Virus record (IMG/VR): IMGVR_UViG_3300026196_000005 | Strand: one strand, 5' to 3' | Length of the DNA: 64,000 bases | DNA from: a virus | Shown here: positions 1 through 64,000 of the stretch, piece after piece | Layout: each line of letters opens with the position of its first letter | Numbering within the stretch: position 1 is the stretch's first letter | Made by a program: the position numbers and the translations under genes | Notes under the pieces: model-generated | What the model saw: the letters and a program-made list of their open reading frames with translations, nothing else | Told to the model about the DNA's origin: nothing | Databases searched by the model: none

Positions 1-52
1 CAAACGTATTTATCCGTCAATGATTATGAGTTATAGAACAAGGTGAAATGAT

Positions 53-262
53 ATGAATCTAAGAACTGATGAAATTGGGCAGGCTGAAAACACATTAAAA
101 GAATTATATACTTCTCTTGTCAAGAAAAAAGAAAAGATTGACGAAGAATATAGTACTGCTAGGGAAGAAGCTAATCGGCTTAGCCGGGTGCAAAGTCAAA
201 TGCAAAATGAGATTAATTCTATTGTTAAAGCGTATAAAGAAATTACTGGTAAAGAGCTATGA
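53..262 (+). CDS. small coiled-coil protein, function unknown
   Basis: 69-aa charged ORF; its stop overlaps the next start (ATGA at 259-262), suggesting translational coupling. Confidence 0.4.
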   Translation: MNLRTDEIGQAENTLKELYTSLVKKKEKIDEEYSTAREEANRLSRVQSQMQNEINSIVKAYKEITGKEL

Positions 263-1302
263 GCAAAATTGATTTAGTAACAGACGGCGATGCTGCTTTT
301 GTGGCTGGTGGATTGAAGGGGATAAAAATACAACATGATGCTGATACAATAATCAAACATGCTTATACCGGTATTGAAAATATGTTTCTTCAAAATGAAG
401 CTAGATTTTTAAAGGCTTTAGATGGTACTGGATTTACTCCGAAATTTATCAAATTTGATTATAGTGATGCTCCCTCTAGTTTATCTCATTTAATAGTTGA
501 AGATTTAGGTAAGTCCGAACCAGTTACAGATGAAACAATTTTCCGTCGCAATTGCGCTTTACTTCTTTACACTCTCAAAAAACACGGCATCCGTCATGGT
601 GACATCTCAACTAAAAACATCATTGTCAAAAACAATAAGCCAATGCTGATTGACTTTCACCAAAGCAAATTTGATAATGAACCGGGGCCAGATAAAAGAC
701 CGGAGGGTGATGCCTTTAATTTGTGGCAAGCTGCTTTGGAATTATCGCCTGACACATCGCGTCATATTCGTAAGTGGCAGGCAATAAGACCCTGCATACA
801 GGGTAACTCTTTAATAGATTTTGGATGTGCTGAGGGTGACTATTTACTTTTTGCTTTAACTGAAAAAGCATCATGGGATATGGGCAGGTTTTGGGGAATG
901 GATCGAGATGTTAGTATTCCTAAATATGGCAACGATGCTTTAAAAGAAGTATGGTTAAGTGGAGAGGTGGAATCAAGTAATATCGTTTGGCCTATTTGTC
1001 ATGGTAATGTTGTTTCTACTAGTCCGATAAAGTATAAAACTGATACTATATTTTTTATGTCAGTATTTGCCCATATTGCCAGGAATGAAAGTTATAATCG
1101 GGCAGAATACACCCTTATGCGGTTGATTGAAAAATCAGATCAATTATTCTTTGAGACTCAACTTGTCGGAGATGGCCCAGGTGTTCACAAAACAGATGAT
1201 GACGTTTACAATATGCTTAAGCAATATGGCAAGGTTGAGAAATTGGTAACAATTCCCGTACACGGTAGGGATGCAAGTAGGACGGTTTGGCGCATAACAT
1301 GA
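259..1302 (+). CDS. fusion protein: kinase-like N-domain plus class I SAM-methyltransferase-like C-domain
   Basis: Kinase catalytic-loop-like HGIRHGDISTKNIIV followed by LIDF (DFG-like). C-terminal LIDFGCAEGDY resembles SAM-binding motif I. Lies directly upstream of a large glycosyltransferase. Confidence 0.5.
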   Translation: MSKIDLVTDGDAAFVAGGLKGIKIQHDADTIIKHAYTGIENMFLQNEARFLKALDGTGFTPKFIKFDYSDAPSSLSHLIVEDLGKSEPVTDETIFRRNCALLLYTLKKHGIRHGDISTKNIIVKNNKPMLIDFHQSKFDNEPGPDKRPEGDAFNLWQAALELSPDTSRHIRKWQAIRPCIQGNSLIDFGCAEGDYLLFALTEKASWDMGRFWGMDRDVSIPKYGNDALKEVWLSGEVESSNIVWPICHGNVVSTSPIKYKTDTIFFMSVFAHIARNESYNRAEYTLMRLIEKSDQLFFETQLVGDGPGVHKTDDDVYNMLKQYGKVEKLVTIPVHGRDASRTVWRIT

Positions 1303-4300
1303 CAATAAAACTTTACATTTCTCCTGACTATACAGGGCAAGAAGGCGACAAACCAGACGGCGGCATTCGGCGGGTAATAGAAGCCATGCAAAAATACTTG
1401 CCTGAATTTGGTATTGAGATTGTCAATACACCAGAAGAAGCCGATATTATTAATGCACATGGGGCAATGCCGGTTACTAAATTTGACAAGCCAATTGTAA
1501 GCTCATGTCATGGTTTATATTGGGCAGATTATGATTGGGGTGCAACAATGCACCGCGTTAATCAGTTGGTTATCGAATCAATGAAACGGGCAAAAGCAAC
1601 GACTGCACCCTCATACTGGGTACGCAATGCCATTACACGGGGCATGTTAATTGACCCAAAAGTCATCTATCACGGTGTAGACATAGATGAATTTACACCT
1701 GATGACAATCCAGCCGACTGGGTATTGTGGAATAAGGCACGGGTTGACCCTATATCCGATCCAGCTCCATTAAATGAATTGGCGCGTCTTATGCCTGATG
1801 TGCGATTTGTTACCACGTATGGGGGTGAGCGGAAAAATGTAAAGATTTTAGATGCTGTACCATATGAGCGCATGAAAAGCATTGTTGCTAAAGCCGGTGT
1901 TTATTTGGCAACGACGCGGGAAACTTTCGGCATTGGCACATTAGAGGCTATGGCTTGTGGCGTGCCTGTAGTTGGATGGGCATTTGGTGGACAGGTAGAA
2001 ATTATTAAGCAAGGTGTAACGGGTTATCTGGTTCCAGAGGGCGATTATGAGCAGCTAGAAAAAGCTATTCGGCTTGCTCTAAAAAACCGCGATGAACTTG
2101 GCAAAAACGCACGGCAAGATGTTATTGAACGGTGGCAATGGCGGGATAAGATTGAACAATATGCCGATGTTTTTAAGTCGGTTTATGATATTCATTGTCA
2201 GCCAAAAGAGCCAAAAGTAAGTGTTATTGTTACGAATTACAACCTAGAAAAATATCTTGAAAGTTGCTTAGATTCAGTTGTGAATCAAACTTTTACCGAT
2301 TATGAATGTTTAATCGTCGATGACTGTTCAACTGATAGCAGTTTAGACATAATCGAATTGTACAATCCTCACAAGCAAATTACCTATCTAAAAACCCCAC
2401 AAAATACAGGGTTATCAGGTGCAAGAAACCTTGGATTCACCCATGCAAAAGGCAAATACATAATCTATTTAGACGCTGATGATATGCTTGCTCCAAATGC
2501 GCTAGAGGTTTTATCCAACGAATTGGATAAAGATCAAGGCATTCATATTGCCTATGGTCATTTAGATTTAATCAACGATGACGGCACGAACCAGCGGCGT
2601 AATGCTAATAAAGATAAAGACTTTTTCCCGCCTGAACAATATAGTTGGCGTGGGCAATTGGCGCATTTGAATCAGTTACCATATGCCGCTATGATGCGTA
2701 GAGAAGTGCTAGAAAACAGCGGCGGGTATCGTGTGCGAGATTCACGTAATGAGGATGCTATTTTTTGGGCGCGTGTTACCTCTTATGGTTATATTGCCAA
2801 GAAAGTTACGCAGGCATCAACTTTAATTTACCGCCTACGTGGTGACAGTAAATCAGCTAATGAGATGCGTAAGTTTGGCAAGGAACCGAACTGGCTAGCA
2901 TGGTTGCCATTTCGCTTTGCCGATAAAGCTAAAGATGGTGAGAAAATAAGCCAGCGGCATAATGGCGAAATTCCCAATGCTCAGATAGTACCATTCGGGG
3001 CGCAAGGTTTGCCGCCTCGTTCGTGGGCAAGATACGGTAAATATTGGAATGTCAGACACCATCAAAACCCGGTATTGTCGGTGATAATTCCAGTAGGGCC
3101 AAACCATAAAGAATATGTTATTGACGCTTTAGATAGTTTGATAGCTCAAGATTTCCAAGACTGGGAAGCCATTGTAGTAAATGATACTGGCGAAAAGTGG
3201 ACAACCATACCGGGTGCATCATATGCCCGAATTGTGACACCAAAAGAAAAACATCCTGATGCGCGTGGTGCGGGTGAAGCGCGTAATGCTGGTGTAAAAG
3301 CTGCCAAGTCTGGATTGATTGTCTTTTTAGATGCTGATGATTATTTATTGCCGGGTGCATTGTCTACCCTGTATGAAGCGTGGCAATCGACGGATGGCAA
3401 TTGTGTAGTTTATGGCGACTGGCTAGTACCTAAAGGCGATGAATTGCCAGACTATTACAAGTCCTATGATTTTACTTGTGACATAAACAGCGATGATGTA
3501 ATTTTGCGACGGATTATTCACCCGGTAACGGCTTTATATCCCAGATGGGCGCATGAAAAAATAGGTGGTTTTAATATCACAATGCCAGCATGGGAAGATT
3601 GGGATTATCAGATTAAGATGTATGCCCAAATTGGCTTATGTGGTTTGCGAGTTGAGGAAGCCATTTTAGCCTATCGTCCAAATACCGGGTTAAGGCGCAA
3701 ATATGCAGCGTTTGAGGAAGCAAGTCCAGAAAAAAAAGCTGCTGTGAAAGCAGAAAATGACAAGCTAAAGAAAATACTTTATAATGAACATATTGATTAT
3801 TACAAGAGGCGCAAACCAATGGCATGCAAAAAATGCCCACAAGGCAAACCGTATAACAAAGCACTGGCAGAATTGCCACAATCTGATTTTGAGGCACTCG
3901 TAGCTAGAAATGGAGATGGTATGATACTTGAATACAAAGGGCCGATGTCTGGCAAATTTACAGTAAAAGGCGGGGCAAGTGGTAAGTCCTATCGAACAAT
4001 GCTAACGAATGATGGCATGTTGCTTTTTGATGTGCATCCTCAAGATGCTGAATCATTGAAACAACGTACACGAAAAGGTCAACCGCTATGGGTTGAGTTT
4101 AGTTTACCAGAGCGAAATACCACATTAAAAACTGAACCGATTAAAAGTAATGCGCCAAAATTGCCTGTCAATGATATTGTTATGGATGACATTTGGGCAG
4201 ATGTACCAGTTAAAGCTGCTGGCATGGGCATTGATTCAAGCAATGTTGAAGCAGCGTTAAATGTCATGGTTCCAGAATTTGATACCATTGATGATTTTCG

Positions 4301-4421
4301 TATTTGGATGAAAACGAATCCAGAACCAGAGGATTTATTGGTTGTTTTGACAACTGAGAAAAATCAGGATAAGCCGCGCAAGACCATCATTAAAGAAATT
4401 AATCGGGCGTTGAATGGATAA
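1287..4421 (+). CDS. multidomain glycosyltransferase (GT4-like plus two GT2-like domains plus C-terminal extension)
   Basis: GT4 E-x7-E motif ETFGIGTLEAMACGVPVVG. Two GT2 signatures (VSVIVTNYN...LIVDDCSTD...YLDADD and LSVIIPVGPN...IVVNDTG...FLDADD). 1044 aa. Confidence 0.85.
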   Translation: MAHNMTIKLYISPDYTGQEGDKPDGGIRRVIEAMQKYLPEFGIEIVNTPEEADIINAHGAMPVTKFDKPIVSSCHGLYWADYDWGATMHRVNQLVIESMKRAKATTAPSYWVRNAITRGMLIDPKVIYHGVDIDEFTPDDNPADWVLWNKARVDPISDPAPLNELARLMPDVRFVTTYGGERKNVKILDAVPYERMKSIVAKAGVYLATTRETFGIGTLEAMACGVPVVGWAFGGQVEIIKQGVTGYLVPEGDYEQLEKAIRLALKNRDELGKNARQDVIERWQWRDKIEQYADVFKSVYDIHCQPKEPKVSVIVTNYNLEKYLESCLDSVVNQTFTDYECLIVDDCSTDSSLDIIELYNPHKQITYLKTPQNTGLSGARNLGFTHAKGKYIIYLDADDMLAPNALEVLSNELDKDQGIHIAYGHLDLINDDGTNQRRNANKDKDFFPPEQYSWRGQLAHLNQLPYAAMMRREVLENSGGYRVRDSRNEDAIFWARVTSYGYIAKKVTQASTLIYRLRGDSKSANEMRKFGKEPNWLAWLPFRFADKAKDGEKISQRHNGEIPNAQIVPFGAQGLPPRSWARYGKYWNVRHHQNPVLSVIIPVGPNHKEYVIDALDSLIAQDFQDWEAIVVNDTGEKWTTIPGASYARIVTPKEKHPDARGAGEARNAGVKAAKSGLIVFLDADDYLLPGALSTLYEAWQSTDGNCVVYGDWLVPKGDELPDYYKSYDFTCDINSDDVILRRIIHPVTALYPRWAHEKIGGFNITMPAWEDWDYQIKMYAQIGLCGLRVEEAILAYRPNTGLRRKYAAFEEASPEKKAAVKAENDKLKKILYNEHIDYYKRRKPMACKKCPQGKPYNKALAELPQSDFEALVARNGDGMILEYKGPMSGKFTVKGGASGKSYRTMLTNDGMLLFDVHPQDAESLKQRTRKGQPLWVEFSLPERNTTLKTEPIKSNAPKLPVNDIVMDDIWADVPVKAAGMGIDSSNVEAALNVMVPEFDTIDDFRIWMKTNPEPEDLLVVLTTEKNQDKPRKTIIKEINRALNG

Positions 4422-4632
4422 ATTGAGTATTCCTTATACGGCAAAAGATGGCGATCTAACCATCGGGGAACTGAGGAAAATCATTAATATGATACCTCTC
4501 GATCTTGATGACAGAAATGTTTGGATAATAGACAGCAGTAGCGGATTATCAAATTGTATTTACGAAGTATTTCCATTAAACAAATCCGAGCGCGGATTTG
4601 ATGTTGTCTTATGTCCAAAATCTGATGATTAA
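4414..4632 (+). CDS. hypothetical protein
   Basis: 72-aa ORF overlapping the preceding stop; no recognisable motif. Confidence 0.35.
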   Translation: MDKLSIPYTAKDGDLTIGELRKIINMIPLDLDDRNVWIIDSSSGLSNCIYEVFPLNKSERGFDVVLCPKSDD

Positions 4633-4936
4633 ATTACTAATTGCTATCCTCGCCACATGGCGGCTATCTGCCATGCTATCTTATGAAGCGGGGCCATTTG
4701 ATATCTTCATTTGGTTACGCGAATTGGTTGGAATTGTGCATGATGATACAGGCGAAATTGTAACGGATGATGGTTCATTTTTTGCCGAATTGTTTACTTG
4801 CATTTGGTGTTTATCGGTTTGGATAGGTGCGTTTGTGGGGATTGTTTTGTGGTTTTACCCGGTATTGGTTGTGTTGTTTTTACCATTTGCACTTTCCGCA
4901 GGTGCAATTTTGATAGAGAGGTTGGCGCGTGGCTAG
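4598..4936 (+). CDS. DUF1360-like small membrane protein
   Basis: ATWRLSAMLSYEAGPFDIF...FTCIWCLSVWIGAFV resembles the DUF1360 pattern; 2-3 predicted TM helices. Confidence 0.45.
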   Translation: MMLSYVQNLMIKLLIAILATWRLSAMLSYEAGPFDIFIWLRELVGIVHDDTGEIVTDDGSFFAELFTCIWCLSVWIGAFVGIVLWFYPVLVVLFLPFALSAGAILIERLARG

Positions 4937-6143
4937 AGCAAGTACCTACACATGGCTTCCCTTAGACCGGTTTTTCAAAATCTTAGGAGCTGATCCATTT
5001 CATACGAATGGCATTTATACCAGCTTACGACCTACTCGTTCAGGTTGTGATGATATGTGGCTTCAATATGACTGGCAAGATGCGCAGCATGTTAGCCGTG
5101 AAAGTTTAGCTGAAGCTATTCAAGATGCTGAAAGTCAGATTGCTAATTATGTTGGCTATAATCTTTTGCCAACTTGGGAAATTGACGAACGGCACAAAAC
5201 GCAATCCCCAGGCGACCCTACGCTTTTTTCCTCTGGATTCAACATACGGGGCCAATATAAAACAATTAGAACAGATAAATATCATGTTATCTCTGGTGGG
5301 CAACGTGCCAAAACTGTAATTGAAGCAGGTGCATCTATTACACGTTCGGATGCTGATGGTGATGGGTATGATGAATTGTGTACTGTTACAGTAGCAACGA
5401 CAGTTACAGATGAAAATGAAATCAGATTATATTATCCCGGTGAATCTGCTGCTGATGAGTGGGAAATTAGACCGCTTAACAGCGTAGTCATTTCAGGTGG
5501 CAATGCTGTTATCACTTTCAAAATCTGGCAAATACCATTGCCTAATTTGTTAGAGGAATTGGACGCTACAGGAATCGACGGCGATACAGCCGCCAATTTC
5601 CTAACTACCGTTGACGCATACCGGGTTTATAATGACCCTGAAACGCAAGTACAATTTATGTGGGAACCATTCCCAAATTGTACTTGCGATACTGGGACTT
5701 GTACGGTTTGCCAGCATGGAACCCAGTATGGTTGTTTGCTTGCCCGCGATTATCGCCTTGGCAGATTTGCTTATTCACCTGCTACTTATGCTGATGGTGC
5801 ATTTACTGAGTCCACTTTTTCAGAATGTCGCGACCCTGACCAATTGCGATTATGGTATATGGCTGGCTGGCAAGATAAAAGTCAGGATAGACCGTGGCAA
5901 CAGCTTGATCCATTCTGGGAAAAAGCAATTGCTTATTTTGCCGTTGCTTTGCTAGACCGTGAAATCTGCGAGTGTGAGCCGCTTATCGTTTTCTGGCAAC
6001 ATTGGCAGCGTGATTTGTCAATGACGGATGCGAGGTCGTTTAATAAAACGTTTGCTGATTTGGGTAATGAGTTTGGCAGTTGGCAAGGTGCAATGTATGC
6101 TTGGAAACGGGCAAATCAGGAAGGCAGGAAAATACCGCGATGA
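4929..6143 (+). CDS. hypothetical protein, possibly virion-associated (Cys-rich middle region)
   Basis: 404-aa ORF between the glycosylation island and the tail genes; CTCDTGTCTVCQHGTQYGC cluster; no family recognised. Confidence 0.4.
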   Translation: MARASTYTWLPLDRFFKILGADPFHTNGIYTSLRPTRSGCDDMWLQYDWQDAQHVSRESLAEAIQDAESQIANYVGYNLLPTWEIDERHKTQSPGDPTLFSSGFNIRGQYKTIRTDKYHVISGGQRAKTVIEAGASITRSDADGDGYDELCTVTVATTVTDENEIRLYYPGESAADEWEIRPLNSVVISGGNAVITFKIWQIPLPNLLEELDATGIDGDTAANFLTTVDAYRVYNDPETQVQFMWEPFPNCTCDTGTCTVCQHGTQYGCLLARDYRLGRFAYSPATYADGAFTESTFSECRDPDQLRLWYMAGWQDKSQDRPWQQLDPFWEKAIAYFAVALLDREICECEPLIVFWQHWQRDLSMTDARSFNKTFADLGNEFGSWQGAMYAWKRANQEGRKIPR

Positions 6144-6315
6144 AAACTAAATTATTTGAAGCCAATGTGCTTTGTGAAATGTCTTCATGGGGTGTTGGTT
6201 TTCAGATTGCCACGACTAAATATAGTAATTGGCGTTTTTCTGCATCTTTAGATTTTCTCTGTTTTTTCTTTGTTATTTGGTTTGGCAAAAAAACAAAGCG
6301 CAATACCGGGTAACT

Positions 6316-6408
6316 TTACAAATAGCCCTGCTTAATTTATAATCAGATAGACATATAAACATAAATATTTTTAGCCCTTAACTCGTCAGGCGAGTTGAGG
6401 GCTTTTTT
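6316..6408 (+). promoter_or_regulatory. sigma70-like promoter (TTACAA-N16-TATAAT) followed by leader hairpin H1 with CGTCAGGCG apex and a T-run
   Basis: TTACAA 6316-6321, TATAAT 6338-6343. 12-bp stem GCCCTTAACTCG/CGAGTTGAGGGC (6374-6402), loop TCAGG, then TTTTTT. GGAGG RBS and ATG follow. Confidence 0.6.
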
Positions 6409-6423
6409 GTTTTGGAGGCAATA

Positions 6424-7938
6424 ATGGGAATTGACCGCGTAATAAGCAAAAGTAGCGATATTCGCGTATGGTTTATTGAAAATCGTGCGAATCCGGCAAA
6501 CAATGCAACGTATCAGGGATTAATGAAGTTTAATGACCCAAGTCAATCCTTAGGCGATGTAACAAAAATTGAGATACCAGATCCTAATCAAGCGGGACGT
6601 TTTATCGAAATTGACGAAATGCAGGGTAGTGAAGAGCGGGTATCATTTGGCATTATGGGACGTTACCCACGTGCCCAATCAGATATGAAACGTCTTGCAG
6701 AAAAACGATGCCAGCTTGACATTCAAGCGCATCTTGGTCGCTGTCGTGACCCGCAAGATTATAACGGTGGTTGGGAAAAAGTTATCTTTTTTGAAGCTAC
6801 CCGACTGACAAATTACTCAATTGAAAACTTTGGTGCAATTGAATCTGGTGAAGATAATCCAACAAACGAATCTGCTGATACCAATGCCGCACGATGGTAT
6901 GAGCGAGTACGTTTGAATTTTGCCGAACGTGCTACAAGCGACACATTTAACGAAGTGGTCGCTGTTCGTGTTTGTGATAGCAACGAGTGCGGTGATTGCG
7001 ATTCCCCCTCCGATGGTTGCCAACGTGTTTTCTCTGTTCAATTGGCGGCTGGCAATTCCCCCGGTGTATCCCCATCTGTAATTTATAGCGATGATGGCCT
7101 TCAAACAAATGGCCTGACTTTTATTGATACCTTGACAAGTTCTCAGGAACCATCTGACGCAGCTTGCATTGGCGATAATTTAGTAGTCATTTCAAATGAT
7201 GCTGGTTCTCTGAATTATGCCAATACGGGTGACATTTTACTGGGTACTGAAACTTGGGTTGAAGTTGCTACTGGTTTTGCCGTTGGTGGTGAACCGAATG
7301 CCATTTGGTCAATTTCTGCACGAGATACCTGGATCGTCGGAGATGGTGGCTATATTTACTACACGAATGACCCAACGGCGGGAGTATCTGCGCAAGATGA
7401 GGGCGTAGCAACTGCCCAAAATCTAGCAGATGTGCATGCTTATGATTCTCAAAATGTGGTCGCTGTAGGTGCATCAAATGCAGTGGTCTATACGAATGAC
7501 GGCGGCGGAACATGGGCAAGTGTAACTGGGCCTGCTGTCGGTGTAAATCTTACGGCGGTTTGGATGAAAGATGTAGACACATGGCTAGTTGGTGATGCTA
7601 ATGGCGCATTATGGTACACGAATAATGCCGGAACTACTTGGACGCAGCGTAATCTACCAATTTCTACTGATGAAATTGACGATATTGTTTTCCCGACTGA
7701 TTCAGTAGGTTATTTGGCCGCTCGTTTATCTGCTCCCGCTGGACGCATTTTAGCCACAATTGACGGTGGTAAAAGCTGGTACGTCATGCCAGAAGGCAGC
7801 GGCGCAATTCCCGACAACGATTACATTAATAGCATTGGTATCTGTTCAAAATCTTCACCCAGTATCGCGGCTAATACAATTTATGCTGGCGGTCTAGGTG
7901 CTGATGGTTCAGATGGCATTTTGCTGAAATTGAGCTAA
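6424..7938 (+). CDS. putative major tail (tube) protein with C-terminal BNR/Asp-box beta-propeller-like domain
   Basis: Sits immediately upstream of the chaperone pair and tape measure. GGAGG RBS 5 nt before ATG 6424 (the ORF track starts at TTG 6412). Asp-box-like repeats YTNDGGGTW, YTNNAGTTW, IDGGKSW. Confidence 0.5.
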   Translation: MGIDRVISKSSDIRVWFIENRANPANNATYQGLMKFNDPSQSLGDVTKIEIPDPNQAGRFIEIDEMQGSEERVSFGIMGRYPRAQSDMKRLAEKRCQLDIQAHLGRCRDPQDYNGGWEKVIFFEATRLTNYSIENFGAIESGEDNPTNESADTNAARWYERVRLNFAERATSDTFNEVVAVRVCDSNECGDCDSPSDGCQRVFSVQLAAGNSPGVSPSVIYSDDGLQTNGLTFIDTLTSSQEPSDAACIGDNLVVISNDAGSLNYANTGDILLGTETWVEVATGFAVGGEPNAIWSISARDTWIVGDGGYIYYTNDPTAGVSAQDEGVATAQNLADVHAYDSQNVVAVGASNAVVYTNDGGGTWASVTGPAVGVNLTAVWMKDVDTWLVGDANGALWYTNNAGTTWTQRNLPISTDEIDDIVFPTDSVGYLAARLSAPAGRILATIDGGKSWYVMPEGSGAIPDNDYINSIGICSKSSPSIAANTIYAGGLGADGSDGILLKLS

Positions 7939-7940
7939 CT

Positions 7941-8495
7941 ATGGAAAAACAATACGAAATTAGTAATCCTGTAGCGGCGGCTGTTGAAGTTGACCAAATA
8001 CAGGCAAGTAAAAATGGTGTAAGTCCTGACACTTTTACCACATCATACGGGGTTAAGTTACGTCTTAAGGCGGTTAACCGTCAATCGCTCGGCTCCATTT
8101 CTGACAAATATCTGCGTGAAAAACCCAAGCCGCCGATTGTGATGATTGAAAGTAAAGGGCGCAAAGAACCAAATCACGATGATCCTGATTTTCAAGACGC
8201 GCTTACTTCGTGGAATCTATCCATGTCAATGGCAATTAGTAACTTTATTTTGCTGCGTGGTACTGAATTAGTATCGGTTCCAGATGGCATGATGACATAT
8301 GATTCTGATGAGTGGCGTTTTGAGATGGAATTAATGAGCAACCTATCTGACAATCCGCGTGCCTGCTATCTTGAATGGTTGCGTGGCGTGGCGTGTACAG
8401 AAAAGGATTCTACAAAACTTTTCCAAATCATTGGCCGTAAATCCAATATTGCACAGGAGGACGTGGAAAGCGCGGCGGCGCAATTTCGGAGTTAA
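7941..8495 (+). CDS. tail assembly chaperone (gpG-like)
   Basis: 184-aa ORF directly upstream of the tape measure, with an overlapping downstream ORF in another frame (canonical G/GT arrangement). Confidence 0.5.
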   Translation: MEKQYEISNPVAAAVEVDQIQASKNGVSPDTFTTSYGVKLRLKAVNRQSLGSISDKYLREKPKPPIVMIESKGRKEPNHDDPDFQDALTSWNLSMSMAISNFILLRGTELVSVPDGMMTYDSDEWRFEMELMSNLSDNPRACYLEWLRGVACTEKDSTKLFQIIGRKSNIAQEDVESAAAQFRS

Positions 8496-8757
8496 GTGGA
8501 ATGGTTCTGATGTTTTGGCGGTTCCATTAAGGAATCGCCTAAACGCATCTATTCATTTTGGGCTAACCATACCGGGTTTTGTACCAGAATTCGAGGAGTG
8601 GGAAGCTGGGACAGCCGCTGGACTTAATATGTGGCAGTGGGAAAGCAATGAGTATCCGACTGAATTCAAAGCGCGGGTAATAGCATGGCATAGATTGCAC
8701 AACAGCATAGAGGCTCATAAAACGGATGTCAGCATACCAAAGCCTAAAAAGAAATGA
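8359..8757 (+). CDS. downstream frame of a putative G/GT frameshift product (gpT-like extension)
   Basis: +1 frame relative to 7941..8495, with a 137-nt overlap. Candidate shift site CAA UUU CGG at 8481-8489. No good independent RBS. Confidence 0.4.
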   Translation: MPAILNGCVAWRVQKRILQNFSKSLAVNPILHRRTWKARRRNFGVKWNGSDVLAVPLRNRLNASIHFGLTIPGFVPEFEEWEAGTAAGLNMWQWESNEYPTEFKARVIAWHRLHNSIEAHKTDVSIPKPKKK

Positions 8758-8760
8758 TAG

Positions 8761-8792
8761 ATACCCTGTATGTTGGCAGGGTATTTTATTTT
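8761..8792 (+). terminator. hairpin built from an inverted pair of the iterated motif, followed by a T-rich run
   Basis: ATACCCTG (8761-8768) pairs with CAGGGTAT (8777-8784), then TTTTATTTT. Confidence 0.5.
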
Positions 8793-8807
8793 AAGGATTT
8801 ATAAAGA

Positions 8808-11800
8808 ATGGCACTAGAGAAAATAGGGGTTGAAGCCACAATTGAGGGGTTGTCATCTTTCCGGCGCGGCATAGGCCAGATGGATGATGATGTTCGTGGT
8901 TTTGGCCGTTCTGCTGATGGTATTGTCCCTGGCTTAAATAGTATGGGTGATTCGCTGTTAAAAATTGGCGGCATTGCGGCGGGTGCGTTGGTGGCTGGAT
9001 TAGCAGCGGCTACGACTGGCATAATTGCTTTTACTGGTAGTGGTATCAAAGCGGCAATCGACATGGAAGATCAAATGGGCAACATTGCCGCTGTAATGAA
9101 TACCACGAAAGATGATATTCAGCCGCTATCTGATTTGATTGTTGATTTAGGTATTGATCCCGGCTTAAAAGTCACAGCCGAAGAAGCTGCGAATGCTATA
9201 GAACTATTGGCGCGTAATGGTTTGACCATGCAGGAAATCTTAGACGGCGCGGCAAGGTCTACCGTTTTGCTGGCAAATGCGACGGGTGCTGAATTTGGCA
9301 ATGCGGCCAATATTGCTACTGATGCAATGGCTATTTTTAATATCGAAGCTAAGGACATGCAAGGGGCAGTTGACGGCATAGTGTCAGTCACGACTAATTC
9401 AAAGTTTACCATTGACGATTACAGCCTAGCTTTGCGGAATGGTGGAGCCGCAGCGGCTATTATGAATGTGTCAATGGAAGATTTTAATGCTGTAATTGCT
9501 ACTAGTGCTGATGAAATGGGCAGCGGTATGAAGGCGGGTACTGGGTTTAGGAATTTCCTAACCAGATTAACGCCTGCTAGTGACAAAGCAGCAGAGGCCA
9601 TGCAGCAATTGGGGCTAGTTACATCTGCTGGTACTAATATGTTTTTTGATGCCAACGGGCAATTGAAAAGCATGGCGGAAGTAAGCGGCATTTTGGAAAA
9701 TGCACTATTTGGCACCTCCACTGCAATGGTTGAAGTGGGCGGTCGAACGGCAGCGCAAAATGAAGAACTTGCTAGATTACAAGGTATTTATAATCGTACG
9801 CTAATCTCAATTCAGGATTATGAAACAGGGGTAAAAGGTGCTGGTTTATCAGATGAGGCCAGAGCTAATAAATTAGAAGATTTGCAATTACAACTTGCCA
9901 ATACGGCGGCGGTTATGGGGCCATTAAACGCCATACAGGGTGATTTAATCGAAACAACTAATACCCTAACTGATGCCGAAAGAAGCGCGTACTTAGAAAC
10001 CATATTCGGGGCAGACGCTTTAGGTACTGCTATTGCTCTTTCCAAAGAAGGGGCAGATGGTTTTGCAGAATTAGCCGCGTCAATGTCGGAAACAAAGTCA
10101 GCAGCGGCGGCATTGGAACGAATGGATTCTGTTGCTGGTGTAATGGAAATTATTAGCAGTGTTATTGACGGTTTGAAACTACAAATTGGACAAGCATTTT
10201 TACCGCTTATTAGAGATTTGGCAGATAATTTTTTGGTCTTTGTTCAGAATGTCGGGCCAAAGGTGGTAAAAGCATTTGAAAATATATCAGGTGGTATTAG
10301 TGAATTTGTTAGTTTATTGCAAGATGGCGAATCGCCACTAGATGCTTTTTTTGGTGGACTGGAAAAAGGCGGCATATCAAAAGATTTTATTAAGCAATTA
10401 AAAGATGCGGTTAAAGCAATAGATGATTTTGTCACGCCAATTATAGAATTTGTAAAAGACCATGCAAAAGAATTTAAGGGCGCATTAGTTGGTATCGGTG
10501 CTGTTTTGGGAGCTGGTATTATCGTATCCGTTCTCACCACAATTGGCGGTTTAATTGCTGCTTTAATTTCACCTATCGGCTTGCTAATTGTTGGATTTGC
10601 TGCACTTGGTGCGGCAATATCTCATTTTGGCGGTATTCAGCAGATTATTGAAAACATTCGCAATTTTATAACTGAAACTGACTTTGCCGCTTTGGGGCAA
10701 GATTTAATCACAAAATTTTTAGAGGGAATGTCTAATTTAGGCGAGTCTTTTGGAACATGGGCTGGCAACCTTTTAGTATCAATTACTGAATCAATAAATA
10801 ACATAGATTGGATAGCAGTAGGTGAAAGTGTCATTACATTTATTGGCAATGCTATAGCTGGGGCGGTTGGCTTAATTGCATTGGCAGTTACGGGATTATT
10901 TAATTTTTTCAAAGGAACCTCTGACTCGCAAGACTGGGCAAGCATTGGATTAGATTTATTAAACTCAATTTTAGATGCTTTATCTGGTTTTGTTGCTGGT
11001 GTATTGCCTGTCTTACAGGGTTGGTATCAATCATTTATCAGTTGGGTTCAGTCGGTTGATTGGCTGGCAATTGGCAATTCAATTGTCACATTTGTTTTGA
11101 ATGGCTTGAATAACTTTATTTCATTCGTTGGGGAAACACTATCGGGCTGGTGGACTTCGTTTACAACATGGGTGGATAGTGTTGACTGGGTGCAAATTGG
11201 CCTAAATATTGTGATGTTTGTCATCGAAGGTTTAGTAAATTTTGTAGCAAATGTAGCCGAAACTCTAGGCACATGGTATCAGGCATTTGCTGACTGGGTA
11301 GAATCAATCGATTGGAAACAGATCGGCTATGATATTGTCACTTTTATTATTGATGCATTTCAATTCTTTAATGAGGAAGTACCAGCAACACTTGATCAGT
11401 GGGCGCAAAATTTCGTTGACTGGGTAACCGAAACCGACTGGAAACAAATGGCAATCAATCTGATTGTCGATATGGTAGTCGGTTTGGGTGAATTCTGGTT
11501 TTATGCACAGCCTAAAATTCAGGCATGGTGGACTTCAATTAAAGACTGGTTTGATAGTATTGACTGGGCAGCATTGGGACAAACTATTATAGATGGTGTA
11601 GTAAGCGCAATTACTAATGGAGCCGCAGCTATTGCAGGTGCCATTGGCGATATGATACAGGGTGCTATTGATGCCGCAAAAGATGCATTAAATTCCCACT
11701 CTCCATCAAAGGTATTTTATGATATTGGCACAAATATCGGTCTAGGTTTGATTGGTGGCATTAATGCTATTGCGCCATCGGTGCAAGAATCAATCGCTGC

Positions 11801-12602
11801 TTTATTTGATATTGGCGGTGCATTGGGTGGAATTGGCGGCGGTTTTGTTAATCAATTGAAAAATGATATTTTGCCAGAATTAGAAGCGGCGGTTGAAAAT
11901 AGGCAATTCAATCTTGATTCATTGATGTCTAGTTTTACCGATAAATTTGGGATAGAAACCGATCCGACGAGTTTGGTCAATGCGTATTTTGCCGCAATTC
12001 ATAGCGGCAATACTGAAATGCAAAAAGATATTGAGTCCATTTGGCGCGTACAGGGTGAATTAAACGGAGCAACAGCGGAATATGAACAAGCACAAGCCAG
12101 CATTGTGGCATTGCAAAAAGCACAAGCCGACCTTGCATTTTTAGAGCAGCAGCAAAAATTACTTGATTTGATTACCGAAAATGGGCTAAATGCAAAGGAT
12201 ATTTTAGGCGGTTTGGAGCTTGGCTTGGGGGCAGATACACAAGGATTAGTCGAGGCCATGACCCGTGCAATTCAGGCAATTATTGAACAGGCGAATGACC
12301 AATTGCAAATTGCCTCACCATCTGGCGTATTCAAACAAATTGGCAAATACATTACAACTGGTTTGGCGGAGGGCATTGATCAAACCTCTACCAGTCCGGC
12401 ACAGGCTATGGAATCAATGATAAATCGCATGGTACAACCTGTGCAAAGTCAGGCGGCTATGCCATCGGTAATCAATCAGCCATCGACTACTACCGTTACC
12501 AAAACAGCACAAGTTGATATGTCTGGTATGCAAGTTGGGAATGAAATGGATTTACAATTCTTGGGTGACTTCATTTTGCAGAAAGTTTCAGAGGCTATCT
12601 AA
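8808..12602 (+). CDS. tail tape measure protein
   Basis: 1264 aa, Ala/Gly/Ile-rich. N-terminal TP901-type core-like region (AAVMNTTKDDIQPLSDLIVDLG...AANAIELLARNGL), TM-like central segments, W-periodic internal repeats, position after the chaperones. Confidence 0.9.
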   Translation: MALEKIGVEATIEGLSSFRRGIGQMDDDVRGFGRSADGIVPGLNSMGDSLLKIGGIAAGALVAGLAAATTGIIAFTGSGIKAAIDMEDQMGNIAAVMNTTKDDIQPLSDLIVDLGIDPGLKVTAEEAANAIELLARNGLTMQEILDGAARSTVLLANATGAEFGNAANIATDAMAIFNIEAKDMQGAVDGIVSVTTNSKFTIDDYSLALRNGGAAAAIMNVSMEDFNAVIATSADEMGSGMKAGTGFRNFLTRLTPASDKAAEAMQQLGLVTSAGTNMFFDANGQLKSMAEVSGILENALFGTSTAMVEVGGRTAAQNEELARLQGIYNRTLISIQDYETGVKGAGLSDEARANKLEDLQLQLANTAAVMGPLNAIQGDLIETTNTLTDAERSAYLETIFGADALGTAIALSKEGADGFAELAASMSETKSAAAALERMDSVAGVMEIISSVIDGLKLQIGQAFLPLIRDLADNFLVFVQNVGPKVVKAFENISGGISEFVSLLQDGESPLDAFFGGLEKGGISKDFIKQLKDAVKAIDDFVTPIIEFVKDHAKEFKGALVGIGAVLGAGIIVSVLTTIGGLIAALISPIGLLIVGFAALGAAISHFGGIQQIIENIRNFITETDFAALGQDLITKFLEGMSNLGESFGTWAGNLLVSITESINNIDWIAVGESVITFIGNAIAGAVGLIALAVTGLFNFFKGTSDSQDWASIGLDLLNSILDALSGFVAGVLPVLQGWYQSFISWVQSVDWLAIGNSIVTFVLNGLNNFISFVGETLSGWWTSFTTWVDSVDWVQIGLNIVMFVIEGLVNFVANVAETLGTWYQAFADWVESIDWKQIGYDIVTFIIDAFQFFNEEVPATLDQWAQNFVDWVTETDWKQMAINLIVDMVVGLGEFWFYAQPKIQAWWTSIKDWFDSIDWAALGQTIIDGVVSAITNGAAAIAGAIGDMIQGAIDAAKDALNSHSPSKVFYDIGTNIGLGLIGGINAIAPSVQESIAALFDIGGALGGIGGGFVNQLKNDILPELEAAVENRQFNLDSLMSSFTDKFGIETDPTSLVNAYFAAIHSGNTEMQKDIESIWRVQGELNGATAEYEQAQASIVALQKAQADLAFLEQQQKLLDLITENGLNAKDILGGLELGLGADTQGLVEAMTRAIQAIIEQANDQLQIASPSGVFKQIGKYITTGLAEGIDQTSTSPAQAMESMINRMVQPVQSQAAMPSVINQPSTTTVTKTAQVDMSGMQVGNEMDLQFLGDFILQKVSEAI
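10800..11620 (+). repeat. degenerate in-frame tandem repeats (~40 aa period) inside the tape measure
   Basis: Six units of the type xDW-x2-(I/L/M)G-x2-I(V/I)-x-F...(W)...(SF/AF)-x-(S/D)W(V/F)-x-S(V/I)DW: IDWIAVGESVITFI, VDWLAIGNSIVTFV, VDWVQIGLNIVMFV, IDWKQIGYDIVTFI, TDWKQMAINLIVDM, IDWAALGQTIIDGV. Confidence 0.6.
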
Positions 12603-14590
12603 TGACGGATGCAATTTTAAGGATAACAGATGGCACTACCTATATTAGTTTGATTGACGAATCAAGCGGTTTTCATCTGGTTAATTGGGTTCCTGCTATT
12701 ACTGATTATAAAGGCGGCGGTATTTTTCAAGACCCGCCGTTAGCCGACTGGCGGCAATTGCGCGTGGCAAAATGGGCAACAGCACAGGAGCAATTTGGCC
12801 TGACAATTAACGGTCAAAATCCTGACAATGTTGCTTATAATTTGCAAGAGTTGCGGCGGTTGCTGGAAAAGGCAAATGCTTACTGGACAACTGATTGGCA
12901 GAATACACCTGTTTATCTAAAGGCAAAAGCGAAATGTGAGACTAATACCCGGTATTGTTTGGTGGTAAAGGGTCGCTTGGGAAATGACCAAAATTACTAT
13001 CGTCAACCGTTTACAGGCATTAAAACCACTATGCGAGATTTGCCGCTGGCAATTGAGCGGCGCGAGTGGTTGCAAGAGATACCGGGTTCTAGTAATGCAA
13101 TTGCAATTAGTTCTGTTGAGGATTATGAAAGCAATTCGTATGGCAATGTAGATAGTTCTGGTGTAAGGCAAGCTGTTACAACTGCTGATGTTTTTGTTGC
13201 CAACCGTAGAAATGTGGCAAATATTACAACAATTCAACAGTCAACAGCGGCAAATATTTGGGGAAGTGCCTTGCCGTATACTATTGTGGGGACTGGAGGA
13301 AGTAACGAAACCGAGTTCGGAATTGATACCAGCTTAACTGATTCTGGGCCGTTTTCTAATATTGTATTTGATATTTCACAGGCGCAAGTTGGGGGGACTG
13401 GTGGTGTATGGGAATATTGGGATGGTAGTGCATGGACTGCACTTTCTATTATCAGAGATGAGACAGATTCATTTTTGAATACTGGCGTTAGGGTTGTTTC
13501 ATTTCAGCAACCTAACGACTGGGCAACAAATACGCCAATTGGTGTGACAGATGGATATTTTATTCGTTTTAGATATGCGACAACAAATGCAACACAAGCG
13601 GTAATTATCCAAAATAGACAACCGTATAGCGTTGTTTGGCCGTATGTAGAAATTCAAAGCAATATTATCGGTGGTGATATTCCTGCATTGGTTAAAAGCA
13701 TTGTACAAAATCGCTATATTGATATTAACGACCTAAACGGGATTGGCCGTATTCAAAGGGTGATTGTCGGGTTGCGTAGCATGGATCGCGGTGCTGATTT
13801 TACGCCAGTTCTGAATGTAGCAGATGAACAAAATCCAGCAGGCATATCGATAGCATTGGGCGGAGCATCTTTTGTTGACGACTCGGAATCGCCAACCGGA
13901 CGCGCTGCACAATCAACAACGACAGGCACAAAGGTAATCGCATTTACAATAGATGAAACATTGGCTAGTCAGTATTTAGGTTCATATCATGTTTGGCTTA
14001 TTACTGGTACGGGCATTCCTGTAGACACGACATTTTACATTCAATATACTATTGGCAGTACCGGGTCAACTGTTGAATTGCCTTCTGTTGGAAGGGAAGC
14101 CATAACTATTTCTGATAACTTTGCAATTGATTTAGGGCAATTGATTTTAGCTCCCACTGAATTTAATGATCCTGATGAAATAGAAATACGAATAAATATT
14201 GTTTATGCTAGTACCGCTACAATAAATTATTGGCAAGTTTGGTTAATGCCAATTGATGAATACGCTGCTGATTTTTATCCCGCAGGAACATTTAATACTG
14301 ATAGAATTTTAGGCAATGCTAATATAGGATATTTAGATTCAATATCAGTAAGAAAAGGTAGAAATTCGCCATCTGGTATCGTGCGCGAAACTACTAATAA
14401 TGATGTAGCTATGAATTTACAAGTAGTTGCCAATGGTCAATTTATTTTACAGTCTGGAAAGCAGCAAAGGCTATATTTTTTGACTATGCGACGATCTTCT
14501 AATCCGCAATGGCAAATTGGAACCGAGTTAATGATGTCTGTGCAACTTGAAACTGTGCAGCGTTATTTATCCCTCCGAGGCAACCGATGA
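12602..14590 (+). CDS. tail/baseplate structural protein (distal-tail position)
   Basis: 662-aa ORF; its start overlaps the tape measure stop (ATGA). Assigned by position only. Confidence 0.45.
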   Translation: MTDAILRITDGTTYISLIDESSGFHLVNWVPAITDYKGGGIFQDPPLADWRQLRVAKWATAQEQFGLTINGQNPDNVAYNLQELRRLLEKANAYWTTDWQNTPVYLKAKAKCETNTRYCLVVKGRLGNDQNYYRQPFTGIKTTMRDLPLAIERREWLQEIPGSSNAIAISSVEDYESNSYGNVDSSGVRQAVTTADVFVANRRNVANITTIQQSTAANIWGSALPYTIVGTGGSNETEFGIDTSLTDSGPFSNIVFDISQAQVGGTGGVWEYWDGSAWTALSIIRDETDSFLNTGVRVVSFQQPNDWATNTPIGVTDGYFIRFRYATTNATQAVIIQNRQPYSVVWPYVEIQSNIIGGDIPALVKSIVQNRYIDINDLNGIGRIQRVIVGLRSMDRGADFTPVLNVADEQNPAGISIALGGASFVDDSESPTGRAAQSTTTGTKVIAFTIDETLASQYLGSYHVWLITGTGIPVDTTFYIQYTIGSTGSTVELPSVGREAITISDNFAIDLGQLILAPTEFNDPDEIEIRINIVYASTATINYWQVWLMPIDEYAADFYPAGTFNTDRILGNANIGYLDSISVRKGRNSPSGIVRETTNNDVAMNLQVVANGQFILQSGKQQRLYFLTMRRSSNPQWQIGTELMMSVQLETVQRYLSLRGNR

Positions 14591-15810
14591 AAATTGCAAT
14601 ACTGACAGATTTATTAAATTATGACCCGGCATACTCCATTTGTGGAGCCGTGAAAAACCAATTGCTTATGCTGCAAATGCGCGGTTATAACCCTGTATTG
14701 GTTGTCAAAAATGGCTATGATGATTCATTCCGTCAATATGGCAATCCTAAAATAATTGAGATAAATCAGGGCAAATGTGACAATGTTGTCAAAATTGACA
14801 ATGATACAGAATCGGAAATTGAGCATATTTACAACGAACTCATGACCACCATACCGGGTTTTGATGCCATCGTAACGAATGACTTAATTTACCAGCCAGC
14901 AATGTGGAAAATGCACGTAGCAGCGCGGCGGTTTGCTATTGAAAATCCTGATATAAAATGGCTTCATTTGGTTCATTCTGCCACTAAAATGGATGTCATT
15001 AGGCAAGCTGGAAAATATCAGAAAGAATTATTAGGCAAGTTTCCTCATTCAACTTTGGCGGTTTTTGACAATGAGGAAAAGATACGTAAAGCGGGGTTGT
15101 ATGGCTACGAAGTCGATGAAACAGCGATAGTGCCTAATACGCTGGACATTACAGAATATTATGAGCCACTCACAAAAAAAGTAATTGCCGACAATAAATT
15201 ATGGCAAGCCGACATGATAGCAGTTTACCCGTGCCGATTAGACCGGGGGAAACAGCCACACATCGTTATAGAAATTTTTGAGCAACTTAACGAGATGGGT
15301 TTTTATGCGCCTGTCGTTGTGGCAGATTTTCACTCAACAGGCGGTGATAAAAAGACTTACCGTGATGAATTGCGCCAAATGGCCGGAATTAAAACGCCTG
15401 TCATTTTTATGTCAGATTATGCACCTTACCATGTGCCTCATAAGGTTATTCGTGAACTGTTTGAATATGGTGATATTCTGGTACATCCTAGCCGATCCGA
15501 AACTGATTCAATTGTAGCCATTGAAGCGGCATGGGCTAGATGCGGCTTGGTTTTGAATATGGACTTACGTCCGTTTCACCAGTGGCAGGAATTGGTGTGG
15601 GGCAAATTTAGCGCAAATATTGACATCACCACTGGTTTACTCGGCACAACTGAAACGAATTATGCAGATCGCAAAATGTACATGAAAAATATTGCTAATC
15701 AGATTGTTTATCATATGAGCAATAACCCTGTATTGGCGGGGCATGTGCGAGTGCGACAGGTGAAAAGCTTAGAGGCGGTTAGCTGCCAATTAGCAGCCGC
15801 ATTATCATGA
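14587..15810 (+). CDS. GT4-like (GT-B fold) glycosyltransferase
   Basis: ILVHPSRSETDSIVAIEAAWARCGLVLN matches the E-x7-E retaining-GT motif; 407 aa; start overlaps the upstream stop. Confidence 0.6.
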   Translation: MKIAILTDLLNYDPAYSICGAVKNQLLMLQMRGYNPVLVVKNGYDDSFRQYGNPKIIEINQGKCDNVVKIDNDTESEIEHIYNELMTTIPGFDAIVTNDLIYQPAMWKMHVAARRFAIENPDIKWLHLVHSATKMDVIRQAGKYQKELLGKFPHSTLAVFDNEEKIRKAGLYGYEVDETAIVPNTLDITEYYEPLTKKVIADNKLWQADMIAVYPCRLDRGKQPHIVIEIFEQLNEMGFYAPVVVADFHSTGGDKKTYRDELRQMAGIKTPVIFMSDYAPYHVPHKVIRELFEYGDILVHPSRSETDSIVAIEAAWARCGLVLNMDLRPFHQWQELVWGKFSANIDITTGLLGTTETNYADRKMYMKNIANQIVYHMSNNPVLAGHVRVRQVKSLEAVSCQLAAALS

Positions 15811-16310
15811 ACTATTTAGATATAATGCCAACCATACAGGGTTCAAAAATCTTGGTAACAGGGCCGCAAAGAAGCGGTACAACCATATGCGCTAAAATTC
15901 TAGCTCATGATTTGGGCTACAATTTTTACACTGAGGAACATATCAATATTAGCAGTTTTGAAGCTGCCAAAAAGATGGTTGAAACTCAAGATAAATTTGT
16001 TTTGCAATGTCCAGCAATTTGTCATGTCATTCATGAGTTGGATGCAACCATTATTATGGTAAGCAGACCGGTACATGAGATTGTAGCCAGTGAAGCAAGG
16101 ATTGGTTGGCAAGGTGAGCGGCAAAATGAATTGAAAAAATACAATCGCTCAAATGGTATTATTTCGCTGGTGAAATATCAGGCATGGTATACATGGCAAA
16201 AAGCATTGTGTAAGGAATCATATGAGATTGATTATCATTCGCTCGACTCTCATGAGCTTTGGGTGTCGATTGAAAAACGGCATGGTTTTGGCAAAAGGCA
16301 AACATCATGA
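15807..16310 (+). CDS. sulfotransferase-like P-loop protein
   Basis: ILVTGPQRSGTT resembles the 5'-PSB PAPS-binding loop, and SRPVHEIVAS resembles the 3'-PB motif; embedded between two glycosyltransferases. Confidence 0.45.
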   Translation: MNYLDIMPTIQGSKILVTGPQRSGTTICAKILAHDLGYNFYTEEHINISSFEAAKKMVETQDKFVLQCPAICHVIHELDATIIMVSRPVHEIVASEARIGWQGERQNELKKYNRSNGIISLVKYQAWYTWQKALCKESYEIDYHSLDSHELWVSIEKRHGFGKRQTS

Positions 16311-16972
16311 TTCACGTAATTATTCCTTGCTATTTGCTGCCTGATAACAATAATGCTTTGCTTAAGTGGACAGCGCGATGCGTTGAATCATTGCGTGAAA
16401 ATACATCTCAACCATACCGGGTTTTAATTATTGATAACGGTTCTCAAATGGGAACTGGCTATTTGATGGCAATTTCAACCAGTGGCTATTATCGGCGTAA
16501 TCCGTCTAATTATGGTTTTGCAAGGGCAGTCAATCAGGGATTAAAAATATCAATGGATGCTGACTGGATTGTAGTTGCCAACAATGATATAGAATTTTTG
16601 CCTAACTGGTTTGAGTATATGTCAAGCGCGTGGGATGAAAAGACGGGCGTAATATCCTCGCACCTACATGCGCACGATCCTGAACATAAAGCGGGTGTGC
16701 AAGATGCAACAGTTGGTACTATGTTTGGTGCGTTATGGATGACAAAACCCGGTATTGTGGTTGATGTTGGTTTGCTGGATGAAGGTTATAAGTTTGGCTA
16801 TTTTGAAGATCGGGATTATTGGCAACGTGTTTTGGCCGCTGGCTATACGATGAAAAAGGCAGGATGGTGTAACCATGCGGGAAATGCTACCAGTGGCAAA
16901 CTCAAAAACATGAATGAGTTTTTTATGGCAAATAAGAAACGATATGAGGAAAAATGGCAAATAAAATCTTAA
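16307..16972 (+). CDS. GT2-family glycosyltransferase
   Basis: IHVIIPCY...VLIIDNGS...VANNDIEF...YFEDRDYW: typical GT-A/GT2 layout, 221 aa. Confidence 0.75.
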   Translation: MIHVIIPCYLLPDNNNALLKWTARCVESLRENTSQPYRVLIIDNGSQMGTGYLMAISTSGYYRRNPSNYGFARAVNQGLKISMDADWIVVANNDIEFLPNWFEYMSSAWDEKTGVISSHLHAHDPEHKAGVQDATVGTMFGALWMTKPGIVVDVGLLDEGYKFGYFEDRDYWQRVLAAGYTMKKAGWCNHAGNATSGKLKNMNEFFMANKKRYEEKWQIKS

Positions 16973-17628
16973 AATCAATTGGCTTTATTGCTGGTTTGCT
17001 TTTGGCAATCTGGCTGTTTTCATCGGCAAGTGCTGAAAGTTCAACCATTTCATACTGGGTAATTACTGTGCGCGGCTCGTATATGGATGTCTGGGTAGAT
17101 TGTAATAGTGAAATAACCACTATTGAACATCTTGACGGCATGTCTCAGCCGGGTGGCTGGAATAAACATTCTATAGATGTTGACTTGTCTGGTTGTGATG
17201 TTTTGCGAGTGGGTTTTACCAGTGAATTTCCTCAAAATTCGTTGGGCTGGAAAATTAAAGGAATTGCAATAGATGGCGTTGTAATTCCTAATGGTTGTTT
17301 TGAGAATGGCGGTTTGACGGGATGGGAATTGCCCGATGTTGGATGGTCGCTATCTGTGGCAGGTGGTACTAAAAATCTAATACCAGAGGATTGCGAGGGA
17401 CGGTATGCTGCGAAGCATGGGCCAATTTCCACTAATGGCAATGGGACGGCAAATGTACCAGCCACAATTTTCAAAACTATCTATCCTGGTATAAAACCAG
17501 AGCCAACAGCTACCAGTAATGCAACAATGGAACCAACACTACAGCCAACAAATACACCTATGCCAACCGCCACAAATACCGGGTGTTTTTATAATCATTG
17601 CAACTATCTGCCAATATTGGGAAAATAA
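16954..17628 (+). CDS. signal-anchored/secreted beta-rich protein with Pro/Thr linker
   Basis: N-terminal hydrophobic segment ending SSASA. C-terminal PEPTATSNATMEPTLQPTNTPMPTATNT linker. Confidence 0.45.
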   Translation: MANKILKSIGFIAGLLLAIWLFSSASAESSTISYWVITVRGSYMDVWVDCNSEITTIEHLDGMSQPGGWNKHSIDVDLSGCDVLRVGFTSEFPQNSLGWKIKGIAIDGVVIPNGCFENGGLTGWELPDVGWSLSVAGGTKNLIPEDCEGRYAAKHGPISTNGNGTANVPATIFKTIYPGIKPEPTATSNATMEPTLQPTNTPMPTATNTGCFYNHCNYLPILGK

Positions 17629-19641
17629 ATGCCGACATTTGATGCAATAACAGTTGATGCTAGTAGCGCAAATCGCAGTAGTGCGTCATTTTCGCATACT
17701 ACAAGCGGAACTGATAGGACATTAGTTGTTATTGTAAAGTTGTTTTCAACCGTAACAAATCCAGTTACGGCAATTACCTATAATGGAGTGACATTAACGG
17801 CGCGTGTCCAGCGTGAATATAATTACACTGTAAACCGTTATTTAACTACTGAAATCTGGACATTAGATAATCCTGCTAGTGGTTCAAATACTGTTGCTGT
17901 TACACTCACTGGAACGGCAGTTGCTAGTGAAATATCGGCAATTAGTTACACGGGCGCAAATAATGGCGTAGGTGGGAATGTTGGTCAAGCCGATGGGACG
18001 GATACAAATCCAACGTGTACATTTACAACCGGAGCAGCTACTAGTCTAATTGTAGGTGGTGCTAATTTCTTGGGCGGTGATGGTACGCCATTTACACCTG
18101 GAACTAGTACAACTGAACGTAGTGACGGTGCTACTGGCGTTTCAACCTCAACTGATATTAGTTACACAGATGGTGATGAAACCGCAACGGGCGGAAGTGA
18201 CACATTAGATTTTACAGCTTCAACAAATGATGAATGGTCTATCGTTGCTATTGAATTGTTGGCAAGTGGTGGAGCAACGACGACAACGACGACAACGACG
18301 ACAACGACAACGACGACAACGACGACAACGACGACAACGACGACAACGACGACGACGACAACGACGACAACGACGACAACGACGACAACAACGACGACGA
18401 CGACGACTAGCACTACTACCACATCAACAAGCAGTACAACAATACTGCCAACTTTTGCCGCTACTATTGGCACATTTCATCAATCGGTTAGCCTATCAAT
18501 AAGTGCATTTGACCCGCTAGTTGTGGGCAGTTCATTGGTAGATGATTCCCTAGGCGACAAATTAGACAGCGGTACATACTCGCATACGATTAGCGCATTA
18601 GGTGGCTATGATTCAGCACTCATTAAAATAGTCGATTCGCAGATTGATTTAGAGGACTGGCTCGCTAATGGCCTAATGCGACATATTGAAGTTTATAATC
18701 CTTCACTGGTAAAAATTTGGGAAGGATTCGTAAATCAGATTGATATTATTTTAGGCGGATTGTCGGTAACTCGTGGGCCACTTTTGCAAGTTTCAAATAA
18801 TGTCGCCTTGACCTATTCAACAGTAGACACTACTGTCTCCCCTCCTGCCATTGGTATGAGGGCGACTACGGCGTTTAGCGGTGATACTGATAGCCAAGCC
18901 CTGTATGGTGTTTTAGAGTCTGTTTTGAGTGCGGGTGGAGTCAGCACAACAGAAGCAACAACAATACGTGATGTCTTTTTGAATGAGAATAAAGACCCGC
19001 AAACTAGCCAAAAATTAAACATTGGTCAAGGCGGCGGTATTACATTAAGTCTAAATTGTTTGGGTTACTCGCACCTGTTCAAAAAATACATTTACAATCA
19101 AACGGCCAGCACGGGAACTAATGATTTAGATGTTGTTTTAGCGGCTATTATTGCCGCCGATCCTAATAGCATTTTTAGTACGTCAACCAGTAAAATAACA
19201 GCCAATACTTTAGCAGTTAAGCAATATTTGAATGACAATGCCAACGCCTGGAGCCTCATACAGGGTTTAGTGGCGCGTGGTGATAGTTCAGACAATCGTT
19301 ATATTTTTGGTATCTATAATGGTAGAGTGCCAACATACGAAGTCATCCCGACTGATTTTGAATATCAGCAGCGATTAAGCGACCCGGCGCAAAGGGTAGA
19401 AACTTCACAAGGAATCGAGGTCAAGCCGTGGGATGTAACGGCTGGAAAGTGGCTATTTGTACCTGACTTTTTAATTGGAAAAGTGCAACCAACTACATTG
19501 AGACTTGATCCGCGTATGATTTTTATCGAATCGTTGACTTATACAATGCCGTGGGGACTTGCCATACAGGGTGGAAAGACTGATAAATTAAGCCAGAAAT
19601 TAGCTAAGTTGGGATTAGGTGGAATAGGGAGTGGTGTCTAA
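17629..19641 (+). CDS. tail fibre/baseplate protein containing a 44-residue poly-Thr tract
   Basis: 670 aa. N-domain, then T44 followed by STTTTSTSSTT, then a ~400-aa C-domain. Lies in the tail module after the GT cluster. Confidence 0.5.
   Translation: MPTFDAITVDASSANRSSASFSHTTSGTDRTLVVIVKLFSTVTNPVTAITYNGVTLTARVQREYNYTVNRYLTTEIWTLDNPASGSNTVAVTLTGTAVASEISAISYTGANNGVGGNVGQADGTDTNPTCTFTTGAATSLIVGGANFLGGDGTPFTPGTSTTERSDGATGVSTSTDISYTDGDETATGGSDTLDFTASTNDEWSIVAIELLASGGATTTTTTTTTTTTTTTTTTTTTTTTTTTTTTTTTTTTTTTTTTTTSTTTTSTSSTTILPTFAATIGTFHQSVSLSISAFDPLVVGSSLVDDSLGDKLDSGTYSHTISALGGYDSALIKIVDSQIDLEDWLANGLMRHIEVYNPSLVKIWEGFVNQIDIILGGLSVTRGPLLQVSNNVALTYSTVDTTVSPPAIGMRATTAFSGDTDSQALYGVLESVLSAGGVSTTEATTIRDVFLNENKDPQTSQKLNIGQGGGITLSLNCLGYSHLFKKYIYNQTASTGTNDLDVVLAAIIAADPNSIFSTSTSKITANTLAVKQYLNDNANAWSLIQGLVARGDSSDNRYIFGIYNGRVPTYEVIPTDFEYQQRLSDPAQRVETSQGIEVKPWDVTAGKWLFVPDFLIGKVQPTTLRLDPRMIFIESLTYTMPWGLAIQGGKTDKLSQKLAKLGLGGIGSGV
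18277..18447 (+). repeat. imperfect (ACG ACG ACA)n trinucleotide repeat encoding poly-Thr/Ser
   Basis: 44 consecutive Thr codons at 18277-18408 (ACG/ACA/ACT), then Ser/Thr codons to ~18447. Confidence 0.95.
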
Positions 19642-20448
19642 ATGCCAGGATATGCGGTGCAAAATCAGAATGAAGATCAAATATCGCTTTTATCGGCGCA
19701 TTTTAGACTGCTTTATAATCCGACTTATGCAATGGCGGATGCAATTGGCATGTTGCAAATGTTTCCTGGTATTGTGGGAATTTGGCCTGGTAGTTTATCG
19801 GGTGGTGGCAGTGGTAATCAAGACATGCTGGTAGATACATCAGGTAATGGACTACATTTAACTAGAAACGGATCGCCTGTTTTTAACACCGCGCAATTGC
19901 GGAACTTTGTGAGTTTTAATGGTTCCACAGATTACTATACCCATGCCGATGCTGCAATATTTGATATTTTAGGAACGGAGGCGCATATTGCCACAACTAT
20001 TCGAGGTTTAACAATGGGCGCGTGGATATTCCCTGACAACACTCTGCCAGTGGCCACAGAACAGATTATTACTAAGGGTGGGACAAGCGCATATTTAATT
20101 AGCAGAGGAACAACGGGGCTGGTTAATTTGTGGATTAGCGATGGTGTTACGCCAATTAATGTGAGCAGTGCAGCAGTAGGTAGTGGGTGGTCATTTATAG
20201 CTGGTAGATTTGATCCGTCAACAGAGCAGAAATTATGGGTAAACAATACAACATACACAAATACAACCAGTATTCCGGCATCAATTGCTAATGTAGCTAA
20301 TCCATTCTCGATTGGGGCGAATGGCGGCGGTAGTAGTTTTTTTGATGGTAGTATTGCATTAGTGTTTTTAGCACAGGCGGCAATACCAGATCAATTTATC
20401 AATGCTTATTTTCAAATGACCGCTCCGCTATTTGGCATTAGTGTATAA
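19642..20448 (+). CDS. LamG/concanavalin-A-like lectin domain protein (candidate receptor-binding protein)
   Basis: FNGSTDYY...LTMGAWIFPD...LWVNNT...FFDGSIALVFL follows the LamG-jellyroll pattern; start abuts the previous stop. Confidence 0.55.
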   Translation: MPGYAVQNQNEDQISLLSAHFRLLYNPTYAMADAIGMLQMFPGIVGIWPGSLSGGGSGNQDMLVDTSGNGLHLTRNGSPVFNTAQLRNFVSFNGSTDYYTHADAAIFDILGTEAHIATTIRGLTMGAWIFPDNTLPVATEQIITKGGTSAYLISRGTTGLVNLWISDGVTPINVSSAAVGSGWSFIAGRFDPSTEQKLWVNNTTYTNTTSIPASIANVANPFSIGANGGGSSFFDGSIALVFLAQAAIPDQFINAYFQMTAPLFGISV

Positions 20449-20830
20449 TGTTTTTATGGCTATCACTGAAAAGCGCATCGAAGAATTAGAAGTGATGATA
20501 AATGACCTAAGTGAACAGGTGCGGCGCAATCATGTCATCTTAAATGGTGATACAAATATAGCATTTTCATCTGGCGTTTTGTGGCGATTAGAGAGAATAG
20601 AGAATAAGTTTATGCAACAATCAGACCTAATCAAAAATTTAGCTGTTGAGTTACGGCAGCAAAATGAACAGCGTGAAAAAGAGCATGATATTCGTGAGGC
20701 TAGAGAACAAGAGCGCACAGAAATTTTCCAAAGAATGGAAAAATGGGTTAAAATACTAGGGCCGCTGTTAGGCGGTGGGTTAGGTTTTCAAATTATTTTT
20801 GAAATTGTAAAAACATTAAATGGAGGTTAA
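20432..20830 (+). CDS. coiled-coil protein with C-terminal TM helix (lysis-cassette accessory?)
   Basis: Charged heptad-rich sequence then ILGPLLGGGLGFQIIFEIV. An alternative start is ATG ~20456. Confidence 0.4.
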   Translation: MALVYNVFMAITEKRIEELEVMINDLSEQVRRNHVILNGDTNIAFSSGVLWRLERIENKFMQQSDLIKNLAVELRQQNEQREKEHDIREAREQERTEIFQRMEKWVKILGPLLGGGLGFQIIFEIVKTLNGG

Positions 20831-20834
20831 TCGA

Positions 20835-21131
20835 ATGGATAAGTTACAATTAGCAACATTAGCAGGTGCATTGTTATCATTACTTTTTGAATATGTACCG
20901 GGTTTGTCTGGATGGTACGAAGCAAAAGATGAGGCTGTAAAACGGCTAGTTATGTTAGGCGCAATTGTGGCCGTTGCTGCTGGTGTTTATGGTCTATCCT
21001 GTTTTAATACGCCCTGGGTTTATGTTGAGTGTACCACTGACGGATTGTTTGAGCTTTTAGGCGCGGTTGTATTTGCCATTGTTGGCAACCAGACTACTCA
21101 CAAGATTGCCAAAAAGCCAGCAAAGGTATAA
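20835..21131 (+). CDS. holin-like membrane protein
   Basis: ~98 aa with 2-3 TM helices and a basic C-terminus (HKIAKKPAKV). GGAGG lies 8 nt before ATG 20835. Upstream of hydrolases. Confidence 0.45.
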   Translation: MDKLQLATLAGALLSLLFEYVPGLSGWYEAKDEAVKRLVMLGAIVAVAAGVYGLSCFNTPWVYVECTTDGLFELLGAVVFAIVGNQTTHKIAKKPAKV

Positions 21132-21241
21132 TGAGCTTTTCAGATTTAGCTTGGCTTAATGCCATTGGTATAACTATCATTGCAGGGGTTGTAATTATTG
21201 CTTTAGTTACACTCCTGCTTTGGTATTTTAGGCGGAAATAA
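21131..21241 (+). CDS. 36-aa single-TM peptide (not in the ORF track)
   Basis: MSFSDLAWLNAIGITIIAGVVIIALVTLLLWYFRRK; ATG overlaps the previous stop (TAATG). Confidence 0.35.
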   Translation: MSFSDLAWLNAIGITIIAGVVIIALVTLLLWYFRRK

Positions 21242-21244
21242 TCA

Positions 21245-22411
21245 ATGTTCCACTTCTTGACACCTGTAAATGACTGGCCGCGTGCCGTTGCTGTTTTTCC
21301 TGCTGAATACTGGGTTAAAGCTGTTGACAATGTTCAATTGCTAAATGAAGCCAAGGGCGTGAATAGCGGCATCAAGACTGTTTTGCGTCATTGGTACGAT
21401 ACCGGGCAACAATTTGACGGCGGTATCGAAGGCAATAAAGTCAGAGCGCGTCAATTTTTTGCAACATTTATTGACGGTACTTTTGACAATTATGCGCCAA
21501 ATGTGGACGCTATCGAAGAATTTAATGAATATCTAGCCAATTCGCAAAATGCCACAGAGATGCAACAGCGCATCGACTGGGTAACAGCGGCGGCGAGTGT
21601 CTGGAAAAACGAATATCGCAATCAGGCTAAATATGCCCACATCAAATTAGTTATTGCCAATACCGCTATAGGAAATGATATTCCCGTTGAGTTTGCTAAA
21701 GTTGCTGCCCAGTATGATTGTCTAGTTGGCTATCATCCATACGTGCCAACAAAAGATAAAGCAATCTTACCGGGCGAATGGCCTAATTATGCCGGTCGCT
21801 GGACTGAAATGGATAAACGGTTTGTAGCGGCTGGCTACAAGGTGCAATGGCTATTCACTGAGGGTGGCCCGGTTCGTTACGATCAAGATACAGGTGGCGG
21901 CTTTACAAATTCGCTTGACCCTCAAGGCGGCTGGCGTATGGATGGCTGTTGCAATGCCGATCAAGATGCCTATTTAGCTATTATTAAATACTGGCTTGAC
22001 CAAAAAACGGCATGGAATCAAACGCATGAAAACCGCGCTTTGGGTGAAGTTTTATTCACCAGTGGCGGCGGTTGGGAATGGTTCCAAACTCAACAGCCAG
22101 AAATGGACGCAATTGCTAATTTAGCTAAAAATTATGTACCGGGAGTACCGAGTATGACATGGCAAACCGAATTATGGGATAAATCTATTGAGCGACAAAC
22201 AATTAGCCTAAATCCTCAGGCATCATTACAAGCCGCTATTTTTGCAGATGGATTTGTACCTGTTGAATCTGAATTTTGGTATACACCATCTGACGGCATC
22301 CAACGGGCATGTATGGCAGCTGAGAGCCTGACAACTGGCGAACGACGCGTTTATTATGCCGTTGTACCACAATGGAATAGTGTTCAATGGTTTGCTGACC
22401 CAAAATTATAA
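21245..22411 (+). CDS. glycoside-hydrolase-like (TIM-barrel clan-A-like) protein, putative endolysin/depolymerase
   Basis: Candidate acid/base IEEFNEY and nucleophile LFTEGGP spaced ~110 aa apart; position in the lysis cassette. Confidence 0.45.
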   Translation: MFHFLTPVNDWPRAVAVFPAEYWVKAVDNVQLLNEAKGVNSGIKTVLRHWYDTGQQFDGGIEGNKVRARQFFATFIDGTFDNYAPNVDAIEEFNEYLANSQNATEMQQRIDWVTAAASVWKNEYRNQAKYAHIKLVIANTAIGNDIPVEFAKVAAQYDCLVGYHPYVPTKDKAILPGEWPNYAGRWTEMDKRFVAAGYKVQWLFTEGGPVRYDQDTGGGFTNSLDPQGGWRMDGCCNADQDAYLAIIKYWLDQKTAWNQTHENRALGEVLFTSGGGWEWFQTQQPEMDAIANLAKNYVPGVPSMTWQTELWDKSIERQTISLNPQASLQAAIFADGFVPVESEFWYTPSDGIQRACMAAESLTTGERRVYYAVVPQWNSVQWFADPKL

Positions 22412-22467
22412 TCCCCAGTAATCCATTAATTGGGCTGGTACTGGGGCAGCTATTTAATGCGCCTTAT

Positions 22468-22881
22468 GTGATGACATCACCATTTAATGCACCACGTAAT
22501 TATTCTGCTTTTGGTGGCAAAGTGGATGATAAACATGAAGGGGCAGATTTTGATGTTATTGGCGGGAGTGCTGATAATAAAAACCCTGTATTGTGCGCTT
22601 ATGATGGATTGGTTGTAAATGTTGGGTTTAGTTCAGGCTATGGTAATCGTGTTATAATTGAACATGAGAATAACGGTTCACTCTTTTATACATGGTACTG
22701 TCATCTTGACGCAGTGTACGTCGGAGAGTTTGACCAAACAATACAAGGTAACGGCGTAGGCGAAATTGGCAGTACGGGTAATGCGTTTGGTGAACACGTT
22801 CATTTCAATTTACAGGTTCCCAATTATGGATTGTCGGGGTATATCGTGGCAAACGTAGTTGACCCAATGCCCTATTTTTAA
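22468..22881 (+). CDS. M23 (LytM-type) peptidoglycan endopeptidase
   Basis: HEGADFD (HxxxD), GYGNRVIIEH, GEHVHFNL (HxH). Confidence 0.8.
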   Translation: MMTSPFNAPRNYSAFGGKVDDKHEGADFDVIGGSADNKNPVLCAYDGLVVNVGFSSGYGNRVIIEHENNGSLFYTWYCHLDAVYVGEFDQTIQGNGVGEIGSTGNAFGEHVHFNLQVPNYGLSGYIVANVVDPMPYF

Positions 22882-23126
22882 TGCCAACACTAACCCCCCA
22901 TCGGCAAAAGATTTTGCAGTTTGTTGCTGGTGGTTTGAGCAACAGGGAAATAGCTGCTATACTCAAAATCAATCATCAAACTGTGAAAAATAATCTGCAT
23001 TCTATTTATAGGATTTATAATGTACACAACAAAACAGAGGCAGTAATGGAAGGAATTAAACGCGGTCACATTGATCTAGAATTGGCCTATAAGTACATTA
23101 TTGCCCGACAAAGGACAGTTGATTAA
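22881..23126 (+). CDS. LuxR/GerE-type HTH transcriptional regulator
   Basis: LSNREIAAILKINHQTVKNNLHSIYRIYNVHNKTEAV; 81 aa, HTH domain only. Confidence 0.8.
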   Translation: MPTLTPHRQKILQFVAGGLSNREIAAILKINHQTVKNNLHSIYRIYNVHNKTEAVMEGIKRGHIDLELAYKYIIARQRTVD

Positions 23127-23157
23127 GCCTAACAAATAGCACTCTACCCCCTCCCTA

Positions 23158-23203
23158 TAACCCTGTATGGTGTTCGCCCTAATGCCATACAGGGTTTTTT
23201 ATT
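23158..23203 (+). terminator. intrinsic terminator made from an inverted pair of the iterated motif
   Basis: AACCCTGTATGG (23159-23170) pairs with CCATACAGGGTT (23185-23196), followed by TTTTT. Confidence 0.8.
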
Positions 23204-23310
23204 TTCATCCTCTGTCAGTCCGTGTCAAAAAACAACCAATTTTTAACAATTCTAGGCAACCTTAAAAAAATCTACCCTGTATTGTTTGCGGGTGGCTTGT
23301 ATCGTTATCT

Positions 23311-23515
23311 GAATTGCCCCTAGAATGGCCTGTGCTGCGTTTTGCGCTGTTTGCATAGCAAATCATAAATGTATAGTACTGAAAACAATCCTAGTGTTTT
23401 GAGCATACCCCCTTTGTGTTTCCCTATGTAAAAGATAAAAACGCTTACAGCGCATTTTAGAGGCATTACAGGCAATTTTGCCATTTTGCAACATTTTACA
23501 CGGTAACGGGTTGAT
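23311..23515. repeat. conserved noncoding element, copy A (see copy B at 61385-61606)
   Basis: Shares six sequence modules with copy B: TGCCCCTAGAATG, AATTTTGCCATTTT, GGGGGT(A)TGCTCAAAACACTAGG.TT.TTT, TTGTGTTT.CCTATGT, AAAA.CGCTTAC.GCG and TACCGTGTAAAATGTT. Two modules are in opposite orientation. Confidence 0.7.
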
Positions 23516-23557
23516 TTTTATGGTTTTGTTTTGGGAAAAAATTTAAGATTGGTACAC

Positions 23558-23586
23558 TTGTGCCACACGTGCTAAGGTGTTACAAT
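23558..23586 (+). promoter_or_regulatory. sigma70-like promoter for the early/recombination operon
   Basis: TTGTGC-N17-TACAAT with an upstream TGT (extended -10); ~40 nt before the GGAGG RBS of 23626. Confidence 0.5.
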
Positions 23587-23625
23587 GCAATTGTCTAATT
23601 AAAAAAATCTTTATGGAGGTAAAAA

Positions 23626-23826
23626 ATGCGTCAACAAATTACAGTTTATTTATCGGATGAAAATCGGCATTGGCTACGCGCTGAAAGCAAACGCACAGGC
23701 GTTGGAATGTCTGGACTTGTGAATATGTTCGTTGGTCAAAAACGGCAGGCTGATAAAAATTATATTGGCAATGTCAACCGCTCATTAGAAAATGCGCGGC
23801 TGGCAGATTTAGAAAATCAATCATAA
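23626..23826 (+). CDS. ribbon-helix-helix (CopG/Arc-like) DNA-binding protein
   Basis: ITVYLSDENRHWLRAESKRTGVGMSGLVNMFV fits a beta-alpha-alpha RHH pattern; first gene after a long regulatory region. Confidence 0.45.
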   Translation: MRQQITVYLSDENRHWLRAESKRTGVGMSGLVNMFVGQKRQADKNYIGNVNRSLENARLADLENQS

Positions 23827-23842
23827 CAGGAGATAAAACAAG

Positions 23843-24592
23843 ATGACAGATAGTAATGTAGATAATAATGTATTTGGTGCTGGTGGAGTGCCGGAAGATC
23901 AAAAAACTCGGTACTTTGATTTGTTTGAGGTTGACGGATGGCAAGGTGTATGGAATCCTCGCCCAGAGCGATACGACGATCAAAATGATGAACATAAAAA
24001 ATTGGCAGCAAAAGGACTGACAATTTTTTATGAGTATTCCTTTATTCCCGTAGGAACTAAGGGACAGGTTATCACTCGTACATCCTCAAAAAACAGCCGC
24101 GAATGGCGTGAAATTTTTAATAGCCTCAAAGAGTATTGGGGCATGACTGACGATGCGGCTGTCAGCCAAAAAATTGGCGAAACTTTTCATGTCCAGCATG
24201 GCGGCGGCTATATTGCCCGCGAATTAGTTGACATTGGAAAATATACAAGTAAAACAACTGGTGAAGAAAAAACGAAATGGGCGAGTAAAATTGTAGACGT
24301 TTTTACTGATGAAAATGCCGCTGTTTCTGCACATGATGAGTTTTATAATATCACCAGCGATATTCCTGGTTTTGATGATACAGAAAAACCAACTGGTTTC
24401 GATGACAAAAGTTCTGCCATGCTGTTTTTGCCTGAATTTGTGAAGATGGCAATGATGAGTCACGGCAGAGTTGACCGTGACAAATTGGCAGAATTGATTG
24501 AATCTAGCGACGTGCTGAAAGCGCATTTTACAGTGCAAAGTCAAGAAGTTGAGGATGCAATTAATGACGCTGAAACTGAACCGCCGTTTTAA
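23843..24592 (+). CDS. hypothetical protein with SSB-like acidic C-terminal tip
   Basis: 249 aa ending DAINDAETEPPF, reminiscent of the SSB C-terminal D-D-D-I-P-F tip; lies at the start of the recombination module. A possible ssDNA-binding role is speculative. Confidence 0.3.
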   Translation: MTDSNVDNNVFGAGGVPEDQKTRYFDLFEVDGWQGVWNPRPERYDDQNDEHKKLAAKGLTIFYEYSFIPVGTKGQVITRTSSKNSREWREIFNSLKEYWGMTDDAAVSQKIGETFHVQHGGGYIARELVDIGKYTSKTTGEEKTKWASKIVDVFTDENAAVSAHDEFYNITSDIPGFDDTEKPTGFDDKSSAMLFLPEFVKMAMMSHGRVDRDKLAELIESSDVLKAHFTVQSQEVEDAINDAETEPPF

Positions 24593-24660
24593 TTTTTAGT
24601 TCAATATGGGGCAATGCGTTTTAGGCGTGTTGCCCTGTATTGTTTTGACAGGAGATAAAA

Positions 24661-25017
24661 ATGAAACTACAAATAAACCAAAAATTTATAAAAGCAAATA
24701 CAGAATTAAAGGTTGGCAATACAATACTTTCAATTACACCACCTCTTGATGAGGACTATTGGATATTTCGCGTACAACTATCAGAAAATCAATCCATTGT
24801 AGCATTCCCGAAGTTTTTCACTATTGGTATTGGTTTTCAGCATGAGGAAGATTGGAATTGCAATTTACCCTATACGTGTAATACAGAAGAAATACTAAAT
24901 CACATCCTACACAATAAACAGGATGAAACAATTTCTGATGGTTCTTGTTTTGATGCAATAAAGATTATTCAAGAAACTATCAAACAAATGAATTTAACTG
25001 GCGAATTAGAATTATGA
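24661..25017 (+). CDS. hypothetical protein
   Basis: 118-aa ORF with AGGAG RBS; no motif recognised. Confidence 0.35.
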   Translation: MKLQINQKFIKANTELKVGNTILSITPPLDEDYWIFRVQLSENQSIVAFPKFFTIGIGFQHEEDWNCNLPYTCNTEEILNHILHNKQDETISDGSCFDAIKIIQETIKQMNLTGELEL

Positions 25018-25673
25018 CAATTAAGTCAATCATGATGAGCCGAAATGAAAAAATACACCATCCTGAAATATGGGAATATTTCGCACATAAATACCCAATA
25101 TTTGCTATGCAAGATGATATGGGGGATTTTTGGGTAAAGTGCGAAGATGACAACATGATTACAATAGAGCGTAAAGCTCCTAATGATTTACTTGCCAGTA
25201 TTGCCGACAATCGCCTGTTTAATCAAGCTGCCAAAATGCGTCAAGTTAGCAACTGGTGCTATGTCGTTGTCACTGGCAAAATTGATGATTCAAATTTTAT
25301 CGACGATGCGGGGCGCAAATGGACATATGCCTCTATTTGGGGTGCATTGTTATCCGTACAAGAAATGGGTGTCATGATTATTTTTTGCGATGGCGAGGAT
25401 GATTTTGCACCCTGTATTGAGCGTTTAGCGAAGCGCAATCGTGGCGACATTAAAGTTAAGCCAGTTCGCAATGCCTATGTATTTGGTGGACAAGAAGCTG
25501 TGCTGGCATCTTTACCCGGTATTGGCGTGAAAAAAGCAGTGGATTATTTGAAGCTATTTGACAACAATTTGGGCGAATCAATCATGATGCTATGCAGCCC
25601 AGAAAGTGCCAAGACAATACCGGGCTGGGGTGAAAAATCAGCACAAAATCTAAAAGACTTTTTTCAGTGGTAA
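25014..25673 (+). CDS. ERCC4/XPF-Mus81-type structure-specific nuclease with HhH
   Basis: GDFWV...ITIERKAPNDLLASI matches GDx(n)ERKx3D; C-terminal LASLPGIGVKKAVDYL is a helix-hairpin-helix. Confidence 0.7.
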   Translation: MTIKSIMMSRNEKIHHPEIWEYFAHKYPIFAMQDDMGDFWVKCEDDNMITIERKAPNDLLASIADNRLFNQAAKMRQVSNWCYVVVTGKIDDSNFIDDAGRKWTYASIWGALLSVQEMGVMIIFCDGEDDFAPCIERLAKRNRGDIKVKPVRNAYVFGGQEAVLASLPGIGVKKAVDYLKLFDNNLGESIMMLCSPESAKTIPGWGEKSAQNLKDFFQW

Positions 25674-25687
25674 CAGGAGAATAATAA

Positions 25688-26407
25688 ATGAACGATAAAG
25701 CATTAGAAATCACGCAGCAAAAATTAACGCCAGATGTTTATGAGATGCTAGAAAAGATCGCACTTGCCAGTTATGACAGCCGCAAATTTGGCATTACCAA
25801 ACCTGGGGAAGCGACTATTAAACTGCTGTTTTGCCTTGAAGCTGGTTTGCATCTTTCAACAGCCAATACAGGGTTATACATTGTAAATGGCAAATTGGCC
25901 GTTCAGTCAAATACAATCGCGGCAAAATTGCGTCAACATCCGAATTACGATTATGAGATTAAAGAACATACTGACAAGATTTGCACAATTGAGATTTGGC
26001 GACTAGGACGCAGTGGTGAATGGGGCGTGGCTGGTGTGTCCACATTTACAATTGATGATGCCAAAAGTGCGGGATTGCTAGGTAAGGATGTGTGGAAACA
26101 ATATCCTAAAAATATGCTTTTTGGCCGTGCAATTACGAATGGTTATCGGTTTTATGCACCTGATGTTTTTGGAATGCCGCTTTACATTCCTGAGGAACTA
26201 GGAATGAAAGTTGACAGTGAAGGCAGTCCGATTATTGAAGGTAGTTTTTCAGTACATGAGCCGCAAGAAATGACCCTAAATGACTTAACGGGAAAATACG
26301 GGTTTACTCTCAAACAAATCTTAGATGCAAATAATGGGAGTGTTCCTAAACCAGAAGAAATGGCAGCGGTTTATGAAAAGTTGAGTGAGGGCGAATCTAA
26401 TGTGTAA
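25688..26407 (+). CDS. RecT/Red-beta-like single-strand annealing protein
   Basis: DVWKQYPKNMLFGRAITNGYRFYAPDVF resembles the conserved RecT C-terminal block; adjacent to a PD-(D/E)XK exonuclease. Confidence 0.55.
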   Translation: MNDKALEITQQKLTPDVYEMLEKIALASYDSRKFGITKPGEATIKLLFCLEAGLHLSTANTGLYIVNGKLAVQSNTIAAKLRQHPNYDYEIKEHTDKICTIEIWRLGRSGEWGVAGVSTFTIDDAKSAGLLGKDVWKQYPKNMLFGRAITNGYRFYAPDVFGMPLYIPEELGMKVDSEGSPIIEGSFSVHEPQEMTLNDLTGKYGFTLKQILDANNGSVPKPEEMAAVYEKLSEGESNV

Positions 26408-26621
26408 ATGTATTGAACAATTTAATAAACAAATGGCAGAACATAATACCCGTATTGTTATACCATTTATGGTCAATATGGACACTGGGGAAAAAAGTAG
26501 ACCAGATCAACCGCTTGTTACTACAGAGAAAATAGACAGTAGTAAGCGCGGCAGTGCAAAAAAGGTAATGGCTTCATTTTGCCCATTTTGCGGTGAAAAA
26601 TATGGTGAATCCAATGATTGA
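26385..26621 (+). CDS. small zinc-ribbon-like protein
   Basis: CKC near the N-terminus and CPFCGEKYG near the C-terminus; 78 aa (start may be ATG ~26403). Confidence 0.35.
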   Translation: MRANLMCKCIEQFNKQMAEHNTRIVIPFMVNMDTGEKSRPDQPLVTTEKIDSSKRGSAKKVMASFCPFCGEKYGESND

Positions 26622-27339
26622 CCATTTATCATACTCATCTATCAGTAAATATCTAAAATGCGGCAAACAATGGAAATATCGTTATTTGGATAAGCTGCAA
26701 GAGGAAAGCAGCGATGCGCTTTTGTTTGGCAGCGCGTGGCATAAATTAATCAGGCAACATTTAGAGCATGATGTTACATTGGCAGATACTTGGCAAGAAA
26801 ATGCGCTAGAAAATGGTCTAACTGAGGAAATGAATCTGCTAGGTCAAAAAATGCTTACCTCACCCGATATTGTGCAAACCATACAGGGTTTAAGCATCAA
26901 TCCAGAATCATTGGAAATGAAAACAGAGCTACATATACCAGGCGTATCGGTTCCTATTGTTGGCTACATTGACATGATTCAAAAAGACGGCATTCCAATT
27001 GATATTAAAACCAGCGGCAAAAAATGGTCACAAGAGCAAGCCGATGCCAGTTTGCAACCAACATTTTACCTAGCAGCTTTAGAACAATTACAAATGATTA
27101 AATTGCCTGCCACATTTCGCTATATCGTATTCACCAAAACGAAAAATCCAGCCGTGCAAATTCTGGAAACAACACGAACGCATGAGGATGTTTTTGCCCT
27201 GTATGGATTGGTTAATGAAGTGTGGCAAGCAATCCAAAAAGAAGTATTCACACCGACCGATCCGGCTAATTGGTGGTGTCATCATAAATATTGTGGATTT
27301 TGGGATATTTGCGAATATGGAGGAAAGAATGGACGATAA
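26593..27339 (+). CDS. PD-(D/E)XK exonuclease, Cas4/RecB-like with C-terminal Cys cluster
   Basis: YSSISKYLKCGKQWKYRY (N-terminal Cys), GYIDMI...IDIKTS (D...D/ExK), C-terminal WWCHHKYCGFWDIC (Fe-S-type Cys triad). Confidence 0.7.
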   Translation: MKNMVNPMIDHLSYSSISKYLKCGKQWKYRYLDKLQEESSDALLFGSAWHKLIRQHLEHDVTLADTWQENALENGLTEEMNLLGQKMLTSPDIVQTIQGLSINPESLEMKTELHIPGVSVPIVGYIDMIQKDGIPIDIKTSGKKWSQEQADASLQPTFYLAALEQLQMIKLPATFRYIVFTKTKNPAVQILETTRTHEDVFALYGLVNEVWQAIQKEVFTPTDPANWWCHHKYCGFWDICEYGGKNGR

Positions 27340-27613
27340 ACCACAATACCGGACTACGCATTACAATTATAAAGCGTGGCAAATTGAGCAACTTGTTATT
27401 CCTAGTGAAGATGCGAAAAATCAGGAACAATACTGGCGAATTATTAAGTATCCTGGCAGCTTGCAGAATGCCGTTAGGGGCATGTTAGACTTACATGCGG
27501 ATGGTTTTACCATTCAGGCGGTTAACGATGTAGAAGCGGCTCTAAACAGCGCAGAGAAGCGAATTATGAATGCTTTGGATGAGTTGTTTCAGGCCAGAGA
27601 CAATAGCGGGTAA
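27329..27613 (+). CDS. hypothetical protein
   Basis: GGAGG lies 5 nt before ATG 27329. The longer ORF-track start (27182) lies inside the previous gene. Confidence 0.35.
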   Translation: MDDKPQYRTTHYNYKAWQIEQLVIPSEDAKNQEQYWRIIKYPGSLQNAVRGMLDLHADGFTIQAVNDVEAALNSAEKRIMNALDELFQARDNSG

Positions 27614-27695
27614 TGCGTAGAGCGGTTTTTGTGGCCTATGGGTGGTATCTATCCTGTTTGCCATTAAAACCGCTCTAATCATCACAGGAGATGCA

Positions 27696-27878
27696 ATGAA
27701 GATAAATAATTGCCCATTTTGCAATGAACCAAAAGACGGAAATGACGTGTTAGATATTGGACATTTGGCCTTTTGTGTTCACTGCTCAAAATGCCGATGC
27801 TATGGGCCAAATGCGGAAAGCCAGGAAATGGCGATTGAAAAATGGAATGAAGCGGGAAAAGATGAAACTAGAAATTAG
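27696..27878 (+). CDS. Lar-family restriction-alleviation-like zinc protein
   Basis: NNCPFCN...CVHCSKCRCYGPN...EMAIEKWN matches the Lar pattern (CPFCG...C..C...gp...eAi..WN); AGGAG RBS before ATG 27696. Confidence 0.5.
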   Translation: MKINNCPFCNEPKDGNDVLDIGHLAFCVHCSKCRCYGPNAESQEMAIEKWNEAGKDETRN

Positions 27879-28707
27879 ACACACTATACAGGGTATAGAA
27901 TACTACTCGCCTTATGACAAGGGATTAGTTGCCGGCCTGAAAAGCAAAATACCGCAAAATGAAAGGCAACCTGCATATGTCAATGGTAAATTTAGTCATT
28001 GGCTGGTTCACAACCGCCATAAGAAACTTTTGGATGATTTGAGCATGGTTCATTTCGGCAATTATCCTGATGTTATCGGAGTGCCAAAACCGGAAAACAC
28101 AGGGCCGATTGTTAAGCTTTTACGAGTGAAATACATAGGCGCACCAAAAGATCGCGGCGGTGGTAACAATCTATCATTTGCTTTAGATTTTGATGGCAAT
28201 TGGAATACTGTATTTTCAGAGGATGTTTTGCGAGATTGGTTTGATTGTGGCATTGGTGGTCAAACTGGAAAATCTAATTACGAAACCCTGTATGGTTTGT
28301 TGGTTGTTTCCCGCAATGCAACGGATGATGAAATTAAAAAAGGTTATCGGCGCATGGCTAAACGATTCCATCCCGACGTATGCAAAGATGATGATGCTGA
28401 TGAAATGTTTCGTAAAGTGCAAGATGCCTATGAAACTTTATCTAATCCAATGATGCGCCGTAAATATGATGCTGGCTTGACATTGACTGCCAGTCTTGAA
28501 AATCAGCCTGATTATGGTTGGCAAAAAAATGATAACTTTTACCGTCCGCCGTTGCGCTGTGGCTTAATTATGGCAACGGGGAAAGAGGAAGTTGGACGTT
28601 TTGTAATCGAGAAGATTATGAAATGGGAGCCAATTAAGCGCGGCTATATGGAGCTTGTTACGTCATTCGACAAGACAACAAAGTCAATTGTTGAAGAATG
28701 GATTTAG
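27862..28707 (+). CDS. J-domain (DnaJ-like) protein
   Basis: YGLLVVSRNATDDEIKKGYRRMAKRFHPDVCKDDDADEMFRKVQDAYETLSNPMMRRKYD carries the HPD motif. Likely start is ATG 27862. Confidence 0.8.
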   Translation: MKLEIRHTIQGIEYYSPYDKGLVAGLKSKIPQNERQPAYVNGKFSHWLVHNRHKKLLDDLSMVHFGNYPDVIGVPKPENTGPIVKLLRVKYIGAPKDRGGGNNLSFALDFDGNWNTVFSEDVLRDWFDCGIGGQTGKSNYETLYGLLVVSRNATDDEIKKGYRRMAKRFHPDVCKDDDADEMFRKVQDAYETLSNPMMRRKYDAGLTLTASLENQPDYGWQKNDNFYRPPLRCGLIMATGKEEVGRFVIEKIMKWEPIKRGYMELVTSFDKTTKSIVEEWI

Positions 28708-28715
28708 GTATTGCA

Positions 28716-28890
28716 ATGGCTTACCAGTGGTGCTATAATGGCACAATACCGCCAAGTTAACAGACTTTTTAATTTACTAAACCAAAATCAAAGATTATAA
28801 AGTTTGTTGTACAACCGCATACGCCTAAACAGCGGGGCAATATGTAAGACTTGGCGGTCTAAAAAACATATTGTCCCGCTTGTTTTTTAT
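28716..28890 (+). promoter_or_regulatory. promoter (TTGCAA-N17-TATAAT, extended TGC) plus structured leader/small RNA ending in a terminator hairpin
   Basis: GCGGGGCAATATGT (28832-28845) pairs with ACATATTGTCCCGC (28866-28879), then TTGTTTTTT. ACCGCCAAGT (28748-28757) is perfectly complementary to ACTTGGCGGT (28849-28858) in the terminator loop. Confidence 0.45.
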
Positions 28891-28903
28891 ACAGGAGAAT
28901 GAA

Positions 28904-29458
28904 ATGAGTAAAGCAATCATACCGGGTAGCCTCTCACACATAGCAAAACGAGAAAATCAATCATTGGCCGAATCGTTTTTGAGTGCGGAAATTGTTATCC
29001 TGTTAGATGATTCTGGAAGCATGACAACAAAAGACGCGCCAAACGACATGTCAAGAAAAGAAGCTGCAAAAGCAGAACTTAAGCGATTGCAAAAACAACA
29101 TCCCGGCAAAATTGCATTGATTTGTTTTGCTGATGATGTTGTTTTTTGTCCACATGGCGACGTGCAATATTGCGGTGGCAGTACCGATATGGCTAAGGCA
29201 TTGCAATTTGTAAAAGTAGCTGATGATTGTGGTTTAAAAATCATTCTAGTGTCAGATGGTGCGCCAAATGATGAACGGGAAACATTGAAAGTGGCGGCTA
29301 CTTTTACAAGCCGGATTGATTGTATTTACATTGGCCGTGAAGGTGGCAGTGGTCAAGAGTTTTTAGACAAACTTATGAGTGTTACGGGTGGGAAGCGGTT
29401 TGAAGCGGATGCGCCCGGTATGTTGGGGGCAGGCGTAGAATTGTTGTTAAAAGGTTAA
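28904..29458 (+). CDS. von Willebrand factor A (vWA) domain protein
   Basis: MIDAS motif VILLDDSGSMT; later ILVSDGAPND; AGGAG RBS before ATG 28904. Confidence 0.7.
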   Translation: MSKAIIPGSLSHIAKRENQSLAESFLSAEIVILLDDSGSMTTKDAPNDMSRKEAAKAELKRLQKQHPGKIALICFADDVVFCPHGDVQYCGGSTDMAKALQFVKVADDCGLKIILVSDGAPNDERETLKVAATFTSRIDCIYIGREGGSGQEFLDKLMSVTGGKRFEADAPGMLGAGVELLLKG

Positions 29459-29459
29459 A

Positions 29460-30308
29460 ATGCTAATTAGAGATCATTTTCAAAACTTCAAAGGCTACCA
29501 AATACCACGCGCTCAACTGGTAATTGCTGACATTCCGTACAACATAGGGATTGACGCCTACGGCTCTAACCCACAATGGTATGTCGATGGCGACAATAGC
29601 AATGGGCAATCCGAGCTTGCGGGTAAAAAGTTTTTTGCAACGGATGACAACTTTAACTCAAATGAGTTCATGCACTTTTGTAGTAAGCTGATGAAGAAGG
29701 AGCCAAAAGAACGAGGGCAAGCCCCCTGCATGATTGTTTTTTGTTCCTTTGAGCAACAGCCGGGAATTATAGAGCTAGCCAAAAAGTACGACATTAATAA
29801 TTATATTAATCTTGTTTTTCGCAAAAACTTTAGTGCGCAGGTGCTGAAGGCGAATATGCGGGTAGTGGGTAATGCAGAGTACGCGCTAATCCTTTATCGT
29901 GACAAGCTGCCAAAGTTTAACAATAACGGCAAGATGGTTTTTAATGTTATGAACTGGATTAGTGACGATACGAAAAGTCCGTTATACCGCAAGATACATC
30001 CGACCCAAAAGCCTGTAAAACTGTTAGAGCGGTTGATTGAAATCTTTACAGACGAAGGCGACGTAGTGATCGATCCGGTTGCTGGAAGTGGGTCTACCAT
30101 TATTGCGGCTGAAAATTTAGGACGTAAGGGATATGGTTTTGAAATAGATAAAAATTTATATGCCGATGGGAAAAAGTGGGTTGATGACTACACCAAATAC
30201 CGTGAAGAAATTAAGGCATATGGGTTTTCTCCCACATTAATGAAAGAGCAAAATCCAGGTCAACAAAACTTATTTGATGTGTTGCTTACAAAAAATAATA
30301 CAGAATAG
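29460..30308 (+). CDS. DNA N6-adenine/N4-cytosine methyltransferase (beta-class, N6_N4_Mtase-like)
   Basis: Motif IV-like IADIPYN precedes motif I VIDPVAGSGSTIIAAENLGRKGYGFEID. Confidence 0.85.
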   Translation: MLIRDHFQNFKGYQIPRAQLVIADIPYNIGIDAYGSNPQWYVDGDNSNGQSELAGKKFFATDDNFNSNEFMHFCSKLMKKEPKERGQAPCMIVFCSFEQQPGIIELAKKYDINNYINLVFRKNFSAQVLKANMRVVGNAEYALILYRDKLPKFNNNGKMVFNVMNWISDDTKSPLYRKIHPTQKPVKLLERLIEIFTDEGDVVIDPVAGSGSTIIAAENLGRKGYGFEIDKNLYADGKKWVDDYTKYREEIKAYGFSPTLMKEQNPGQQNLFDVLLTKNNTE

Positions 30309-30348
30309 ATTTATTGTCTTGAATTGGCAAATATGATAAAATATTAAG

Positions 30349-30894
30349 ATGGTATGGAAACCGGAATACGCAAAAAGTAGACGAGAAAAATATCAATCCG
30401 ATCCAGAGGAACGCGCTAGGCGAAAGGCTCAAAGTCGCTTGCCAGAAGAAAACAAGAAATACATGCGCCAATACTATCAAGAAAACAAAGAACGATGGGT
30501 AGAATGGCAAGAAGATTACAAAGAAGAGAAAAATAGGCGCAGAAGGGAACGATATGCAAACGATCCTGAATATCGTGAAAAGTGCCTAGAAGCCTCAAAA
30601 AACAGAAGCAAACGTAGCCGAATAAACACTAGACTTAAATCGGCATTTGGAATTGACATAGAAGATTATGAAAAAATGCTTGAAAAACAAAATGGCACAT
30701 GTGCTATTTGTGGAGCTACACAAGCTGATGCAAGAAAACACAGATTACATGTAGATCACTGTCATGATACTGGCAAGGTAAGAGGATTGCTTTGCTCAAA
30801 TTGCAATATGGGATTAGGTAAATTTCAAGATGATTTACAACTTCTGAAAAATGCCGTTAGCTATTTAGAAAACCCAACATGGAATGGAAAATGA
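30349..30894 (+). CDS. endonuclease VII-family (His-Me finger) nuclease with basic repeat N-domain
   Basis: HVDHCHDTGKVRGLLCSNCNMGLGKF plus an upstream CAICG; the N-terminus is rich in K/R/E/Y repeats. Confidence 0.75.
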   Translation: MVWKPEYAKSRREKYQSDPEERARRKAQSRLPEENKKYMRQYYQENKERWVEWQEDYKEEKNRRRRERYANDPEYREKCLEASKNRSKRSRINTRLKSAFGIDIEDYEKMLEKQNGTCAICGATQADARKHRLHVDHCHDTGKVRGLLCSNCNMGLGKFQDDLQLLKNAVSYLENPTWNGK

Positions 30895-31193
30895 ATCAAC
30901 CAGACAAATACCAAAAAAGATGCCTAACAACGTGGTTTGATGACAAAATACCAATGAAAGATCATATGTTGCATGTAGCCATCGGCATGGCAAGCGAGGC
31001 GGGTGAGTTTGCCTCATTAGTGGATAAGCAAGCCTATAAACCATCTAAGAAAATCACTAGGGAGCAAATGATTGATGAGTTAGGAGATTTGTTTTACAAC
31101 GTGGTTATTGCGGCTTATTTGTTGGGCATTACAGTAGATGAGCTTGATGCGGCCAATGCAGAGAAATTAAAGGACGGTCACGGCTGGATTTAG
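30879..31193 (+). CDS. mazG: MazG-like nucleotide pyrophosphohydrolase
   Basis: GMASEAGEFASLVDK...ELGDLFYNVV...ELDAANAEKL; ~100 aa single MazG domain. Confidence 0.75.
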   Translation: MEWKMNQPDKYQKRCLTTWFDDKIPMKDHMLHVAIGMASEAGEFASLVDKQAYKPSKKITREQMIDELGDLFYNVVIAAYLLGITVDELDAANAEKLKDGHGWI

Positions 31194-31234
31194 AAAATAA
31201 CGAGAAATAAGCAAAATAAAACGGAATTATATAC

Positions 31235-31263
31235 TTGACAAAACCAAGCTAAAATGCTAAAAT
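31235..31263 (+). promoter_or_regulatory. near-consensus sigma70 promoter
   Basis: TTGACA (31235-31240)-N17-TAAAAT (31258-31263). Confidence 0.6.
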
Positions 31264-31269
31264 AGGTGC

Positions 31270-31570
31270 ATATTAGTTAAAGGGTGTAAATCCTAGCCCT
31301 TACCGTTTGTTCCCCCACTAGCCAAAAATCAACCAGTGGGGGTTAGCGACGATATGACCGCAATAATTACGGCCGTTGGTGTGATAATCACGAGGATTAA
31401 CACGGTGGCACCTCCGTTTGGAGGATTAAAACCGCGTGGCACTGTCAACAGTTTACAAACTATTGACAATGGTGATGCACTTCCATATACTTTGTGTGAC
31501 CAGCAAAAAGCATATGGTGATTTTAATCACCCCGCTATAAGAGTCTCGCCCTGTGCGAGGCTTTTGTTTT
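31270..31570 (+). ncRNA. candidate ~300-nt structured noncoding RNA (unknown class)
   Basis: Strong promoter upstream. Hairpins CCCCCACT...AGTGGGGG (31313-31343) and GGTGATTTTAATCACC (~31516-31531). Ends in a weak hairpin plus CTTTTGTTTT (31544-31570). The only ORF (31336..31572) lacks an RBS. Confidence 0.4.
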
Positions 31571-31618
31571 GACACCTCAATTGTACTTCCCAAAGTTTTG
31601 ATGTAAAGGGTCAACACA

Positions 31619-31735
31619 GATCATTGACAGATCGTTTCTTTTTTGATTTGAAAGGATCGGAAATGATCAGTGTCAATAACTAAATGATCTAAATTGATCA
31701 GAAATGATCAAAAAATCCCTCGATCATTTCTGATC
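31619..31735. repeat. GATC cluster with AAATGATC iterations
   Basis: 9 GATC sites in 117 bp (31619, 31630, 31655, 31665, 31686, 31696, 31706, 31722, 31732). AAATGATC-type units x4 direct plus inverted copies. The last part forms a 10-bp hairpin, AGAAATGATC/GATCATTTCT. Confidence 0.9.
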
Positions 31736-31755
31736 GTTTTTGTCTAAAATAGCAT

Positions 31756-32025
31756 TCATGGCTTTTTCATTTTCACAAAGCTATGAAGGAACGCTTCTAC
31801 TTGAAAGCCGACCACCTCTTTTGTATCGGGTCGATATAAAAGAGCTACATGATCATCGATGTAATGAACAACTGTTTCAATCGTATTCGGTACAAAGGTC
31901 AACATTAAGTTATCACTATATGCATCATAGCGCATAAACGTAAACTGACCTTGCTCAACATATTTTGCGAGTTTTGTTGTCTTCAAGGATGCGGTATCAA
32001 CTAATCGCTCTTGGGCCATATCCAA
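31756..32025 (-). CDS. DUF2283-like small protein (candidate antitoxin)
   Basis: YDAYSDNLMLTFVPN...VVGFQVEAF resembles the YDxExD...GiEi pattern of DUF2283; overlaps the upstream gene by 25 nt. Confidence 0.4.
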   Translation of the reverse strand: MDMAQERLVDTASLKTTKLAKYVEQGQFTFMRYDAYSDNLMLTFVPNTIETVVHYIDDHVALLYRPDTKEVVGFQVEAFLHSFVKMKKP

Positions 32026-32342
32026 ACCTCCCCTTCTTTTGTCGAATCTGTCGGGAATGCAGTTATCACTTGATCTGGTTCGGTATCTGAAACCTTAACT
32101 ACAACTTTTAGCAAACGTCCTTTCTTTGTTTGCCGTTTATAATAAACATGCCGATCTTCAAAATCGGGGTCTTGAAATATACCATACGTGGGGGCTTTAA
32201 TTACTGCAATAATCCTTTGTTCCCAGTTCTCCATCCAAGCTCTACTAGCTAAGATATGTTCATACCAGCAACGCTTTGTGCAAATTACTGTACGCCCTCT
32301 AGGGTCTATTGTTTCAAATAAAGTATCATTGCGTACAGACAC
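32001..32342 (-). CDS. DUF4258/RelE-barnase-fold-like small protein (candidate toxin)
   Basis: 113-aa protein paired and overlapping with a DUF2283-like gene. The assignment rests mainly on gene-pair architecture. Confidence 0.35.
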   Translation of the reverse strand: MSVRNDTLFETIDPRGRTVICTKRCWYEHILASRAWMENWEQRIIAVIKAPTYGIFQDPDFEDRHVYYKRQTKKGRLLKVVVKVSDTEPDQVITAFPTDSTKEGEVWIWPKSD

Positions 32343-32497
32343 TCATCCTACCCCTGTTACATTAAATAAACGATTAAGATTCGACTTTTACTGCATTTTG
32401 AGGACGCAACAGAACATATAATCACTTTACATTATACAATAGGTGTTGTCAACATTTCCACAACTGGCCTTAATGTGGGTTTGCGAAGTATATAAAT

Positions 32498-32530
32498 CCG
32501 AAATAAAAACCCTCTTAATCGAGGGTTTTT
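32498..32530. terminator. bidirectional hairpin terminator
   Basis: AAAAACCCTC TTAATC GAGGGTTTTTTT, with A-run and T-run flanks, at the 3' end of 32531..32968. Confidence 0.6.
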
Positions 32531-32968
32531 TTATTCGTTCAAAAATTCTATTCTTGATTTTGGGTAATCGTCTGGCATCTCCGAAAGTTTTACTTGTTTC
32601 ACAAGTAATCCCCCTGCAATCCATGTTAATGTTTTCTGCTCAATTTCTGCACGTTTTCTAAAACGGTTTAGTGCTGCGTGTACAATTTCGCCATTACCAT
32701 CTAATCCGACTGTCACGGTACGGCCATTCACGCCTGAGGCGTGTCCCTGGACTGGTTGACGGCCATCTGAGACAACAATGGGTATAACCTCCATAATTGC
32801 CACATAACGCAGCGTGTCCGATAGATACAAATCAACAGCACGGTCAAAACTTTCAACACTGCGAGGTTGCAAATGGCCGGAGCCATCTTTTGACCAAACA
32901 ACAAATGGGCCTTCACATTCAGGGTATAAGGTAGGCATTGCTTGATTATACCTTATTTGTGCGCTCAT
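32531..32968 (-). CDS. hypothetical protein
   Basis: 145-aa ORF with protein-like composition; no motif recognised. Confidence 0.4.
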   Translation of the reverse strand: MSAQIRYNQAMPTLYPECEGPFVVWSKDGSGHLQPRSVESFDRAVDLYLSDTLRYVAIMEVIPIVVSDGRQPVQGHASGVNGRTVTVGLDGNGEIVHAALNRFRKRAEIEQKTLTWIAGGLLVKQVKLSEMPDDYPKSRIEFLNE

Positions 32969-33154
32969 AGGGAAATTGACATTGATACGTAATAGCGACC
33001 GGGGCGCATTTGTGAAGGCGTGAATACTGTTGCAACGGTTAATCCGATAGCGTCTAAGAAGCAGCTAAAATCCTCAAACCATACCGGGTTATAGGTATAG
33101 GTGCGGGATGTTAGTTTTTTGCCCTGTATGAGGGGTAAAAGAAAAGCAAATAGC

Positions 33155-33925
33155 TTATGCAAGTTCTTTAGTATGACCATTTGAATACACCTCTACCTTT
33201 GTACCCTTACACCAAGCCTTGTGACCATTCAAGCCCTTGATCCCATTTACCATTTTGCCGCAATCTGGGCAAGCAATTTGTTCTGTCTTTTGCTTTGCCT
33301 CTGCTTTGCTTTTGCTTGTCGGTTTGCTCTCCGGTTTGTTTGTCGCTTGCACTGGTTTTGCTTGCTTATTTTGCTCTTCAATCTGCTGCTGTAAACCCTG
33401 TATTGTTTTGGCTAATTCAGTATTCTTTTGCTTAAGTTCATTATATCTCTTTGTTAATGCGCCTAGTTTGCCCTGTGCTGTTTTTTCTGCTTTGTATTCA
33501 GCTTCACTTGCTAGGCGCATTTTGTGCATTTGTCGGATGGATAAAGTAACAGCGGCAGGAATGCTAACCAGAGATAAAAGAGCTTTTGCAATAATAACTT
33601 TGTGTTGGATTTCCAGGTCTAAAATGATGTTAACCATAACAACAATAATTAAGTAAAGCAAAGCCATGCAAACCATAATTATTGATTCTGTTTTGGGTTG
33701 ATTTTGCTTGTGAGTTTTTGTATATTCAATTAAGCTCAAAGCGGTATGAACGGATGCAAGCCCTAATCCTTCTACAACAGCAGCAACCAACAAAGCAAAA
33801 TACCATTTGTCTGTTAGATAAACTAGCGAATTAATATAAGCAAACATAGCCGGAATACCAGGCGCAAGCCAAGGGACAAACCGAGCTACATTGTCAATTA
33901 GATTTTGTTCTGAATACCATTTCAT
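33155..33925 (-). CDS. multi-TM membrane protein with coiled coil and C-terminal zinc-finger
   Basis: 4 TM helices, a KQK/E-rich coiled coil, and CPDCGKMVNGIKGLNGHKAWC. Start set at MKWY, preceded by AGGAGTGATTTT. Confidence 0.45.
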   Translation of the reverse strand: MKWYSEQNLIDNVARFVPWLAPGIPAMFAYINSLVYLTDKWYFALLVAAVVEGLGLASVHTALSLIEYTKTHKQNQPKTESIIMVCMALLYLIIVVMVNIILDLEIQHKVIIAKALLSLVSIPAAVTLSIRQMHKMRLASEAEYKAEKTAQGKLGALTKRYNELKQKNTELAKTIQGLQQQIEEQNKQAKPVQATNKPESKPTSKSKAEAKQKTEQIACPDCGKMVNGIKGLNGHKAWCKGTKVEVYSNGHTKELA

Positions 33926-33935
33926 AAAATCACTC

Positions 33936-34340
33936 CTAAACAAGATAAAAACCAGCTTTTTCTAATCTTTCACCAGTTGCATATGGAATTAAAAACGGCC
34001 ATTCGTAAATCGAGTAATCAGTATGATTTTCAAATCCCGTAATATCACAAAGTGGCTCAGGATACATTTCATCCCACACATTAGAATCATTGCCATCGTA
34101 TAAAGCTCCCCAATGCAAATCCCACCCTTCGCCAGTATAATAAGCAATTGGTACGATTTTTTTGTATTCTTTTGGTAAATCAATTTTAGGCGGCTTATTA
34201 CGTCGCCAAAATCCAGGTTTTATCGGATTAAACCGATTGCCAATTTTCTCATAAATAATTCCCCATTTTCCTTCGCCATATCGAATATCAAATACCAATC
34301 TGTATTTGATATAAAAATAAAAACGTCTTAACTTTTTCAT
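33936..34340 (-). CDS. hypothetical protein
   Basis: Start set at MKKLRRF, preceded by the same 20-nt initiation region (TTTAGGAGTGATTTTATGAA) as the downstream gene. Confidence 0.4.
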   Translation of the reverse strand: MKKLRRFYFYIKYRLVFDIRYGEGKWGIIYEKIGNRFNPIKPGFWRRNKPPKIDLPKEYKKIVPIAYYTGEGWDLHWGALYDGNDSNVWDEMYPEPLCDITGFENHTDYSIYEWPFLIPYATGERLEKAGFYLV

Positions 34341-34422
34341 AAAATCACTCCTAAAATAAAAGCAACAGCCAACCAAAAAATAATGCTAAAAAATAATGCC
34401 CATAAACATCCTGTTCTGTTCA

Positions 34423-34785
34423 TTACTGGTTTTTGTCCCATGTCCAGCTCCTAAATAAGATTTTCAAAACATTGCGCCAAAAACGCGGCGGCAATTGATA
34501 ATATCCTCTTGGTAATCGCAGCTTGGTTCCTTTTGCCATATTGCACGGTATGCAGGCTACAACTAGATTTTGCTCATCATTGATATACGGCCAGTTTTTT
34601 GCGGCTGAATAGGGCAATATATGCTCTATGTGCCATCCGTGATTAGGTTCAACTTCTTTATTGCAATATTGACATCTGCCCTTATCTCTGCACCAAAGAT
34701 AGTACCTGAATCGTTTACTGAAAATAAGCCGCTCGGCCGGCTGGCTAGTGGTATCTAAGTACCATCTGCAAAATTTAGCTATCAT
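34423..34785 (-). CDS. HNH endonuclease
   Basis: CQYCNKEV...HIEHILPYS...NLVVACIPCNMAKG. Confidence 0.7.
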   Translation of the reverse strand: MIAKFCRWYLDTTSQPAERLIFSKRFRYYLWCRDKGRCQYCNKEVEPNHGWHIEHILPYSAAKNWPYINDEQNLVVACIPCNMAKGTKLRLPRGYYQLPPRFWRNVLKILFRSWTWDKNQ

Positions 34786-35023
34786 CTGCTGTAATGTGCC
34801 ATTTCCCGCAATATTTTATGCAATGATAAACTCTGCAGTGTACACCGCGCTCCCGTTTCACATGAGCAGCGGCATTTTCAGCAGCTTTTTTTGTAGTGTA
34901 TTTCAGCTTTTTGCCACACTCCTGCCAATACTCAGAGCGATTGCCAGTTCGTTTTTTTGTTTTCTCTTGTTTCCTATGCTTTACCGCCATTCCAGACTCC
35001 AATCGTAAATCATCGTTCCCCAA
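34775..35023 (-). CDS. small basic Cys/His-containing protein
   Basis: 82 aa, K/R-rich, with HCRVYHCIKYCGKWH; function unknown. Confidence 0.3.
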   Translation of the reverse strand: MGNDDLRLESGMAVKHRKQEKTKKRTGNRSEYWQECGKKLKYTTKKAAENAAAHVKRERGVHCRVYHCIKYCGKWHITADDS

Positions 35024-35919
35024 GGCGCATTGGGTAATGGTTCATGCAAAAGCAGATCAATATAAATATAGTCAGGATGTTCAATAATTGCCCCGCCTGT
35101 ATCTAAGCACTTGAATTCGCCAATACCGGGTATTACAACCGTCTGGCCTATCCATTCGCGTAAACACGCTGCCGTATTGCCATACCTATCCTCAGTGACC
35201 TTTACACCACTTGCCATTGTGGTGCAATCTGAATCACAATTAATGCCGCCTAAAAGTGGATCGTACCAGCTAATTTTAAGCGGTTTGTCGCTTGTAGTGA
35301 TAATGGCAAGGTGCCTGTCTTGTTTTTGTTCATTTTGCCAGTCCAAAAAGTTGAGAGTTTGGCCGTTTTGTTTCAAAATGACATGCGAATGACAACCTGT
35401 TGACCATCCGTGACTGGCTTCTTTGCCAATTTGTTGACCTGTTGCTATTTCACTGCCAATTTGTGCAGAATAATCGCCATGTAACAATGTCAATTCTAGG
35501 TCATTATTACCCTGTATTGTGAGCATGGTTGCTTGCTCCCAAACTACGCCGCGATCATCTACATGATTGTAGCCATCTAAGCCTACATAGGTCACAGTCC
35601 CACTAAATGGCGCATAAATCGGACTGCCACAACCGGCAGTAATATCTACGCCTTGCCAACCTGTAAGACCGTGTAATTGCTGCTGTGATACCCGGTATTG
35701 TGCGCTGTAAATAGATGCTAATTGCACATTGCTATTCATTTCTTGTCTATCGGCAATAGTTCCAGCGGCAATATAGGCCATAGGTGCAATAGCAAGCAAC
35801 TGCACAGCGAAGATACCGGCAAAAGAAAATAGCCTAAATCGCAACCTATGCCGCAATGCAAAAAAGGCCACAATCCAGGGTAGAAAAATGATTAAAATTA
35901 GCTTTATAACCGGAGTCAA
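34981..35919 (-). CDS. membrane-anchored peptidoglycan hydrolase (M23 peptidase plus 3D domain)
   Basis: N-terminal TM helices. GSPIYAPFSGTVTYVG...GCHSHVIL (M23 HxH). C-terminal YDPLLGGINCD...CLDTGGAI (3D-domain-like). Confidence 0.75.
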   Translation of the reverse strand: MTPVIKLILIIFLPWIVAFFALRHRLRFRLFSFAGIFAVQLLAIAPMAYIAAGTIADRQEMNSNVQLASIYSAQYRVSQQQLHGLTGWQGVDITAGCGSPIYAPFSGTVTYVGLDGYNHVDDRGVVWEQATMLTIQGNNDLELTLLHGDYSAQIGSEIATGQQIGKEASHGWSTGCHSHVILKQNGQTLNFLDWQNEQKQDRHLAIITTSDKPLKISWYDPLLGGINCDSDCTTMASGVKVTEDRYGNTAACLREWIGQTVVIPGIGEFKCLDTGGAIIEHPDYIYIDLLLHEPLPNAPWGTMIYDWSLEWR

Positions 35920-36051
35920 GAGTCACCTATTTTTTGTAAAATGCCGTTGTAAAAACTAAAATTTATGGGACTTTTTGTAAAATGCCAGTCGAGTTGAGTC
36001 CCATACGTCCAAATTACAAAAGCCTAGCGCATTACGCACTAGGCTAATTGA

Positions 36052-36294
36052 TTAATATTCTTTTCGCAGAGCCAAAACTTCCCCGTCGCAAATATAATCT
36101 GTGATGGCCTGCTGCAAAAGCAACCGCCATATTTCGGCCATCGGCACCTTGTATGCCTTCGCCAGTTTGTCTAGCCATTCACGCTCGGTGTTGCTGAGGC
36201 GAATGGTCGAGGGGTTGCCCGTCGCGGGTTCGTTGGCGATTTTTAGCTTGATTTCCAGGACTCGCGTCCGCGATTTGGTATTACCATCCGCCAC
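36052..36294 (-). CDS. ribbon-helix-helix-like DNA-binding protein
   Basis: IRLSNTEREWLDKLAKAYKVPMAEIWRLLLQQAI fits an RHH beta-alpha-alpha pattern. Confidence 0.4.
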   Translation of the reverse strand: MADGNTKSRTRVLEIKLKIANEPATGNPSTIRLSNTEREWLDKLAKAYKVPMAEIWRLLLQQAITDYICDGEVLALRKEY

Positions 36295-36514
36295 GATTGC
36301 ACCAATCCTGCGCCGCTTTTTTTGAGGTGCGCCGACATGACTGAGTTAGTTTTCCGTTATAGTATAGTGATGCTCCCCATAGGTCTGGAGCCGATGTAGG
36401 ATCGGAGTCGATGTCCTCATGAATCCCAAATACGTGCGCTTCGTTTGTATCATTTTCGTTTTCTGGATGTGTTCCTACATATCTCTGAATACCATCGCGT
36501 TTGTAAGTAAACAT
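36281..36514 (-). CDS. hypothetical protein
   Basis: 77-aa ORF in an operon with overlapping stop/start codons. Confidence 0.3.
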   Translation of the reverse strand: MFTYKRDGIQRYVGTHPENENDTNEAHVFGIHEDIDSDPTSAPDLWGASLYYNGKLTQSCRRTSKKAAQDWCNRGGW

Positions 36515-36720
36515 TTTTCAATTTCCTTTGGCTCTCGGCCTATTGGCTTGCTCAATTGCTTGCCACTTGAAGAAGTATAGCATAGTTGTATATCAGTGTC
36601 AAGCGTTTGGGGTACTAATTCCCAAAACTCAACCTTAAAACTTTCTACCTCTGGTAAAATGTCATCTTTCTTGCCATAAGCGCGGAATCCAGTTGTAATA
36701 AGTTCCCTGGCTTTTATCAA
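36475..36720 (-). CDS. hypothetical protein
   Basis: 81-aa ORF overlapping both neighbours; start uncertain. Confidence 0.3.
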   Translation of the reverse strand: MIKARELITTGFRAYGKKDDILPEVESFKVEFWELVPQTLDTDIQLCYTSSSGKQLSKPIGREPKEIEKCLLTNAMVFRDM

Positions 36721-37912
36721 ATTTTTCTTGAAATTCTGCCAAAGTTGGCATCGAATCGAATCCAGTGAACCAACTTGTAATCATGGCCGTTTTTTCATCG
36801 TCCGATCCTTGCCACAATACCGGGTTTTGGTTTGCCGTTTTCATCTGCTTTTTGGGCCATTCTGGTTCAGTTCTATTTTCAGACCATTGCCGCGCCGTTT
36901 CCTCTAATTCCCGCTTTGCCACATAAAGTGATTGGATGATATTTATCTCACCTGCAATATCGGCAATGAAGCGGCCTCTGATTTTGCCATTGGCGTGGAA
37001 TGGTTCCCAGTATTCCTTAGCAATTTCCATTATTTTATAATAGTGGCTAGGATTCTTTAGGTAAGCGCAAAAAATACTGCTCATCTGCGATTTTAGCGCA
37101 GTTGGAACCGCTGCCACGTTGCCAAGCTGGGTAGCTGGAATTAATGAGATACCAAAAGCGCGGCCTTCTTTTGCCAATTTGACCATACCGTTTAATGCCT
37201 GTTCGGATTCGTTTGTGATGTTTTGGAATTCGTCAACAATCATCACAATGCGCGGCAAGCGGGGCAAACCAAGCGCATTACCAAGCCGATGATAGTCATC
37301 TAAATTATTGCAAATGCGATCTTGCGGAATTGCCTTAAATAGTTGAGCGCGTTCTGTCATCTCCAATAATAGATGATTAATTTGCTCATTGGCCTGGCTG
37401 GCAGATGTGGCAACGGGTAAAAGTAAATGGGGAAGCCGCTTATAAATACGAAAATCCAATCCCTCTTTCAAATCGGCAATGACAAGGCGCAAATCTTGCG
37501 GTGTACTATTAAGAAGCAACTGGTGAATGATACTATGCACGAATGAAGTTTTGCCGCTGCCAGTGATACCGACAACCATAAAGCTGCCAAGCTCCTGTAA
37601 ATCAGTCATCAGATATTGGCGGGACTCTATATCCTGGCCGGGACAAATAACATAAGGCTCTGTTTTAGTTGCTTCTTGTTCGGGCAATCGCCAATCTCTG
37701 AGCGCATAATACAGGGTTTTAAGCCATGAAAAAATAGGCAATAAAATCAGGTTATATCGTTCCTCGTGAGCAATCCAAATAGCAACAGCGCAAACAGCCG
37801 CAAAAATAATGCCAGTTCCAATGGATTCTGATTGCCAAAATCCAATTAGACCCGCTATTAATGCGTAAATATAAATTGCTTGGTTTGGTTGCCCTGTATC
37901 GGTTTGATTCAT
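36662..37912 (-). CDS. FtsK/SpoIIIE/TraB-like DNA-translocase ATPase with N-terminal TM segments
   Basis: Walker A VVGITGSGKTSF, Walker B IVMIVDEFQNI, two N-terminal TM helices. Confidence 0.75.
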   Translation of the reverse strand: MNQTDTGQPNQAIYIYALIAGLIGFWQSESIGTGIIFAAVCAVAIWIAHEERYNLILLPIFSWLKTLYYALRDWRLPEQEATKTEPYVICPGQDIESRQYLMTDLQELGSFMVVGITGSGKTSFVHSIIHQLLLNSTPQDLRLVIADLKEGLDFRIYKRLPHLLLPVATSASQANEQINHLLLEMTERAQLFKAIPQDRICNNLDDYHRLGNALGLPRLPRIVMIVDEFQNITNESEQALNGMVKLAKEGRAFGISLIPATQLGNVAAVPTALKSQMSSIFCAYLKNPSHYYKIMEIAKEYWEPFHANGKIRGRFIADIAGEINIIQSLYVAKRELEETARQWSENRTEPEWPKKQMKTANQNPVLWQGSDDEKTAMITSWFTGFDSMPTLAEFQEKFDKSQGTYYNWIPRLWQER

Positions 37913-38106
37913 TTTACGCTTTTAAGATATTTTATTAACCATTTTGGCATTTGCGATTTATGGTATTTTGTATTTAATTTACAATCTGGACATTCTATTT
38001 CATAGGAAATTACTGTAGGATCGCCATCATGTACTCCACCATCACATATTTCAGAATACAATATCTGCTTAATTCTGACGGCAATATTTTTATGAGCGCA
38101 TTTCAT
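37909..38106 (-). CDS. small zinc-ribbon-like protein
   Basis: 65 aa with CAH...CDGG...CPDCK. RBS AGAGGGGATGTGAATAATG is nearly identical to another just upstream (~38300). Confidence 0.3.
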   Translation of the reverse strand: MKCAHKNIAVRIKQILYSEICDGGVHDGDPTVISYEIECPDCKLNTKYHKSQMPKWLIKYLKSVK

Positions 38107-38300
38107 TATTCACATCCCCTCTAATTTATTCTATAAATTATCTAAAAATTATCTAATTACTTGCTGTAAAATTTGATATGTTTCTTTTTGGTCTATTAGT
38201 TGTTGCTGAATATATAGATACATAGCATGTTCTATATATGGCAATGCAATCATTAAAACAAGAATTACAAAAACAAAAATAATAAATCTCTGTTTATCGG

Positions 38301-38762
38301 TCATTGTTCGCATCCCCTCTGATTTATTTTATAAGCCAGCGAAACTAATCTAATTTTCTCATCCTCTGCCATCGGTTGATTATTTGCCACAAAACAGGCG
38401 AGATCGTCTAATTCGGGCCACTTTTGCCGTAGCTGCAAAACCGCTGGGCTGTTTTGGTCATAGGCATTTAGGTCACTGGCGATTTGAACCAGTACGCCTT
38501 TGTCTTCTGGTGTCAAATCGGCATAGCTGCCACCTGTCCACTCAACTGGAAAAACATACCATCCTAAAAACACTAATCCAAAAACTGCACCGACAAGAAA
38601 AGCCAATGATAGTTTTTCATATTCCTTTAGTAGGTTCCAATAGTTTTTACCCGGTATTGGTGGCGACGTGACAACGGTCATTTGTTCAGTCTGTTGCACC
38701 TGTTTTCTAGGTTCAGTAATTTGCATTACTGGATTTGTTCTGAATTGGTTTACTCGCTTCAT
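38301..38762 (-). CDS. single-pass membrane protein
   Basis: 153 aa, central TM LSLAFLVGAVFGLVFLGWYVF. My base-by-base reading near 38340 disagreed by 1 nt with the ORF track, so the track coordinates are kept. Confidence 0.4.
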   Translation of the reverse strand: MKRVNQFRTNPVMQITEPRKQVQQTEQMTVVTSPPIPGKNYWNLLKEYEKLSLAFLVGAVFGLVFLGWYVFPVEWTGGSYADLTPEDKGVLVQIASDLNAYDQNSPAVLQLRQKWPELDDLACFVANNQPMAEDEKIRLVSLAYKINQRGCEQ

Positions 38763-38764
38763 AA

Positions 38765-39337
38765 TTAGTTACCCGGTATTGGCGTGGGGGGTGCGCATCC
38801 CCGCGCATAATCCTCAGAAGTTGCATTTTTGCATACAAAAACAGTCGGCAATGATACAGGCGTTTGTGTTGGCTGAATCATCGGACGCGGTGTTTCAGTT
38901 GGCTGCGCTGGCAATGCTGTAGCAAAAAATACCGTAGCCGTGGCTTCAAACATACTGGGTGTAGGTGTCACAGATATGGCCGTTGGGAATCCGCCGTCTG
39001 GTGTAGAAATAATGACAGGAGCATCGTCATTATTGCTATTCCACTTATTAGATGACTCATTAATAATTTCAGTTGTAATGGCTTCAATATCGCCAGACCT
39101 GCCCCAAATGGATGAAAATGCGTCGATAAAGGCATCAGTGAGCATTGGTGGATATTCACGAATACCGACAGGAATGAGCAGCAAAATGAGGATGACAACT
39201 GCCACTGAAACAAGGTCAATCTTTTTTGCCTCTAGCATGGTTTTACCAGCCAGATAAATGAGCAACATGCCCATGCCAAGCAATGCCAACATTAAAAGAG
39301 GAAGGGCAACAGCTAGGAGTTTAGTTAGTGCGTCCAT
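38765..39337 (-). CDS. membrane protein with Pro/Thr-rich extracellular tail
   Basis: Two N-terminal TM helices; C-terminal PTPSMF...PAQPTETPRPMIQPTQTPVSLP. Confidence 0.4.
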   Translation of the reverse strand: MDALTKLLAVALPLLMLALLGMGMLLIYLAGKTMLEAKKIDLVSVAVVILILLLIPVGIREYPPMLTDAFIDAFSSIWGRSGDIEAITTEIINESSNKWNSNNDDAPVIISTPDGGFPTAISVTPTPSMFEATATVFFATALPAQPTETPRPMIQPTQTPVSLPTVFVCKNATSEDYARGCAPPTPIPGN

Positions 39338-39339
39338 GT

Positions 39340-39564
39340 TTATTTCCCCATTGGAACAGGTATGGAAATTGCTTCAATCTCTTTTTGAAGTTGCTCAAAT
39401 CGTTGCAATCTGATTTTTTCAACTTCATCAGCAGGAATAAACCATGCGTCTTTTTCCCCTTCACCTTTCCTACCTTTTACAATTCCCTTATCTAGCCATT
39501 TAAGCCAAGTCGGGTAGCTGTAACCTGCATATTCTTTTGCTTGAATTATTGTGAGTTCGTTCAT
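39340..39564 (-). CDS. excisionase/MerR-like HTH DNA-binding protein
   Basis: LTIIQAKEYAGYSYPTWLKWLDKGIVKG. First gene of the leftward operon, at a divergent promoter region. Start set at MNELT. Confidence 0.5.
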   Translation of the reverse strand: MNELTIIQAKEYAGYSYPTWLKWLDKGIVKGRKGEGEKDAWFIPADEVEKIRLQRFEQLQKEIEAISIPVPMGK

Positions 39565-39620
39565 AATAATATAGTACATTAGTATGATTATCATGTCAAC
39601 TTGAAAATTGTCTATATAAA

Positions 39621-39666
39621 CACTTGACAAGTAGTTTATAATCTGCTAAGATAAGGGCAGTTGAGA
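39621..39666 (+). promoter_or_regulatory. promoter/leader cassette copy 1 (TAGTTTATAAT ... CAGTTGAGA)
   Basis: TTGACA, TAGTTTATAAT (39632-39642) and CAGTTGAGA (39658-39666). The same blocks recur at 51004-51047 and 63339-63381. Confidence 0.5.
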
Positions 39667-39693
39667 AAAACATAGCAAAACAGGAGATACAAA

Positions 39694-39885
39694 ATGAAAA
39701 AGACAACCAACCAATTAATCAATGAATTTATGAGAAATTTAGAGGGCACGGGTAATTTTAACCAGGATGAGTTATCTATCATTTATGACAACGTGTCTGA
39801 CATTGTGACATCAGCTCAAGAAAAAGTTATAGCAGACGCAGAAGATAAAATTGCATCCTTAAGAATTTTCACATTAGGTAAATAG
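39694..39885 (+). CDS. hypothetical protein
   Basis: 63-aa ORF with AGGAG RBS. Confidence 0.4.
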   Translation: MKKTTNQLINEFMRNLEGTGNFNQDELSIIYDNVSDIVTSAQEKVIADAEDKIASLRIFTLGK

Positions 39886-39910
39886 AACTAACAAAACAGG
39901 AGATTCAAAA

Positions 39911-40231
39911 ATGACATTTTTACCAGTATGCGAATTAAAACCCGGTATGGTTGTAGAAACTCGCGCAGGAATGCCAGCTTATTTGGTAGTTGAAAATAAT
40001 GGCGGCATGGTTACATTTCAGAATGAAAAAGAAACTTACAGCGACAATGACGGCTATGCCAAACTAATCAACAAAATGTTACCAGTGACTTTTATGCGAA
40101 ACTTGGAAAGCGGCATCATTCACGCCACAATCAGCGGACGGGCATTGTGCAACGTTCGCAACTCTCAGAACGAAGAAACAACCGAACATTTCGCAACTTG
40201 CGAGAAGTGCATCAAACTATTTGAAAATTAA
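39911..40231 (+). CDS. hypothetical protein
   Basis: 106-aa ORF with AGGAG RBS. Confidence 0.4.
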   Translation: MTFLPVCELKPGMVVETRAGMPAYLVVENNGGMVTFQNEKETYSDNDGYAKLINKMLPVTFMRNLESGIIHATISGRALCNVRNSQNEETTEHFATCEKCIKLFEN

Positions 40232-40276
40232 ATCCTTATAGGGGCCGCGCATCTCACACGCGGAAAGGAAAATAAA

Positions 40277-40543
40277 ATGAATTGGCATATTACAAGAGAT
40301 GGTTTTGGTATTAGCACCGTTAAAAATAGAATGAATCCAGATGTGGCAAAAGTCATCGATACTGGACTGGAGTCAGAGATGTTAGCCAATGCCCGCCTTA
40401 TTGCGGCAGCTCCACAGATGTTGGCAGCGTTAGAAAAAGTGTCAGAAGAAATGGAAGCGGCTTCAGTGTATGCCGCAACCCCGATTATAAATATGGAATT
40501 AGCAGACATCATACAAAACGCACTTGATGCGGCAAAGATATGA
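40277..40543 (+). CDS. hypothetical protein
   Basis: 88-aa ORF with GGAAAGGAA RBS region. Confidence 0.35.
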   Translation: MNWHITRDGFGISTVKNRMNPDVAKVIDTGLESEMLANARLIAAAPQMLAALEKVSEEMEAASVYAATPIINMELADIIQNALDAAKI

Positions 40544-40718
40544 GCGCACAAATAATAAATATGATGTTTGAAGATGCTCAATTGGCAGATTTGGAACCAG
40601 TGCCAGATTTTACAAATGATTTTGTTGACGCTTATTTTCAAATGTATTCAAGAATATCAATATTTTAGGAGGTGATTGCCAAACATACAGCTTATCAGCT
40701 TTGGTTGGTAGGCTGTAG

Positions 40719-41136
40719 TTTGTAAATCATTTTAGTTAAATCAAAGGAGATTTAAAATGCAAGACCATGTATTAACTCAAGACCAAGCACGACGCTTAAA
40801 TGTACCGGAATTGGCCGGAAAAACAGTTCAGGTAACTTTGAAAACAGATACAGAAAAACATCCTGATGATGTCAATGTTCCAATTGCAAAAGATGTTTTT
40901 TATAAAGAAGAACGAATCGGAGGGGTATTGAGCTTAGATGAATAGTGATTGATAGATTTTTGCTTCATATTGCACAATTGATATGGAGCAAAGATTTGTA
41001 AATCATTTTAACAATTTTGCCGCTCGAATAAATAAACAATTACGGACTAAAAGACGGGTAGATTGGGAAAATGCCCACTAAAATCCCTGAATTGGCTAGA
41101 ATGCCACCGTAGCGGCAAATTTTGTAAATCATTTTA
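40719..41136 (+). repeat. three copies of the 15-mer TTGTAAATCATTTTA
   Basis: Copies at 40719-40733, 40996-41010 and 41122-41136. Each follows a hairpin-like sequence, and two of them lie 15-25 nt before an RBS/start. Confidence 0.8.
40757..40945 (+). CDS. hypothetical protein
   Basis: 62-aa ORF with AAGGAG RBS. Confidence 0.35.
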   Translation: MQDHVLTQDQARRLNVPELAGKTVQVTLKTDTEKHPDDVNVPIAKDVFYKEERIGGVLSLDE

Positions 41137-41156
41137 TTAAAAATAGGAGAATCAAA

Positions 41157-41369
41157 ATGAAACAACGTAAAATTACCTTTATCAGTATTACAGAATCAAT
41201 GCGGTTTTATGCTCATTATCCGATTGGCCACACAGAGCGATTGCAAATTGTTCATGAGGCTTGTATTCAAGAGCGAATAGGGCTTGATATATCAGTACGC
41301 GTGTATTCTGGCATCTCAGAAGCCAGCATTTTACGACTGGCAAAGATTCAGGAGAAATTGGCGAAATGA
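41157..41369 (+). CDS. hypothetical protein
   Basis: 70-aa ORF with AGGAG RBS. Confidence 0.35.
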   Translation: MKQRKITFISITESMRFYAHYPIGHTERLQIVHEACIQERIGLDISVRVYSGISEASILRLAKIQEKLAK

Positions 41370-41492
41370 CCGTCAATGATATTGTCACTATCACGAAAAT
41401 GGTATATGAAAAATATACCGAACTTGAAAGCAAGATTGGCAGGGAGAATGCGGCTAATGTTTCTCTTGAACTGCTGAAAGTGGAATTGAAAA

Positions 41493-41969
41493 ATGTCAAA
41501 GATAACAGTTAAAAAATTGGGAAAAATGAACGCTTGTCAAGACGCAATCCAATGGCTCAACAAACAAAGTACAAATGATTTCTATGAGCTTTTCGAGCTT
41601 GCTAAAAACGAAAATCATCTCGATTGGGCCAATTGGTACATTGCTCAAATTATGACCAAAGAGCAAAGAATGAAATATGCCATTTTCGCCGCAGAGTTGG
41701 TATTACATATTTTTACGGAAAAATATCCTGATGATAAACGGCCAGAAAATGGAATTAAAGCAATAAGAGCCTATCTTGAAAACCCAACTGCGGGAAACAA
41801 ACGCGCTGCTGCTTATGCTGCTGTTGTTAATGCTGCTGCTTATGGTGCTGCTTATGCTGCTGCTTGTGCTGCTTATGATGCTTGTGCTGCTTATGCTGCT
41901 GATGCCAAAAAAGAAACGTTGATCAAAATTATTGAACATGGCATATCTTTGGTAATGGAAAATGAGTGA
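41493..41969 (+). CDS. helical protein with Ala/Tyr-rich tandem repeat
   Basis: AAAYAAVVNAAAYGAAYAAACAAYDACAAYAADA, encoded by GCTGCTTATG-type DNA repeats at ~41806-41905. Confidence 0.45.
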   Translation: MSKITVKKLGKMNACQDAIQWLNKQSTNDFYELFELAKNENHLDWANWYIAQIMTKEQRMKYAIFAAELVLHIFTEKYPDDKRPENGIKAIRAYLENPTAGNKRAAAYAAVVNAAAYGAAYAAACAAYDACAAYAADAKKETLIKIIEHGISLVMENE

Positions 41970-42189
41970 TTACAAAATCATAATCTACAATGTCGAATTG
42001 CCAGAATTAGAATTGGCAATTGAAAAAGCAACCAACGCATACCGGGTAAAGTTTGGCAATGAGCCAAAAACATTAACAGTTGCACCCGGTATGGTTGTTG
42101 AAGCAAGTGAATTAATCGAAAGTAAAGACCTCCAACTCGCAATTGATAGGTTTTTTGCCAGTGGCGGAACAATTCAAATAGGAGAATAA
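41962..42189 (+). CDS. hypothetical protein
   Basis: 75-aa ORF overlapping the previous stop. Confidence 0.35.
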   Translation: MSDYKIIIYNVELPELELAIEKATNAYRVKFGNEPKTLTVAPGMVVEASELIESKDLQLAIDRFFASGGTIQIGE

Positions 42190-42193
42190 AACA

Positions 42194-42538
42194 ATGGGCA
42201 GTTATTATTATCATACAAATGACAAAGATTATCAGTTGGCGCATTCGCATTACAGCGACCCGGCATTCAAAAAAGAAGCCGTGATTTTTGGTAAAAAAGA
42301 AGATGGATTGCAATGGGAGTATGCCGATAGGTTGCAACAATGGGACAGAGAAAAAGCCGCTGCTTCTTTTGCCATAGCCAAAGAAAAATATGGTGAAAAA
42401 AATACGGCGCGTCGAATCGAATGTTATTTACGCCAGTATTTTGAAAATCCTTCTTTAGAGTTGATTTGTATCTTAAGTGGTACTCAGCCGTTTAATGGCT
42501 ATCCCTGGTACGCTTACGGATTCAAAGCGGGAGAATAA
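42194..42538 (+). CDS. hypothetical protein
   Basis: 114-aa ORF with AGGAG RBS. Confidence 0.4.
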   Translation: MGSYYYHTNDKDYQLAHSHYSDPAFKKEAVIFGKKEDGLQWEYADRLQQWDREKAAASFAIAKEKYGEKNTARRIECYLRQYFENPSLELICILSGTQPFNGYPWYAYGFKAGE

Positions 42539-42542
42539 AACA

Positions 42543-42755
42543 ATGCAACTTACACCGCAATTAAGCCAGTTTGACCCGCTTTGTATGCTGGCTATTCAGG
42601 TCATTGTACGCGCTAAATTGGATGCTGAAAAAGGCGACAAAAAAGCGCGGCAATGGTTTGGTAGCAAAGATTATCATTGGTATTTAGATTTTATTTCAGT
42701 GCATACCGGGTGCAACTTGCCTTATGATTTTATACCTAGTTTTGGAGGTGATTGA
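42543..42755 (+). CDS. hypothetical protein
   Basis: Start set at ATG 42543 (MQLTPQ), after a GGGAGAA RBS. Confidence 0.35.
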   Translation: MQLTPQLSQFDPLCMLAIQVIVRAKLDAEKGDKKARQWFGSKDYHWYLDFISVHTGCNLPYDFIPSFGGD

Positions 42756-42756
42756 G

Positions 42757-42966
42757 ATGTGGATTAAAGATACGTATGGAAACTTAGTCAACATATTAAA
42801 TCTTATTTCTATTATTGAGCGAGGAAATTTTGTCGAGGGAATTTCTGCATATCGGGATCGGCTCGTGCCAGTCTTGCTTTATGAGGGTGATAATTGCGAG
42901 GCCTACATGACTGAACTTGAAAAAGAATTGGCCGCATTTGGGAAGTTGATTAGGGTGGAAATTTAG
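42757..42966 (+). CDS. hypothetical protein
   Basis: Start set at ATG 42757 (MWIKD), after a GGAGGTG RBS. Confidence 0.35.
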   Translation: MWIKDTYGNLVNILNLISIIERGNFVEGISAYRDRLVPVLLYEGDNCEAYMTELEKELAAFGKLIRVEI

Positions 42967-43177
42967 TTGTGTTGGGATATGGGCTGTGCTATAATGAAGG
43001 GACAAGTAAGCAATTACACACCTTTGGCCGGGCGGTGTAACAAGCTAGATAATACAACCAAATACGTTTTTATCAGGAATACCCTGTCTGTAGTGCCTAT
43101 CTAGGCACTTATCTAGCTCGAAGCCCGGCCAAATAGCTTCTTTTTAGGTAGGCACTACAAACGGGGTATTTTTTTAT
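42967..43177 (+). promoter_or_regulatory. promoter (TTGTGT-N17-TATAAT, extended TGC) plus structured leader/small RNA with nested long-range helices and a long terminator hairpin
   Basis: TTGGCCGGGC (43024-43033) pairs with GCCCGGCCAA (43123-43132). GCTAGATAA (43044-43052) pairs with TTATCTAGC (43109-43117). The 26-nt arms 43078-43103 and 43145-43170 are followed by TTTTTTT, and the helices interdigitate. Confidence 0.45.
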
Positions 43178-43205
43178 TTACATACTATGTTTAGGAGTTT
43201 TTGCC

Positions 43206-43847
43206 TTGACCTCAAAAGACAGGCTTCCATGTAAAAGCTGTAAAACAAGCGCATGGTATAAAACTGGAAAATGCAAAGAATGCCAGCGTATTTCTCAAAG
43301 AAAATGGGATAGAAACAATCGGGAAAAATTACATGAAATAAAAAGGCAGTGGCATAAAAATAATCCTGATAAACAAAAAGAATATACTCAAAGGTGGAGG
43401 TCTAAAAATCGGGAATTAGTCAGGGAACTAAGTAGGAAATGGAAAAAAGACAATCCAGAAAAAGTAAAAATATACAAACATAATTATTATGTGCGTAATA
43501 AAGAAAAGATTTACCAATACAAAATAAAGTGGAATGAAGATAATAAAGAAAGACGTGCTAAAAAAAGAAGGCAATGGGCAAATGGCAATAGAGATATTTT
43601 AAATGCATTACGCCAAAAAAGACGCGCCAAAAAAGCAAAAAATGGCGGGAGTTATACTCCAGATGAATGGAGTAGTTTATGCAAAAAATATGACAATAAA
43701 TGTTTGTGCTGCAAAAAAAGTAAAAAACTAACTGCTGACCATATTATTCCAATATCAAAGGGCGGCAGTTCTAATATATCAAATATTCAACCATTATGTC
43801 GGAGTTGCAATTGTAGAAAAAAAGACAGGACAATTGACTACAGATGA
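43206..43847 (+). CDS. HNH endonuclease with basic repeat N-domain
   Basis: LTADHIIPISKGGSSNISNIQPLCRSCNCRKKD. The N-terminal K/R/N/E/W repeats are similar in style to 30349..30894. Confidence 0.75.
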   Translation: MTSKDRLPCKSCKTSAWYKTGKCKECQRISQRKWDRNNREKLHEIKRQWHKNNPDKQKEYTQRWRSKNRELVRELSRKWKKDNPEKVKIYKHNYYVRNKEKIYQYKIKWNEDNKERRAKKRRQWANGNRDILNALRQKRRAKKAKNGGSYTPDEWSSLCKKYDNKCLCCKKSKKLTADHIIPISKGGSSNISNIQPLCRSCNCRKKDRTIDYR

Positions 43848-44743
43848 ACAATATAGACATTGCAAAACATTGGTATAGCTTAGGTGTGGCAACGATCCCC
43901 TTACAATACAGAGGAAAACGACCAAATTTTCAAGCGTTTAAAAATACAAATGATTTAGATGAACATGGACGTGTTAGTTGGAAAAAGTACCAAGATCAAT
44001 TACCTGCTGAAGAAAAATTAAAGATATGGTTCCAGTCAAAATTCACAAATTTAGCAGTTATCACGAATTACAACGGATTAACAATATGTGATTTTGATAA
44101 TCTAGATATTTGGAGTTTGTGGAAAAGTTGGATTACTGCTAAATATCCAGATATGCTAAAAAAAACCTATTTAGTACAAACTCGCAGAGGTTTTCATGCT
44201 TATTTTTTTATTAAAAATCCACCTGAACGAACCCTAAAAATAGGCAATATTGATATAAAGTCAGCCGGAGGATATTGCGCCGCTCCTATTTCGATTCATC
44301 CAACAGGGCATGTATACACGTCCTTAGGCAAGCCATCTGACATTATGACAGTTGAGTCTTTAGAATGCGTTTTACCAAAAAGTCTACTTGAAAAAGCATC
44401 AAAAGAGGTTGAGATACCCTGTATCAATGGCAATGGTCACAGGGAATTAGACCCCTGGCAAGTCACTCCCACAATACAGGGTGAAGACCCAATCAAATGG
44501 ATAAAACAAAATCGCTCAATTACTGAATTTTTCCCGCATGCACAGCCAAGCGGCGGGAATCGCTGGTTTAAGGTTTTATGTCCGTTTCATCAGGATAATT
44601 CAGAGAGCGGTTGGCTTGACGTGCAGCGTAATCGGTTCGGTTGTCAGGCTGGATGCGTGGGAAGCGGAATTGATATTATTGATTTTTACGCACTATTAAA
44701 AAATGTGGACAGAAGTGCAGCAGTTAGGGAGTTAGCCAGATAA
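43844..44743 (+). CDS. bifunctional primase-polymerase (prim-pol) with CHC2-like zinc finger
   Basis: WYSLGVATIPLQYRGKRPN...NLAVIT...ICDFD (prim-pol N-domain-like); C-terminal CPFHQDNSESG...CQAGC. Confidence 0.75.
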   Translation: MNNIDIAKHWYSLGVATIPLQYRGKRPNFQAFKNTNDLDEHGRVSWKKYQDQLPAEEKLKIWFQSKFTNLAVITNYNGLTICDFDNLDIWSLWKSWITAKYPDMLKKTYLVQTRRGFHAYFFIKNPPERTLKIGNIDIKSAGGYCAAPISIHPTGHVYTSLGKPSDIMTVESLECVLPKSLLEKASKEVEIPCINGNGHRELDPWQVTPTIQGEDPIKWIKQNRSITEFFPHAQPSGGNRWFKVLCPFHQDNSESGWLDVQRNRFGCQAGCVGSGIDIIDFYALLKNVDRSAAVRELAR

Positions 44744-46293
44744 TGTCAATCCCAACCATCATACAGGGTATCCCACAATCAGGCGACGATATAGCAAAAG
44801 CAACATATCTTTTTGACAATAAAACACTGCTTAAAGGTCAGGCATTAAAGGATAACGAATTACCCATAATTGATGCTGCATTGCGACCACATTACGCAGC
44901 TAGTCAGATTAGAACTTGGATTAGCCAGGTCAAAAAACTAAAAAAGCAGCAAAGCGCATCTTCTGCCAGTATATTGACCCATATTGAGATTGCAAAAAAA
45001 TACCTGCTGAATCATCCTGATGATACCCTGTATGCTAGGTCAGACTATCACAGATACGAAAATGGCAAATGGTGCATTTGGCCTGAATTAGAATTTCTAG
45101 GCGATTTAGGCAATCTGCTAGAACAATTGGAAAAGTCAGACGGATACGCATTTACGCATGGTCAACAGAAAAGCATAGCTGAAATGGTAAAGCAGCGAGT
45201 GGTCATAGATGACAAGCTGCTAGACATGAATCCCACTTTAATCAATATGAAAAATGGTACTTTCTGCATTGAACAACAGCGATTATTGCCACATGATCCA
45301 ACGGATTATATTACTACTCAATTGCCATTCGATTATGACCCATACGCCATTTGCCCGACTTGGGTATGGTATCTGCGAACTTCATTAGTTGAGCCTGGGC
45401 CTAATGTTTTTGGCAAGTGGGATCATGATGAAAAGTTAATCGACTTCATTCAAGAAGCTATTGGGTATTCACTCACTGCTGATATGAGCCATCATAAGAT
45501 GTTTTGGTGTTTAGGTGAAGGTTCAAATGGTAAAGGCGTATTGTTTCACATTTTACAAGAATTAGGTGGGAGCGCGGCCACTGCTTTTAATTTGGATATG
45601 TTGAACCAGAATTACAACACTTACCACTTGGCAGAATTGGCAGGGAAACGGCTAATCTATTGTACAGAGGTCAAGCGTGATTTTGATTTTAGTGGCGATG
45701 CCATGCTTAAAGCCGTTACGGGTGGCGACAATATCCAGGTAAGGAGGATTAGGGAACAGCCATTCGTTTTGAATAGTATCGGCAAAGTTTGGATTAGTTT
45801 GAATGATTTTCCGCATGTGAAAGATACCTCGCATGGGTTTTGGCGACGGGTATCAATCATTCCCTTCAATCGTGTTTTTGATGAAACTGAAGCTGACCCT
45901 GATTTGAAAGATAAGTTGATAGAGGAGCTGCCGGGTATTTTCAATTGGGCAATGGCTGGGCTTAAACGGCTTTATAAAGATGAAAAGTTTACTGAATCCA
46001 GACAGGTAACAGAATTCACGGCAAAATACAAATTGGAATCAAATACCGTTGCCATGTTTGTTGAAGACGAATGCACAGTTGACCCGAATGACGATCAATG
46101 TTTCACAACTATCATGCCTCTGTATGCTGCTTATAAAAAGTGGGCAAATGATAGTGGGTACAAACCATTTAGCCGCAAGAACTTCAAACGGGAAATTGAG
46201 CGTCTGGGATTTAAAGAAGAACGGAAAATGAATGCACGGGCAATTATGGGAATTAAGGAAGCAAACCCCATATATGGGGGGATGAATCCATGA
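44743..46293 (+). CDS. D5/P4-family primase-helicase (SF3 NTPase)
   Basis: D5_N-like NMKNGTF...DPTDYIT...YDPYAICPTW; Walker A GEGSNGKGV; 516 aa. Confidence 0.85.
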   Translation: MSIPTIIQGIPQSGDDIAKATYLFDNKTLLKGQALKDNELPIIDAALRPHYAASQIRTWISQVKKLKKQQSASSASILTHIEIAKKYLLNHPDDTLYARSDYHRYENGKWCIWPELEFLGDLGNLLEQLEKSDGYAFTHGQQKSIAEMVKQRVVIDDKLLDMNPTLINMKNGTFCIEQQRLLPHDPTDYITTQLPFDYDPYAICPTWVWYLRTSLVEPGPNVFGKWDHDEKLIDFIQEAIGYSLTADMSHHKMFWCLGEGSNGKGVLFHILQELGGSAATAFNLDMLNQNYNTYHLAELAGKRLIYCTEVKRDFDFSGDAMLKAVTGGDNIQVRRIREQPFVLNSIGKVWISLNDFPHVKDTSHGFWRRVSIIPFNRVFDETEADPDLKDKLIEELPGIFNWAMAGLKRLYKDEKFTESRQVTEFTAKYKLESNTVAMFVEDECTVDPNDDQCFTTIMPLYAAYKKWANDSGYKPFSRKNFKREIERLGFKEERKMNARAIMGIKEANPIYGGMNP

Positions 46294-46685
46294 CAAAAAT
46301 TTTTCAGTTTTGTCATAATTTGGGGTGTTTTTGTCATGGTTTTTGTCATTTTGCTGTTATTGATATTTTGTATCAAAAGAATGTCACCGAAATGTCACCA
46401 AGTCAAAATTGGCAAAAAGTAGACATAACTACCAAAAATAAGCGAATCCATGACAAAAACAGCGTTTTATGACAAAAACATGACAAAAATAAAATCATTT
46501 TGTCATGGGTTTTTCGTGATAGTAATGTATCTTTTACTCTGGTAGAAAGTTTTAACAAATGTCTCATGACAAATATGACAAAAATTCCTTATATACGTAT
46601 GGGAAACGATTTAAACATTACTTTTTTCAATGTTTATAAATTTTCATATAAAGTTATATAGAAAAAACTGTCATTTTTGTCATCA
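46290..46685. repeat. iteron array (ATGACAAAAA / TTTTTGTCAT), putative replication origin with an AT-rich unwinding region
   Basis: At least 12 copies in both orientations (~46290, 46307, 46328, 46340, 46450, 46469, 46480, 46498, 46566, 46575, 46669, 46674). AATGTCACC x2 at 46381/46392. AT-rich segment 46590-46660. Lies immediately downstream of the helicase. Confidence 0.7.
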
Positions 46686-46740
46686 GTAAAAAACATAGGG
46701 TAAAACTTGCCCATATATAGAGATGGGAAAGGACAGCAGA

Positions 46741-46980
46741 ATGACCTTTTACGAATATATGCAGCAACAATTAAAACGCCGTGATGACATTGGCAATCTG
46801 GCATTTGAGATGAGTATGATTGTTAAGTTGTTTCCGTCGTTTGGTCTTGAAGGTGCCGACACGGATAACTGGCAAGCCTATTTAGCTAACAAGTGGAGCG
46901 AGGCAGGCAGGGATGAAGTTTTTGGAGCTGCCGTGAAAGAATATCAAAATAGAGAGGTGGAAAATGATTCAGAAAATTAA
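46741..46980 (+). CDS. YozE/SAM-like small protein
   Basis: MTFYEYMQQQLKRRDDIGNLAFEM resembles the YozE-type N-terminus (sFY.yl...r...d.i..fA). Confidence 0.4.
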   Translation: MTFYEYMQQQLKRRDDIGNLAFEMSMIVKLFPSFGLEGADTDNWQAYLANKWSEAGRDEVFGAAVKEYQNREVENDSEN

Positions 46981-47311
46981 AATATTGACGCAAGATAATA
47001 GAATAGGTCCAATTGAAACCGAAAGTGTAAATGCTGTAGGTGATAATTTAGTAATTCACCGAACGCCTATTTGCAAAGATGGCAGCGATTCAGAATTTCA
47101 ATTTACCTATACAATTACACACCGGGCAACAGGTAAACGAATGATTGTTTGCCGTAGCTTATTACAGGCAAAAAAGGTAAAAGAACAAATAGAAAATCTG
47201 GGTATTGATTGGAGTCTTGAGGATGTTGCTGAACTAAAAGTAGCAGCTTCAAAAACAAACTTCTTTGAGATTTATAAAGCTAATGATATTTGGTATTTAG
47301 AAGCTAGATAG
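46964..47311 (+). CDS. hypothetical protein
   Basis: 115-aa ORF with GGAGGTGG RBS region. Confidence 0.35.
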   Translation: MIQKIKILTQDNRIGPIETESVNAVGDNLVIHRTPICKDGSDSEFQFTYTITHRATGKRMIVCRSLLQAKKVKEQIENLGIDWSLEDVAELKVAASKTNFFEIYKANDIWYLEAR

Positions 47312-47331
47312 CGATTTGATATATAAAACCA

Positions 47332-47562
47332 ATGAATCACAAAACGAAAACATCGGAACTGATTAGGACTGTTAGATTGGTTGCTGAGTGTGGTGTGAAG
47401 GGCGCGGCATTGACTTTGCGTCTTACGTCATGTGCCACAACATACCGGGTTCAAAGATTGGAAAAGCAGCTAGACTTTAGAATCTTTGCGCCGTATGATT
47501 ATGATAGGTTGACTTGGCAGGGTAGAGAGTATTTGAAAAATGAAAATATTGATTGCTTGTGA
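47332..47562 (+). CDS. LysR-type HTH-only protein
   Basis: VKGAALTLRLTSCATTYRVQRLEKQLDFRIF matches the LysR N-terminal HTH pattern; 76 aa. Confidence 0.45.
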   Translation: MNHKTKTSELIRTVRLVAECGVKGAALTLRLTSCATTYRVQRLEKQLDFRIFAPYDYDRLTWQGREYLKNENIDCL

Positions 47563-48100
47563 GTTTTCAGGAATAGTAAGAGAAGCATTTGCAGCAAAAG
47601 GGCATGATGCTTGGTCATGTGATTTATTGCCAACTGAGCAACTGGGGCAACACATACAGGGTGATGTGTTGGAAATTCTGAATGATGACTGGGATATGAT
47701 GATAGCTCACCCGCCATGTACCCGGCTTGCTAATAGTGGCGTAAGATGGTTGCATGAGCGTGGTTTATGGAATGAACTAGATAAAGCGGCTGAATTTTTT
47801 AGGCAGTTTCTTTATGCCGATATTCCTTTAATTTGTGTGGAAAATCCGATACCGCATAAATATGCAGTTGAAAGAATAGGCAAGAAATATACTCAAAAAA
47901 TTCAACCTTGGCAATTTGGACATGGCGAGTCAAAAGCTACTTGTTTATGGCTAAAAGGATTGTCAGAATTACAGCCTACAAATATTGTAAATGAAAGAAA
48001 ACAGATTATGTGGAAATTGCCTCCAAATAAAGATAGATGGAAGTTAAGATCAATGACATATCAGGGAATTGCAAATGCAATGGCCGATCAATGGGGGTAG
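47540..48100 (+). CDS. short C5-cytosine-methyltransferase-like protein (no obvious target-recognition domain)
   Basis: Motif I-like ACEFSG, motif IV-like AHPPCT, motif VI-like VENP; only 186 aa. Confidence 0.45.
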   Translation: MKILIACEFSGIVREAFAAKGHDAWSCDLLPTEQLGQHIQGDVLEILNDDWDMMIAHPPCTRLANSGVRWLHERGLWNELDKAAEFFRQFLYADIPLICVENPIPHKYAVERIGKKYTQKIQPWQFGHGESKATCLWLKGLSELQPTNIVNERKQIMWKLPPNKDRWKLRSMTYQGIANAMADQWG

Positions 48101-48136
48101 TTGATTAAACCCTGTATTTTGTGGTAAGGTGGCATA

Positions 48137-48700
48137 ATGAAACCAAGTGATTTTGATACACCAAAACATGCTGATTTTGTAGCTAATTACTTTAAGCTCA
48201 ATATGAATGGGACACGGGCTTATAAGGCTACTTATGATGAAAGTATGGGGGATAATTCAGCAGCGGCAAGTGCATCCGCTCTTCTAAGAAATCCTAAGAT
48301 TGCGGCTGCAATCAAATCGACACTTAAGGCTAGAATCTTAAGCACAGAAGAAATACTTGCTAGACTTGCTGAAATGGGACAATCTGCCCATGCTGATTAT
48401 GTAAAAGAAGATGGGACGGTTGACATTAAAAAAATGGTAAATGATGGCAATGCTCATTTGATTAAAGGCATTAAAGAAACGAAGTATGGGCGAGTGTATG
48501 AATTTCATGATGCTAAATCAGCACTTGAATTGCACGGCAAATATTACGCCATGTGGAAGGATAAATTTGAGATTCAACAATCCCCGCTTGAAAGTGAAGT
48601 TTTGCAGTTTCTTAAGAATGGCGACATAACGGCCGAACAGGTGTTGAAAACTTTAGGCGACAATGACAGGACGCGCCAATTGATTGCTAGTATAAAATGA
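48137..48700 (+). CDS. terS: terminase small subunit
   Basis: FVANYFKLNMNGTRAYKATY...AAASASALLRNPKIAAAI is a Terminase_2-like N-terminus; directly upstream of and overlapping TerL. Confidence 0.75.
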   Translation: MKPSDFDTPKHADFVANYFKLNMNGTRAYKATYDESMGDNSAAASASALLRNPKIAAAIKSTLKARILSTEEILARLAEMGQSAHADYVKEDGTVDIKKMVNDGNAHLIKGIKETKYGRVYEFHDAKSALELHGKYYAMWKDKFEIQQSPLESEVLQFLKNGDITAEQVLKTLGDNDRTRQLIASIK

Positions 48701-50208
48701 TTGCTTTAGAAGATTTGTTGTCCCCAGAAGCTAAAGAAGAATTGCAACTTAGGCAACTGCGCGAAATAGTGCGGCAAAACAAACATGCCGAATTGTTAGA
48801 CCCTGTATTGTGGATAGAAAAGAATTTCTACATCCCAGAACTGAAAGGGCCAATTGAGTTCCAGCCTTATCAAAAAGCAGTCTTACGCGAATCCCAACGA
48901 AAAGACAAAGATGGTAAATTTATCTATAGCATTGTGGTTTGGTCTGACATTAAGAAGTCGGCAAAGTCTACAATAGCAGCGGCAATGGCTTTATACATCG
49001 CACATCTGCGCGAGTGGGCAAGCATTAAAATAATCGCTAATGACCTAAAGCAAGCTGATAGTCGGGTAGCTTATTATTTGCGCCGTGCTATCGAACTTAA
49101 TCCCCGCATGGTAGACACCGTAAAGCAGGTACGATACAAAACCACAATACAGGGTAACAACTCAGTAGTTGAGGCCATTCCTGTTGACCCTGGCGGGGAA
49201 GCTGGCGGCAATGATGACTTGCTCGTGTTCTCTGAGATGTGGGCAGCAAAGCATAAAGCGATGGAACAGTTCTGGACAGAAATGACACTTTCACCAACGA
49301 AGTTTGGCTACTCGCAAAGGTGGATTGAAACTTACGCCGGGAATCAGGGCGAGGCTAGAATATTGGAGCAACTCTACATACAGGGTGTAAAAGAGGGCAA
49401 GCCATTAGATTTAAGCTATACCGACAAACAAGGCAAGTATCATGACTTAAGCGATTTAGAAGTTTATGCTAATGGGCCGTTACTTTGCTTGTGGAATACT
49501 AGGCCACGATGCCCCTGGCAAACGTCCGAATATTATGCCAGTGAAGCGGCGGTATTGACACCTAACGAATTTAACCGCGTGCATCGCAATCAGTGGACAA
49601 GCTCAACAGACACATTCGTCCCTCCCGAATGGTGGCATAGTTGCCAAGCCGATTTGCCAACCTTGGACAAGAGTCAAACAATTGTACTGGCCTTAGATGC
49701 TGGTGTAAGCAATGACTCATTTGCCATGTGTGGCGTAAGGAAATGGGGAACGGATGGTGTTGACGTGGTGTACAGCCGTCGATGGTTGCCCCCTAAAGGC
49801 GGTAAAATCAGTTTTACGAATCCAGACAACCCAAACGACAGGGATACGCCTGAGGGAGAGATTAGGCACCTCTGCGAGGCGTATAACGTTGTTATGGTAG
49901 CTTATGACCCTTACCAGCTTGAGGACATGGCTAACAGGCTAGGGCGAGAGGGTGTGGCGTGGTTTTTTGCCTTTAGCCAAGGTAGCCAACGGCTAACGGC
50001 CGATTCTGGTTTACGAATACTTATTCGTGAAAAACGTTTGAGGCATGATGGTAACCCGGTATTGACTGAACACGTCTTAAATGCAGGTGCAAAAATCGAC
50101 AGTGAAGATAGCAAAATCCGCATTGTAAAACGCGCTGCTCATTTGAAAGTCGATCTTTGTGTGGCTTTGTCAATGGCTTCAAATGAAGTACTTCGACTCA
50201 ATTTATGA
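48697..50208 (+). CDS. terL: terminase large subunit
   Basis: 503 aa. Deviant Walker A region SDIKKSAKST, Walker B-like DDLLVFSEMW, C-terminal nuclease-like VMVAYDPYQ. Position after TerS. Confidence 0.85.
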   Translation: MIALEDLLSPEAKEELQLRQLREIVRQNKHAELLDPVLWIEKNFYIPELKGPIEFQPYQKAVLRESQRKDKDGKFIYSIVVWSDIKKSAKSTIAAAMALYIAHLREWASIKIIANDLKQADSRVAYYLRRAIELNPRMVDTVKQVRYKTTIQGNNSVVEAIPVDPGGEAGGNDDLLVFSEMWAAKHKAMEQFWTEMTLSPTKFGYSQRWIETYAGNQGEARILEQLYIQGVKEGKPLDLSYTDKQGKYHDLSDLEVYANGPLLCLWNTRPRCPWQTSEYYASEAAVLTPNEFNRVHRNQWTSSTDTFVPPEWWHSCQADLPTLDKSQTIVLALDAGVSNDSFAMCGVRKWGTDGVDVVYSRRWLPPKGGKISFTNPDNPNDRDTPEGEIRHLCEAYNVVMVAYDPYQLEDMANRLGREGVAWFFAFSQGSQRLTADSGLRILIREKRLRHDGNPVLTEHVLNAGAKIDSEDSKIRIVKRAAHLKVDLCVALSMASNEVLRLNL

Positions 50209-50248
50209 TATAGCAGTGTAAACAATATGGTAATGGCGAGGTGCAAAT

Positions 50249-50629
50249 GTGAGGCTAAAGTGGAATAAAATTGAGATTGTGATAGAGGTCAATGGTAGAA
50301 AAATGCCCCTATATCTATATTCGCCTAGAATCGATGGGGTGACGTGGGGGGATGCGGTTGGGTTGATTCTATTTTGCTCTTTTTTCGCCCTAGTTAGTTT
50401 AGAATTTTATAGTTATGCCGTTGTTATCCATTTGATTGGTTGGGTTATTTATGCCCTGACTATACGCCATTTCATTGAGGAAATTAAGAAAGACGGCGAT
50501 TATAGAAGCCAATGGGAAGATGCCATGTTTTTCATTGGCGATCAGATACTTGTTGAAGTTTTATTGATTGTTATAGCATCTTGCTTGTGGCAGATAATGT
50601 TTATACTACTCTTATTTATTGATGGCTGA
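50249..50629 (+). CDS. membrane protein
   Basis: 126 aa with 3-4 hydrophobic helices; non-ATG start, so the start is uncertain. Confidence 0.35.
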   Translation: MRLKWNKIEIVIEVNGRKMPLYLYSPRIDGVTWGDAVGLILFCSFFALVSLEFYSYAVVIHLIGWVIYALTIRHFIEEIKKDGDYRSQWEDAMFFIGDQILVEVLLIVIASCLWQIMFILLLFIDG

Positions 50630-50732
50630 TGGTGTTGAGCTTTTTATTGTCTACCTAATTCATGACAAACGTCACCTATCAAAACCCTGTATAGTTTGCT
50701 ACAATCAAACAAACTTAACAGGAGGTGCTAAT

Positions 50733-50801
50733 ATGTTCGATTGGATTTTGTACTATCTCGGTTTAATCCCAGATGTAAATGGCAATTACTGGGCAGGCTA
50801 A
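50733..50801 (+). CDS. 22-aa micro-ORF with strong RBS
   Basis: AGGAGG 7 nt before ATG 50733. MFDWILYYLGLIPDVNGNYWAG, followed by a terminator at ~50806-50842. Confidence 0.3.
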   Translation: MFDWILYYLGLIPDVNGNYWAG

Positions 50802-50846
50802 AAATTAAAGGGCTGTTATCCAAATGGGTAACGGTCTTTTTTTTTA

Positions 50847-50990
50847 TTGCATCCCATACCTGGTTTATGCTACAATGACCTTGCAAGGATACTTCTCAAC
50901 ACTCCCCCTTTTAACTCCCCCCTCAACTGGCACGACATACGACTGGCAAGAAAATGATCATCTATCCCCAGATGGTCATTTTCGCGTATA
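50847..50990 (+). ncRNA. promoter (TTGCAT-N18-TACAAT) plus candidate C-rich small RNA
   Basis: The transcript would contain CUCCCCCUUUUAACUCCCCCCUC (anti-SD-like) and a 13-bp hairpin AAAATGATCATCT/AGATGGTCATTTT (~50954-50985). No ORF. Confidence 0.35.
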
Positions 50991-51003
50991 GTACCTTTTG
51001 GTG

Positions 51004-51047
51004 TTGACAGTTTGCATTCTAATAGTTTATAATCTTATCAGTTGAGA
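51004..51047 (+). promoter_or_regulatory. promoter/leader cassette copy 2
   Basis: TTGACA (51004-51009)-N17/18-TATAAT within TAGTTTATAAT (51023-51033), then CAGTTGAGA (51039-51047). Confidence 0.55.
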
Positions 51048-51074
51048 CAATAAACCAGACAAAAGGAACTAGAA

Positions 51075-51227
51075 ATGAAAAAGCAACATATGGGAATCAG
51101 CTACACAGTTTTACAGAATGGCAATGGTCAATACGAAGTTGTTATCGGCAAAGCTTATTACATCGTTGAGGATGCTGAACTGGTTAGCTTAGTTGCTCAA
51201 CAAATTATTGAAAGTGGCGAGTTTTAA
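51075..51227 (+). CDS. hypothetical 50-aa protein (not in the ORF track)
   Basis: AAGGAA RBS; MKKQHMGISYTVLQNGNGQYEVVIGKAYYIVEDAELVSLVAQQIIESGEF. Confidence 0.35.
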   Translation: MKKQHMGISYTVLQNGNGQYEVVIGKAYYIVEDAELVSLVAQQIIESGEF

Positions 51228-51254
51228 TCAAATTAGAAAACAGGAGAAATAACA

Positions 51255-51482
51255 ATGAAAATCATCACGCAGGAACATTTAGCAAGTAATCTGATTAAAA
51301 ATATGCTTGACCAGCTCTATCTAGAATATGAAATGAGCGGTTTGGCATTTGACCACGAAAATGGTAGTAGCTTTGATGAATATGTCTGGAATCGTTTGCA
51401 GGATTTGGGTCAAGCTACATACGAGGCCATCGGCGAAATGTACGGCGACCTAGACAGCGCAATTAATGAGGTGATGGAATGA
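51255..51482 (+). CDS. hypothetical acidic protein
   Basis: 75-aa ORF with AGGAGA RBS. Confidence 0.4.
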   Translation: MKIITQEHLASNLIKNMLDQLYLEYEMSGLAFDHENGSSFDEYVWNRLQDLGQATYEAIGEMYGDLDSAINEVME

Positions 51483-51694
51483 GCAAAGTTTGTAACTGTC
51501 CAGCATACCCGTTCCCGCATCGGCCAAACGGAGGCAAATGTGCGGGAAGTATTCAAAACTACTGGCTGAATCATTGTGATGATTGTGCTAATGGTACATG
51601 CGAGAATGAAGCGCATGAAAACGTAAAGACATATGCCTATTGGCAACGATGGCTTAATGACCCGTCACTGACAGCGGCGGAAAGGAATTTATAA
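51479..51694 (+). CDS. Cys-rich small protein
   Basis: CNCPAYPFPHRPNGGKCAG...HCDDCANGTCENEAHE; start overlaps the previous stop. Confidence 0.35.
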   Translation: MSKVCNCPAYPFPHRPNGGKCAGSIQNYWLNHCDDCANGTCENEAHENVKTYAYWQRWLNDPSLTAAERNL

Positions 51695-51894
51695 TGCCTC
51701 CACAAACAATGAGCGAAAAAAACAAAATCGGAATGCAACGAAAAACAGCCGCTTATGACCTGCTCAAAGAATTGGCGCAAAAGTGCGGCATTATGCAACA
51801 TGGCCGGGATGGTCATGGGTATGATGAAATGATCGGAATGTTGGAAAGTGGGGATTTTGAATTAGAATTTGTGAGTAAAAATGACCCGCATTAA
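51694..51894 (+). CDS. hypothetical protein
   Basis: 66-aa ORF coupled to its neighbours. Confidence 0.35.
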   Translation: MPPQTMSEKNKIGMQRKTAAYDLLKELAQKCGIMQHGRDGHGYDEMIGMLESGDFELEFVSKNDPH

Positions 51895-52231
51895 CTGCAT
51901 TGAACCAAGCCGCTTAACATCCAAGCATTTACTTGCCGAATACCGCGAGATGTTACGTCTGCGCCATGCGCGGCCACGTCAGACGGGTGTAAGTAGCTAT
52001 AGGCTAGGTAAAGGTCATGTTTTGTTCTTTTACGATAAGGGCAGCTACCTACTGCAACGGCATGGGCAACTGCGTGATGAAATGAAACGGCGCGGCATGT
52101 CGCCAAACTTTGAGCTTGACCTTTCCTCATGGCCGCAATGGGCAATGGGAGATTGGATACCCGGTATTGATGCTCAGTTGCAAAACGTGGCAAGAATTAT
52201 TAATAGATTAGCTAATGGGCAGGAGAAATGA
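51881..52231 (+). CDS. denV: pyrimidine-dimer DNA glycosylase (T4 endonuclease V-like)
   Basis: The N-terminus MTRINCIEPSRLTSKHLLAEYREMLRL closely parallels T4 DenV [27 protein letters not shown]; also GHVLFFYDKGSYL. Confidence 0.85.
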   Translation: MTRINCIEPSRLTSKHLLAEYREMLRLRHARPRQTGVSSYRLGKGHVLFFYDKGSYLLQRHGQLRDEMKRRGMSPNFELDLSSWPQWAMGDWIPGIDAQLQNVARIINRLANGQEK

Positions 52232-52605
52232 AAATGTTAGAAAAATTTGAAGATTTGAAAGGGGAAGTTTTAGCAAGTGTTAAGAATAAAGAGAATGGGG
52301 AATTGGTTTTTACGCTTGTTAATGGTGATATTTATAAATTGTATCATGAGCAAGATTGCTGTGAATATGTCTATATTGAAGATATTATCGGAGATTTAGA
52401 CGATTTGGTAAATAGTCCTATTCTAATGGCAGAAGAAATTAGTAATGCAGATGAGCCAGAAAATGCAGAAATTCAATATCGTGATTATAGTGAAACTTGG
52501 ACTTTTTACAAGTTGGCAACTGTAAAAGGGTATGTAACTATCCGTTGGTATGGCAGTTCAAATGGTTATTACTCTGAAAGTGTTGATTGGCGTAAAGTTA
52601 ATTAG
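52228..52605 (+). CDS. hypothetical protein
   Basis: 125-aa ORF, followed by a clear terminator. Confidence 0.4.
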   Translation: MKMLEKFEDLKGEVLASVKNKENGELVFTLVNGDIYKLYHEQDCCEYVYIEDIIGDLDDLVNSPILMAEEISNADEPENAEIQYRDYSETWTFYKLATVKGYVTIRWYGSSNGYYSESVDWRKVN

Positions 52606-52612
52606 TTAAATT

Positions 52613-52640
52613 AGCCCTTCTTTACCGAAGGGCTTTTTTG
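52613..52640 (+). terminator. intrinsic terminator
   Basis: AGCCCTTC TTTACC GAAGGGCT followed by TTTTTT. Confidence 0.8.
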
Positions 52641-52731
52641 TGTTTTACTGTGTTGTTTGTTATAATAATAGAAATTGCTAGTCGCGACGCGGTAACGTCC
52701 ACTAGCCCTCCGATTGAAAAGGAATCGAAGC

Positions 52732-53910
52732 ATGATAAATCATATCACGATTTTAAAAGCCTACAAGACAAAACTTAGACCAACCGCAAAGCAGCGGCGT
52801 TATTTTGGCGGCTGTTGTGGAGCTGCTCGGTATGTTTTTAATTGGGCGTTGGCCGATAGGATCGCCACTTATGAAGCTGGCGGTAAACCAAACAAGTTTG
52901 AGCAAAAGAGGCGTTTTAATGCTACCAAAGATGAGATTTGTCCATGGATTCGTGAATACCCATATTGCATAATGCAAGAAGAGTTTGACCATGTGGACAT
53001 TGCTTATCAAAACTTTTTCCGTCGCATTAAACAGGGTAAAGGCGGCAAAGAAACAGGATTTCCGAAATTCAAAAGCAGATACAAAGACAAGCAATCATTT
53101 GTTTTACGTGGTTCTATTCGTGTTGAAAATGGGCGTGTTAAGTTACCCCGTATTGGTTGGGTAAATTTAGCTGAATCTAATTATATTCCAGAGGATGTAA
53201 AAATAAACTTTGTGACACTTTCGGAAAGTGCCGGGGAATGGTTTATTAGCTTTCAAGTCGAACAAGAAACAGACGAACCCGTACCGGCAATGGGTGAACC
53301 GCTAGGCGTTGACGTTGGCATTAAATCATTGGCGGTTTGCTCAGATGGGAAAGAGTTTCCTAATGACAAGGTGCTGAAAACATACGAGAAAAAGTTAGCC
53401 CGTTTACAGCGCGAATTATCACGACGTGAAAAAGGCAGTTCTAACCGGACCAAAACAAAAGCTAAGATTGCCAAGCTTCACCAAAAGATAGCTAACAAAC
53501 GGGCGCATAACCTGCACAATGTAAGCAAGTATGTAACCGAACATAAACGGCCTTCGGTGGTAGTCATTGAAGATTTGAACGTTAAGGGCATGGTTAAAAA
53601 TCACAATCTGGCTAAAGCCGTTAGTGATGCTTCAATGTCTGAATTGCACCGACAAATTGAATATAAAGCAGCATGGAATGGGATTGAGGTTTTGAAAGCG
53701 GATAGATGGTTTGCATCTTCCAAAACATGCAGCTCCTGTGGCTGTATCAATTCTGAATTGACATTAGCCATGCGGATTTATAAATGCCCTGATTGCGGGG
53801 CAGAAATGGATAGAGACCTTAATGCTGCTATGAATTTAGCGGCTTTAGCTGAACCTGTGAAGCGCGGGGAATTGCCTGTGGAGTTGGGCGGTAGTGAACG
53901 CTCACTGTGA
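52732..53910 (+). CDS. TnpB-like / miniature type V (Cas12-like) RuvC nuclease
   Basis: 392 aa from ATG 52732 (the track starts at TTG 52714). N-terminal KAYKTKLRPTAKQRRYFGGCCGAARYVFNWAL is typical of the OrfB/TnpB family. RuvC-I LGVDVGIKSLAV, RuvC-II VVVIEDLNVKGM, zinc finger CSSCGC...CPDCG, RuvC-III DRDLNAAMNL. No TnpA nearby. Confidence 0.85.
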   Translation: MINHITILKAYKTKLRPTAKQRRYFGGCCGAARYVFNWALADRIATYEAGGKPNKFEQKRRFNATKDEICPWIREYPYCIMQEEFDHVDIAYQNFFRRIKQGKGGKETGFPKFKSRYKDKQSFVLRGSIRVENGRVKLPRIGWVNLAESNYIPEDVKINFVTLSESAGEWFISFQVEQETDEPVPAMGEPLGVDVGIKSLAVCSDGKEFPNDKVLKTYEKKLARLQRELSRREKGSSNRTKTKAKIAKLHQKIANKRAHNLHNVSKYVTEHKRPSVVVIEDLNVKGMVKNHNLAKAVSDASMSELHRQIEYKAAWNGIEVLKADRWFASSKTCSSCGCINSELTLAMRIYKCPDCGAEMDRDLNAAMNLAALAEPVKRGELPVELGGSERSL

Positions 53911-54011
53911 ATCAGGAAGGTGGCATACTTCGGTATTAAGACCACCAGCACATATGGGGTAACTCATATGTACACCCACTTAACAACTGTATATAGGGGT
54001 AATACTCAAGG
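53911..54011 (+). other. structured gene-array spacer region (candidate leader / tracr- or omega-RNA-like scaffold)
   Basis: Hairpin GGTGG..ATAC-TTCG-GTAT..CCACC (53919-53946, UUCG tetraloop). Hairpin ACATATG/CATATGT (53950-53971). AAGACCACC (53938-53946) is complementary to the repeat 3' end GGTGGTTT with one G-U pair. Confidence 0.35.
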
Positions 54012-54225
54012 GTTTATCCTACAGGCGCGTGGGTGGTTTGAAAAGTTGTCACATTTTCCATTTCTCACTCCTCGTTTATCCTACAGGCGCGTGGGTGGTT
54101 TGGAATCATCATGAGCTATTGTAGCACGAAATCACGTTTATCCTACAGGCGCGTGGGTGGTTTGCTACTTCACAAGCGGCTAACTTTCAACGCCAAGTTT
54201 ATCCTACAGGCGCGTGGGTAGTTTG
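54012..54225 (+). CRISPR. mini CRISPR array: 4 x 29-bp repeat GTTTATCCTACAGGCGCGTGGGTGGTTTG, 3 spacers (33, 33, 32 bp)
   Basis: Repeats at 54012-54040, 54074-54102, 54136-54164 and 54197-54225 (last repeat has G>A at 54220). Spacers are unique. The repeat can form CCUAC-AGGCGC-GUGGG. Starts 101 nt after the TnpB-like stop. Confidence 0.85.
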
Positions 54226-54320
54226 TACGATCCAAAACTCTAATTAATATTTACAGGCTCTGTCTTTACGATGGAGCTTTTTTTGTGTTATCATATATTA
54301 ATTATATTGGATTAAATTAA

Positions 54321-54350
54321 TAGCCTACTCCGTCAGGCGGGGTTAGGCTA
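54321..54350 (+). promoter_or_regulatory. leader hairpin H2 with CGTCAGGCG apex upstream of the portal gene
   Basis: TAGCCTACTCCG-TCAGG-CGGGGTTAGGCTA (one bulge); only TTT follows. Confidence 0.5.
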
Positions 54351-54351
54351 T

Positions 54352-56871
54352 TTGCGCTTACTGGTAAAGTTTATGACCAAAAATGGTACGCAAGAAAAAG
54401 CACTCATAGATGATCGGATATTGGATCGTACGGTTCAAAAGATACCAGACCAACAAACAATACCGGGTAGTGATGTTTTTGTTATCAATGTTTCGTCATT
54501 TGCTGATGACTTGCCAGCCTGGGGACGCAATGTCAGATTACGTGATAGGAAGCTGCGGGGGTTTTGGCCTACTGAACCGATTATAGCAAGTGCCATTCAA
54601 ACGATTGTGGCAGCGCGTGCCAATATGTCATGGTCGCTTGACGGGCCTCCTCGCACGGTTGGCATTTTGCAGCGTATGCTACAGTCATCCAACTTGGGCA
54701 AAGGCTGGCTTGACCTAAGAATTAAAGTACTTACTGACCAACTAACACAAGACAATGGCGCATTTGTAGAAGTCATTCGGCAAGAAGACGCGCCAAATAG
54801 CCCGGTATTGAATCTAGCGCATTTGGACGCAGGTAGATGCGTAAGAACTGGCATCCCCGAAACCCCTGTCATTTACTGGGATCGTGATGGCATAGAGCAT
54901 AAATTAGCATGGTATCAGGTATTGACTTTTGAGGATATGCCGTCGCCAATTGAGGAAATGAATAGTTTGCAGGTTTGCTTCTTAAGTCGCGTCTTAAGAG
55001 CAGCCCAAATTATAAAAGACTTTGGAATCTATAAACGGGAAAAAATAGCAGGGCGTAATCCTGGCGAGATACATTTTGTTTCAGGTGTTCAGACTAAACT
55101 AATCAACGACAAATTAGCCGATGACCAAATGAGTGCCGACAATCAAGGCTATAGCCGTTTCATGTTGCCAACGATTATTGGTAGTCTTGACCCTAATTCG
55201 ACTGTTAGCACGGCTTCAATCGACTTGCGTAGTGTTCCTGATGGATTCGACGAGGATACTACATTGCGCTGGTACATTGCCCAAATTGCAATGGCCGCTG
55301 GTGCTGATTATCAGGATTTTGCGCCATTATCATCTGGCAGCTTGGGCAGCGGTCAACAAAGTGACGTGCTAGACCGTAAGTCACGCGGCAAAGGGCGCGA
55401 AACTGATGTCAAGCTATGGGAACATAAACTAAATTTTAATGGCATCATGCCGCAATCGGTGACATTTGCTTTTGATGAAAAAGACATTGAGTCAGATATT
55501 CAAGCTGCTGAATTAGAAGATAAACAGGCAAAAACATTTTCAACTTATTATGATAAGGGTCAAGGCATTTTGTCGTTGCCAGTTATCCATCAAATGATGG
55601 CAGACCAAGGCATCTTAAAGCCTGAGTACATGGCACTTTTGAATACTACAGATGTGACACCCGATATTGTGGCAACGGATGATGAGCAAGCCGCAACTGA
55701 ATCAGAACTAAATGAGGCAAACAATACGCCGTCAACCGATACGGCAGAAATGCAACCGGAACAGATACCAGCGGAAATTAGAGCGAAGGAAAATGAAGAA
55801 TATGGATGCTTAATGTTAATGATGCCTGATCATATTAGACATGCCGCTTCGTTAATTGCTGCTAATTTAGATAGTGATGATTTGTTTCAGCCACCAGAAT
55901 CATGGTCAAGTTCACCAATTGTGACAGATTCCCATGTAACAGTTAAGTATGGATTTTTGGATAGTGTGACACCAAAGCAAATTACTTCACAGATTCAAAA
56001 ACTATTGCCACTTACTATAAAAATTGGCAATTTGGCATTATTCCAGAATGATGATTTTGATGTATTGAAGTTGAATGTTGACGGGGCAGAATTACGGCAA
56101 ATGAATGCAATTGTTAGTCAGTTGCCAAACGAGGATACACATCCAACCTACAATCCACATATGACTATTGCATATCTTAAACCCGGTATGGGTAAGAAAT
56201 ACCTAAAACTTGACAATCCTCTTAATGGTATGCGCGTATCTGGCGAGTTGGTTTATTCTGACAAGGGGGAGAGCCACACCACCATACAGGGTTCCATAAA
56301 AAAAAAGACAACCAAACAAATTGATACAGCGGATTATGAATCAGAATTAGCTGACTTAATGGCGGAAGCTGCCAATGGTACAATTACAGAAGATGAGTTC
56401 AGAATTGAAGCTGAATCATTGGTTGCTGCTGAAATTATTAATACGTATCTTTTGGCAAGCGGCAAAACCATAGCGCAATTGACAGATGAGGATCGGCAAA
56501 TCATATCAGACCAAACAGAAGTGAACCTTGACGCTATACCGGGTTTATATTTATCGGCTGTTGCTTTTGGTGGTGATGAGGATACGCCTACTGATGAACT
56601 GATTGATAATCGTGTAACGCTTTGGGGAGTTGGTTTACTGGCTGTTTACGCGCTTGGGTTTTTACGTGGTGGAGATGATGAAGATCATATTGGTTGGGCT
56701 TTAGGGCCAACCGATCATTGTAACTCTTGCCTAGATAATAGCCAGCGTGTTCTCACCCGTAGTCAATGGCGAGCTTTAGGAACATATCCAAAAAGTCACG
56801 AATTAGATTGCGGCGGCTGGCTGTGCCAATGTAGTTGGGTAGAAACTGATGAACCGCTCACAGGTGTTTAA
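54352..56871 (+). CDS. portal protein fused to a 2H-phosphoesterase (LigT/Acb1-like) domain and an SPP1 gp7/Mu F-like minor head domain
   Basis: 839 aa in the position after the terminase (start may be ATG 54373). Two HxTx motifs, HVTV (aa 528; nt 55933) and HMTI (aa 603; nt 56158). The C-terminal HCNSC...ELDCGGWLCQCSW resembles the gp7-family end motif. Confidence 0.65.
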   Translation: MRLLVKFMTKNGTQEKALIDDRILDRTVQKIPDQQTIPGSDVFVINVSSFADDLPAWGRNVRLRDRKLRGFWPTEPIIASAIQTIVAARANMSWSLDGPPRTVGILQRMLQSSNLGKGWLDLRIKVLTDQLTQDNGAFVEVIRQEDAPNSPVLNLAHLDAGRCVRTGIPETPVIYWDRDGIEHKLAWYQVLTFEDMPSPIEEMNSLQVCFLSRVLRAAQIIKDFGIYKREKIAGRNPGEIHFVSGVQTKLINDKLADDQMSADNQGYSRFMLPTIIGSLDPNSTVSTASIDLRSVPDGFDEDTTLRWYIAQIAMAAGADYQDFAPLSSGSLGSGQQSDVLDRKSRGKGRETDVKLWEHKLNFNGIMPQSVTFAFDEKDIESDIQAAELEDKQAKTFSTYYDKGQGILSLPVIHQMMADQGILKPEYMALLNTTDVTPDIVATDDEQAATESELNEANNTPSTDTAEMQPEQIPAEIRAKENEEYGCLMLMMPDHIRHAASLIAANLDSDDLFQPPESWSSSPIVTDSHVTVKYGFLDSVTPKQITSQIQKLLPLTIKIGNLALFQNDDFDVLKLNVDGAELRQMNAIVSQLPNEDTHPTYNPHMTIAYLKPGMGKKYLKLDNPLNGMRVSGELVYSDKGESHTTIQGSIKKKTTKQIDTADYESELADLMAEAANGTITEDEFRIEAESLVAAEIINTYLLASGKTIAQLTDEDRQIISDQTEVNLDAIPGLYLSAVAFGGDEDTPTDELIDNRVTLWGVGLLAVYALGFLRGGDDEDHIGWALGPTDHCNSCLDNSQRVLTRSQWRALGTYPKSHELDCGGWLCQCSWVETDEPLTGV

Positions 56872-57356
56872 TGGCACAAATAATCCTACGCTCAATTACA
56901 CCAAAAGGTAAAATATTCGACCTAGATAAATTTGATAGGGAGTCTGCCAAAACCCTAAACGATATTATCAAAAAAGCAGAGCGTGAATTTGGCAAAACAG
57001 TAGCCACTTGGAAACGAAAGCCAGACTTTAAGGTTGACAGGGCAACGTCAAGTAAATTGGTAGCTGTCGTTTCGACGATGGATGAGATTTATGGCTATGT
57101 TGTGAGAGGTACTAAGCCGCATGTTATTACGCCTAAACGCGCTCCTGCTTTACGTTTTCAAACTGGCTTTACTTCTAAAACGACACCGCGTAAAATTGGA
57201 TCGAGGCGTGGAGGAAGTTCGGGCAGAATGGTAAGTGCAAAAATAGTACATCATCCCGGTACAACGGCGCGTGAATTTGACATTGTAATAGCAGAGCAAT
57301 TACAACCTGAATTAGTAAAAGAAGTTCGCAAAGCAATCAAAAAGGCATCCTCATAA
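56871..57356 (+). CDS. hypothetical basic protein in the head module
   Basis: 161-aa ORF; start overlaps the portal stop (TAATG). Confidence 0.35.
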   Translation: MAQIILRSITPKGKIFDLDKFDRESAKTLNDIIKKAEREFGKTVATWKRKPDFKVDRATSSKLVAVVSTMDEIYGYVVRGTKPHVITPKRAPALRFQTGFTSKTTPRKIGSRRGGSSGRMVSAKIVHHPGTTAREFDIVIAEQLQPELVKEVRKAIKKASS

Positions 57357-57551
57357 ATGAGCAATACCCAAATAAGCCAAAAAGAATTTGAAGACATTTT
57401 GAAAGCGTGGCGACAATGCCGCAAAGAACATAGCAGCGGACGGCCGTTTTTTATGTTGGTACAATGGGTTCCAGTTGGGGCAAATGGTGGAGGGCGTGTC
57501 GTTTGTCGGGAGGTTAATTCGCCAGTGAGGATAAAAGAAAATGGGCAATAA
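57357..57551 (+). CDS. hypothetical protein
   Basis: 64-aa ORF, followed by a bidirectional hairpin GCCACTC TTGC GAGTGGC (~57553-57575). Confidence 0.3.
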   Translation: MSNTQISQKEFEDILKAWRQCRKEHSSGRPFFMLVQWVPVGANGGGRVVCREVNSPVRIKENGQ

Positions 57552-57581
57552 AAAAGCCACTCTTGCGAGTGGCTAATTGTT

Positions 57582-57785
57582 TTATTGATTTGCTTTCCAG
57601 ATTAAAAACTTTTTAGCTAATTTGGTAGCTTGTCCCATTTCGCCGTACATTGTGCTATTGATTCGTTTTCCTTCAAACTCTGGAGCCCAGAATGTTCTTT
57701 TTGTACCTACTTTCTTAAACTTTACAATTTCAATTGTTCCTACTTCATTTGATACTGTTTTGGATACCGTGATTTTTTCGTACAT
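57582..57785 (-). CDS. hypothetical protein, reverse-oriented moron in the head module
   Basis: 67-aa ORF on the opposite strand with AGGAGA RBS; isolated between + strand structural genes. Confidence 0.4.
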   Translation of the reverse strand: MYEKITVSKTVSNEVGTIEIVKFKKVGTKRTFWAPEFEGKRINSTMYGEMGQATKLAKKFLIWKANQ

Positions 57786-57924
57786 TTTTTATCTCCTGTT
57801 AGTTATCTCTGAATTGCCTTAATATTATCACAGTTTACAAACTATGTCAATAGTCTACGGTACTAATTTTCAAGATTGCTTAGTATTGTTGACGCATAAC
57901 CAGATATTATGTTATTATCGTAAT

Positions 57925-58061
57925 GGCAATCTGACTAGCTACGACAGTGTGAAACGCAGACAAGAGCCTTAAGGCGCGGTGGCAGTAGCGGGATTGCCAG
58001 GACTAATTGAATACCAATTATTTATTGCACCTAATTCGTCAGGCGAATAGGTGCTTTTTTT
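57925..58061 (+). promoter_or_regulatory. structured leader ending in hairpin H3 (CGTCAGGCG apex) plus T7 run, upstream of the protease/scaffold gene
   Basis: TGGCAATC...GATTGCCA long-range helix. GCACCTAATTCG-TCAGG-CGAATAGGTGC (58027-58054), then TTTTTTT. A possible promoter TTGACG lies at ~57890. Confidence 0.55.
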
Positions 58062-58067
58062 GTTTAT

Positions 58068-59732
58068 ATGCCATATTCAGGAATACCGGCAGGTTCAGCC
58101 GCAGAGGCCAAAATAGATAGATGCGTAGAGCGCGTTATGGCAGGTGGTGAAACAGACAAAAGCGCAGCTATCGCTATATGCCGTTCTTCAATTGGAAAAG
58201 CTATGGATACTGAAAACGAAAAGCAAACAGAAGATTCTGCTAATTTTGTTCAAGTTGGAAAACAAACAGCAAAGGTTGAATCTGTGACAACAACAAATGC
58301 TGGAATGGCGTATGTTGACGCTTCAAAAATGGAACATGGCATAGGTGAAAGCATGGACTATTACGATCCTGTCATGGGCGCAATGTCTTTTTCTGAATTA
58401 GACACTATTGAACAGGCGCAAGAACAACATGGCAAGCTGCGCCGAATTGTTGACAACTTCATGCGACTGGCGCGTAACATTACTCAGAATCCAGCCATTG
58501 ACCCGACAGACCGCTCGGCGGCATTGCGAAATTTAACAGAAGAGATGCGTATGCGCCTTGATGCTGATTTTGAACGTGGGGAGCGTACCATCAGCATTCC
58601 AACGATTAACGGGAAATTAGACCCGGTATATTTGCAGAAATTGCAAGACTCAAAAGAAACGGCAGACGTTTCCCGCAATGAGTCTGTTTTTGATTCACCT
58701 CACAATACCGGGTTCAAAGTATTAAAAGCTGTTGACGGCTCATTTCGTTGGCTAGGTTGGGTATCAAATAAGTTTATGGATCGGGAAGGGGAGATTCTTA
58801 CCGATGAAGCGCACAAAGATTATATCGCATGGCTTGACGCACATCCTAAAGCCGCGCCGCAACTATGGACTTATCATACACCAGGGACGCAGAGGGAAAG
58901 CAAAGCAGACTTCTGGGCATATCTAAATGGCTTCTTAATTCTTGGGGGGAAACTGACAGAACAAGAGGCAAAGGTATTTGATAACGTAAGCGATGATTTG
59001 GGGATGTCGCATGGTTTTTACGTTTTGGGCAAGCAACAAAATTTGATTAATAAGTACAGAACTTTTGAGGCTACGGTTTTACCTCGCAGGGCAGCGGCTA
59101 ATCCGTGGACTGAATTTAATGTTAAGGAGCTAGGAAATATGGCACTCACAAATGACCAGCGTCAAATGCTGGCACAATTGCATGGCGAGGATTTTGCCAA
59201 TGCGCTGGAAGATGGAACCAAGCAACGCGCAGAAGTTCTCGAAAGTGCAGGAATTCAAAGTAAGCAAAAAGAAGATGGCGCAATTGGTGGTGGTAAAGCT
59301 GATGGTTCGATTGCTGGCAGTAAGGAAATTCCCGCCGATGCTGTTTTGGTAGAGGAAATTCAGGCTACTGAATCAGAAGTTGAAGCTGTTCTTAATACCG
59401 CAGATTTAGCAAAAAGCGTAGCCGATTTGGTAACAAAGCAGCTTAATCCCGCTGGACTGCATGAGGCAATTAAAACGCTTAATGAGTCTAATTCTGCCAA
59501 TGCAACGGCAATTGAAAATGTGGTTAAGCGGTTGGAAGCCTTAGAACTTTCTGACGATCAAAAGATGGCTAATGAACTTGCACCAAAAGTACCCGGTATT
59601 GACTGGATGGGTGGTTTTCGGGCAAGTGCTGAAAAAGCAACCGTTGTAACTGAAAAAGAAAAAGAAACATTTAAGAATTCTAAACCAGATGAAAGCTGGG
59701 CAAGTAACCTATTTAATTTGGGTGGAGGATAA
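58068..59732 (+). CDS. prohead protease / scaffolding fusion (putative)
   Basis: Position between portal and capsid. FRWLGWVSNKFMDREGEILTDEAH resembles the prohead-protease N-block. C-terminal coiled-coil, acidic scaffold-like region. Confidence 0.5.
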   Translation: MPYSGIPAGSAAEAKIDRCVERVMAGGETDKSAAIAICRSSIGKAMDTENEKQTEDSANFVQVGKQTAKVESVTTTNAGMAYVDASKMEHGIGESMDYYDPVMGAMSFSELDTIEQAQEQHGKLRRIVDNFMRLARNITQNPAIDPTDRSAALRNLTEEMRMRLDADFERGERTISIPTINGKLDPVYLQKLQDSKETADVSRNESVFDSPHNTGFKVLKAVDGSFRWLGWVSNKFMDREGEILTDEAHKDYIAWLDAHPKAAPQLWTYHTPGTQRESKADFWAYLNGFLILGGKLTEQEAKVFDNVSDDLGMSHGFYVLGKQQNLINKYRTFEATVLPRRAAANPWTEFNVKELGNMALTNDQRQMLAQLHGEDFANALEDGTKQRAEVLESAGIQSKQKEDGAIGGGKADGSIAGSKEIPADAVLVEEIQATESEVEAVLNTADLAKSVADLVTKQLNPAGLHEAIKTLNESNSANATAIENVVKRLEALELSDDQKMANELAPKVPGIDWMGGFRASAEKATVVTEKEKETFKNSKPDESWASNLFNLGGG

Positions 59733-59734
59733 AT

Positions 59735-61216
59735 ATGAGCAATATGATTGATGTAAATCAGTTGGCTACTGCCCTGGCTAGTATGGCAGGCGGTAATCAA
59801 CAAAAATGGGGCAGCTTTCCGCAGGGGTATAAGGCCGCTCCATCTACTCCCGGTGTGCCATTTTTGCATGGCCCTGGCGGTTTGTTTGGCGTATCTGGTT
59901 TAGAGCGTGACATTTTCTCTAGCCATATCAATGGCGATGGGATTGCTTCAATGTTGCCTGTTAGTTTGTCTGTAAAGACTAATCCTCTTTATGGCTACAT
60001 TACAGGGTTTCAAGCGTCTAATGGTTCACAGCCAGACCCAACAACCGATCCATGTGGAGCTTTTCCGGTAGCTGGTGCAATCAAAAACTGTATTCAGACG
60101 GCACAATTTGGCCGTTACGGTTTTGAGACACGCGCCATTGATTTGAATCGGCTAGGTGAAGTAATTGATCGTGGCGAGTTTATGGATTTGCGTATCGTAA
60201 ATAGCCCATTGGTAAATGATTTTGCTACTGGTTTGTTTGGCGGTTTGCCAAGTGGACAGGCTAATGTTTTGGCAATGGACTTTATGTCACGACTGATTGA
60301 AGTTGGTGTAAGTTTCCAGCGCGAATTAGGCGAACAGGTTTATGCCGGAACGGGAACGGGTAACGAATTCCCTGGCCTAGATTTGCTGGTTGGTACTAGC
60401 AAAGTTGACGCATTGACTGGCACTGATTGTCCTGCGCTTGACTCCGACATTAAGAACTTCAATTATGGTTGTGTGGATGATACCACGTTAAGCAGCGGCA
60501 TCGTTCGTACACTTCATGCGATATATCGTTATGTCCGTTATAATGCAAGGACAATGAATTTCGGGCAGGTTAGCTGGGTTTTCACAATGAACCCAAACTT
60601 GTTTACTGAATTAACCGACGTTTGGCCTTGCCAATACAATACCGACCGTTGCGAGGTCATTGGCGACAATGCGCGGGTATTTGTTGACGGTGATGCACAG
60701 CGTCGATTTAGTGATGAAATGCGTAACGGTTCATTCTTGCTAATTGACGGGCAGCGCATTCCGGTTATTCAGGATTCATTTATCGTTGAAGAATCTAGCG
60801 GCACTCCTGGCGCGAATTTGGTAGATGGTCAATTTGCAAGTGACATCTATCTTATTCCGATGACCGTACGGGGTGGCACTCCTGTGACCTTCTGGGAAGT
60901 GTTCAACTACGGCAATGATGCGCTTCAATCTGCCATTTCTGGCGGTCGCCTAAGCCAAGATTTTTGGTCTGACGCTGGCCGTTTCTTATGGCATAAAGAG
61001 CCGCCTACGCAGTCCTGTGTACAATGGAATGCTCAGATTCGTCCTCGTGTGATTTTGAGAACGCCTCAACTCGCAGGACGTTTGCAGAATGTTTGCTACG
61101 AACCTCTCCAGCATTTCCGTGACGCGGTTCCGGATGATTACTATTTTGTAAATGGTGGCATAACTACAGAGAGAGCAGCTCCAAGCTATTTCTCAGACTG
61201 GAATCTACCGGCGTAA
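59735..61216 (+). CDS. major capsid protein (HK97-fold family, putative)
   Basis: 493 aa immediately after the scaffold gene and followed by a strong terminator. The N-terminal FLHGPGGLFGVSGLERDIFSSHI...MLP block is common in actinophage-type MCPs, as I recall. Confidence 0.65.
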   Translation: MSNMIDVNQLATALASMAGGNQQKWGSFPQGYKAAPSTPGVPFLHGPGGLFGVSGLERDIFSSHINGDGIASMLPVSLSVKTNPLYGYITGFQASNGSQPDPTTDPCGAFPVAGAIKNCIQTAQFGRYGFETRAIDLNRLGEVIDRGEFMDLRIVNSPLVNDFATGLFGGLPSGQANVLAMDFMSRLIEVGVSFQRELGEQVYAGTGTGNEFPGLDLLVGTSKVDALTGTDCPALDSDIKNFNYGCVDDTTLSSGIVRTLHAIYRYVRYNARTMNFGQVSWVFTMNPNLFTELTDVWPCQYNTDRCEVIGDNARVFVDGDAQRRFSDEMRNGSFLLIDGQRIPVIQDSFIVEESSGTPGANLVDGQFASDIYLIPMTVRGGTPVTFWEVFNYGNDALQSAISGGRLSQDFWSDAGRFLWHKEPPTQSCVQWNAQIRPRVILRTPQLAGRLQNVCYEPLQHFRDAVPDDYYFVNGGITTERAAPSYFSDWNLPA

Positions 61217-61240
61217 TAGTATTCAAGTTTCAAATATTAA

Positions 61241-61268
61241 GAGTACCCTTCGGGGTACTCTTTTTTTA
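61241..61268 (+). terminator. intrinsic terminator after the capsid gene
   Basis: GAGTACCC TTCG GGGTACTC followed by TTTTTTT. Confidence 0.9.
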
Positions 61269-61384
61269 TTCCCATTGTCCTAATTTGTTTCTAGTTCTCT
61301 TTTGTGATTTAGCCCAATTAAAGGGGATTATTCTTTTGCGTTCCATCTAAAATGACCTTTACCAAAAGTCCTAATTCAACACTA

Positions 61385-61606
61385 TACCGTGTAAAATGTT
61401 AAAACCCTCTCAAATGCCCCTAGAATGCGCTGTAACGAATTTTGCCATTTTTAGGTAAGAACACACATGGGGGGTGCTCAAAACACTAGGGTTATTTCTA
61501 GCACTACATGCTTGTGTTTTCCTATGTGATATGCTTAAAATCGCTTACGCGGCGAATTTGGGGCAATCTATGCCGTGTCTCATTACTTCCACAAATCATA
61601 CAGGGT
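61385..61606. repeat. conserved noncoding element, copy B (see copy A at 23311-23515)
   Basis: Contains the same six modules as copy A in a different order and orientation. The core GGGGGGTGCTCAAAACACTAGGGTTATTT (61469-61497) is the reverse complement of A 23382-23412 (~27/31 identical). Confidence 0.7.
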
Positions 61607-61669
61607 TCCATTTTTATTTTTGCTTAAAATGATTTATGATATAAGAAAAGTTGACACAATAGGTGACTT

Positions 61670-62557
61670 ATGGCAAAAGATTTACTAGACAAAGTTTTAC
61701 AACAGGCACAAACTTCCGTCAATATTCGCTCCATTAAAGATGGTGTGACCTTTGCCACTTCTCCATTAAATTCAATTGATAGTGACCCGCTTATTGCCGA
61801 TGCGCTTAATCGCATATTGGCAGATTATGGCGATTCGGTATCGGTAAAAAATAAAGCAAAATCATTATTAAAGTTTGGTCTAAATCCGAACGTTGGAACA
61901 TCTCGTGCTACCATCTGGTACACCGGGCAAGATCAAGCAAATGAAACATATGTTGCTGATAATGTAAATTCAATTGATACAGTTAGCTCTAATAGTGGAA
62001 GCGATACGGAAGTTGTAACCGTTGAAGGCCATACAATGACGGGTGGCAATCGTACTTTTGTTGTTCAAAATATTACACTATTAGGTCAAAACAAAGCTAC
62101 ACTTGCTACGCCATTGAATAGATGTTCGCGGCTATATCATGCGGGACAATCTGCTACAAATTTAGTGGGCGAGATTTATGTATATGAAGATACGGCAATT
62201 GTAAGTGGAAAGCCATCCGATACTACTAAGATACATTTAACGGTAGCTGCTGGAAGAAATCAATCAGAAAAAGCCAGTACATCATTGGCTAGTACAGATT
62301 ATTGGATAGTGACCGGATTTAGGGGTTCGGTAATTGAAAAGACGGCGGCATTTGCAGATGTGGCCTTGGAAGTTAGACCAGTTGGTGGGGTTTTTCGGGA
62401 AGTGGAAGATGTAACCGCAAGTAATAATGCCGCTGGTATTTTGCAATTTGCACCTTATTTAATTATTCCTAAAAATTCAGATGTTAGGCTTGTTGCTGTG
62501 GCTGATGGCGCGGGTACAGAAGTATCAGGCTCTACTCAGGGTTTTTTAGCTAGTTGA
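61670..62557 (+). CDS. hypothetical beta-rich protein (possible virion protein)
   Basis: 295-aa ORF downstream of the capsid gene; no motif recognised. Confidence 0.4.
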   Translation: MAKDLLDKVLQQAQTSVNIRSIKDGVTFATSPLNSIDSDPLIADALNRILADYGDSVSVKNKAKSLLKFGLNPNVGTSRATIWYTGQDQANETYVADNVNSIDTVSSNSGSDTEVVTVEGHTMTGGNRTFVVQNITLLGQNKATLATPLNRCSRLYHAGQSATNLVGEIYVYEDTAIVSGKPSDTTKIHLTVAAGRNQSEKASTSLASTDYWIVTGFRGSVIEKTAAFADVALEVRPVGGVFREVEDVTASNNAAGILQFAPYLIIPKNSDVRLVAVADGAGTEVSGSTQGFLAS

Positions 62558-62717
62558 CACGCAATACCGGGTTATGTTACCCTATTAACATTCTGATACA
62601 TTTTTATCTCCTGTTTTTTGAGGGCATCCCAAACCGCTGAAAGGGGTGTCCTCTTTTTTTGTCTTAAAGAACGTGCTATTAACGCACAATGTAAGGTTGC
62701 TATTCTATTCTGTTTTT

Positions 62718-62906
62718 ATGGATACAATAGCAAAACACAATGAGACATGCCGCACTTGCGGCAAACAATTTAGTCAGGATGAAACAATCAGAATAACGGC
62801 GCATGGTAAAGAATGCAAAGATACGCATAATTGCATCATGCGATTTTTGCGGAAAAAGGGGGTAAGTTTGCCAGGGCGTAATTATAGATTTGCATGGGAA
62901 TCTTGA
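62718..62906 (+). CDS. small zinc-ribbon-like protein
   Basis: MDTIAKHNETCRTCGKQF...HGKECKDTHNC; start set at ATG 62718. Confidence 0.3.
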   Translation: MDTIAKHNETCRTCGKQFSQDETIRITAHGKECKDTHNCIMRFLRKKGVSLPGRNYRFAWES

Positions 62907-63003
62907 CCTTATATAGGGTTGTATGTTATCTTATTGGTACACAAAAATTCTCCTGTTTTTGTAATTTGAAAGGCACTAGCGTTCTTGCAGTGCCTTTCTT
63001 TTT

Positions 63004-63316
63004 GTCAGATTGATTGTCAGAATTAGATTGTATACTGTTTTTAGTTGAGTAATTAACAACTGAATATGAGTAACACCAGCACCCGCGATCCTAAACAGGT
63101 CGCCAGTGGGCGAGTCTAGTCCACTGCTGATATTGTCCAGGGAAATCAAATTCACAATGCCCTGGGCTTGCATCCTAACAAACGTAATAGTTTGGGTATA
63201 CCGAGCGAAAGGCCAAGCGTAAGAGGGGGGCCGAATAGCCGAGCCTGGTGAGCTATGATTGAAGGGGTGAGCGGTCATAACTAGAATTAAGCATATCCAA
63301 ATGGGTATGCTTTTTT
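63004..63316 (+). ncRNA. candidate ~300-nt structured noncoding RNA (unknown class)
   Basis: Bounded by terminator hairpins (62968-63003 and 63288-63316). Locally GC-rich with several 6-bp hairpins (CAGTGG/CCACTG, CCAGGG/CCCTGG). No + strand ORF, and the - strand ORF lacks an RBS. Confidence 0.3.
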
Positions 63317-63338
63317 TGTTGCATGGTACTTTTGGGTA

Positions 63339-63381
63339 TTGACATAGTTTATAAACTAGTATATACTAAGGGCAGTTGAGA
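63339..63381 (+). promoter_or_regulatory. promoter/leader cassette copy 3
   Basis: TTGACA (63339-63344)-N17-TATACT, overlapping TAGTTTATAA (63345-63354), then CAGTTGAGA (63373-63381). Confidence 0.55.
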
Positions 63382-63405
63382 GATAAAAATATCAGATAAA
63401 AGGAA

Positions 63406-63612
63406 ATGAAAATGAATCAGCAAATTAAAGATAATCAAGAATACGTTCAAACAATCGTTAATCAATTTCAGTCTGGTCTGCTAAACTCAGGAAAAGCAGC
63501 AGAATTTTTGCAAAACGCAGAAGATTTTATTCTACGTCATAACGGCGGCTCAGATTACGATTCTCTTTGTAGTCAAGTTATCAAAGCAAAGATTATGTTT
63601 TTGGAGGCATAA
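63406..63612 (+). CDS. hypothetical protein
   Basis: 68-aa ORF with AAGGAA RBS, downstream of promoter cassette 3. Confidence 0.4.
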   Translation: MKMNQQIKDNQEYVQTIVNQFQSGLLNSGKAAEFLQNAEDFILRHNGGSDYDSLCSQVIKAKIMFLEA

Positions 63613-63614
63613 AC

Positions 63615-63866
63615 GTGAGCAATTTATACGAAAAAGCATTGGTAGTAATGCCAGACAAAAGCGAAATTCCTATTCAAAAATTAATTGACGTTGTAACCCT
63701 TGACACACTCACTCCATATAAACTTCAATGGATAGAACTAATGGTAAAGGCACAACTAGAAAACGACAATGCAATAGACTGCTTAATAGTAAAACCAGGA
63801 ATGAGCGAATACGTTTATCGACAAATTATCTACTATGCCATTGATGCAATGATGGGAGATCAATAA
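63615..63866 (+). CDS. hypothetical protein
   Basis: 83-aa ORF (GTG start) following GGAGG; a terminator lies at 63899-63925. Confidence 0.35.
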   Translation: MSNLYEKALVVMPDKSEIPIQKLIDVVTLDTLTPYKLQWIELMVKAQLENDNAIDCLIVKPGMSEYVYRQIIYYAIDAMMGDQ

Positions 63867-63926
63867 GTCGATTTTTCTTTTGAAATCTTATGATCAAATA
63901 AGCCACCAATACATGGTGGCTTTTTT

Positions 63927-63956
63927 GTTGCAATCTACAATATACCTGTGCTACAA
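63927..63956 (+). promoter_or_regulatory. promoter of the TTGCAA-N18-(TGC)TACAAT family
   Basis: TTGCAA...TGCTACAATGGCAC. The same -10 context (TGCTAYAATG) occurs at 28735, 42990 and 50870. Confidence 0.5.
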
Positions 63957-64000
63957 TGGCACTATGGAAACAGTACGTCATAATTTATACATCCCCCAAG

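Follow-up and report, generated by a model that had tools for sequence, protein, structure and literature searches.

A dispersed nine-nucleotide word, ATACMGGGT, maintained in many copies by DNA-level selection in a phage lineage

Introduction

The zinc-binding domains of DnaG- and T7-type primases confer template sequence specificity, and the known primase recognition sites comprise 3-4 nt. In the headful phage P1, the host-read Chi sequence can be the commonest octamer, present in both orientations (PMC12315714). The window analysed here, a 64,000-nucleotide stretch of DNA from an uncultivated tailed phage (IMG/VR record IMGVR_UViG_3300026196_000005), is populated throughout by the word ATACMGGGT, for which the copy number, distribution, conservation in relatives and possible readers are described below.

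Results

Copy number and selection on DNA

An exact count identified 70 copies of ATACMGGGT in the window (39 on the + strand and 31 on the - strand), whereas dinucleotide shuffles predict 0.65 (at most 3 in any shuffle) and base composition predicts 0.85, in line with the original prediction of a hyper-abundant word with about one copy expected. The equal use of A and C at the degenerate position was also borne out (35 copies each). The 8-mer core TACMGGGT is present in 76 copies (44 + and 32 -), thus adding six sites to the 9-mer copies rather than the five first reported, while one-mismatch variants number 49 (~22 expected) instead of about 15. Only three one-mismatch classes are clearly raised, namely ATACTGGGT (6), ATACMGGGC (10) and ATACCCGGT (4), and ATACMGGGT is therefore a sharp word. 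The positions originally listed stand except for one overlooked site and two corrected coordinates, marked below. All copies are from the exact count; L numbers designate loci of relatives.

796..804, +, ATACAGGGT
2404..2412, +, ATACAGGGT, kept in L186
3067..3075, -, ATACCGGGT, same site A-form in L186
3207..3215, +, ATACCGGGT, kept in L186
3366..3374, -, ATACAGGGT, near-miss ACACAGGGT in L186
3682..3690, +, ATACCGGGT, A-form in L186
4857..4865, -, ATACCGGGT, A-form in L186
5618..5626, +, ATACCGGGT, kept in L186
6303..6311, +, ATACCGGGT, intergenic
8569..8577, +, ATACCGGGT
8763..8771, -, ATACAGGGT, intergenic, within hairpin 8761-8784
9933..9941, +, ATACAGGGT
11655..11663, +, ATACAGGGT
12947..12955, -, ATACCGGGT
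13079..13087, +, ATACCGGGT
14690..14698, -, ATACAGGGT
14851..14859, +, ATACCGGGT, full extended consensus
15725..15733, -, ATACAGGGT
15834..15842, +, ATACAGGGT
16414..16422, +, ATACCGGGT, full extended consensus
16747..16755, -, ATACCGGGT
17576..17584, +, ATACCGGGT
19258..19266, +, ATACAGGGT
19564..19572, +, ATACAGGGT
22583..22591, -, ATACAGGGT
23160..23168, -, ATACAGGGT, left arm of terminator hairpin
23187..23195, +, ATACAGGGT, right arm of terminator hairpin, then T-run
23274..23282, -, ATACAGGGT, intergenic
25409..25417, -, ATACAGGGT, originally overlooked
25514..25522, -, ATACCGGGT
25866..25874, +, ATACAGGGT
26881..26889, +, ATACAGGGT
27886..27894, +, ATACAGGGT
28285..28293, -, ATACAGGGT
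28919..28927, +, ATACCGGGT
33081..33089, +, ATACCGGGT
33395..33403, -, ATACAGGGT
35123..35131, +, ATACCGGGT
35509..35517, -, ATACAGGGT
35690..35698, -, ATACCGGGT
36817..36825, +, ATACCGGGT, originally given as 36827
37709..37717, +, ATACAGGGT
38649..38657, -, ATACCGGGT
38771..38779, -, ATACCGGGT
39940..39948, -, ATACCGGGT, full extended consensus
42039..42047, +, ATACCGGGT
42084..42092, -, ATACCGGGT, kept in L112
42703..42711, +, ATACCGGGT, kept in L112, absent in A-only relative L122
44416..44424, -, ATACAGGGT, C-form in L112, A-form in L122
44474..44482, +, ATACAGGGT, kept in L112
44761..44769, +, ATACAGGGT, kept in L122
45025..45033, -, ATACAGGGT, kept in L122
47442..47450, +, ATACCGGGT, kept in L112
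47654..47662, +, ATACAGGGT
48109..48117, -, ATACAGGGT, intergenic, 20 bp upstream of terS
48800..48808, -, ATACAGGGT
49147..49155, +, ATACAGGGT, kept in L121
49378..49386, +, ATACAGGGT
50054..50062, -, ATACCGGGT
50684..50692, -, ATACAGGGT
52159..52167, -, ATACCGGGT
54460..54468, +, ATACCGGGT
56181..56189, -, ATACCGGGT
56284..56292, +, ATACAGGGT, ATACAGGGC in L120
56536..56544, +, ATACCGGGT
58621..58629, -, ATACCGGGT
58705..58713, +, ATACCGGGT, originally given as 58715
59591..59599, -, ATACCGGGT
61598..61606, +, ATACAGGGT
62564..62572, +, ATACCGGGT, intergenic

The copies lie in sense (36), antisense (27) and intergenic (7) positions, in all three phases and in genes of both strands. Synonymous-codon shuffling within every ORF did not reproduce the enrichment, leaving a total of 11.1 +/- 1.8 copies, which includes the seven untouched intergenic ones; thus ~4 genic copies remained against 63 observed, and codon-order permutation left ~0.6. 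Selection therefore acts on the DNA itself rather than on the protein, as had been proposed, and maintains the high copy number.

The word is embedded in an extended form of ~16 nt, consisting of a C/A-rich 5' flank, the sharp 9-mer and then T/A. The predicted flank bias is real but asymmetric, the 5' side being C/A-rich from -6 to -1, with C at -1 or -2 in 61 of the 70 window sites and at -1 in 37 of 40 sites in L218. Extended 18-mers with the word at 48109..48117 occur four times in the pooled window and relatives.

Spacing, orientation and hairpins

Density is uniform, at 1.1 copies per kb overall and 1.06-1.12 per kb across the three thirds of the genome, and spacing is Poisson-like, not clustered. 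The motif-free stretches originally equated with imported cassettes are therefore not significant, the largest gap (4162 bp) matching the mean largest gap for 70 random points (4360 bp). In relatives, genes that were exchanged recently contain visibly few copies of the motif. The 39 + and 31 - copies display no polarity along the window, and a hand count revealed no polarity switch around any candidate origin (roughly 18+/12- and 21+/19- on the two sides). Adjacent copies alternate in orientation mildly above chance, both in the window (44/69, p about 0.01) and in L218 (26/39, p about 0.03).

Inverted copies form one terminator-like stem:

23159..23196, +, intrinsic-terminator-like hairpin with 12-bp arms made of two inverted word copies plus flank (AACCCTGTATGG / CCATACAGGGTT), then a T-run

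The second stem attributed to an inverted pair, 8761-8784, comprises one copy and one partial copy. The pair suggested at the base of the 43.1-kb hairpin is weaker than claimed, since its arms (43078-43103 and 43145-43170) resemble the word only partly.

Turnover and dialects in relatives

Relatives keep the word with turnover, in A-only, C-mostly or mixed sub-dialects. Among 30 alignable window sites 17 are kept, the fixed word positions being 85% identical versus 73% for the flanks, while the degenerate M toggles between A and C. The target of selection is thus copy number and the presence of both orientations everywhere, not particular positions. The window dialect is M-ATAC-MGGGT. More distant relatives have other dialects: L218 and L221 display C-ATACAAGG-C in both orientations at 1.6-2 per kb (33 copies across 21 kb and 26 copies across 13 kb, respectively), and L233 carries CCCnCTCM-ATACTGAGC (6 copies in 11.4 kb). 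The word is a trait of the phage lineage, in which the dialects of relatives share an ATAC core and a C-rich 5' tract; given these variant dialects, it must be read by some DNA-handling protein.

A second hyper-abundant word, the dispersed palindrome ACGGCCGT, which is unrelated to the first, is present in some relatives at 1-1.9 per kb. L231, with ATACMGGGT, and L164, with ACGGCCGT, have in common a 945-aa gene (89% identical) and related tnpB genes; they have therefore been in genetic contact, yet they use different words.

Host and database scans

A role as host genome signature, one of the functions first suggested, found no backing in a flank-dependent scan of limited sensitivity, in which none of 185,579 GTDB species genomes displayed local enrichment around matches to the 18-mer form. 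The sole strongly enriched metagenome contig belongs to a relative of this phage. Across the GTDB genomes, the metagenome contigs and IMG/VR, these flank-dependent scans of low sensitivity matched no cellular genome or unrelated phage. Together with the different words of L231 and L164, this suggests that the word is phage-determined rather than host-determined. The rival explanation of a Chi-like host nuclease signal has a precedent in phage P1, where a host-read word is abundant in the phage (PMC12315714), and flank-dependent scans would miss a host in which the bare 9-mer occurs at a lower, Chi-like density. A recombination module relevant to this rival is encoded in the window:

25688..27339, +, recombination module, with a RecT-like annealing protein (25688-26407) and a PD-(D/E)XK exonuclease (26593-27339)

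Candidate readers

36662..37912, -, FtsK/SpoIIIE-like ATPase, anchored in the membrane and ending in an HTH-like C-terminal tail
43844..44743, +, PrimPol whose C terminus carries a CHC2 (DnaG-type) zinc ribbon (Pfam, alignment), candidate reader
44743..46293, +, D5/P4-alpha-like SF3 primase-helicase (Pfam), second candidate reader or loader

The FtsK-like protein, proposed earlier through a TraB link, is not supported as reader. The copies have neither strand polarity nor clustering, the word and the C-terminal HTH of the protein do not covary, a PDB profile search returned no FtsK gamma-domain match, and L164, L217 and L230 carry the same FtsK module without any ATAC-type word. The loose likeness to the TraB sequence GACCCGGA, originally pointed out, was borne out by no test. 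Between L218 and L221, which use the same word, the PrimPols are 88.5% identical and the FtsK proteins only 59%.

PrimPol co-occurs with ATAC-type words in the window, L112, L232, L218 and L221, and D5 homologues are found in L122, L232, L218 and L233, all four with such words. Every ATAC-word locus covering the region (the window, L112, L122, L232, L218, L221 and L233) has a homologous PrimPol and/or D5, an association drawn from partial contigs, several of them retrieved via those same genes. The partial contig L233 has no PrimPol adjoining its D5 gene. The 13-21 kb covered for L164, L217 and L230 encode neither PrimPol nor D5 and contain no ATAC-type word, and L164 has a DnaC/IstB-like gene in their place. 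The zinc-ribbon residues of PrimPol display no interpretable difference between A-only, C-mostly and mixed sub-dialects.

Discussion

The likeliest mechanism, although a doubtful one that we put forward tentatively from sequence comparison, is that the copies may be dispersed recognition or priming sites for the phage's own replisome of PrimPol zinc ribbon and D5 helicase. On both strands they would act as sites where primers are started or the replisome is loaded: the enzyme would bind the 9-mer on the template, begin synthesis immediately 5' of it, across from the almost invariant C, and copy the C/A-rich tract. The C at -1/-2 fits purine initiation 5' of a template recognition site. With each extra site, priming of the lagging strand, or re-priming, would become slightly more efficient on the phage DNA, so that sites would accumulate by point mutation wherever proteins tolerate them, until each of the two strands carried about one every 1.6-2 kb. 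Enzyme and word would drift together, and dialects would result. The absent polarity switch at candidate origins and the lack of an interpretable zinc-ribbon difference between sub-dialects count against the replisome reading, as does the palindrome of relatives, which it leaves unaccounted for. Compared with known primases and their short sites, a primase dependent on a 9-mer would be unusual, which also counts against it.

Other rivals would make ATACMGGGT a USS/DUS-like uptake word or a methyltransferase-linked HIP-like word. As originally noted, the behaviour of the word is like that of USS/DUS or HIP-type dispersed words in its density, its occurrence in both orientations and all frames, and its inverted-pair terminator.

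Abundance, anatomy and selection of the word

An exact search for ATACMGGGT (M = A or C) identified 70 copies in the window, 39 on the forward and 31 on the reverse strand, comprising 35 copies of the A-form and 35 of the C-form, against an expectation of 0.65 copies from dinucleotide-preserving shuffles (maximum 3) or 0.85 from base composition. The two forms are by far the most frequent 9-mers of the window. The site list of the original prediction was correct overall, although one copy had been missed (25409, reverse strand) and two were misplaced (36827 lies at 36817 and 58715 at 58705). The word is sharply delimited, most of its single-base neighbours having 0-2 copies, with raised numbers only for ATACTGGGT (6), ATACMGGGC (10) and ATACCCGGT (4); copies with one mismatch total 49 against ~22 expected. 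Other frequent k-mers of the window arise from two in-frame tandem repeats, one of CAACGACGA at 18275-18407 (~15 copies, within ORF 17629-19641) and one of the GCTGCTGCTTAT type at 41805-41905 (within the Imm5-like ORF 41493-41969).

Alignment of the 70 copies revealed an asymmetric extension, which is C/A-rich on the 5' side from -6 to -1 (C at -6, A at -3, C at -2, A/C at -1) and T/A on the 3' side. C occupies position -1 or -2 in 61 of the 70 copies. No covariation of note was observed among the flank positions, and inspection of the aligned copies displayed no general hairpin formation by the extended word. The unit common to the copies spans only ~16 nt and the outer flanks are unique to each, indicating that these are not copies of a mini-element. 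A MITE/REP-type element, with a unit above ~25 nt, terminal inverted repeats and a mostly intergenic location, was rejected on the same grounds and because 63/70 copies lie inside genes.

Codon tests, which covered 94 called ORFs representing 91% of the window, employed two types of shuffle. Synonymous-codon shuffling within each ORF left 11.1 ± 1.8 copies in total, including the 7 untouched intergenic ones, so that ~4 genic copies compare with 63 observed, while permutation of codon order left ~0.6. The copies comprise 36 in sense, 27 in antisense and 7 in intergenic positions, and occupy all three phases on both gene strands. The proposal that selection acts on the DNA rather than on the protein is thus confirmed. 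That synonymous shuffles retain ~4 genic copies rather than 0.6 indicates that the protein sequences are somewhat adapted to the word, and sense phase 0, which encodes Ile-Pro/Gln-Gly, is favoured (24 of 36 sense copies). These two properties are what an artefact of codon or dipeptide usage would display, but such an origin, like that of a repeated mobile mini-element or of assembly, has a negligible chance of being correct. The shuffles, the intergenic copies and the occupation of every phase on both strands refute the first and the unique flanks the second; the third is refuted by independent assemblies of the same sequence from ENA and Logan data and by JGI relatives that have the word at orthologous as well as new sites. 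The finding is therefore real, strong and out of the ordinary: a lineage-specific dispersed DNA word with dialects, selected for copy number. It is of a known kind, that of the genome-wide recognition words USS/DUS, Chi, HIP1 and KOPS, but equals no known member.

Distribution along the genome and inverted pairs

Word density in the three parts of the window is 1.09, 1.12 and 1.06 per kb. Spacing is Poisson-like over the 64 kb, with a number of short gaps equal to that of random placement. The largest word-free gap measures 4162 bp, and in simulations the largest gap averages 4360 bp, so the gaps within the window are not significant and the view that they mark imported cassettes is not sustained. 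Neighbouring copies switch orientation in 44 of 69 pairs, more than expected by chance (p ~0.01), and 8 of the 15 pairs less than 200 bp apart have the (-,+) arrangement (p ~0.015). Two inverted pairs had been described as terminator stems. The pair at 23159-23196 does comprise two copies in a terminator-like hairpin, while that at 8761-8784 consists of one copy and a partial copy.

The word had also been placed at the base of a hairpin at 43.1 kb, an inverted repeat that resembles it only partly. This large nested structure (43023-43170) lies directly upstream of the HNH/PrimPol genes and comprises 26-nt arms (43078-43103 / 43145-43170) plus outer arms of 10-11 nt, with only the arm ends (ATACCC / GGGTAT) being word-like. 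The structure may serve as an origin or in regulation.

Gene content of the phage

The window presents a siphophage-like genome, derived from a source contig of 70.6 kb, with the following principal features.

1287-4421 and 14587-15810, glycosyltransferases
8808-12602, tape measure protein
25014-25673, ERCC4 nuclease
25688-26407, RecT-like annealing protein
26593-27339, PD-(D/E)XK exonuclease
29460-30308, N6/N4 methyltransferase
30349-30894, endonuclease VII
34775-35023, reverse strand, small ORF of the five-gene module
34981-35919, reverse strand, M23 peptidase of the five-gene module
36662-37912, reverse strand, FtsK-like ATPase of the five-gene module
38301-38762, reverse strand, orf153 of the five-gene module
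38765-39337, reverse strand, orf190 of the five-gene module
43844-44743, PrimPol with CHC2 zinc ribbon
44743-46293, D5-type helicase
48137-48700, TerS
48697-50208, TerL
52714-53910, forward strand, tnpB

No tRNAs and no matches to Rfam RNA families were found in the window, and the scanned parts showed no integrase. By megablast, 25 kb of the window matched no GenBank phage, and protein-level searches with TerL, FtsK and D5 retrieved homologs of 22-30% identity only, mostly from actinophages, thus providing no clue to the host. The regions 259-4421 and 14587-15810 contain, amid tail genes, a RIO1-like kinase ORF, a 1044-residue triple glycosyltransferase and a further GT1 gene. Word density in this glycosyltransferase region equals that elsewhere in the genome, and the sites of the region are retained in L186, one of the retrieved contigs (L-numbers); the region is thus a long-standing resident rather than a recent import. 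The five-gene module (34775-39337, reverse strand) is kept in 7/7 related loci compared, with DUF2227 or SLT added in some relatives, and looks like an envelope-spanning DNA-translocation or wall-remodelling unit.

A mini CRISPR-like array (54012-54225) of four 29-nt repeats (GTTTATCCTACAGGCGCGTGGGTGGTTTG), with spacers of 33, 33 and 32 nt, lies downstream of tnpB and shares its strand. The same layout is observed in L165 (10001-11544), an unrelated phage contig of 58% GC with a 68% identical tnpB, where five 29-nt repeats (GTTCGCCCCACGTGGGCGGGGATGGTTTG) are present; enrichment of CCCACGTGGG in this contig was rejected as a dispersed word because it reflects these repeats. Repeats of both arrays are type I-E-like and have a common 3' end, GGTTTG. 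L163 and L164, which both have tnpB homologs, contain no CRISPR-like array. Two interpretations are conceivable, namely a proto type V system in which the array is linked to tnpB, and a phage mini-array dependent on a borrowed host Cascade.

Enrichments of AGGTYTGGTA and TGACAAGAA in two close relatives were likewise rejected as dispersed words, since they are clustered iterons. These differ between the two relatives (AGGTYTGGTA nine times at 4949-5230 of L112; TGACAAGAA seven times at 1750-2150 of L120), and a 19-nt tandem repeat occupies the matching place in the window (46441-46480), which lies downstream of the helicase gene. The iterons are probably origins bound by a D5/P4-alpha-type helicase.

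Conservation of the word and its dialects in relatives

Six closely related contigs, with a GC content of 38.5-41%, retain the word, while more distant TerL relatives of 45-67% GC are without it.

Copies of the word in close relatives
L112, 10 copies in 7.7 kb
L120, 6 copies in 14.3 kb
L122, 11 copies in 8.5 kb
L186, 9 copies in 5.8 kb
L231, 13 copies in 14.8 kb
L232, 10 copies in 7.2 kb

Within alignable DNA, 17 of 30 window sites are still a word in the relative, and lost sites are mostly one or two changes away from it. The eight fixed positions of the word display 85% identity, compared with 73% for the flanks and 70-82% overall. Position M switches between A and C at conserved sites, and its usage varies by lineage, being nearly A-only in L122, L232, L120 and L186, mostly C in L112 and L231, and evenly divided in the window.

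Distant contigs were retrieved through homologs of the FtsK-like protein, or, for L233, through the D5 helicase (44% identity). L218 and L221 have the dialect C-ATACAAGG-C, with 33 copies in 21 kb and 26 copies in 13 kb, respectively, in equal orientations; its 5' flank is also C/A-rich, with C at -1 in 37 of 40 L218 sites. L233 has the dialect CCCnCTCM-ATACTGAGC (6 copies in 11.4 kb). The three dialects thus have in common an ATAC core and a C-rich 5' tract and differ in the 3' pentamer.

Six relatives (L163, L164, L217, L218, L221 and L230; GC 41-51%) have a second dispersed word, the palindrome ACGGCCGT, at a density of 1-1.9 per kb, such as 31 copies within 21 kb or 32 within 17 kb, where ~0.3 would be expected. 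In the window the palindrome is not enriched (2 copies). It behaves as a HIP1-type word, yet in phages. Genes of recent exchange contain few copies of the resident word, as observed in three cases. The window tnpB has only decayed ACGGCCGT sites, the ResIII gene of L230 is motif-poor, and a gene for an SNF2-like helicase-methyltransferase of 945-949 residues is poor in the words of both phages that encode it. The latter protein is 89% identical between L164 (1147-3996) and L231 (8232-11069), which have different dispersed words, and points to a recent exchange between clades.

Search for a cellular source and host-determined readings

The anatomy of the word is best fitted by an uptake sequence of the USS/DUS type, where the uptake receptor of a naturally competent host would prefer the word and the phage would share a host-wide enrichment. 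The non-palindromic core of 9-10 nt with a weaker extended flank, the density of ~1 per kb in both orientations and every reading frame, the random spacing, the inverted pair serving as a terminator, the dialects of relatives and the gain and loss of sites by point mutation all agree with such a sequence. This would, however, require a host whose word density is no lower than that of the phage. The 18-mer CAACCATACCGGGTTTTA, which occurs twice in the window, was searched against 185,579 GTDB species genomes and gave 29 single matches, near chance; the 9-mer occurs at most twice in any of the surrounding 8-kb loci, with no local enrichment. Tens of matches to the 18-mer would be expected from a 3-Mb host that shares the density and flanks of the phage, so this result argues against a USS-like host. 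In metagenomes, 43 matches were obtained with a degenerate 20-mer that fits 4 window sites, the sole strongly enriched contig being the phage relative L186. Scans of IMG/VR with the words extended to 17 and 20 nt retrieved only unenriched contigs at chance level, and a 14-mer scan gave mostly chance matches, with at least one enriched contig, the relative L112, among the matches listed. The suggestion that the word is a signature of the host genome therefore found no backing, in that the GTDB and metagenome scans, which are sensitive only to shared flank preferences, revealed no word-enriched cellular genome. In addition, no integrase was seen in the scanned parts of the window, which removes the usual route of accumulation through uptake and chromosomal recombination, and in Neisseria mobile elements normally have fewer DUS than the core genome. 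We thus regard an uptake sequence as unlikely.

Other routes to the host were equally uninformative. The exact 22-mer of the window CRISPR repeat had 0 matches in GTDB genomes, BLAST of the mini-array against plasmids and phages gave nothing usable, every long contig retrieved through tnpB homologs was of phage origin, and a literature search with the word strings found nothing relevant. A weak host lead comes from L192 (JGI Ga0206679_10009762), a marine gammaproteobacterial contig with 4 bare copies in 6.6 kb. Together with L210 (Ga0315323_0002112) it presents 5 bare copies of ATACMGGGT in ~17.6 kb of DNA with housekeeping genes and ~49% GC; the copies are without the flank, and the enrichment is of borderline significance after correction. 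A sister species of L192 (84% nucleotide identity) has 0 copies, with near-misses at the same places, and neither it nor the extension through L210 favours an enrichment across the genome.

A serious rival, with a real if minor chance of being correct, is that the word is Chi-like. A host helicase-nuclease of the RecBCD/AddAB type would read it and switch from degradation to recombination, and the phage would have stocked it beyond the host density to protect or recombine its linear or concatemeric DNA. Known Chi sequences are 5-8 nt long with no strong flank requirement, and the present word, to which they bear no resemblance, is longer (9-10 nt) with an informative 5' flank. There is precedent in phages LLS (23 Chi, 1 per 1.86 kb), P1 (50 in 94.8 kb) and MD8 (32 Pseudomonas Chi), where Chi is denser than in the host and is the commonest octamer of the phage (PMC12315714). 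In the first 50 kb of P1, a headful phage, Chi is interspersed in both orientations (15 forward, 12 reverse), the same balanced pattern as in the window. The phage encodes RecT and an exonuclease, and no RecBCD inhibitor was recognised in the window, where many small ORFs are unannotated; this is the class of phage that often accumulates Chi. Sites that come and go by point mutation and motif-poor exchanged cassettes are also consistent with Chi, the mild alternation of orientation would suit protection in two directions, and, because all scans were flank-dependent, a host with bare 9-mers at Chi-like density would escape them. The L192/L210 copies and their absence from the sister species point the same way, but that lead has little statistical weight, its copies are without the flank and its GC content is not that of the phage (49% against 41%). 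Also against a Chi-like role are the 100- to 1000-fold enrichment, a density 2-4 times that of P1 or LLS, and the different words, or none, of relatives that exchange genes with this lineage.

Translocase and methyltransferases as candidate readers

The original prediction linked the word to the phage FtsK/TraB-like translocase, for which it would serve as a loading or guide sequence of the KOPS/SRS/TRS type. The FtsK-like ATPase is membrane-anchored, has a C-terminal HTH-like tail and adjoins the M23 peptidase within the conserved five-gene module, and the G-rich 3' half of the word (CAGGG, AAGG) has what we take to be a loose resemblance to KOPS (GGGNAGGG) and SRS (GAGAAGGG). However, strand polarity is absent (39:31, with alternation) and the Poisson-like copies are not clustered as in a clt locus. 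Three loci, L164, L217 and L230, possess the module without any ATAC-type word. The HTH-like tail does not track the word either, since L218 and L221 have the same word and different putative recognition helices, while the helix of L164 resembles that of the window. A PDB profile search matched the motor domain only, with no gamma domain. These observations make the link very improbable.

The word could alternatively be HIP-like, marked by a methyltransferase of the phage or its host, with high density favoured since methylated sites would serve repair, replication or self-marking, as proposed for HIP1 and its alternates. Sites of modification systems are usually avoided rather than enriched, and ATACMGGGT is non-palindromic. 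Its density is nonetheless that predicted by Elhai's methyl-directed repair model, near 1 per kb (PMC4390886). The relatives have a true HIP-like palindrome in ACGGCCGT, these phages encode varied methyltransferases, and the two bases allowed at M, A and C, both bear amino groups, as is typical of protein read-out. Against this, the methyltransferases are non-orthologous between clades, the 89% identical helicase-methyltransferase accompanies different words in L164 and L231, and the window and L231 have the same word with different methyltransferases (282 and 945 residues). A methylation-linked word is, overall, quite unlikely, though somewhat less so than a translocase guide.

The PrimPol/D5 replisome as candidate reader

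Judged from partial contigs, PrimPol/D5 would be the sole reader association found to hold. The 7/7 word-bearing loci that cover the region (window, L112, L122, L232, L218, L221 and L233) encode PrimPol and/or D5, a count drawn from partial contigs and biased sampling, while the three loci with FtsK only (L164, L217 and L230, also partial contigs) encode neither and have the word in 0/3 cases. L218 and L221, which have a common word, encode PrimPols that are 88.5% identical, with FtsK proteins of only 59% identity. The window PrimPol (43844-44743) contains a putative sequence-reading domain, the CHC2 zinc ribbon. NrS-1 PrimPol recognises an 8-nt template site, 5'-TTTGGTTA-3', and initiates just upstream of it (PMC8718748). 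The asymmetric flank of the word, in which a C directly 5' to the core is nearly invariant, would fit a template recognition site with initiation immediately upstream, and the spacing of the word on each strand (~1.6-2 kb) is on the scale of Okazaki fragments.

Our tentative proposal, the likeliest of the readings considered though still less probable than not, is that the copies are dispersed priming or loading sites for the phage replisome. With the same reserve, the word may be regarded as a phage-encoded self-mark, the recognition word of the phage's own PrimPol-zinc-ribbon/D5-helicase replisome or of another phage-encoded reader. The phage family would have seeded its own genome with the word of its reader, at 1-2 sites per kb on both strands; word and reader would co-evolve, giving rise to the dialects ATAC-MGGGT, ATAC-AAGGC and ATAC-TGAGC; and replication priming or loading would thereby be limited to phage DNA. 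The PrimPol/D5 reading leaves the palindrome ACGGCCGT unaccounted for. What probability the readings considered here do not take up falls to a mechanism not yet considered.

Significance of a dispersed word in a phage lineage

Each of the dispersed hyper-abundant words described (USS/DUS, Chi, HIP1, KOPS) points to a machine for DNA handling by which the entire genome is read, and, to our knowledge, all of them are defined by the chromosomes of cells. The present word, which has the anatomy of a USS at a density above that of USS, marks a lineage of uncultivated phages, changes dialect between relatives and, in some of them, coexists as an ATAC-type word with a second, palindromic one. If the word is determined by the phage, it would represent a new way for a virus to mark or service its own DNA and provide an 8-16-nt handle for finding the reader protein; as a self-mark, it would be the first site known to have been enriched 100- to 1000-fold across a genome, in USS-like fashion, by the virus-encoded enzyme that reads it. 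If it is instead determined by the host, as a Chi- or uptake-like sequence, it would provide a direct host-assignment signature for the phage family and bring to light a novel recognition sequence from a lineage of bacteria not yet sampled. In both cases, the word allows this phage group to be traced in metagenomes cheaply and specifically.

Comparison with known systems

The KOPS, SRS and TRS sequences resemble the present case in being words of the 8-nt class read by a translocase, and the phage encodes an FtsK-like protein; they differ in that here polarity, clustering and covariation with the translocase are absent and FtsK-bearing relatives exist without the word. HIP1 and the alternate HIPs of cyanobacteria (PMC4390886, PMC5861425) are similarly hyper-abundant at ~1 per kb and are swapped for other words in some lineages, and the palindrome ACGGCCGT of the relatives looks HIP-type. 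In contrast, ATACMGGGT is not a GC-rich palindrome, a feature displayed only by ACGGCCGT in relatives, and no cognate methyltransferase could be tied to it; HIP1 itself has 0 copies in the window.

The USS of Pasteurellaceae and the DUS of Neisseriaceae share with the word a non-palindromic core of 9-12 nt, weaker flanks, a density of ~1 per kb, both orientations and all frames, together with inverted pairs at terminators, lineage-specific dialects and turnover by point mutation. The word is unrelated to them in sequence, has been seen in a phage lineage only, with no cellular genome found to contain it, and is accompanied by no sign of competence or integration. Phage Chi, as described in P1, LLS and MD8 (PMC12315714), is likewise the commonest oligomer, dispersed in coding DNA in balanced orientation (P1) at a density above that predicted from the host, with sites that come and go and imported modules that are without them. 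The present word is longer (9-10 nt plus the 5' flank, against 8 nt at most), 2-4 times denser and unrelated in sequence, and related gene-exchanging phages have different words.

Primase sites, which are of the GTC type for T7 gp4 and include the NrS-1 PrimPol site, differ from the word in its 9-mer length and 100-fold genome-wide enrichment, and we know of no primase that needs a 9-mer or has driven site enrichment of this order. In common with them, the word is strand-specific, synthesis in the known systems starting just 5' of the site, and the PrimPol of the phage is fused to a zinc ribbon of the primase type, with copies of the word spaced on the Okazaki scale.

Follow-up and report, generated by a model that had tools for sequence, protein, structure and literature searches.

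An RNA motif with covariation support, absent from Rfam, flags where the main virion genes begin in a clade of uncultured phages. It occurs as three hairpins (H1–H3) in the 64,000-nt stretch of phage DNA analysed here (the window), and as further copies in metagenomic relatives. Our preferred reading, at roughly even odds, is that the hairpins are intrinsic terminators by which the virion genes are gated, with read-through dependent on a loop-recognising factor. The loop is fixed while the stem mutates freely, which points to a factor that reads the loop to switch on late genes. Termination, read-through and transcription start sites at the hairpins are predicted here from sequence features.

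All three hairpins lie on the + strand. H1 (6373–6403) has a 13-bp stem capped by a G-UCAGG-C apex, is followed by T6GT4 and stops 20 nt short of the ATG at 6424. H2 (54319–54352) carries the same apex on a stem with one bulged U, is followed by a weak U-tract (UAUUUG) and lies 21 nt from the ATG at 54373. H3 (58027–58054) combines the apex with an 11-bp stem bearing one bulged A and a T7GT3 tract (58055–58066); its end is 13 nt from the ATG at 58068, which has no Shine–Dalgarno (SD) sequence. These sequences and positions agree with the initial annotation, as do the identical 9-nt apex and the T-runs that it described behind H1 and H3. The 9-mer CGTCAGGCG occurs exactly three times in the window, always on the + strand, against 0.12 copies expected from shuffles (three or more in 0/100 shuffles), and a T6–7GT3–4 run directly abuts the stem on the 3′ side in H1 and H3, H2 having TATTTG only. 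With 11–13 bp and a G+C-rich base on the sense strand, the stems are of the intrinsic-terminator type. Predicted folding energies of H1, H2 and H3 are −24.6, −19.8 and −15.2 kcal/mol (z-scores −6.4, −3.1 and −4.0), and each folds more stably as the + than as the − strand because of U·G pairs. The three window stems share CCTNA...TNAGG and are thus not fully independent, which suggests common descent. The remaining strong terminators of the window have loops other than UCAGG, and most are followed by gaps of at least 80 nt. A search of the whole window against Rfam gave nothing at the gathering threshold, the only hits being generic terminator-containing families far below their thresholds.

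Compensatory changes among the three stems had been read as a sign of a selected RNA structure, and relatives bear this out far more strongly than the three copies alone. The family comprises 13 members at three orthologous gene positions, three from the window and 10 from metagenomic relatives, spanning a close clade (the window, L047, L011, L002 and L012) and a distant one (L007, L046, L028, L037 and L029); some hairpin-bearing relatives retain only ~33% protein identity. The H1 orthologue (L047:1451–1481) differs in the stem and has the same apex; the H2 orthologue in L011 (2385–2413) has a T8 tract, and the H2 counterpart in L002 (6664–6682) is degenerate, a 5–6-bp hairpin with UCAGG in its loop. 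H3 has nine orthologous copies. Conservation of the apex in relatives, a check that the initial annotation had proposed along with a covariation search, is high: the loop G-UCAGG-C is intact in 11/13 copies, with single-base variants in the other two, and the loop plus closing pair shows changes at 2 of 91 positions. Both sides have changed in 10 of the 12 stem pairs, with 89.4% of cells paired over the 13 members. The covariation score was 0.64, compared with 0.27 for shuffles (none of 500 reached it) and at most 0.21 for slid controls. No change is seen in the closing G-C pair, and the second alternates between C-G and G-C. U·G wobble pairs, which correspond to C-A mismatches on the opposite strand, are tolerated on the + strand only, and this strand specificity together with the covariation argues for selection on an RNA. 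A U-tract of 5–9 U begins 0–2 nt from the stem in 12/13 members, the exception being H2 of the window. Across the family, the hairpin-to-ATG distance is 7–35 nt and the distance to the upstream gene 15–476 nt.

A covariance model found no match across 78 more distant phages carrying the same tail gene (330 kb), and 473 terminator-like hairpins of the relatives showed no comparable loop preference. A stricter pattern scan of the whole IMG/VR collection returned only a known relative; among the matches listed for two looser scans were unrelated sequences, including a common gut-phage repeat with TCAGGC in its stem.

In the close clade, each hairpin lies 19–125 nt downstream of a conserved σ70-type promoter, and at all three sites the hexamers are kept while spacers and leaders diverge between relatives. 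The order noted earlier, promoter, short leader, terminator-type hairpin and virion gene, holds and is strengthened by this conservation. The good promoter described ahead of H1 is P_H1 (TTTACA-17-TATAAT, 6315–6343, +), whose −10 hexamer ends 30 nt before the hairpin and whose start site is predicted near 6350; its hexamers and spacing recur in L047 (1396–1424), where spacer and leader have diverged. P_H2 (TTTACG-18-TGtTATCAT, 54265–54294, +) overlaps an ordinary terminator with the loop TTTAC (54255–54279, +), its −35 hexamer lying inside that loop, and this composite recurs in L011 (2214–2252) and L002 (6614–6654). P_H3 is an extended −10 promoter (TTGACG-18-TGtTATTAT, 57889–57918, +) conserved in L011, L002 and L012. 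It is followed by a leader of ~100 nt (57922–58026, +) with a predicted long imperfect helix; such a long leader is common to the window and L011 only, those of L002 and L012 being ~20–35 nt. Of the leaders, only that of H3 also contains an RfaH ops-like 12-mer (57981–57992; 10/12 matches in the window, 11/12 in L011); matches of this kind occur at chance level across the window, which makes it a lead and no more. A search for a Q-type pause element in the AU-rich leaders found −10-like hexamers, none of them conserved between relatives. The interval from hairpin to start codon is too short to hold a promoter, so these genes can only be transcribed through their hairpins. In distant relatives the hairpin directly follows a small gene, with no convincing promoter ahead, and promoter gating may thus be a late addition.

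The initial annotation placed the hairpins a few tens of nucleotides ahead of tail-tube, portal and protease/scaffold genes. The spacing (20, 21 and 13 nt) and the protease/scaffold assignment stand, and the other two names are suggested by gene order. Behind H3, a 554-aa prohead protease fused to scaffold-like helices (58068–59732, +) has a central domain that matches the prohead protease fold of T4 gp21 (Foldseek probability 1.00) with invariant His/Ser/His, and is directly followed by a 493-aa gene in the capsid position (59735–61216). The 832-aa gene behind H2 (54373–56871, +) follows terS/terL and contains an embedded 2H phosphoesterase domain; its position suggests a portal protein. The 504-aa gene behind H1 (6424–7938, +) lies in the tail module and has a Ycf48/BNR-like propeller. 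It precedes overlapping G/GT-like ORFs and the tape measure gene (8808–12602), an order from which its product is a putative major tail protein. In INPHARED, no DNA match to the window and no match to the capsid gene were found, and the portal-position gene matched through its 2H phosphoesterase domain only.

In the gating mechanism that we propose, the hairpins would halt the host RNA polymerase during early infection, so that the virion genes stay off. A factor acting in trans and produced beforehand, most likely a phage protein, would recognise the nascent pentaloop as it leaves the polymerase. By blocking completion of the stem or rendering the polymerase termination-resistant, it would open all three units together, and the terminator would double as its own nut-like recruitment site. 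Several points weigh against loop-read gating. A loop-bound protein would more naturally stabilise a hairpin than prevent it, the U-tract of H2 is poor, and the corresponding hairpin of L002 is degenerate. Scanning ~70 ORFs with Pfam or PHROGs revealed no candidate antiterminator, whether Q-, N- or NusG-like (NusG/KOW); the window covers all but ~6.6 kb of the source contig. Moreover, terminator-like hairpins with loops unrelated to UCAGG stand in front of the genes at 8808 and 24661, so that global read-through without loop recognition is possible.

A speculative candidate for the partner of the hairpin is the product of p64, an orphan 64-aa gene (57357–57551, +) that lies upstream of every H3-type hairpin and is not present in relatives without the hairpin. 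In the distant clade the hairpin follows the p64 stop codon by 15–31 nt; in the window, a separate terminator at 57555–57574 serves p64. Its AlphaFold2 model is a helix plus a β-hairpin (pLDDT 77) with no fold match in the PDB, and p64 has 9 representative matches among 1.8 billion proteins. It is tempting, if doubtful, to picture a single hairpin acting as both stop signal and UCAGG-pentaloop recruitment site for a dedicated antiterminator, which may be p64; the three operons would be opened together, and the weak H2 upstream of the p64 gene would serve as a delay timer. Other candidates were sought as well. The LuxR-type product of gene 22881, proposed earlier as a hairpin binder, is a GerE/σ-region-4 DNA-binding HTH protein that nothing links to RNA. 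A scan for arginine-rich N-like peptides gave only out-of-frame artefacts, and boxA (CGCUCUUA-like) had no match in the three leaders, its window-wide matches being at chance level. A cis pseudoknot or kissing partner was rejected since the loop complement is absent within 200 nt of every member and no hairpin in the window convincingly presents CCUGA. The loop lacks the GGA obligatory for a CsrA site, and stems of 11–13 bp are, by established knowledge, too short for RNase III. An IS200/IS605 end or REP-like element was likewise discarded, because copies sit at orthologous positions in phages without a TnpB gene and their stems vary.

Post-transcriptional action is an unlikely alternative with several observations in its favour. 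As a 5′-UTR element, the hairpin would cap the 5′ ends of virion mRNAs against 5′-end-dependent decay, perhaps after cleavage in the AU-rich flank, or tune translation when bound by a protein, the U-tract being an S1-type ribosome landing site. The spacing between hairpin and AUG (7–35 nt) is the most conserved spatial feature of the family, and H3 and its counterparts in L007 and L046 have no SD, the AUG following directly after the U-tract. The missing upstream promoter in the distant clade, the nature of the genes concerned (the most highly expressed virion genes) and the retention of the loop in H2 despite its weak U-tract would also suit this role. A stabiliser, however, has no need of terminator geometry, a U-tract abutting the stem (12/13) and a G+C-rich base, and such a build would terminate bacterial polymerase regardless. 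SD and AUG never lie inside the hairpin, and the conserved part is the distal loop, which makes steric control of the ribosome unlikely and leaves the translational operator suggested in the initial annotation a weak proposal.

It is also improbable that we are dealing with ordinary intrinsic terminators, or with leaky attenuators, derived from one ancestral p64-plus-terminator cassette that was copied to two more sites, with no specific factor and a loop kept for folding or by chance. The co-presence or co-absence of p64 and the H3-type hairpin, the short distance between them in the distant clade and the sequence common to the three window stems fit such a descent, and the phage has many terminators ahead of genes. 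Yet the contrast between loop and closing pair (2/91 changes) and stem (10/12 pairs changed on both sides) speaks against a plain terminator, and no such loop preference appears in the hairpins of relatives or in the 330 kb of distant phages. The hairpin keeps with the downstream gene rather than with p64, which in the window is served by its separate terminator. A plain terminator between a strong conserved promoter and the capsid genes would, moreover, only lower expression.

We regard as very unlikely that the promoter–hairpin units are genes for short phage RNAs (~50, 50 and 135 nt) in which the loop is a seed for a host or phage target and read-through is secondary. The layout, with its strong conserved promoter, AU-rich 5′ tail and U-tailed terminator hairpin, is indeed that of an sRNA, and the λ PR′–tR′ transcript is a precedent. 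Against it, complements of the loop (GCCUGAC) are absent near start codons in the window, where all four + strand sites are intragenic, and none lies within 200 nt of any member; the leaders vary in sequence and length among relatives (19–125 nt), and the distant clade has no promoter. A DNA-level site, a cruciform or protein operator centred on GTCAGGC, is barely credible: a protein could recognise an inverted repeat whose centre is fixed, and a GerE-type HTH gene lies at 22881, but the centre is asymmetric and the arms variable, the opposite of a dimer operator, U·G pairs leave C-A mismatches on the other strand, and the T-run is on one side only.

Only for a few model phages is the timing of late-gene expression understood. 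Should an antiterminator that reads the loop exist, the gating proposed here would be a new, compact means of tying several operons to a single signal, and the two could serve synthetic biology as an orthogonal terminator/antiterminator pair. If there is no such factor, the motif still helps to annotate the late transcription units of this clade.

Among known systems, the MS2/PP7 operators and P22 scaffold autoregulation likewise place a hairpin with a sequence-specific loop ahead of a structural gene. MS2/PP7-type operators contain the SD or AUG, whereas hairpins of this family end 7–35 nt upstream and have a terminator-type U-tract. The λ Q-like antitermination invoked in the initial annotation is supported in part. 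As at λ PR′–tR′, a strong promoter and a short leader are followed by an intrinsic terminator to be read through for virion genes, and this promoter-proximal arrangement is present in the close clade. λ has one such unit, with a 6S RNA from PR′–tR′, whereas the window has three separate units and no Q homologue was found in it. Furthermore, Q is loaded via a DNA element and a σ-dependent pause and so puts no constraint on the terminator loop, leaving the invariant loop unexplained by a Q-type mechanism. HK022 put and other cis-acting processive antitermination RNAs also place a promoter-proximal RNA at each operon to be read through; put itself is a two-stem, ~70-nt, protein-independent element without a U-tract. 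LoaP, a NusG paralogue, is recruited by a UNCG-tetraloop hairpin in the dfn leader and suppresses the intrinsic terminators of a long operon (PMC12691694). The likeness is that a small hairpin in the leader, with a defined loop, recruits a protein; in the LoaP system the recruiting hairpin and the terminator are separate, and the window has a different loop type and no NusG-like gene was seen. The N–nut systems of λ and P22 share multiple pentaloop RNA hairpins just downstream of promoters, with a fixed loop and a covarying stem. boxB combines a 5-bp stem with a GNRA-like loop (GAAAA/GACAA) and is not itself a terminator, unlike UCAGG on a 12-bp stem with a U-tract; the window leaders have no boxA nearby, and an arginine-rich N-like protein was not found. 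In N–nut, reading of the loop by a protein renders the polymerase resistant to termination, and the same may apply to the hairpins described here.

Three hairpins on the + strand of the window, H1 (6373-6403), H2 (54319-54352) and H3 (58027-58054), precede start codons at 6424, 54373 and 58068, with gaps of 20, 21 and 13 nt, respectively; positions and sequences are as described in the initial annotation. They share a 9-mer, CGTCAGGCG, which occurs exactly three times in the 64 kb, on the + strand only (expected count in shuffles, 0.12; three copies in 0/100 shuffles). RNA folding of the + strand gave −24.6 (H1), −19.8 (H2) and −15.2 (H3) kcal/mol (z-scores −6.4, −3.1 and −4.0, respectively), and the complementary strand folds more weakly because several H1-H3 pairs are U·G. 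T-runs, as noted in the initial reading, directly follow the stems of H1 and H3 (T6-7 G T3-4), and H2 is followed by TATTTG only. All three stems contain CCTNA...TNAGG. A common ancestor is probable, and taken alone the three do not count as fully independent evidence.

Relatives were sought in public collections using alignments for the two proteins encoded downstream, disclosing ten more copies at the same gene positions on metagenomic contigs (L-numbers). The H1 type precedes a 504-aa tail gene (window, L047); the H2 type precedes the portal-position gene in the window and L011, with a degenerate copy in L002; and the H3 type precedes the protease/scaffold gene in the window, L011, L002, L012 (= L013), L007, L046, L028, L037 and L029, extending to ~33% protein identity. 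Conservation of the apex in related phages, proposed at the outset as a check, was borne out: 11/13 members share an identical G-UCAGG-C (loop and closing pair), the variants being UCCGG (L012) and UCAAG (L029). In an alignment of 12 members fitted to the model, 89.4% of cells are paired and 10/12 stem pairs show both-sided changes; the second pair occurs both as C-G and as G-C. Covariation scored 0.64 versus 0.27 in shuffles (0/500 shuffles attain 0.64) and at most 0.21 with slid partners, in agreement with the earlier claim that compensatory change maintains the stem. A U-tract abuts the stem directly in 12/13 members.

A covariance model found no other match in 330 kb from 78 phages sharing the tail gene at ≤50% identity and no additional copies in the three IMG/VR contigs from which the relatives derive. 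Pattern matching against all of IMG/VR recovered only the known relative, and the motif is thus restricted to a small clade. Rfam returned no family at threshold, and relaxed searches gave only generic terminator-containing families far under their cut-offs. The hairpin is a real, conserved RNA motif without an Rfam family match, for which a testable mechanism is proposed below.

The window itself is a novel tailed phage; INPHARED gave no DNA match to it and no match to its capsid gene. It encodes small and large terminase (48137-50208), a primase-polymerase with a D5-type helicase (43844-46293), a tape measure protein (8808-12602) and a TnpB insertion (52714-53910). The gene after H3 encodes a 554-aa fusion of prohead protease and scaffold-like helices, with invariant His, Ser and His and a central domain resembling T4 gp21 protease (Foldseek probability 1.00). 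The 832-aa gene after H2 contains an embedded 2H phosphoesterase domain, and the 504-aa gene after H1 encodes a Ycf48/BNR-like propeller; overlapping G/GT-like ORFs come next, and then the tape measure gene. The labels "portal" and "major tail protein" are assigned to these two genes by gene order only. In the close clade (window, L047, L011, L002, L012), an accessory-gene hot spot (window 50249-54114, containing a pyrimidine-dimer glycosylase, a DUF7448 protein and TnpB) separates the large terminase from the portal-position gene, which in the distant relatives (L007, L046, L028, L037, L029) directly follows the terminase. Promoter-hairpin cassettes are located where accessory insertions break up the virion gene cluster. 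The head and tail module also occurs, at 33-44% identity and without hairpins, on a 58-kb contig assigned to a Methanothrix MAG (L009, JAUCQD010000187.1), which either is a bacterial phage placed in the wrong bin or hints at the host range of the wider group.

Throughout the close clade, a sigma-70-type promoter lies upstream of every hairpin, its hexamers kept while spacers and leaders diverged: TTTACA-17-TATAAT before H1 (window, L047), TTTACG-18-TGn plus a −10 hexamer before H2 (window, L011, L002), and TTGACG-18-TGtTATTAT before H3 (window, L011, L002, L012). The promoter-to-hairpin leader varies from ~19 to 125 nt, and the hairpin-to-AUG distance is held at 7-35 nt. This latter space is too short for a promoter, and transcripts of these genes must therefore cross the hairpin. 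In the distant relatives, the hairpin lies 15-31 nt after a small gene's stop codon, with no convincing promoter ahead of it. The promoter before H2 belongs to a 40-nt composite unit conserved in three phages (window 54255-54294, L011:2214-2252, L002:6614-6654), in which an ordinary terminator loop, TTTAC(G), doubles as the −35 hexamer; the accessory-gene block would thereby be ended and transcription restarted toward the portal-position gene. Within a predicted 75-nt helix of the H3 leader, ~35 nt upstream of the hairpin itself, is an ops-like 12-mer (GGCAGTAGCGGG, window 57981-57992; GGCGGTAGCGGG, L011:6191-6202; RfaH ops, GGCGGTAGCGTG). Neither the other leaders nor L002 and L012 contain it, and across the window its matches occur at chance level.

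Upstream of H3 lies an orphan 64-aa gene, p64 (57357-57551, +), whose family (59-64 aa, mildly basic) is present in every contig with an H3-type hairpin (L011:5395-5589, L012:1404-1589, L002:9677-9865, L007:6166-6351, L028:131-322, L037:900-1091, L029:1590-1781, L046:2639-2818). It is missing from relatives without the hairpin, where the protease/scaffold gene directly follows a 161-aa gene. The predicted p64 model comprises one helix and a beta-hairpin, with no Pfam, PHROG or PDB relative or fold match, and only 9 representative matches were found among 1.8 billion proteins. Since p64 in the window has its own terminator (57555-57574) and is set apart from H3 by an antisense ORF and two divergent promoters, the hairpin belongs to the downstream gene. 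The antisense ORF, of 67 aa (57582-57785, −) and without a family match, is wedged between p64 and the H3 promoter, back to back with the latter; its own promoter is near-consensus (TTGACA-17-TAATAT, 57850-57822), and the terminator at 57555-57574 is bidirectional.

The element is built as an intrinsic terminator, with a G+C-rich stem base and an abutting U-tract. Placed between a strong, conserved promoter and, immediately downstream, the virion genes with the highest expression, such a hairpin makes sense only with conditional read-through, and an asymmetric pentaloop that stays fixed as the stem changes freely implies recognition by a factor acting in trans. We infer, with about even confidence, termination, regulation and a factor together: the hairpin would hold transcription short of the virion genes until a loop-specific trans-acting factor opens the gate, stop signal and recruitment site being merged in one hairpin. 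Against such a gate, scans of about 70 ORFs gave no antiterminator family (Q, N, NusG-like or other), the surroundings of the hairpins contain no boxA, p64 is an orphan, and the genes at 8808 and 24661 are also preceded by terminator-like hairpins with unrelated loops. Of the initial proposal of antitermination-controlled late operons, the promoter-terminator-gene layout holds in the close clade; the ORFs scanned gave no Q-like gene.

The constant hairpin-to-AUG spacing, together with starts lacking an SD at H3, L007 and L046, would also suit a 5'-UTR stabiliser or protein-binding element whose U-tract serves as a ribosome landing site, which we consider unlikely. Plain terminators related by descent appear similarly doubtful, as the conserved loop speaks against them. 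Other strong terminators in the window (50809, 52613, 54255, 61240, 63289, 63900 and others) have loops differing from UCAGG, and gaps of at least 80 nt follow most of the ordinary ones. The terminator-like hairpins at 8759-8786 and 24602-24642, which end ~20 nt before the tape measure gene and the gene at 24661, contain in their stems the dispersed word ACCCTGTAT/ATACAGGGT. A hairpin-less sister clade (L004, L006, L019, L020, L031) has a conserved terminator of its own downstream of the capsid gene (e.g., L006:12562-12597), with an 8-nt loop, GCTACAAT (GCTAGAAT in L004), and stem GCCCGAGGCG. That the promoter-hairpin units are short RNA genes is very improbable, a target search having found none. 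A DNA-level site is scarcely credible: wobble pairs, the outermost excepted, join a U of the 5' arm to a G of the 3' arm, and the structure is therefore selected in sense-strand RNA rather than duplex DNA.

The element was compared with the closest known systems, lambda PR'-tR'/Q, N/nut boxB, the LoaP-dfn hairpin (PMC12691694) and HK022 put. For each of them, defining features were looked for and found absent here, and the element is thus a member of none. The proposed gate would resemble lambda Q in its logic, and N-boxB or the LoaP hairpin in how the RNA is recognised.

Follow-up and report, generated by a model that had tools for sequence, protein, structure and literature searches.

A tail-gene block from an uncultured siphovirus-type phage, found in a window of 64,000 nucleotides (the whole stretch of DNA that was analysed), carries three overlapping enzyme genes and the gene for an exported protein, p224, between the gene for a 662-aa tail protein (p662) and that for a tail hub with a long threonine tract. 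Since a glycosyltransferase of the same GT4 family lies beside similar Thr/Ser stalks in many unrelated phages, we consider it probable, from the gene content and its distribution, that the enzymes of this cassette build a mucin-like stalk on the tail hub by O-glycosylation in the cytoplasm, possibly with sulfation.

Organization of the locus and absence of the cassette from close relatives

The late tail operon starts at the gene for the tape measure protein (TMP, 8808..12602; PF10145, E=5e-33; phrog_1272, E=7.5e-61), and this gene and those described next are on the plus strand. The p662 gene (12602..14590), directly 3' of TMP, forms the upstream boundary of the cassette; its product has no match in Pfam or PHROG and, by gene position only, is probably the distal tail protein. 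Homologs of p662 lie between TMP and the hub gene in four related loci (L001, L009, L010 and L014). The genes that follow encode a GT4-type (GT-B, Glycos_transf_1) glycosyltransferase (14587..15810), a 167-aa P-loop protein that resembles sulfotransferases (ST, 15807..16310), a GT2 (GT-A) glycosyltransferase (16307..16972), the 224-aa p224 (16954..17628) and the 670-aa hub protein p670 (17629..19641). The downstream boundary is p268 (19642..20448), a 268-aa LamG/ConA-like tail protein (PF13385, E=6e-10) with homologs directly 3' of the hub gene in L001, L002, L010 and L014. The enzyme genes are embedded in the operon with no internal terminator; the first convincing terminator-like hairpin 3' of TMP, a strong one with a 16-bp stem and then a T-run (23159..23196), is the end of the late tail/lysis unit. 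The ORF coordinates of the original prediction all hold, and the tight packing expected for the translational coupling that it proposed is real: ATGA overlaps occur at the p662/GT4, GT4/ST and ST/GT2 junctions, GT2 and p224 overlap by 19 nt, and TAAATG is found at p224/p670 and p670/p268. The genome also encodes p508, a likely tail tube protein that bears a surface propeller domain, and a 1044-aa multi-GT (1287-4421) that is conserved in relatives.

Comparison with syntenic relatives bears out the claim that the GT4-like, ST-like and GT2 genes (14587-16972) are inserted between tail genes. Three such relatives (L009, L010 and L014, with 70-79% hub identity) keep the big GT, DUF1360, p404, p508, TMP, p662 and p268, and in each the p662 homolog is followed by a core-only hub. 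GT4, ST, GT2, p224, the N-terminal add-on domain of p670 and the threonine tract are all missing together from these three. The whole island is present in L135 and L136, and in L011-L013 the tract is fused in frame to a 90-93% identical core. Because close relatives lack the three enzymes and p224 together with the add-on domain and tract, the stretch from 14587 to about 18441 (3.85 kb) is one acquired unit within the late tail operon, a proposed 'glyco-stalk' module.

Enzymes and the exported protein of the cassette

The GT4 passes the gathering score of PF00534 marginally (27.2 bits versus a cutoff of 26.4, E=3.3e-6, aa 209-317). Most members of its family have a precomputed match to PF00534, and all 35 homologs that were aligned keep the EX7E motif (E305-x7-E313) of the C-terminal domain. 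The 314 members of this family are almost entirely on phage-like contigs, with only eight distant MAG matches among 185,579 species genomes; this near-absence points to a phage-specific job. In a PDB profile search with the family, the best match was only 6kih (sucrose-phosphate-synthase-like, E=0.0024), and no similarity to known protein O-glycosyltransferases was detectable, a point against the role proposed for it below. The GT2 matches PF00535 with 56.4 bits (cutoff 23.3, E=4.5e-15), and the motifs D43-N-G-S46 (D-x-G-S type) and N93-D94-I-E96 (DXD-like) are common to the window and L003. GT2 homologs, 51-72% identical, adjoin GT4 in L003, L016 and L017, and several homologs are natural GT4-GT2 fusions of ~650 aa. 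The tailoring gene varies by locus, being a methyltransferase (MT24), an extra GT2 (GT2b) or, as in the window, ST-like; the slot of the window ST is occupied by Methyltransf_24 in L016, L017 and L020. Both the fusions and the variable tailoring slot are as expected for a glycan-building pathway. The actual protein glycosylase might be the 1044-aa multi-GT, or this enzyme might have a different target.

That the 167-aa protein is a sulfotransferase, as had been proposed, is plausible: motifs and family-level Pfam matches speak for it, although its own Pfam score is sub-threshold and its fold is ambiguous. The match to PF13469 (Sulfotransfer_3; E=1.4e-4) reaches 22.6 bits, below the cutoff of 27, and covers only residues 15-52, or profile positions 2-39 of 216; 29 of the 41 family members match this profile at E<0.01 (best 1.5e-7). 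The loop GPQRSGTT follows the pattern [KR]-[ST]-G-[ST]-[ST] of 5'-phosphosulfate-binding (PSB) loops, without the lysine of a Walker-A G-K-[ST], and G19-P-Q-R-S-G-T25 is invariant in the family, with T26 next in the window protein. Also invariant are R87 and S95, eight residues apart, the residues of the 3'-phosphate-binding Arg...Ser motif; when the family profile is aligned to PDB 2zq5, the M. tuberculosis sulfotransferase Stf1, they lie opposite 'RPVETIMAS'. The best Foldseek matches of the predicted model (pLDDT 94) are shikimate/gluconate kinases and Fap7 (TM 0.45-0.56), with SULT1C1 only at rank 48; kinase and sulfotransferase folds have a common P-loop core.

A clear Sec-type signal peptide is predicted for p224 (MANKILKSIGFIAGLLLAIWLFSSASA before E; maximum KD19 of 2.05). 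The protein has no family match; conserved copies are found in L135, L136 and a 5-member 90% cluster. The original description of a secreted-looking protein with a Pro/Thr linker stands, the Pro/Thr-rich segment being C-terminal, but p224 is a weak candidate for a substrate of the cassette, as it is exported and a counterpart is missing from most other cassettes.

The export of p224 would suit a role of the cassette in remodelling a host envelope glycan (lipid-linked polysaccharide, teichoic acid or S-layer) for superinfection exclusion or progeny release, with its position in the tail operon being incidental. Similarly, sets of GT4, GT2, methyltransferase and sulfotransferase genes are typical of polysaccharide gene clusters, and the PHROG labels for these GTs are 'moron/auxiliary metabolic' and GtrB-like. 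We nevertheless regard this role as improbable. The enzymes have no TM segments and are not accompanied by a flippase or polymerase, their expression would be late, with the tail genes, and the GT4 family is almost missing from cellular genomes; moreover, the specific linkage to T/S-tract structural proteins (see below) would be unexplained. That linkage would also be unexplained if the target of the GTs were phage DNA, on the pattern of T4-like hmC/hmU hypermodification, and the location of the cassette in the tail operon speaks against such a target. DNA modification by phage GTs is common (for example, 10.1101/2023.12.21.572611), but the larger ORFs include an N6/N4 DNA methylase and none of the base-modification genes of hydroxymethylase, TET or kinase type, and we consider the chance of a DNA target to be slight in the extreme.

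The Thr/Ser tract and its linkage to GT4

p670 consists of an add-on domain (aa 1-216, 17629..18276; phrog_553, E=4e-6), the tract (aa 217-271, 18277..18441) and a hub core (aa 272-670, 18442..19641). The AF2 model of the core has pLDDT >90 over aa 285-665, and all 12 Foldseek PDB matches of this fold at E<=0.001 are hub proteins (probability 0.99-1.00), the top ones being 9h4p, 8v3w, 3cdd, 2z6b and 1wru. We count this hub fold, obtained from the AlphaFold model and Foldseek, among the observed results, and by this model the core is a baseplate hub of the gp27/Mu gp44/VgrG type. Thus, of the two locations that had been suggested for the 670-aa protein, tail fibre or baseplate, the baseplate is the right one, and the protein is not a fibre. 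The order TMP, p662, hub is the same in the window and its relatives, and most of the 317 members of the hub family are core-only proteins of 375-400 aa. The protein therefore resembles gp27, Mu gp44 and Tal-type hubs in the fold of aa 285-665 and in having its gene 3' of those for tape measure and distal tail protein, but the N-terminal add-on on a Thr stalk is exceptional in the family and limited to GT4-bearing phages. The add-on domain, a minor-tail-protein-type module presumed to be an adhesin, has 1,849 representative homologs, mostly stand-alone proteins of ~235 aa; 95%-like copies are found in L135 and L136.

In the window sequence, exactly 44 threonines stand in a row (aa 217-260, nt 18277-18408), and STTTTSTSSTT then completes the tract up to 18441; the tract was thus described correctly except for its end, originally given as 18447, which counts two further residues, Ile-Leu. 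The codons, ACG (30) and ACA (17), form the imperfect trinucleotide repeat that had been noted, with periodicities of 9 and 42 nt. The predicted variation in length is observed when related genomes are compared: near-identical genomes carry tracts of different length, and assemblies often break inside tracts. The tract homologous to that of the window is at least 81 aa in L011 and at least 44 aa in L012/L013, and tracts at the same position are found in at least three other samples.

Such breaks raise the question of an assembly artefact of a low-complexity region, at the tract or at its junction. Many related contigs end in or beside such tracts, and the exact 670-aa protein is missing from the protein collection. 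However, independent assemblies from JGI, ENA and Logan span complete one-ORF tracts in L003, L020/L021/L023, L039, L040 and L047, the tract of L011-L013 is in frame with its 90-93% identical core, and the N-domain ORF of L136 is still open at residue 205. The uncertainty is limited to the exact copy number of the tract, and an artefact is very unlikely.

To score linkage, a tract was defined as at least 80% S/T over at least 25 aa of an ORF, and GT4 units were counted as informative 90%-identity clusters, the close set being homologs with at least 43% identity. In all nine informative clusters of the close set, an ORF with a tract of 30 to over 380 aa lies downstream on the same strand, about 1-8 kb away (1.3-7.6 kb), while tracts are found in none of 41 GT4-less hub-family loci (related tail loci, 763 kb; Fisher p about 4e-10). 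Neither the 120 hub homologs nor the 150 add-on domain homologs have a tract, and the tract is thus not a trait of either flanking domain family. In the distant GT4 clade (33-38% identity), the linkage is found in only 2 of 17 informative clusters, and thus either the GT4 family is not universally tract-acting or there are other substrates that escape the tract threshold. The co-occurrence of GT4 and tract could in part be confounded by a host range in common. A recurring design consists of a globular domain, a T/S tract, a 'TTT-L-P' motif and a C-terminal tail part; the C-terminal part of this design can belong to another sequence family (Pfam Sipho_Gp37, in L020 and L047), and its add-on domain can be LamG, DUF7483 or DUF4082.

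The joint presence and absence, the linkage in 9/9 versus 0/41 loci, and the lack of tracts in the 120 hub and 150 add-on homologs are three independent lines of circumstantial support for the original proposal that the poly-Thr spacer is a substrate of the adjacent GTs and forms a stalk at the tail tip. If the tract were merely a flexible linker, unglycosylated or glycosylated by the host, and the cassette targeted the capsid, the tail tube or the add-on domain itself, neither the 9/9 versus 0/41 linkage nor the joint gain and loss of enzymes, add-on domain and tract would be explained; moreover, relatives without the cassette keep their capsid and tail tube genes. This alternative, which we find unlikely, is in line with the glycans on mycobacteriophage major capsid proteins described in PMC11256854, with the surface propeller domain of p508 and with the frequent lack of nearby tracts in the distant GT4 clade.

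A proposed glycosylated stalk and its relation to known systems

In the glycosylation reading that we prefer, the soluble GT4 would initiate cytoplasmic O-glycosylation of the tract's Thr/Ser residues, while the tail tip is being assembled or earlier, the GT2, likewise soluble, would elongate the glycan, and the small ST-like enzyme would decorate it, a role that a SAM methyltransferase or second GT2 would have in sister cassettes. The substrate would be the 55-residue tract, linking the 216-aa add-on domain to the N-terminus of a trimeric gp27-like hub. If mucin PTS domains are taken as a model, a dense cover of O-glycans would make the tract an extended, protease-resistant stalk of ~14 nm (at 0.25 nm per residue), and three such stalks per virion would set the add-on domains at a distance from the tail tip. 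Slippage or recombination in the near-perfect ACG/ACA repeat may let the tract drift in length, in frame. A wider reading, to which we give somewhat less than even odds, is that a dedicated phage-specific GT4-(methyl-/sulfo-transferase)-GT2 module is widespread and equips tail proteins of environmental siphophages, the tail-tip hub among them, with poly-Thr/Ser stalks of 30 to over 380 residues that are O-glycosylated in the manner of mucins, display swappable lectin-type domains and have their length tuned by repeat slippage. In this phage, the glycan would be sulfated, and the protein would be the first sulfated phage glycoprotein.

Virion proteins of mycobacteriophages (Che8, Rita and others) are glycosylated by phage-encoded GTs (Freeman et al. 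2023, Cell Host Microbe 31:1216, as cited in PMC11256854, PMC12582341 and PMC13313380); the glycans are reported on major capsid proteins and the GT genes are near the genome end (PMC11256854). There, as proposed for the window, structural virion proteins synthesized in the cytoplasm receive covalent glycans from phage GTs, which are often accompanied by a methyltransferase. The window differs in its candidate substrate, which is a Thr/Ser stalk, dedicated and homopolymeric, within a baseplate hub; its GT4 belongs to a distinct family, and the genes for enzymes and candidate substrate are contiguous in one module. Tail tube subunits of mycobacteriophages reportedly carry glycans as well, and the glycans make up a shield.

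In the serine-rich-repeat adhesins of Gram-positive bacteria (Fap1, GspB and PsrP), which are glycosylated by GtfA/GtfB and accessory GTs, a binding domain is presented on a long stalk of Ser/Thr repeats. O-glycosylation begins in the cytoplasm with an enzyme of the GT-B/GT4 type, and the glycan then grows through the action of other GTs, whose genes adjoin that of the substrate. The same logic of a stalk with adjacent GTs is proposed for the window, but Thr predominates in its homopolymeric repeat, the stalk is carried by a phage tail hub, and there is no GtfB-like partner. The PDB profile search with the GT4 family returned no GtfA or GtfB chains, and no SecA2/SecY2-like genes of an accessory Sec system are among the scanned ORFs. 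By this analogy, the cassette would work like such a system but is not a member of it. In eukaryotic mucins, dense O-glycosylation of the Thr/Ser-rich tracts of PTS domains, in animals by GT27 ppGalNAc-transferases, results in stalks with an extended bottle-brush shape. Giant viruses have genes of their own for the machinery that glycosylates their surface fibrils (PMC9614988). Both differ from the window in enzymes and hosts. A literature search found no bacteriophage example of a mucin-like Thr/Ser stalk, and thus the architecture appears to be new for phages, as had been suggested, although phage virion glycosylation itself is not.

If the tracts are glycosylated, phages make their own mucin-like stalks at the host-recognition end of the virion, and host range and stability would have a post-translational layer of determinants that is invisible to gene annotation. 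Such stalks would account for the fragmentation of assemblies of these phages at these genes. The protein O-glycosyltransferases would gain a new family, that of the phage-specific GT4, whose simple homopolymeric acceptor makes it attractive for glyco-engineering, and phage virion glycosylation would extend from the capsid 'shield' of actinophages to a modular tail device widespread in environmental phages.

A glycosyltransferase island within the late tail operon

The window genome (∼41% GC, siphovirus-type) encodes small and large terminases, a Prim-Pol/D5 helicase, a DNA methylase and an M23 lysin, and has no relative among 50,697 GenBank phages, based on megablast of positions 12000-21000 and tblastn of the 670-aa protein p670. 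Its late tail operon comprises the genes for the tape measure (TMP, 8808-12602), the 662-aa p662 (12602-14590), a GT4-type glycosyltransferase (14587-15810), a sulfotransferase-like (ST-like) 167-aa P-loop protein (15807-16310), a GT2 glycosyltransferase (16307-16972), p224, a 224-aa protein that combines a Sec signal peptide with a Pro/Thr segment at its C-terminus (16954-17628), p670 (17629-19641) and p268, a LamG-type protein (19642-20448), with an M23 peptidase and two small membrane proteins downstream of p268. Consecutive genes are joined by ATGA overlaps or TAAATG abutments; there is no convincing terminator from ∼8.8 kb to 23159, and a strong hairpin occupies 23159-23196. The likely tail tube protein p508 (6412-7938), encoded 5′ of the tail chaperones and kept in relatives, matches BNR/Sortilin-type propellers (PF14870, PF15902) at its C-terminus.

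Other parts of the genome hold an IS605 OrfB/TnpB gene (52714-53910; Cas12f-like TNB domain), between the terminase genes and the gene for an 839-aa protein (54352-56871) with an internal 2′-5′ RNA ligase-like domain; a minus-strand block with a second M23 peptidase (34981-35919) and an FtsK/SpoIIIE-type ATPase (36662-37912), the latter unusual in a siphophage; and a GCT-rich imperfect tandem repeat (41805-41905; periods 9, 12, 27 and 39) within a small ORF (41493-41969).

Conservation of p670 is limited to its C-terminal ∼390 aa, and a search with that part returned 317 proteins, which with few exceptions measure 375-400 aa. In an AlphaFold model based on 60 homologs, aa 285-665 are confident (pLDDT >90), and all 12 PDB matches that Foldseek gives for this core at E ≤ 0.001 are to baseplate hub proteins, among them those of the HFTV1 tail, diffocin, the Anabaena and Algoriphagus contractile injection systems, the MuSo2 43-kDa protein, T4 gp27 and Mu gp44. 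Because of these matches and because its gene lies 3′ of TMP and p662, we identify p670 as the Tal/gp27-type tail-tip hub. Thus, of the tail fibre or baseplate location originally proposed, the baseplate stands and the fibre is ruled out by hub fold and gene position. Residues 1-216 match phrog_553, annotated as ‘minor tail protein’; this add-on domain family has 1,849 representative matches, usually ∼235-aa stand-alone proteins or domains of big tail proteins, and in p670 the domain is modelled at pLDDT <50, without alignment depth.

The syntenic relatives L009 (61 kb), L010 (63 kb) and L014, with hubs 78%, 70% and 79% identical to that of the window, keep a 1044-aa glycosyltransferase, DUF1360, p404, p508, the chaperones, TMP, p662 and p268. 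In all three the p662 homolog directly adjoins a core-only hub gene, and GT4, ST, GT2, p224, the add-on domain and the tract are all absent, in agreement with the original prediction that glycosyltransferase (GT) genes had been set between tail genes. The N-termini of the relatives' hubs (MTTIPTFKQS in one, P0009) align with TTILPTF...HQS of the window immediately after the tract; therefore, the extra DNA of the window is a single block from 14587 to ∼18441, one acquired module.

The module also occurs in other contigs. Two contigs from two other samples, L135 and L136, carry GT4, ST (83%), GT2, p224 and the add-on domain, with L136 stopping at residue 205 of its p670 homolog. Three contigs from three sequencing runs have hub cores 93% (L011) and 90% (L012 and L013, the same protein) identical to the window's, and start within in-frame T/S tracts of mixed codons, which run for at least 81 aa in L011 and for at least 44 aa in L012 and L013. 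In L016 and L017 (GT4 80-82% identical), the place of the ST-like gene is taken by Methyltransf_24 plus an additional GT2 gene, and the add-on domains differ from the window's. Two candidate substrates had been proposed. The p670 tract is the substrate in the explanation we favor; p224 belongs to the module, yet is a weak candidate, being exported and without an equivalent in most cassettes.

The 1044-aa triple glycosyltransferase (1287-4421), a GT4 C-domain plus two GT2 domains, is encoded by a gene that overlaps a RIO-like kinase gene (259-1302). Since it is kept in L004, L009 and L010, relatives without the second island, we consider it an older, separate glycosylation function, possibly directed at the capsid or tail tube. 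Directly 3′ of the M23 lysin gene, L009 (14520-17557) has HAD/PNK3P phosphatase, SIS isomerase, GHMP kinase and NAD-epimerase genes, a heptose-type nucleotide-sugar pathway, which suggests that sugar supply for this conserved enzyme is sometimes phage-encoded.

Sequence and length variation of the Thr/Ser tract

The predicted run of 44 consecutive threonines is present exactly, at aa 217-260 of p670 (nt 18277-18408), and is followed by STTTTSTSSTT to nt 18441; exact look-ups of p670 gave no match, and the copy number of 44 is that read from the window sequence alone. Across the run and the 11 mixed residues after it, the codons include 30 ACG and 17 ACA, in ACG-ACG-ACA units. In the rest of the genome ACG accounts for just 17% of Thr codons, so this composition indicates that a short repeat unit probably expanded recently; the tracts of relatives are codon-diverse.

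In-frame length variation was also anticipated, and comparison of related genomes bears it out. L020 and L021, from different samples, differ by a 16-aa indel within the tract, while their proteins are identical across the residues compared, 402 at the N-terminus and 380 at the C-terminus, and tract lengths are unequal in the window, L011 and L012. The length polymorphism is thus real. Numerous contigs stop inside or beside T/S tracts; L011, L012, L013, L019, L025, L036, L059, L027/L048 and L136 all terminate within or just before tract-coding DNA. Systematic truncation or splitting of such genes is to be expected in short-read assemblies and protein catalogues. That the tract itself is an assembly artefact is, however, very unlikely, as complete tracts are spanned in several independent assemblies.

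Linkage between GT4 and Thr/Ser tracts

Homologs of the GT4 protein number 314; many lie on contigs of phage size, and several are natural GT4-GT2 fusions of ∼650 aa. A single-sequence scan of IMG/VR with GT4 gave no match, and alignment-based scans were needed. We surveyed 80 metagenomic GT4-family loci (of 417 metagenome matches) and 36 IMG/VR hub-family loci, scoring every ORF for tracts with ≥80% Ser+Thr across ≥25 residues, with GT4 proteins clustered at 90% identity. Tracts were found in all 9 informative clusters with a GT4 at ≥43% identity to the window's and ≥3.5 kb of downstream sequence, but in none of 41 informative hub-family loci lacking GT4 (763 kb in total; Fisher's exact test, P = 4e-10). 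In the ≥43% group the tracts, 30 to >380 aa long, are found 1.3-7.6 kb downstream on the same strand. GT4 occurs in just two phages of the hub family, the window and L003, and the same two alone have tracts; tracts occur in 0 of the best 120 hub homologs and 0 of the best 150 add-on-domain homologs. Set beside this association, it seems unlikely that the tract is a plain linker and that the GTs modify another virion protein. In the distant GT4 clade (33-38% identity), only 2 of 17 informative clusters have downstream tracts, and a few more loci have tracts upstream; thus, the link is specific to the window's GT4 sub-family.

Tract proteins share a plan: a globular domain, the T/S tract, a short ‘TTT-L-P/L’ motif and a C-terminal tail part. 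The globular domains are LamG/ConA-like (L003, L018, L039, L040), DUF7483 (L003, L047) or DUF4082 (L064), and the C-terminal part in L020 and L047 matches Pfam Sipho_Gp37 and so differs in sequence family from the window hub core. L003 has three tract proteins: its p662 homolog, its hub and a secreted β-helix protein. The first of these, the 1230-aa distal-tail-protein homolog (4233-7925), has an N-terminal DUF7483 add-on, and the last is encoded at 11769-13469. L027 (18918-21215; also L048) has an ORF of at least 766 aa, 7.7 kb 3′ of a GT4-GT2 pair, that is almost all (Thr/Ser)n, in blocks of 140, 280 and 297 aa split by a recurring ∼25-aa motif (PPRR..VY.FFD..W).

Among 185,579 species genomes the GT4 family is nearly absent, with 8 matches, all at ≤37% identity, on MAG contigs of scattered taxonomy. 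The ‘Chloroflexi bacterium’ MAG label on one hub homolog is only a hint at the host.

The enzymes and a proposed glycosylated stalk

GT4 passes PF00534 marginally, and 35 of 35 homologs keep its EX7E motif (E305/E313); sequence searches of the PDB gave no useful match or close solved structure, and likeness to GtfA-type protein O-GTs was not found. GT2 is a clear match to PF00535. In the family of the 167-aa protein, a GPQRSGT loop without the Walker lysine is invariant, as are R87 and S95; 29 of 41 members match Sulfotransfer_3, and in the family profile both motifs align with those of PDB 2zq5, M. tuberculosis Stf1. The window's own protein scores under the Pfam cutoff and is half the usual size, and Foldseek on its model (pLDDT 94) places shikimate and gluconate kinases closest and sulfotransferases far down the list. 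A putative sulfotransferase-like enzyme is the better reading. In sister cassettes this slot holds either a SAM methyltransferase or a further GT2, which fits a variable glycan-tailoring step.

Since none of the three proteins has a hydrophobic segment, all three should act in the cytoplasm, the site of tail assembly; beside this predicted location, a cassette that remodels the host envelope seems quite improbable. Glycosylation of DNA by the GTs is scarcely credible and was rejected, as base-hypermodification genes were not found among the larger ORFs of the window.

Glycosylation of virions by phage GTs is known from mycobacteriophages, in which glycans on capsid proteins form a shield (PMC11256854, PMC12582341, PMC13313380), with the GT genes placed towards the end of the genome (PMC11256854); the original statement that such a thing was undescribed for phages was therefore too broad. 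Literature searches uncovered no phage tail hub described as having a Thr/Ser stalk tied to a GT cassette, and nothing relevant on Thr-rich phage tail linkers together with GTs. In functional terms the window cassette most resembles the Gram-positive serine-rich-repeat adhesin system; it is not a member, having no detected GtfA/GtfB homology and, among the ORFs scanned, no accessory Sec genes.

We consider it probable that the island is a self-contained ‘glyco-stalk’ module building O-glycans on the Thr tract of the hub, a reading based on genomic linkage. GT4 would start O-glycosylation on the tract, GT2 would extend the glycan, and the ST-like enzyme would tailor it. This would yield an extended stalk bearing an adhesin-type domain, one per subunit of a trimeric hub; at the mucin rise of 0.25 nm per residue, its length would be ∼14 nm. 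Given the three tract proteins of L003, a single cassette may serve several substrates.
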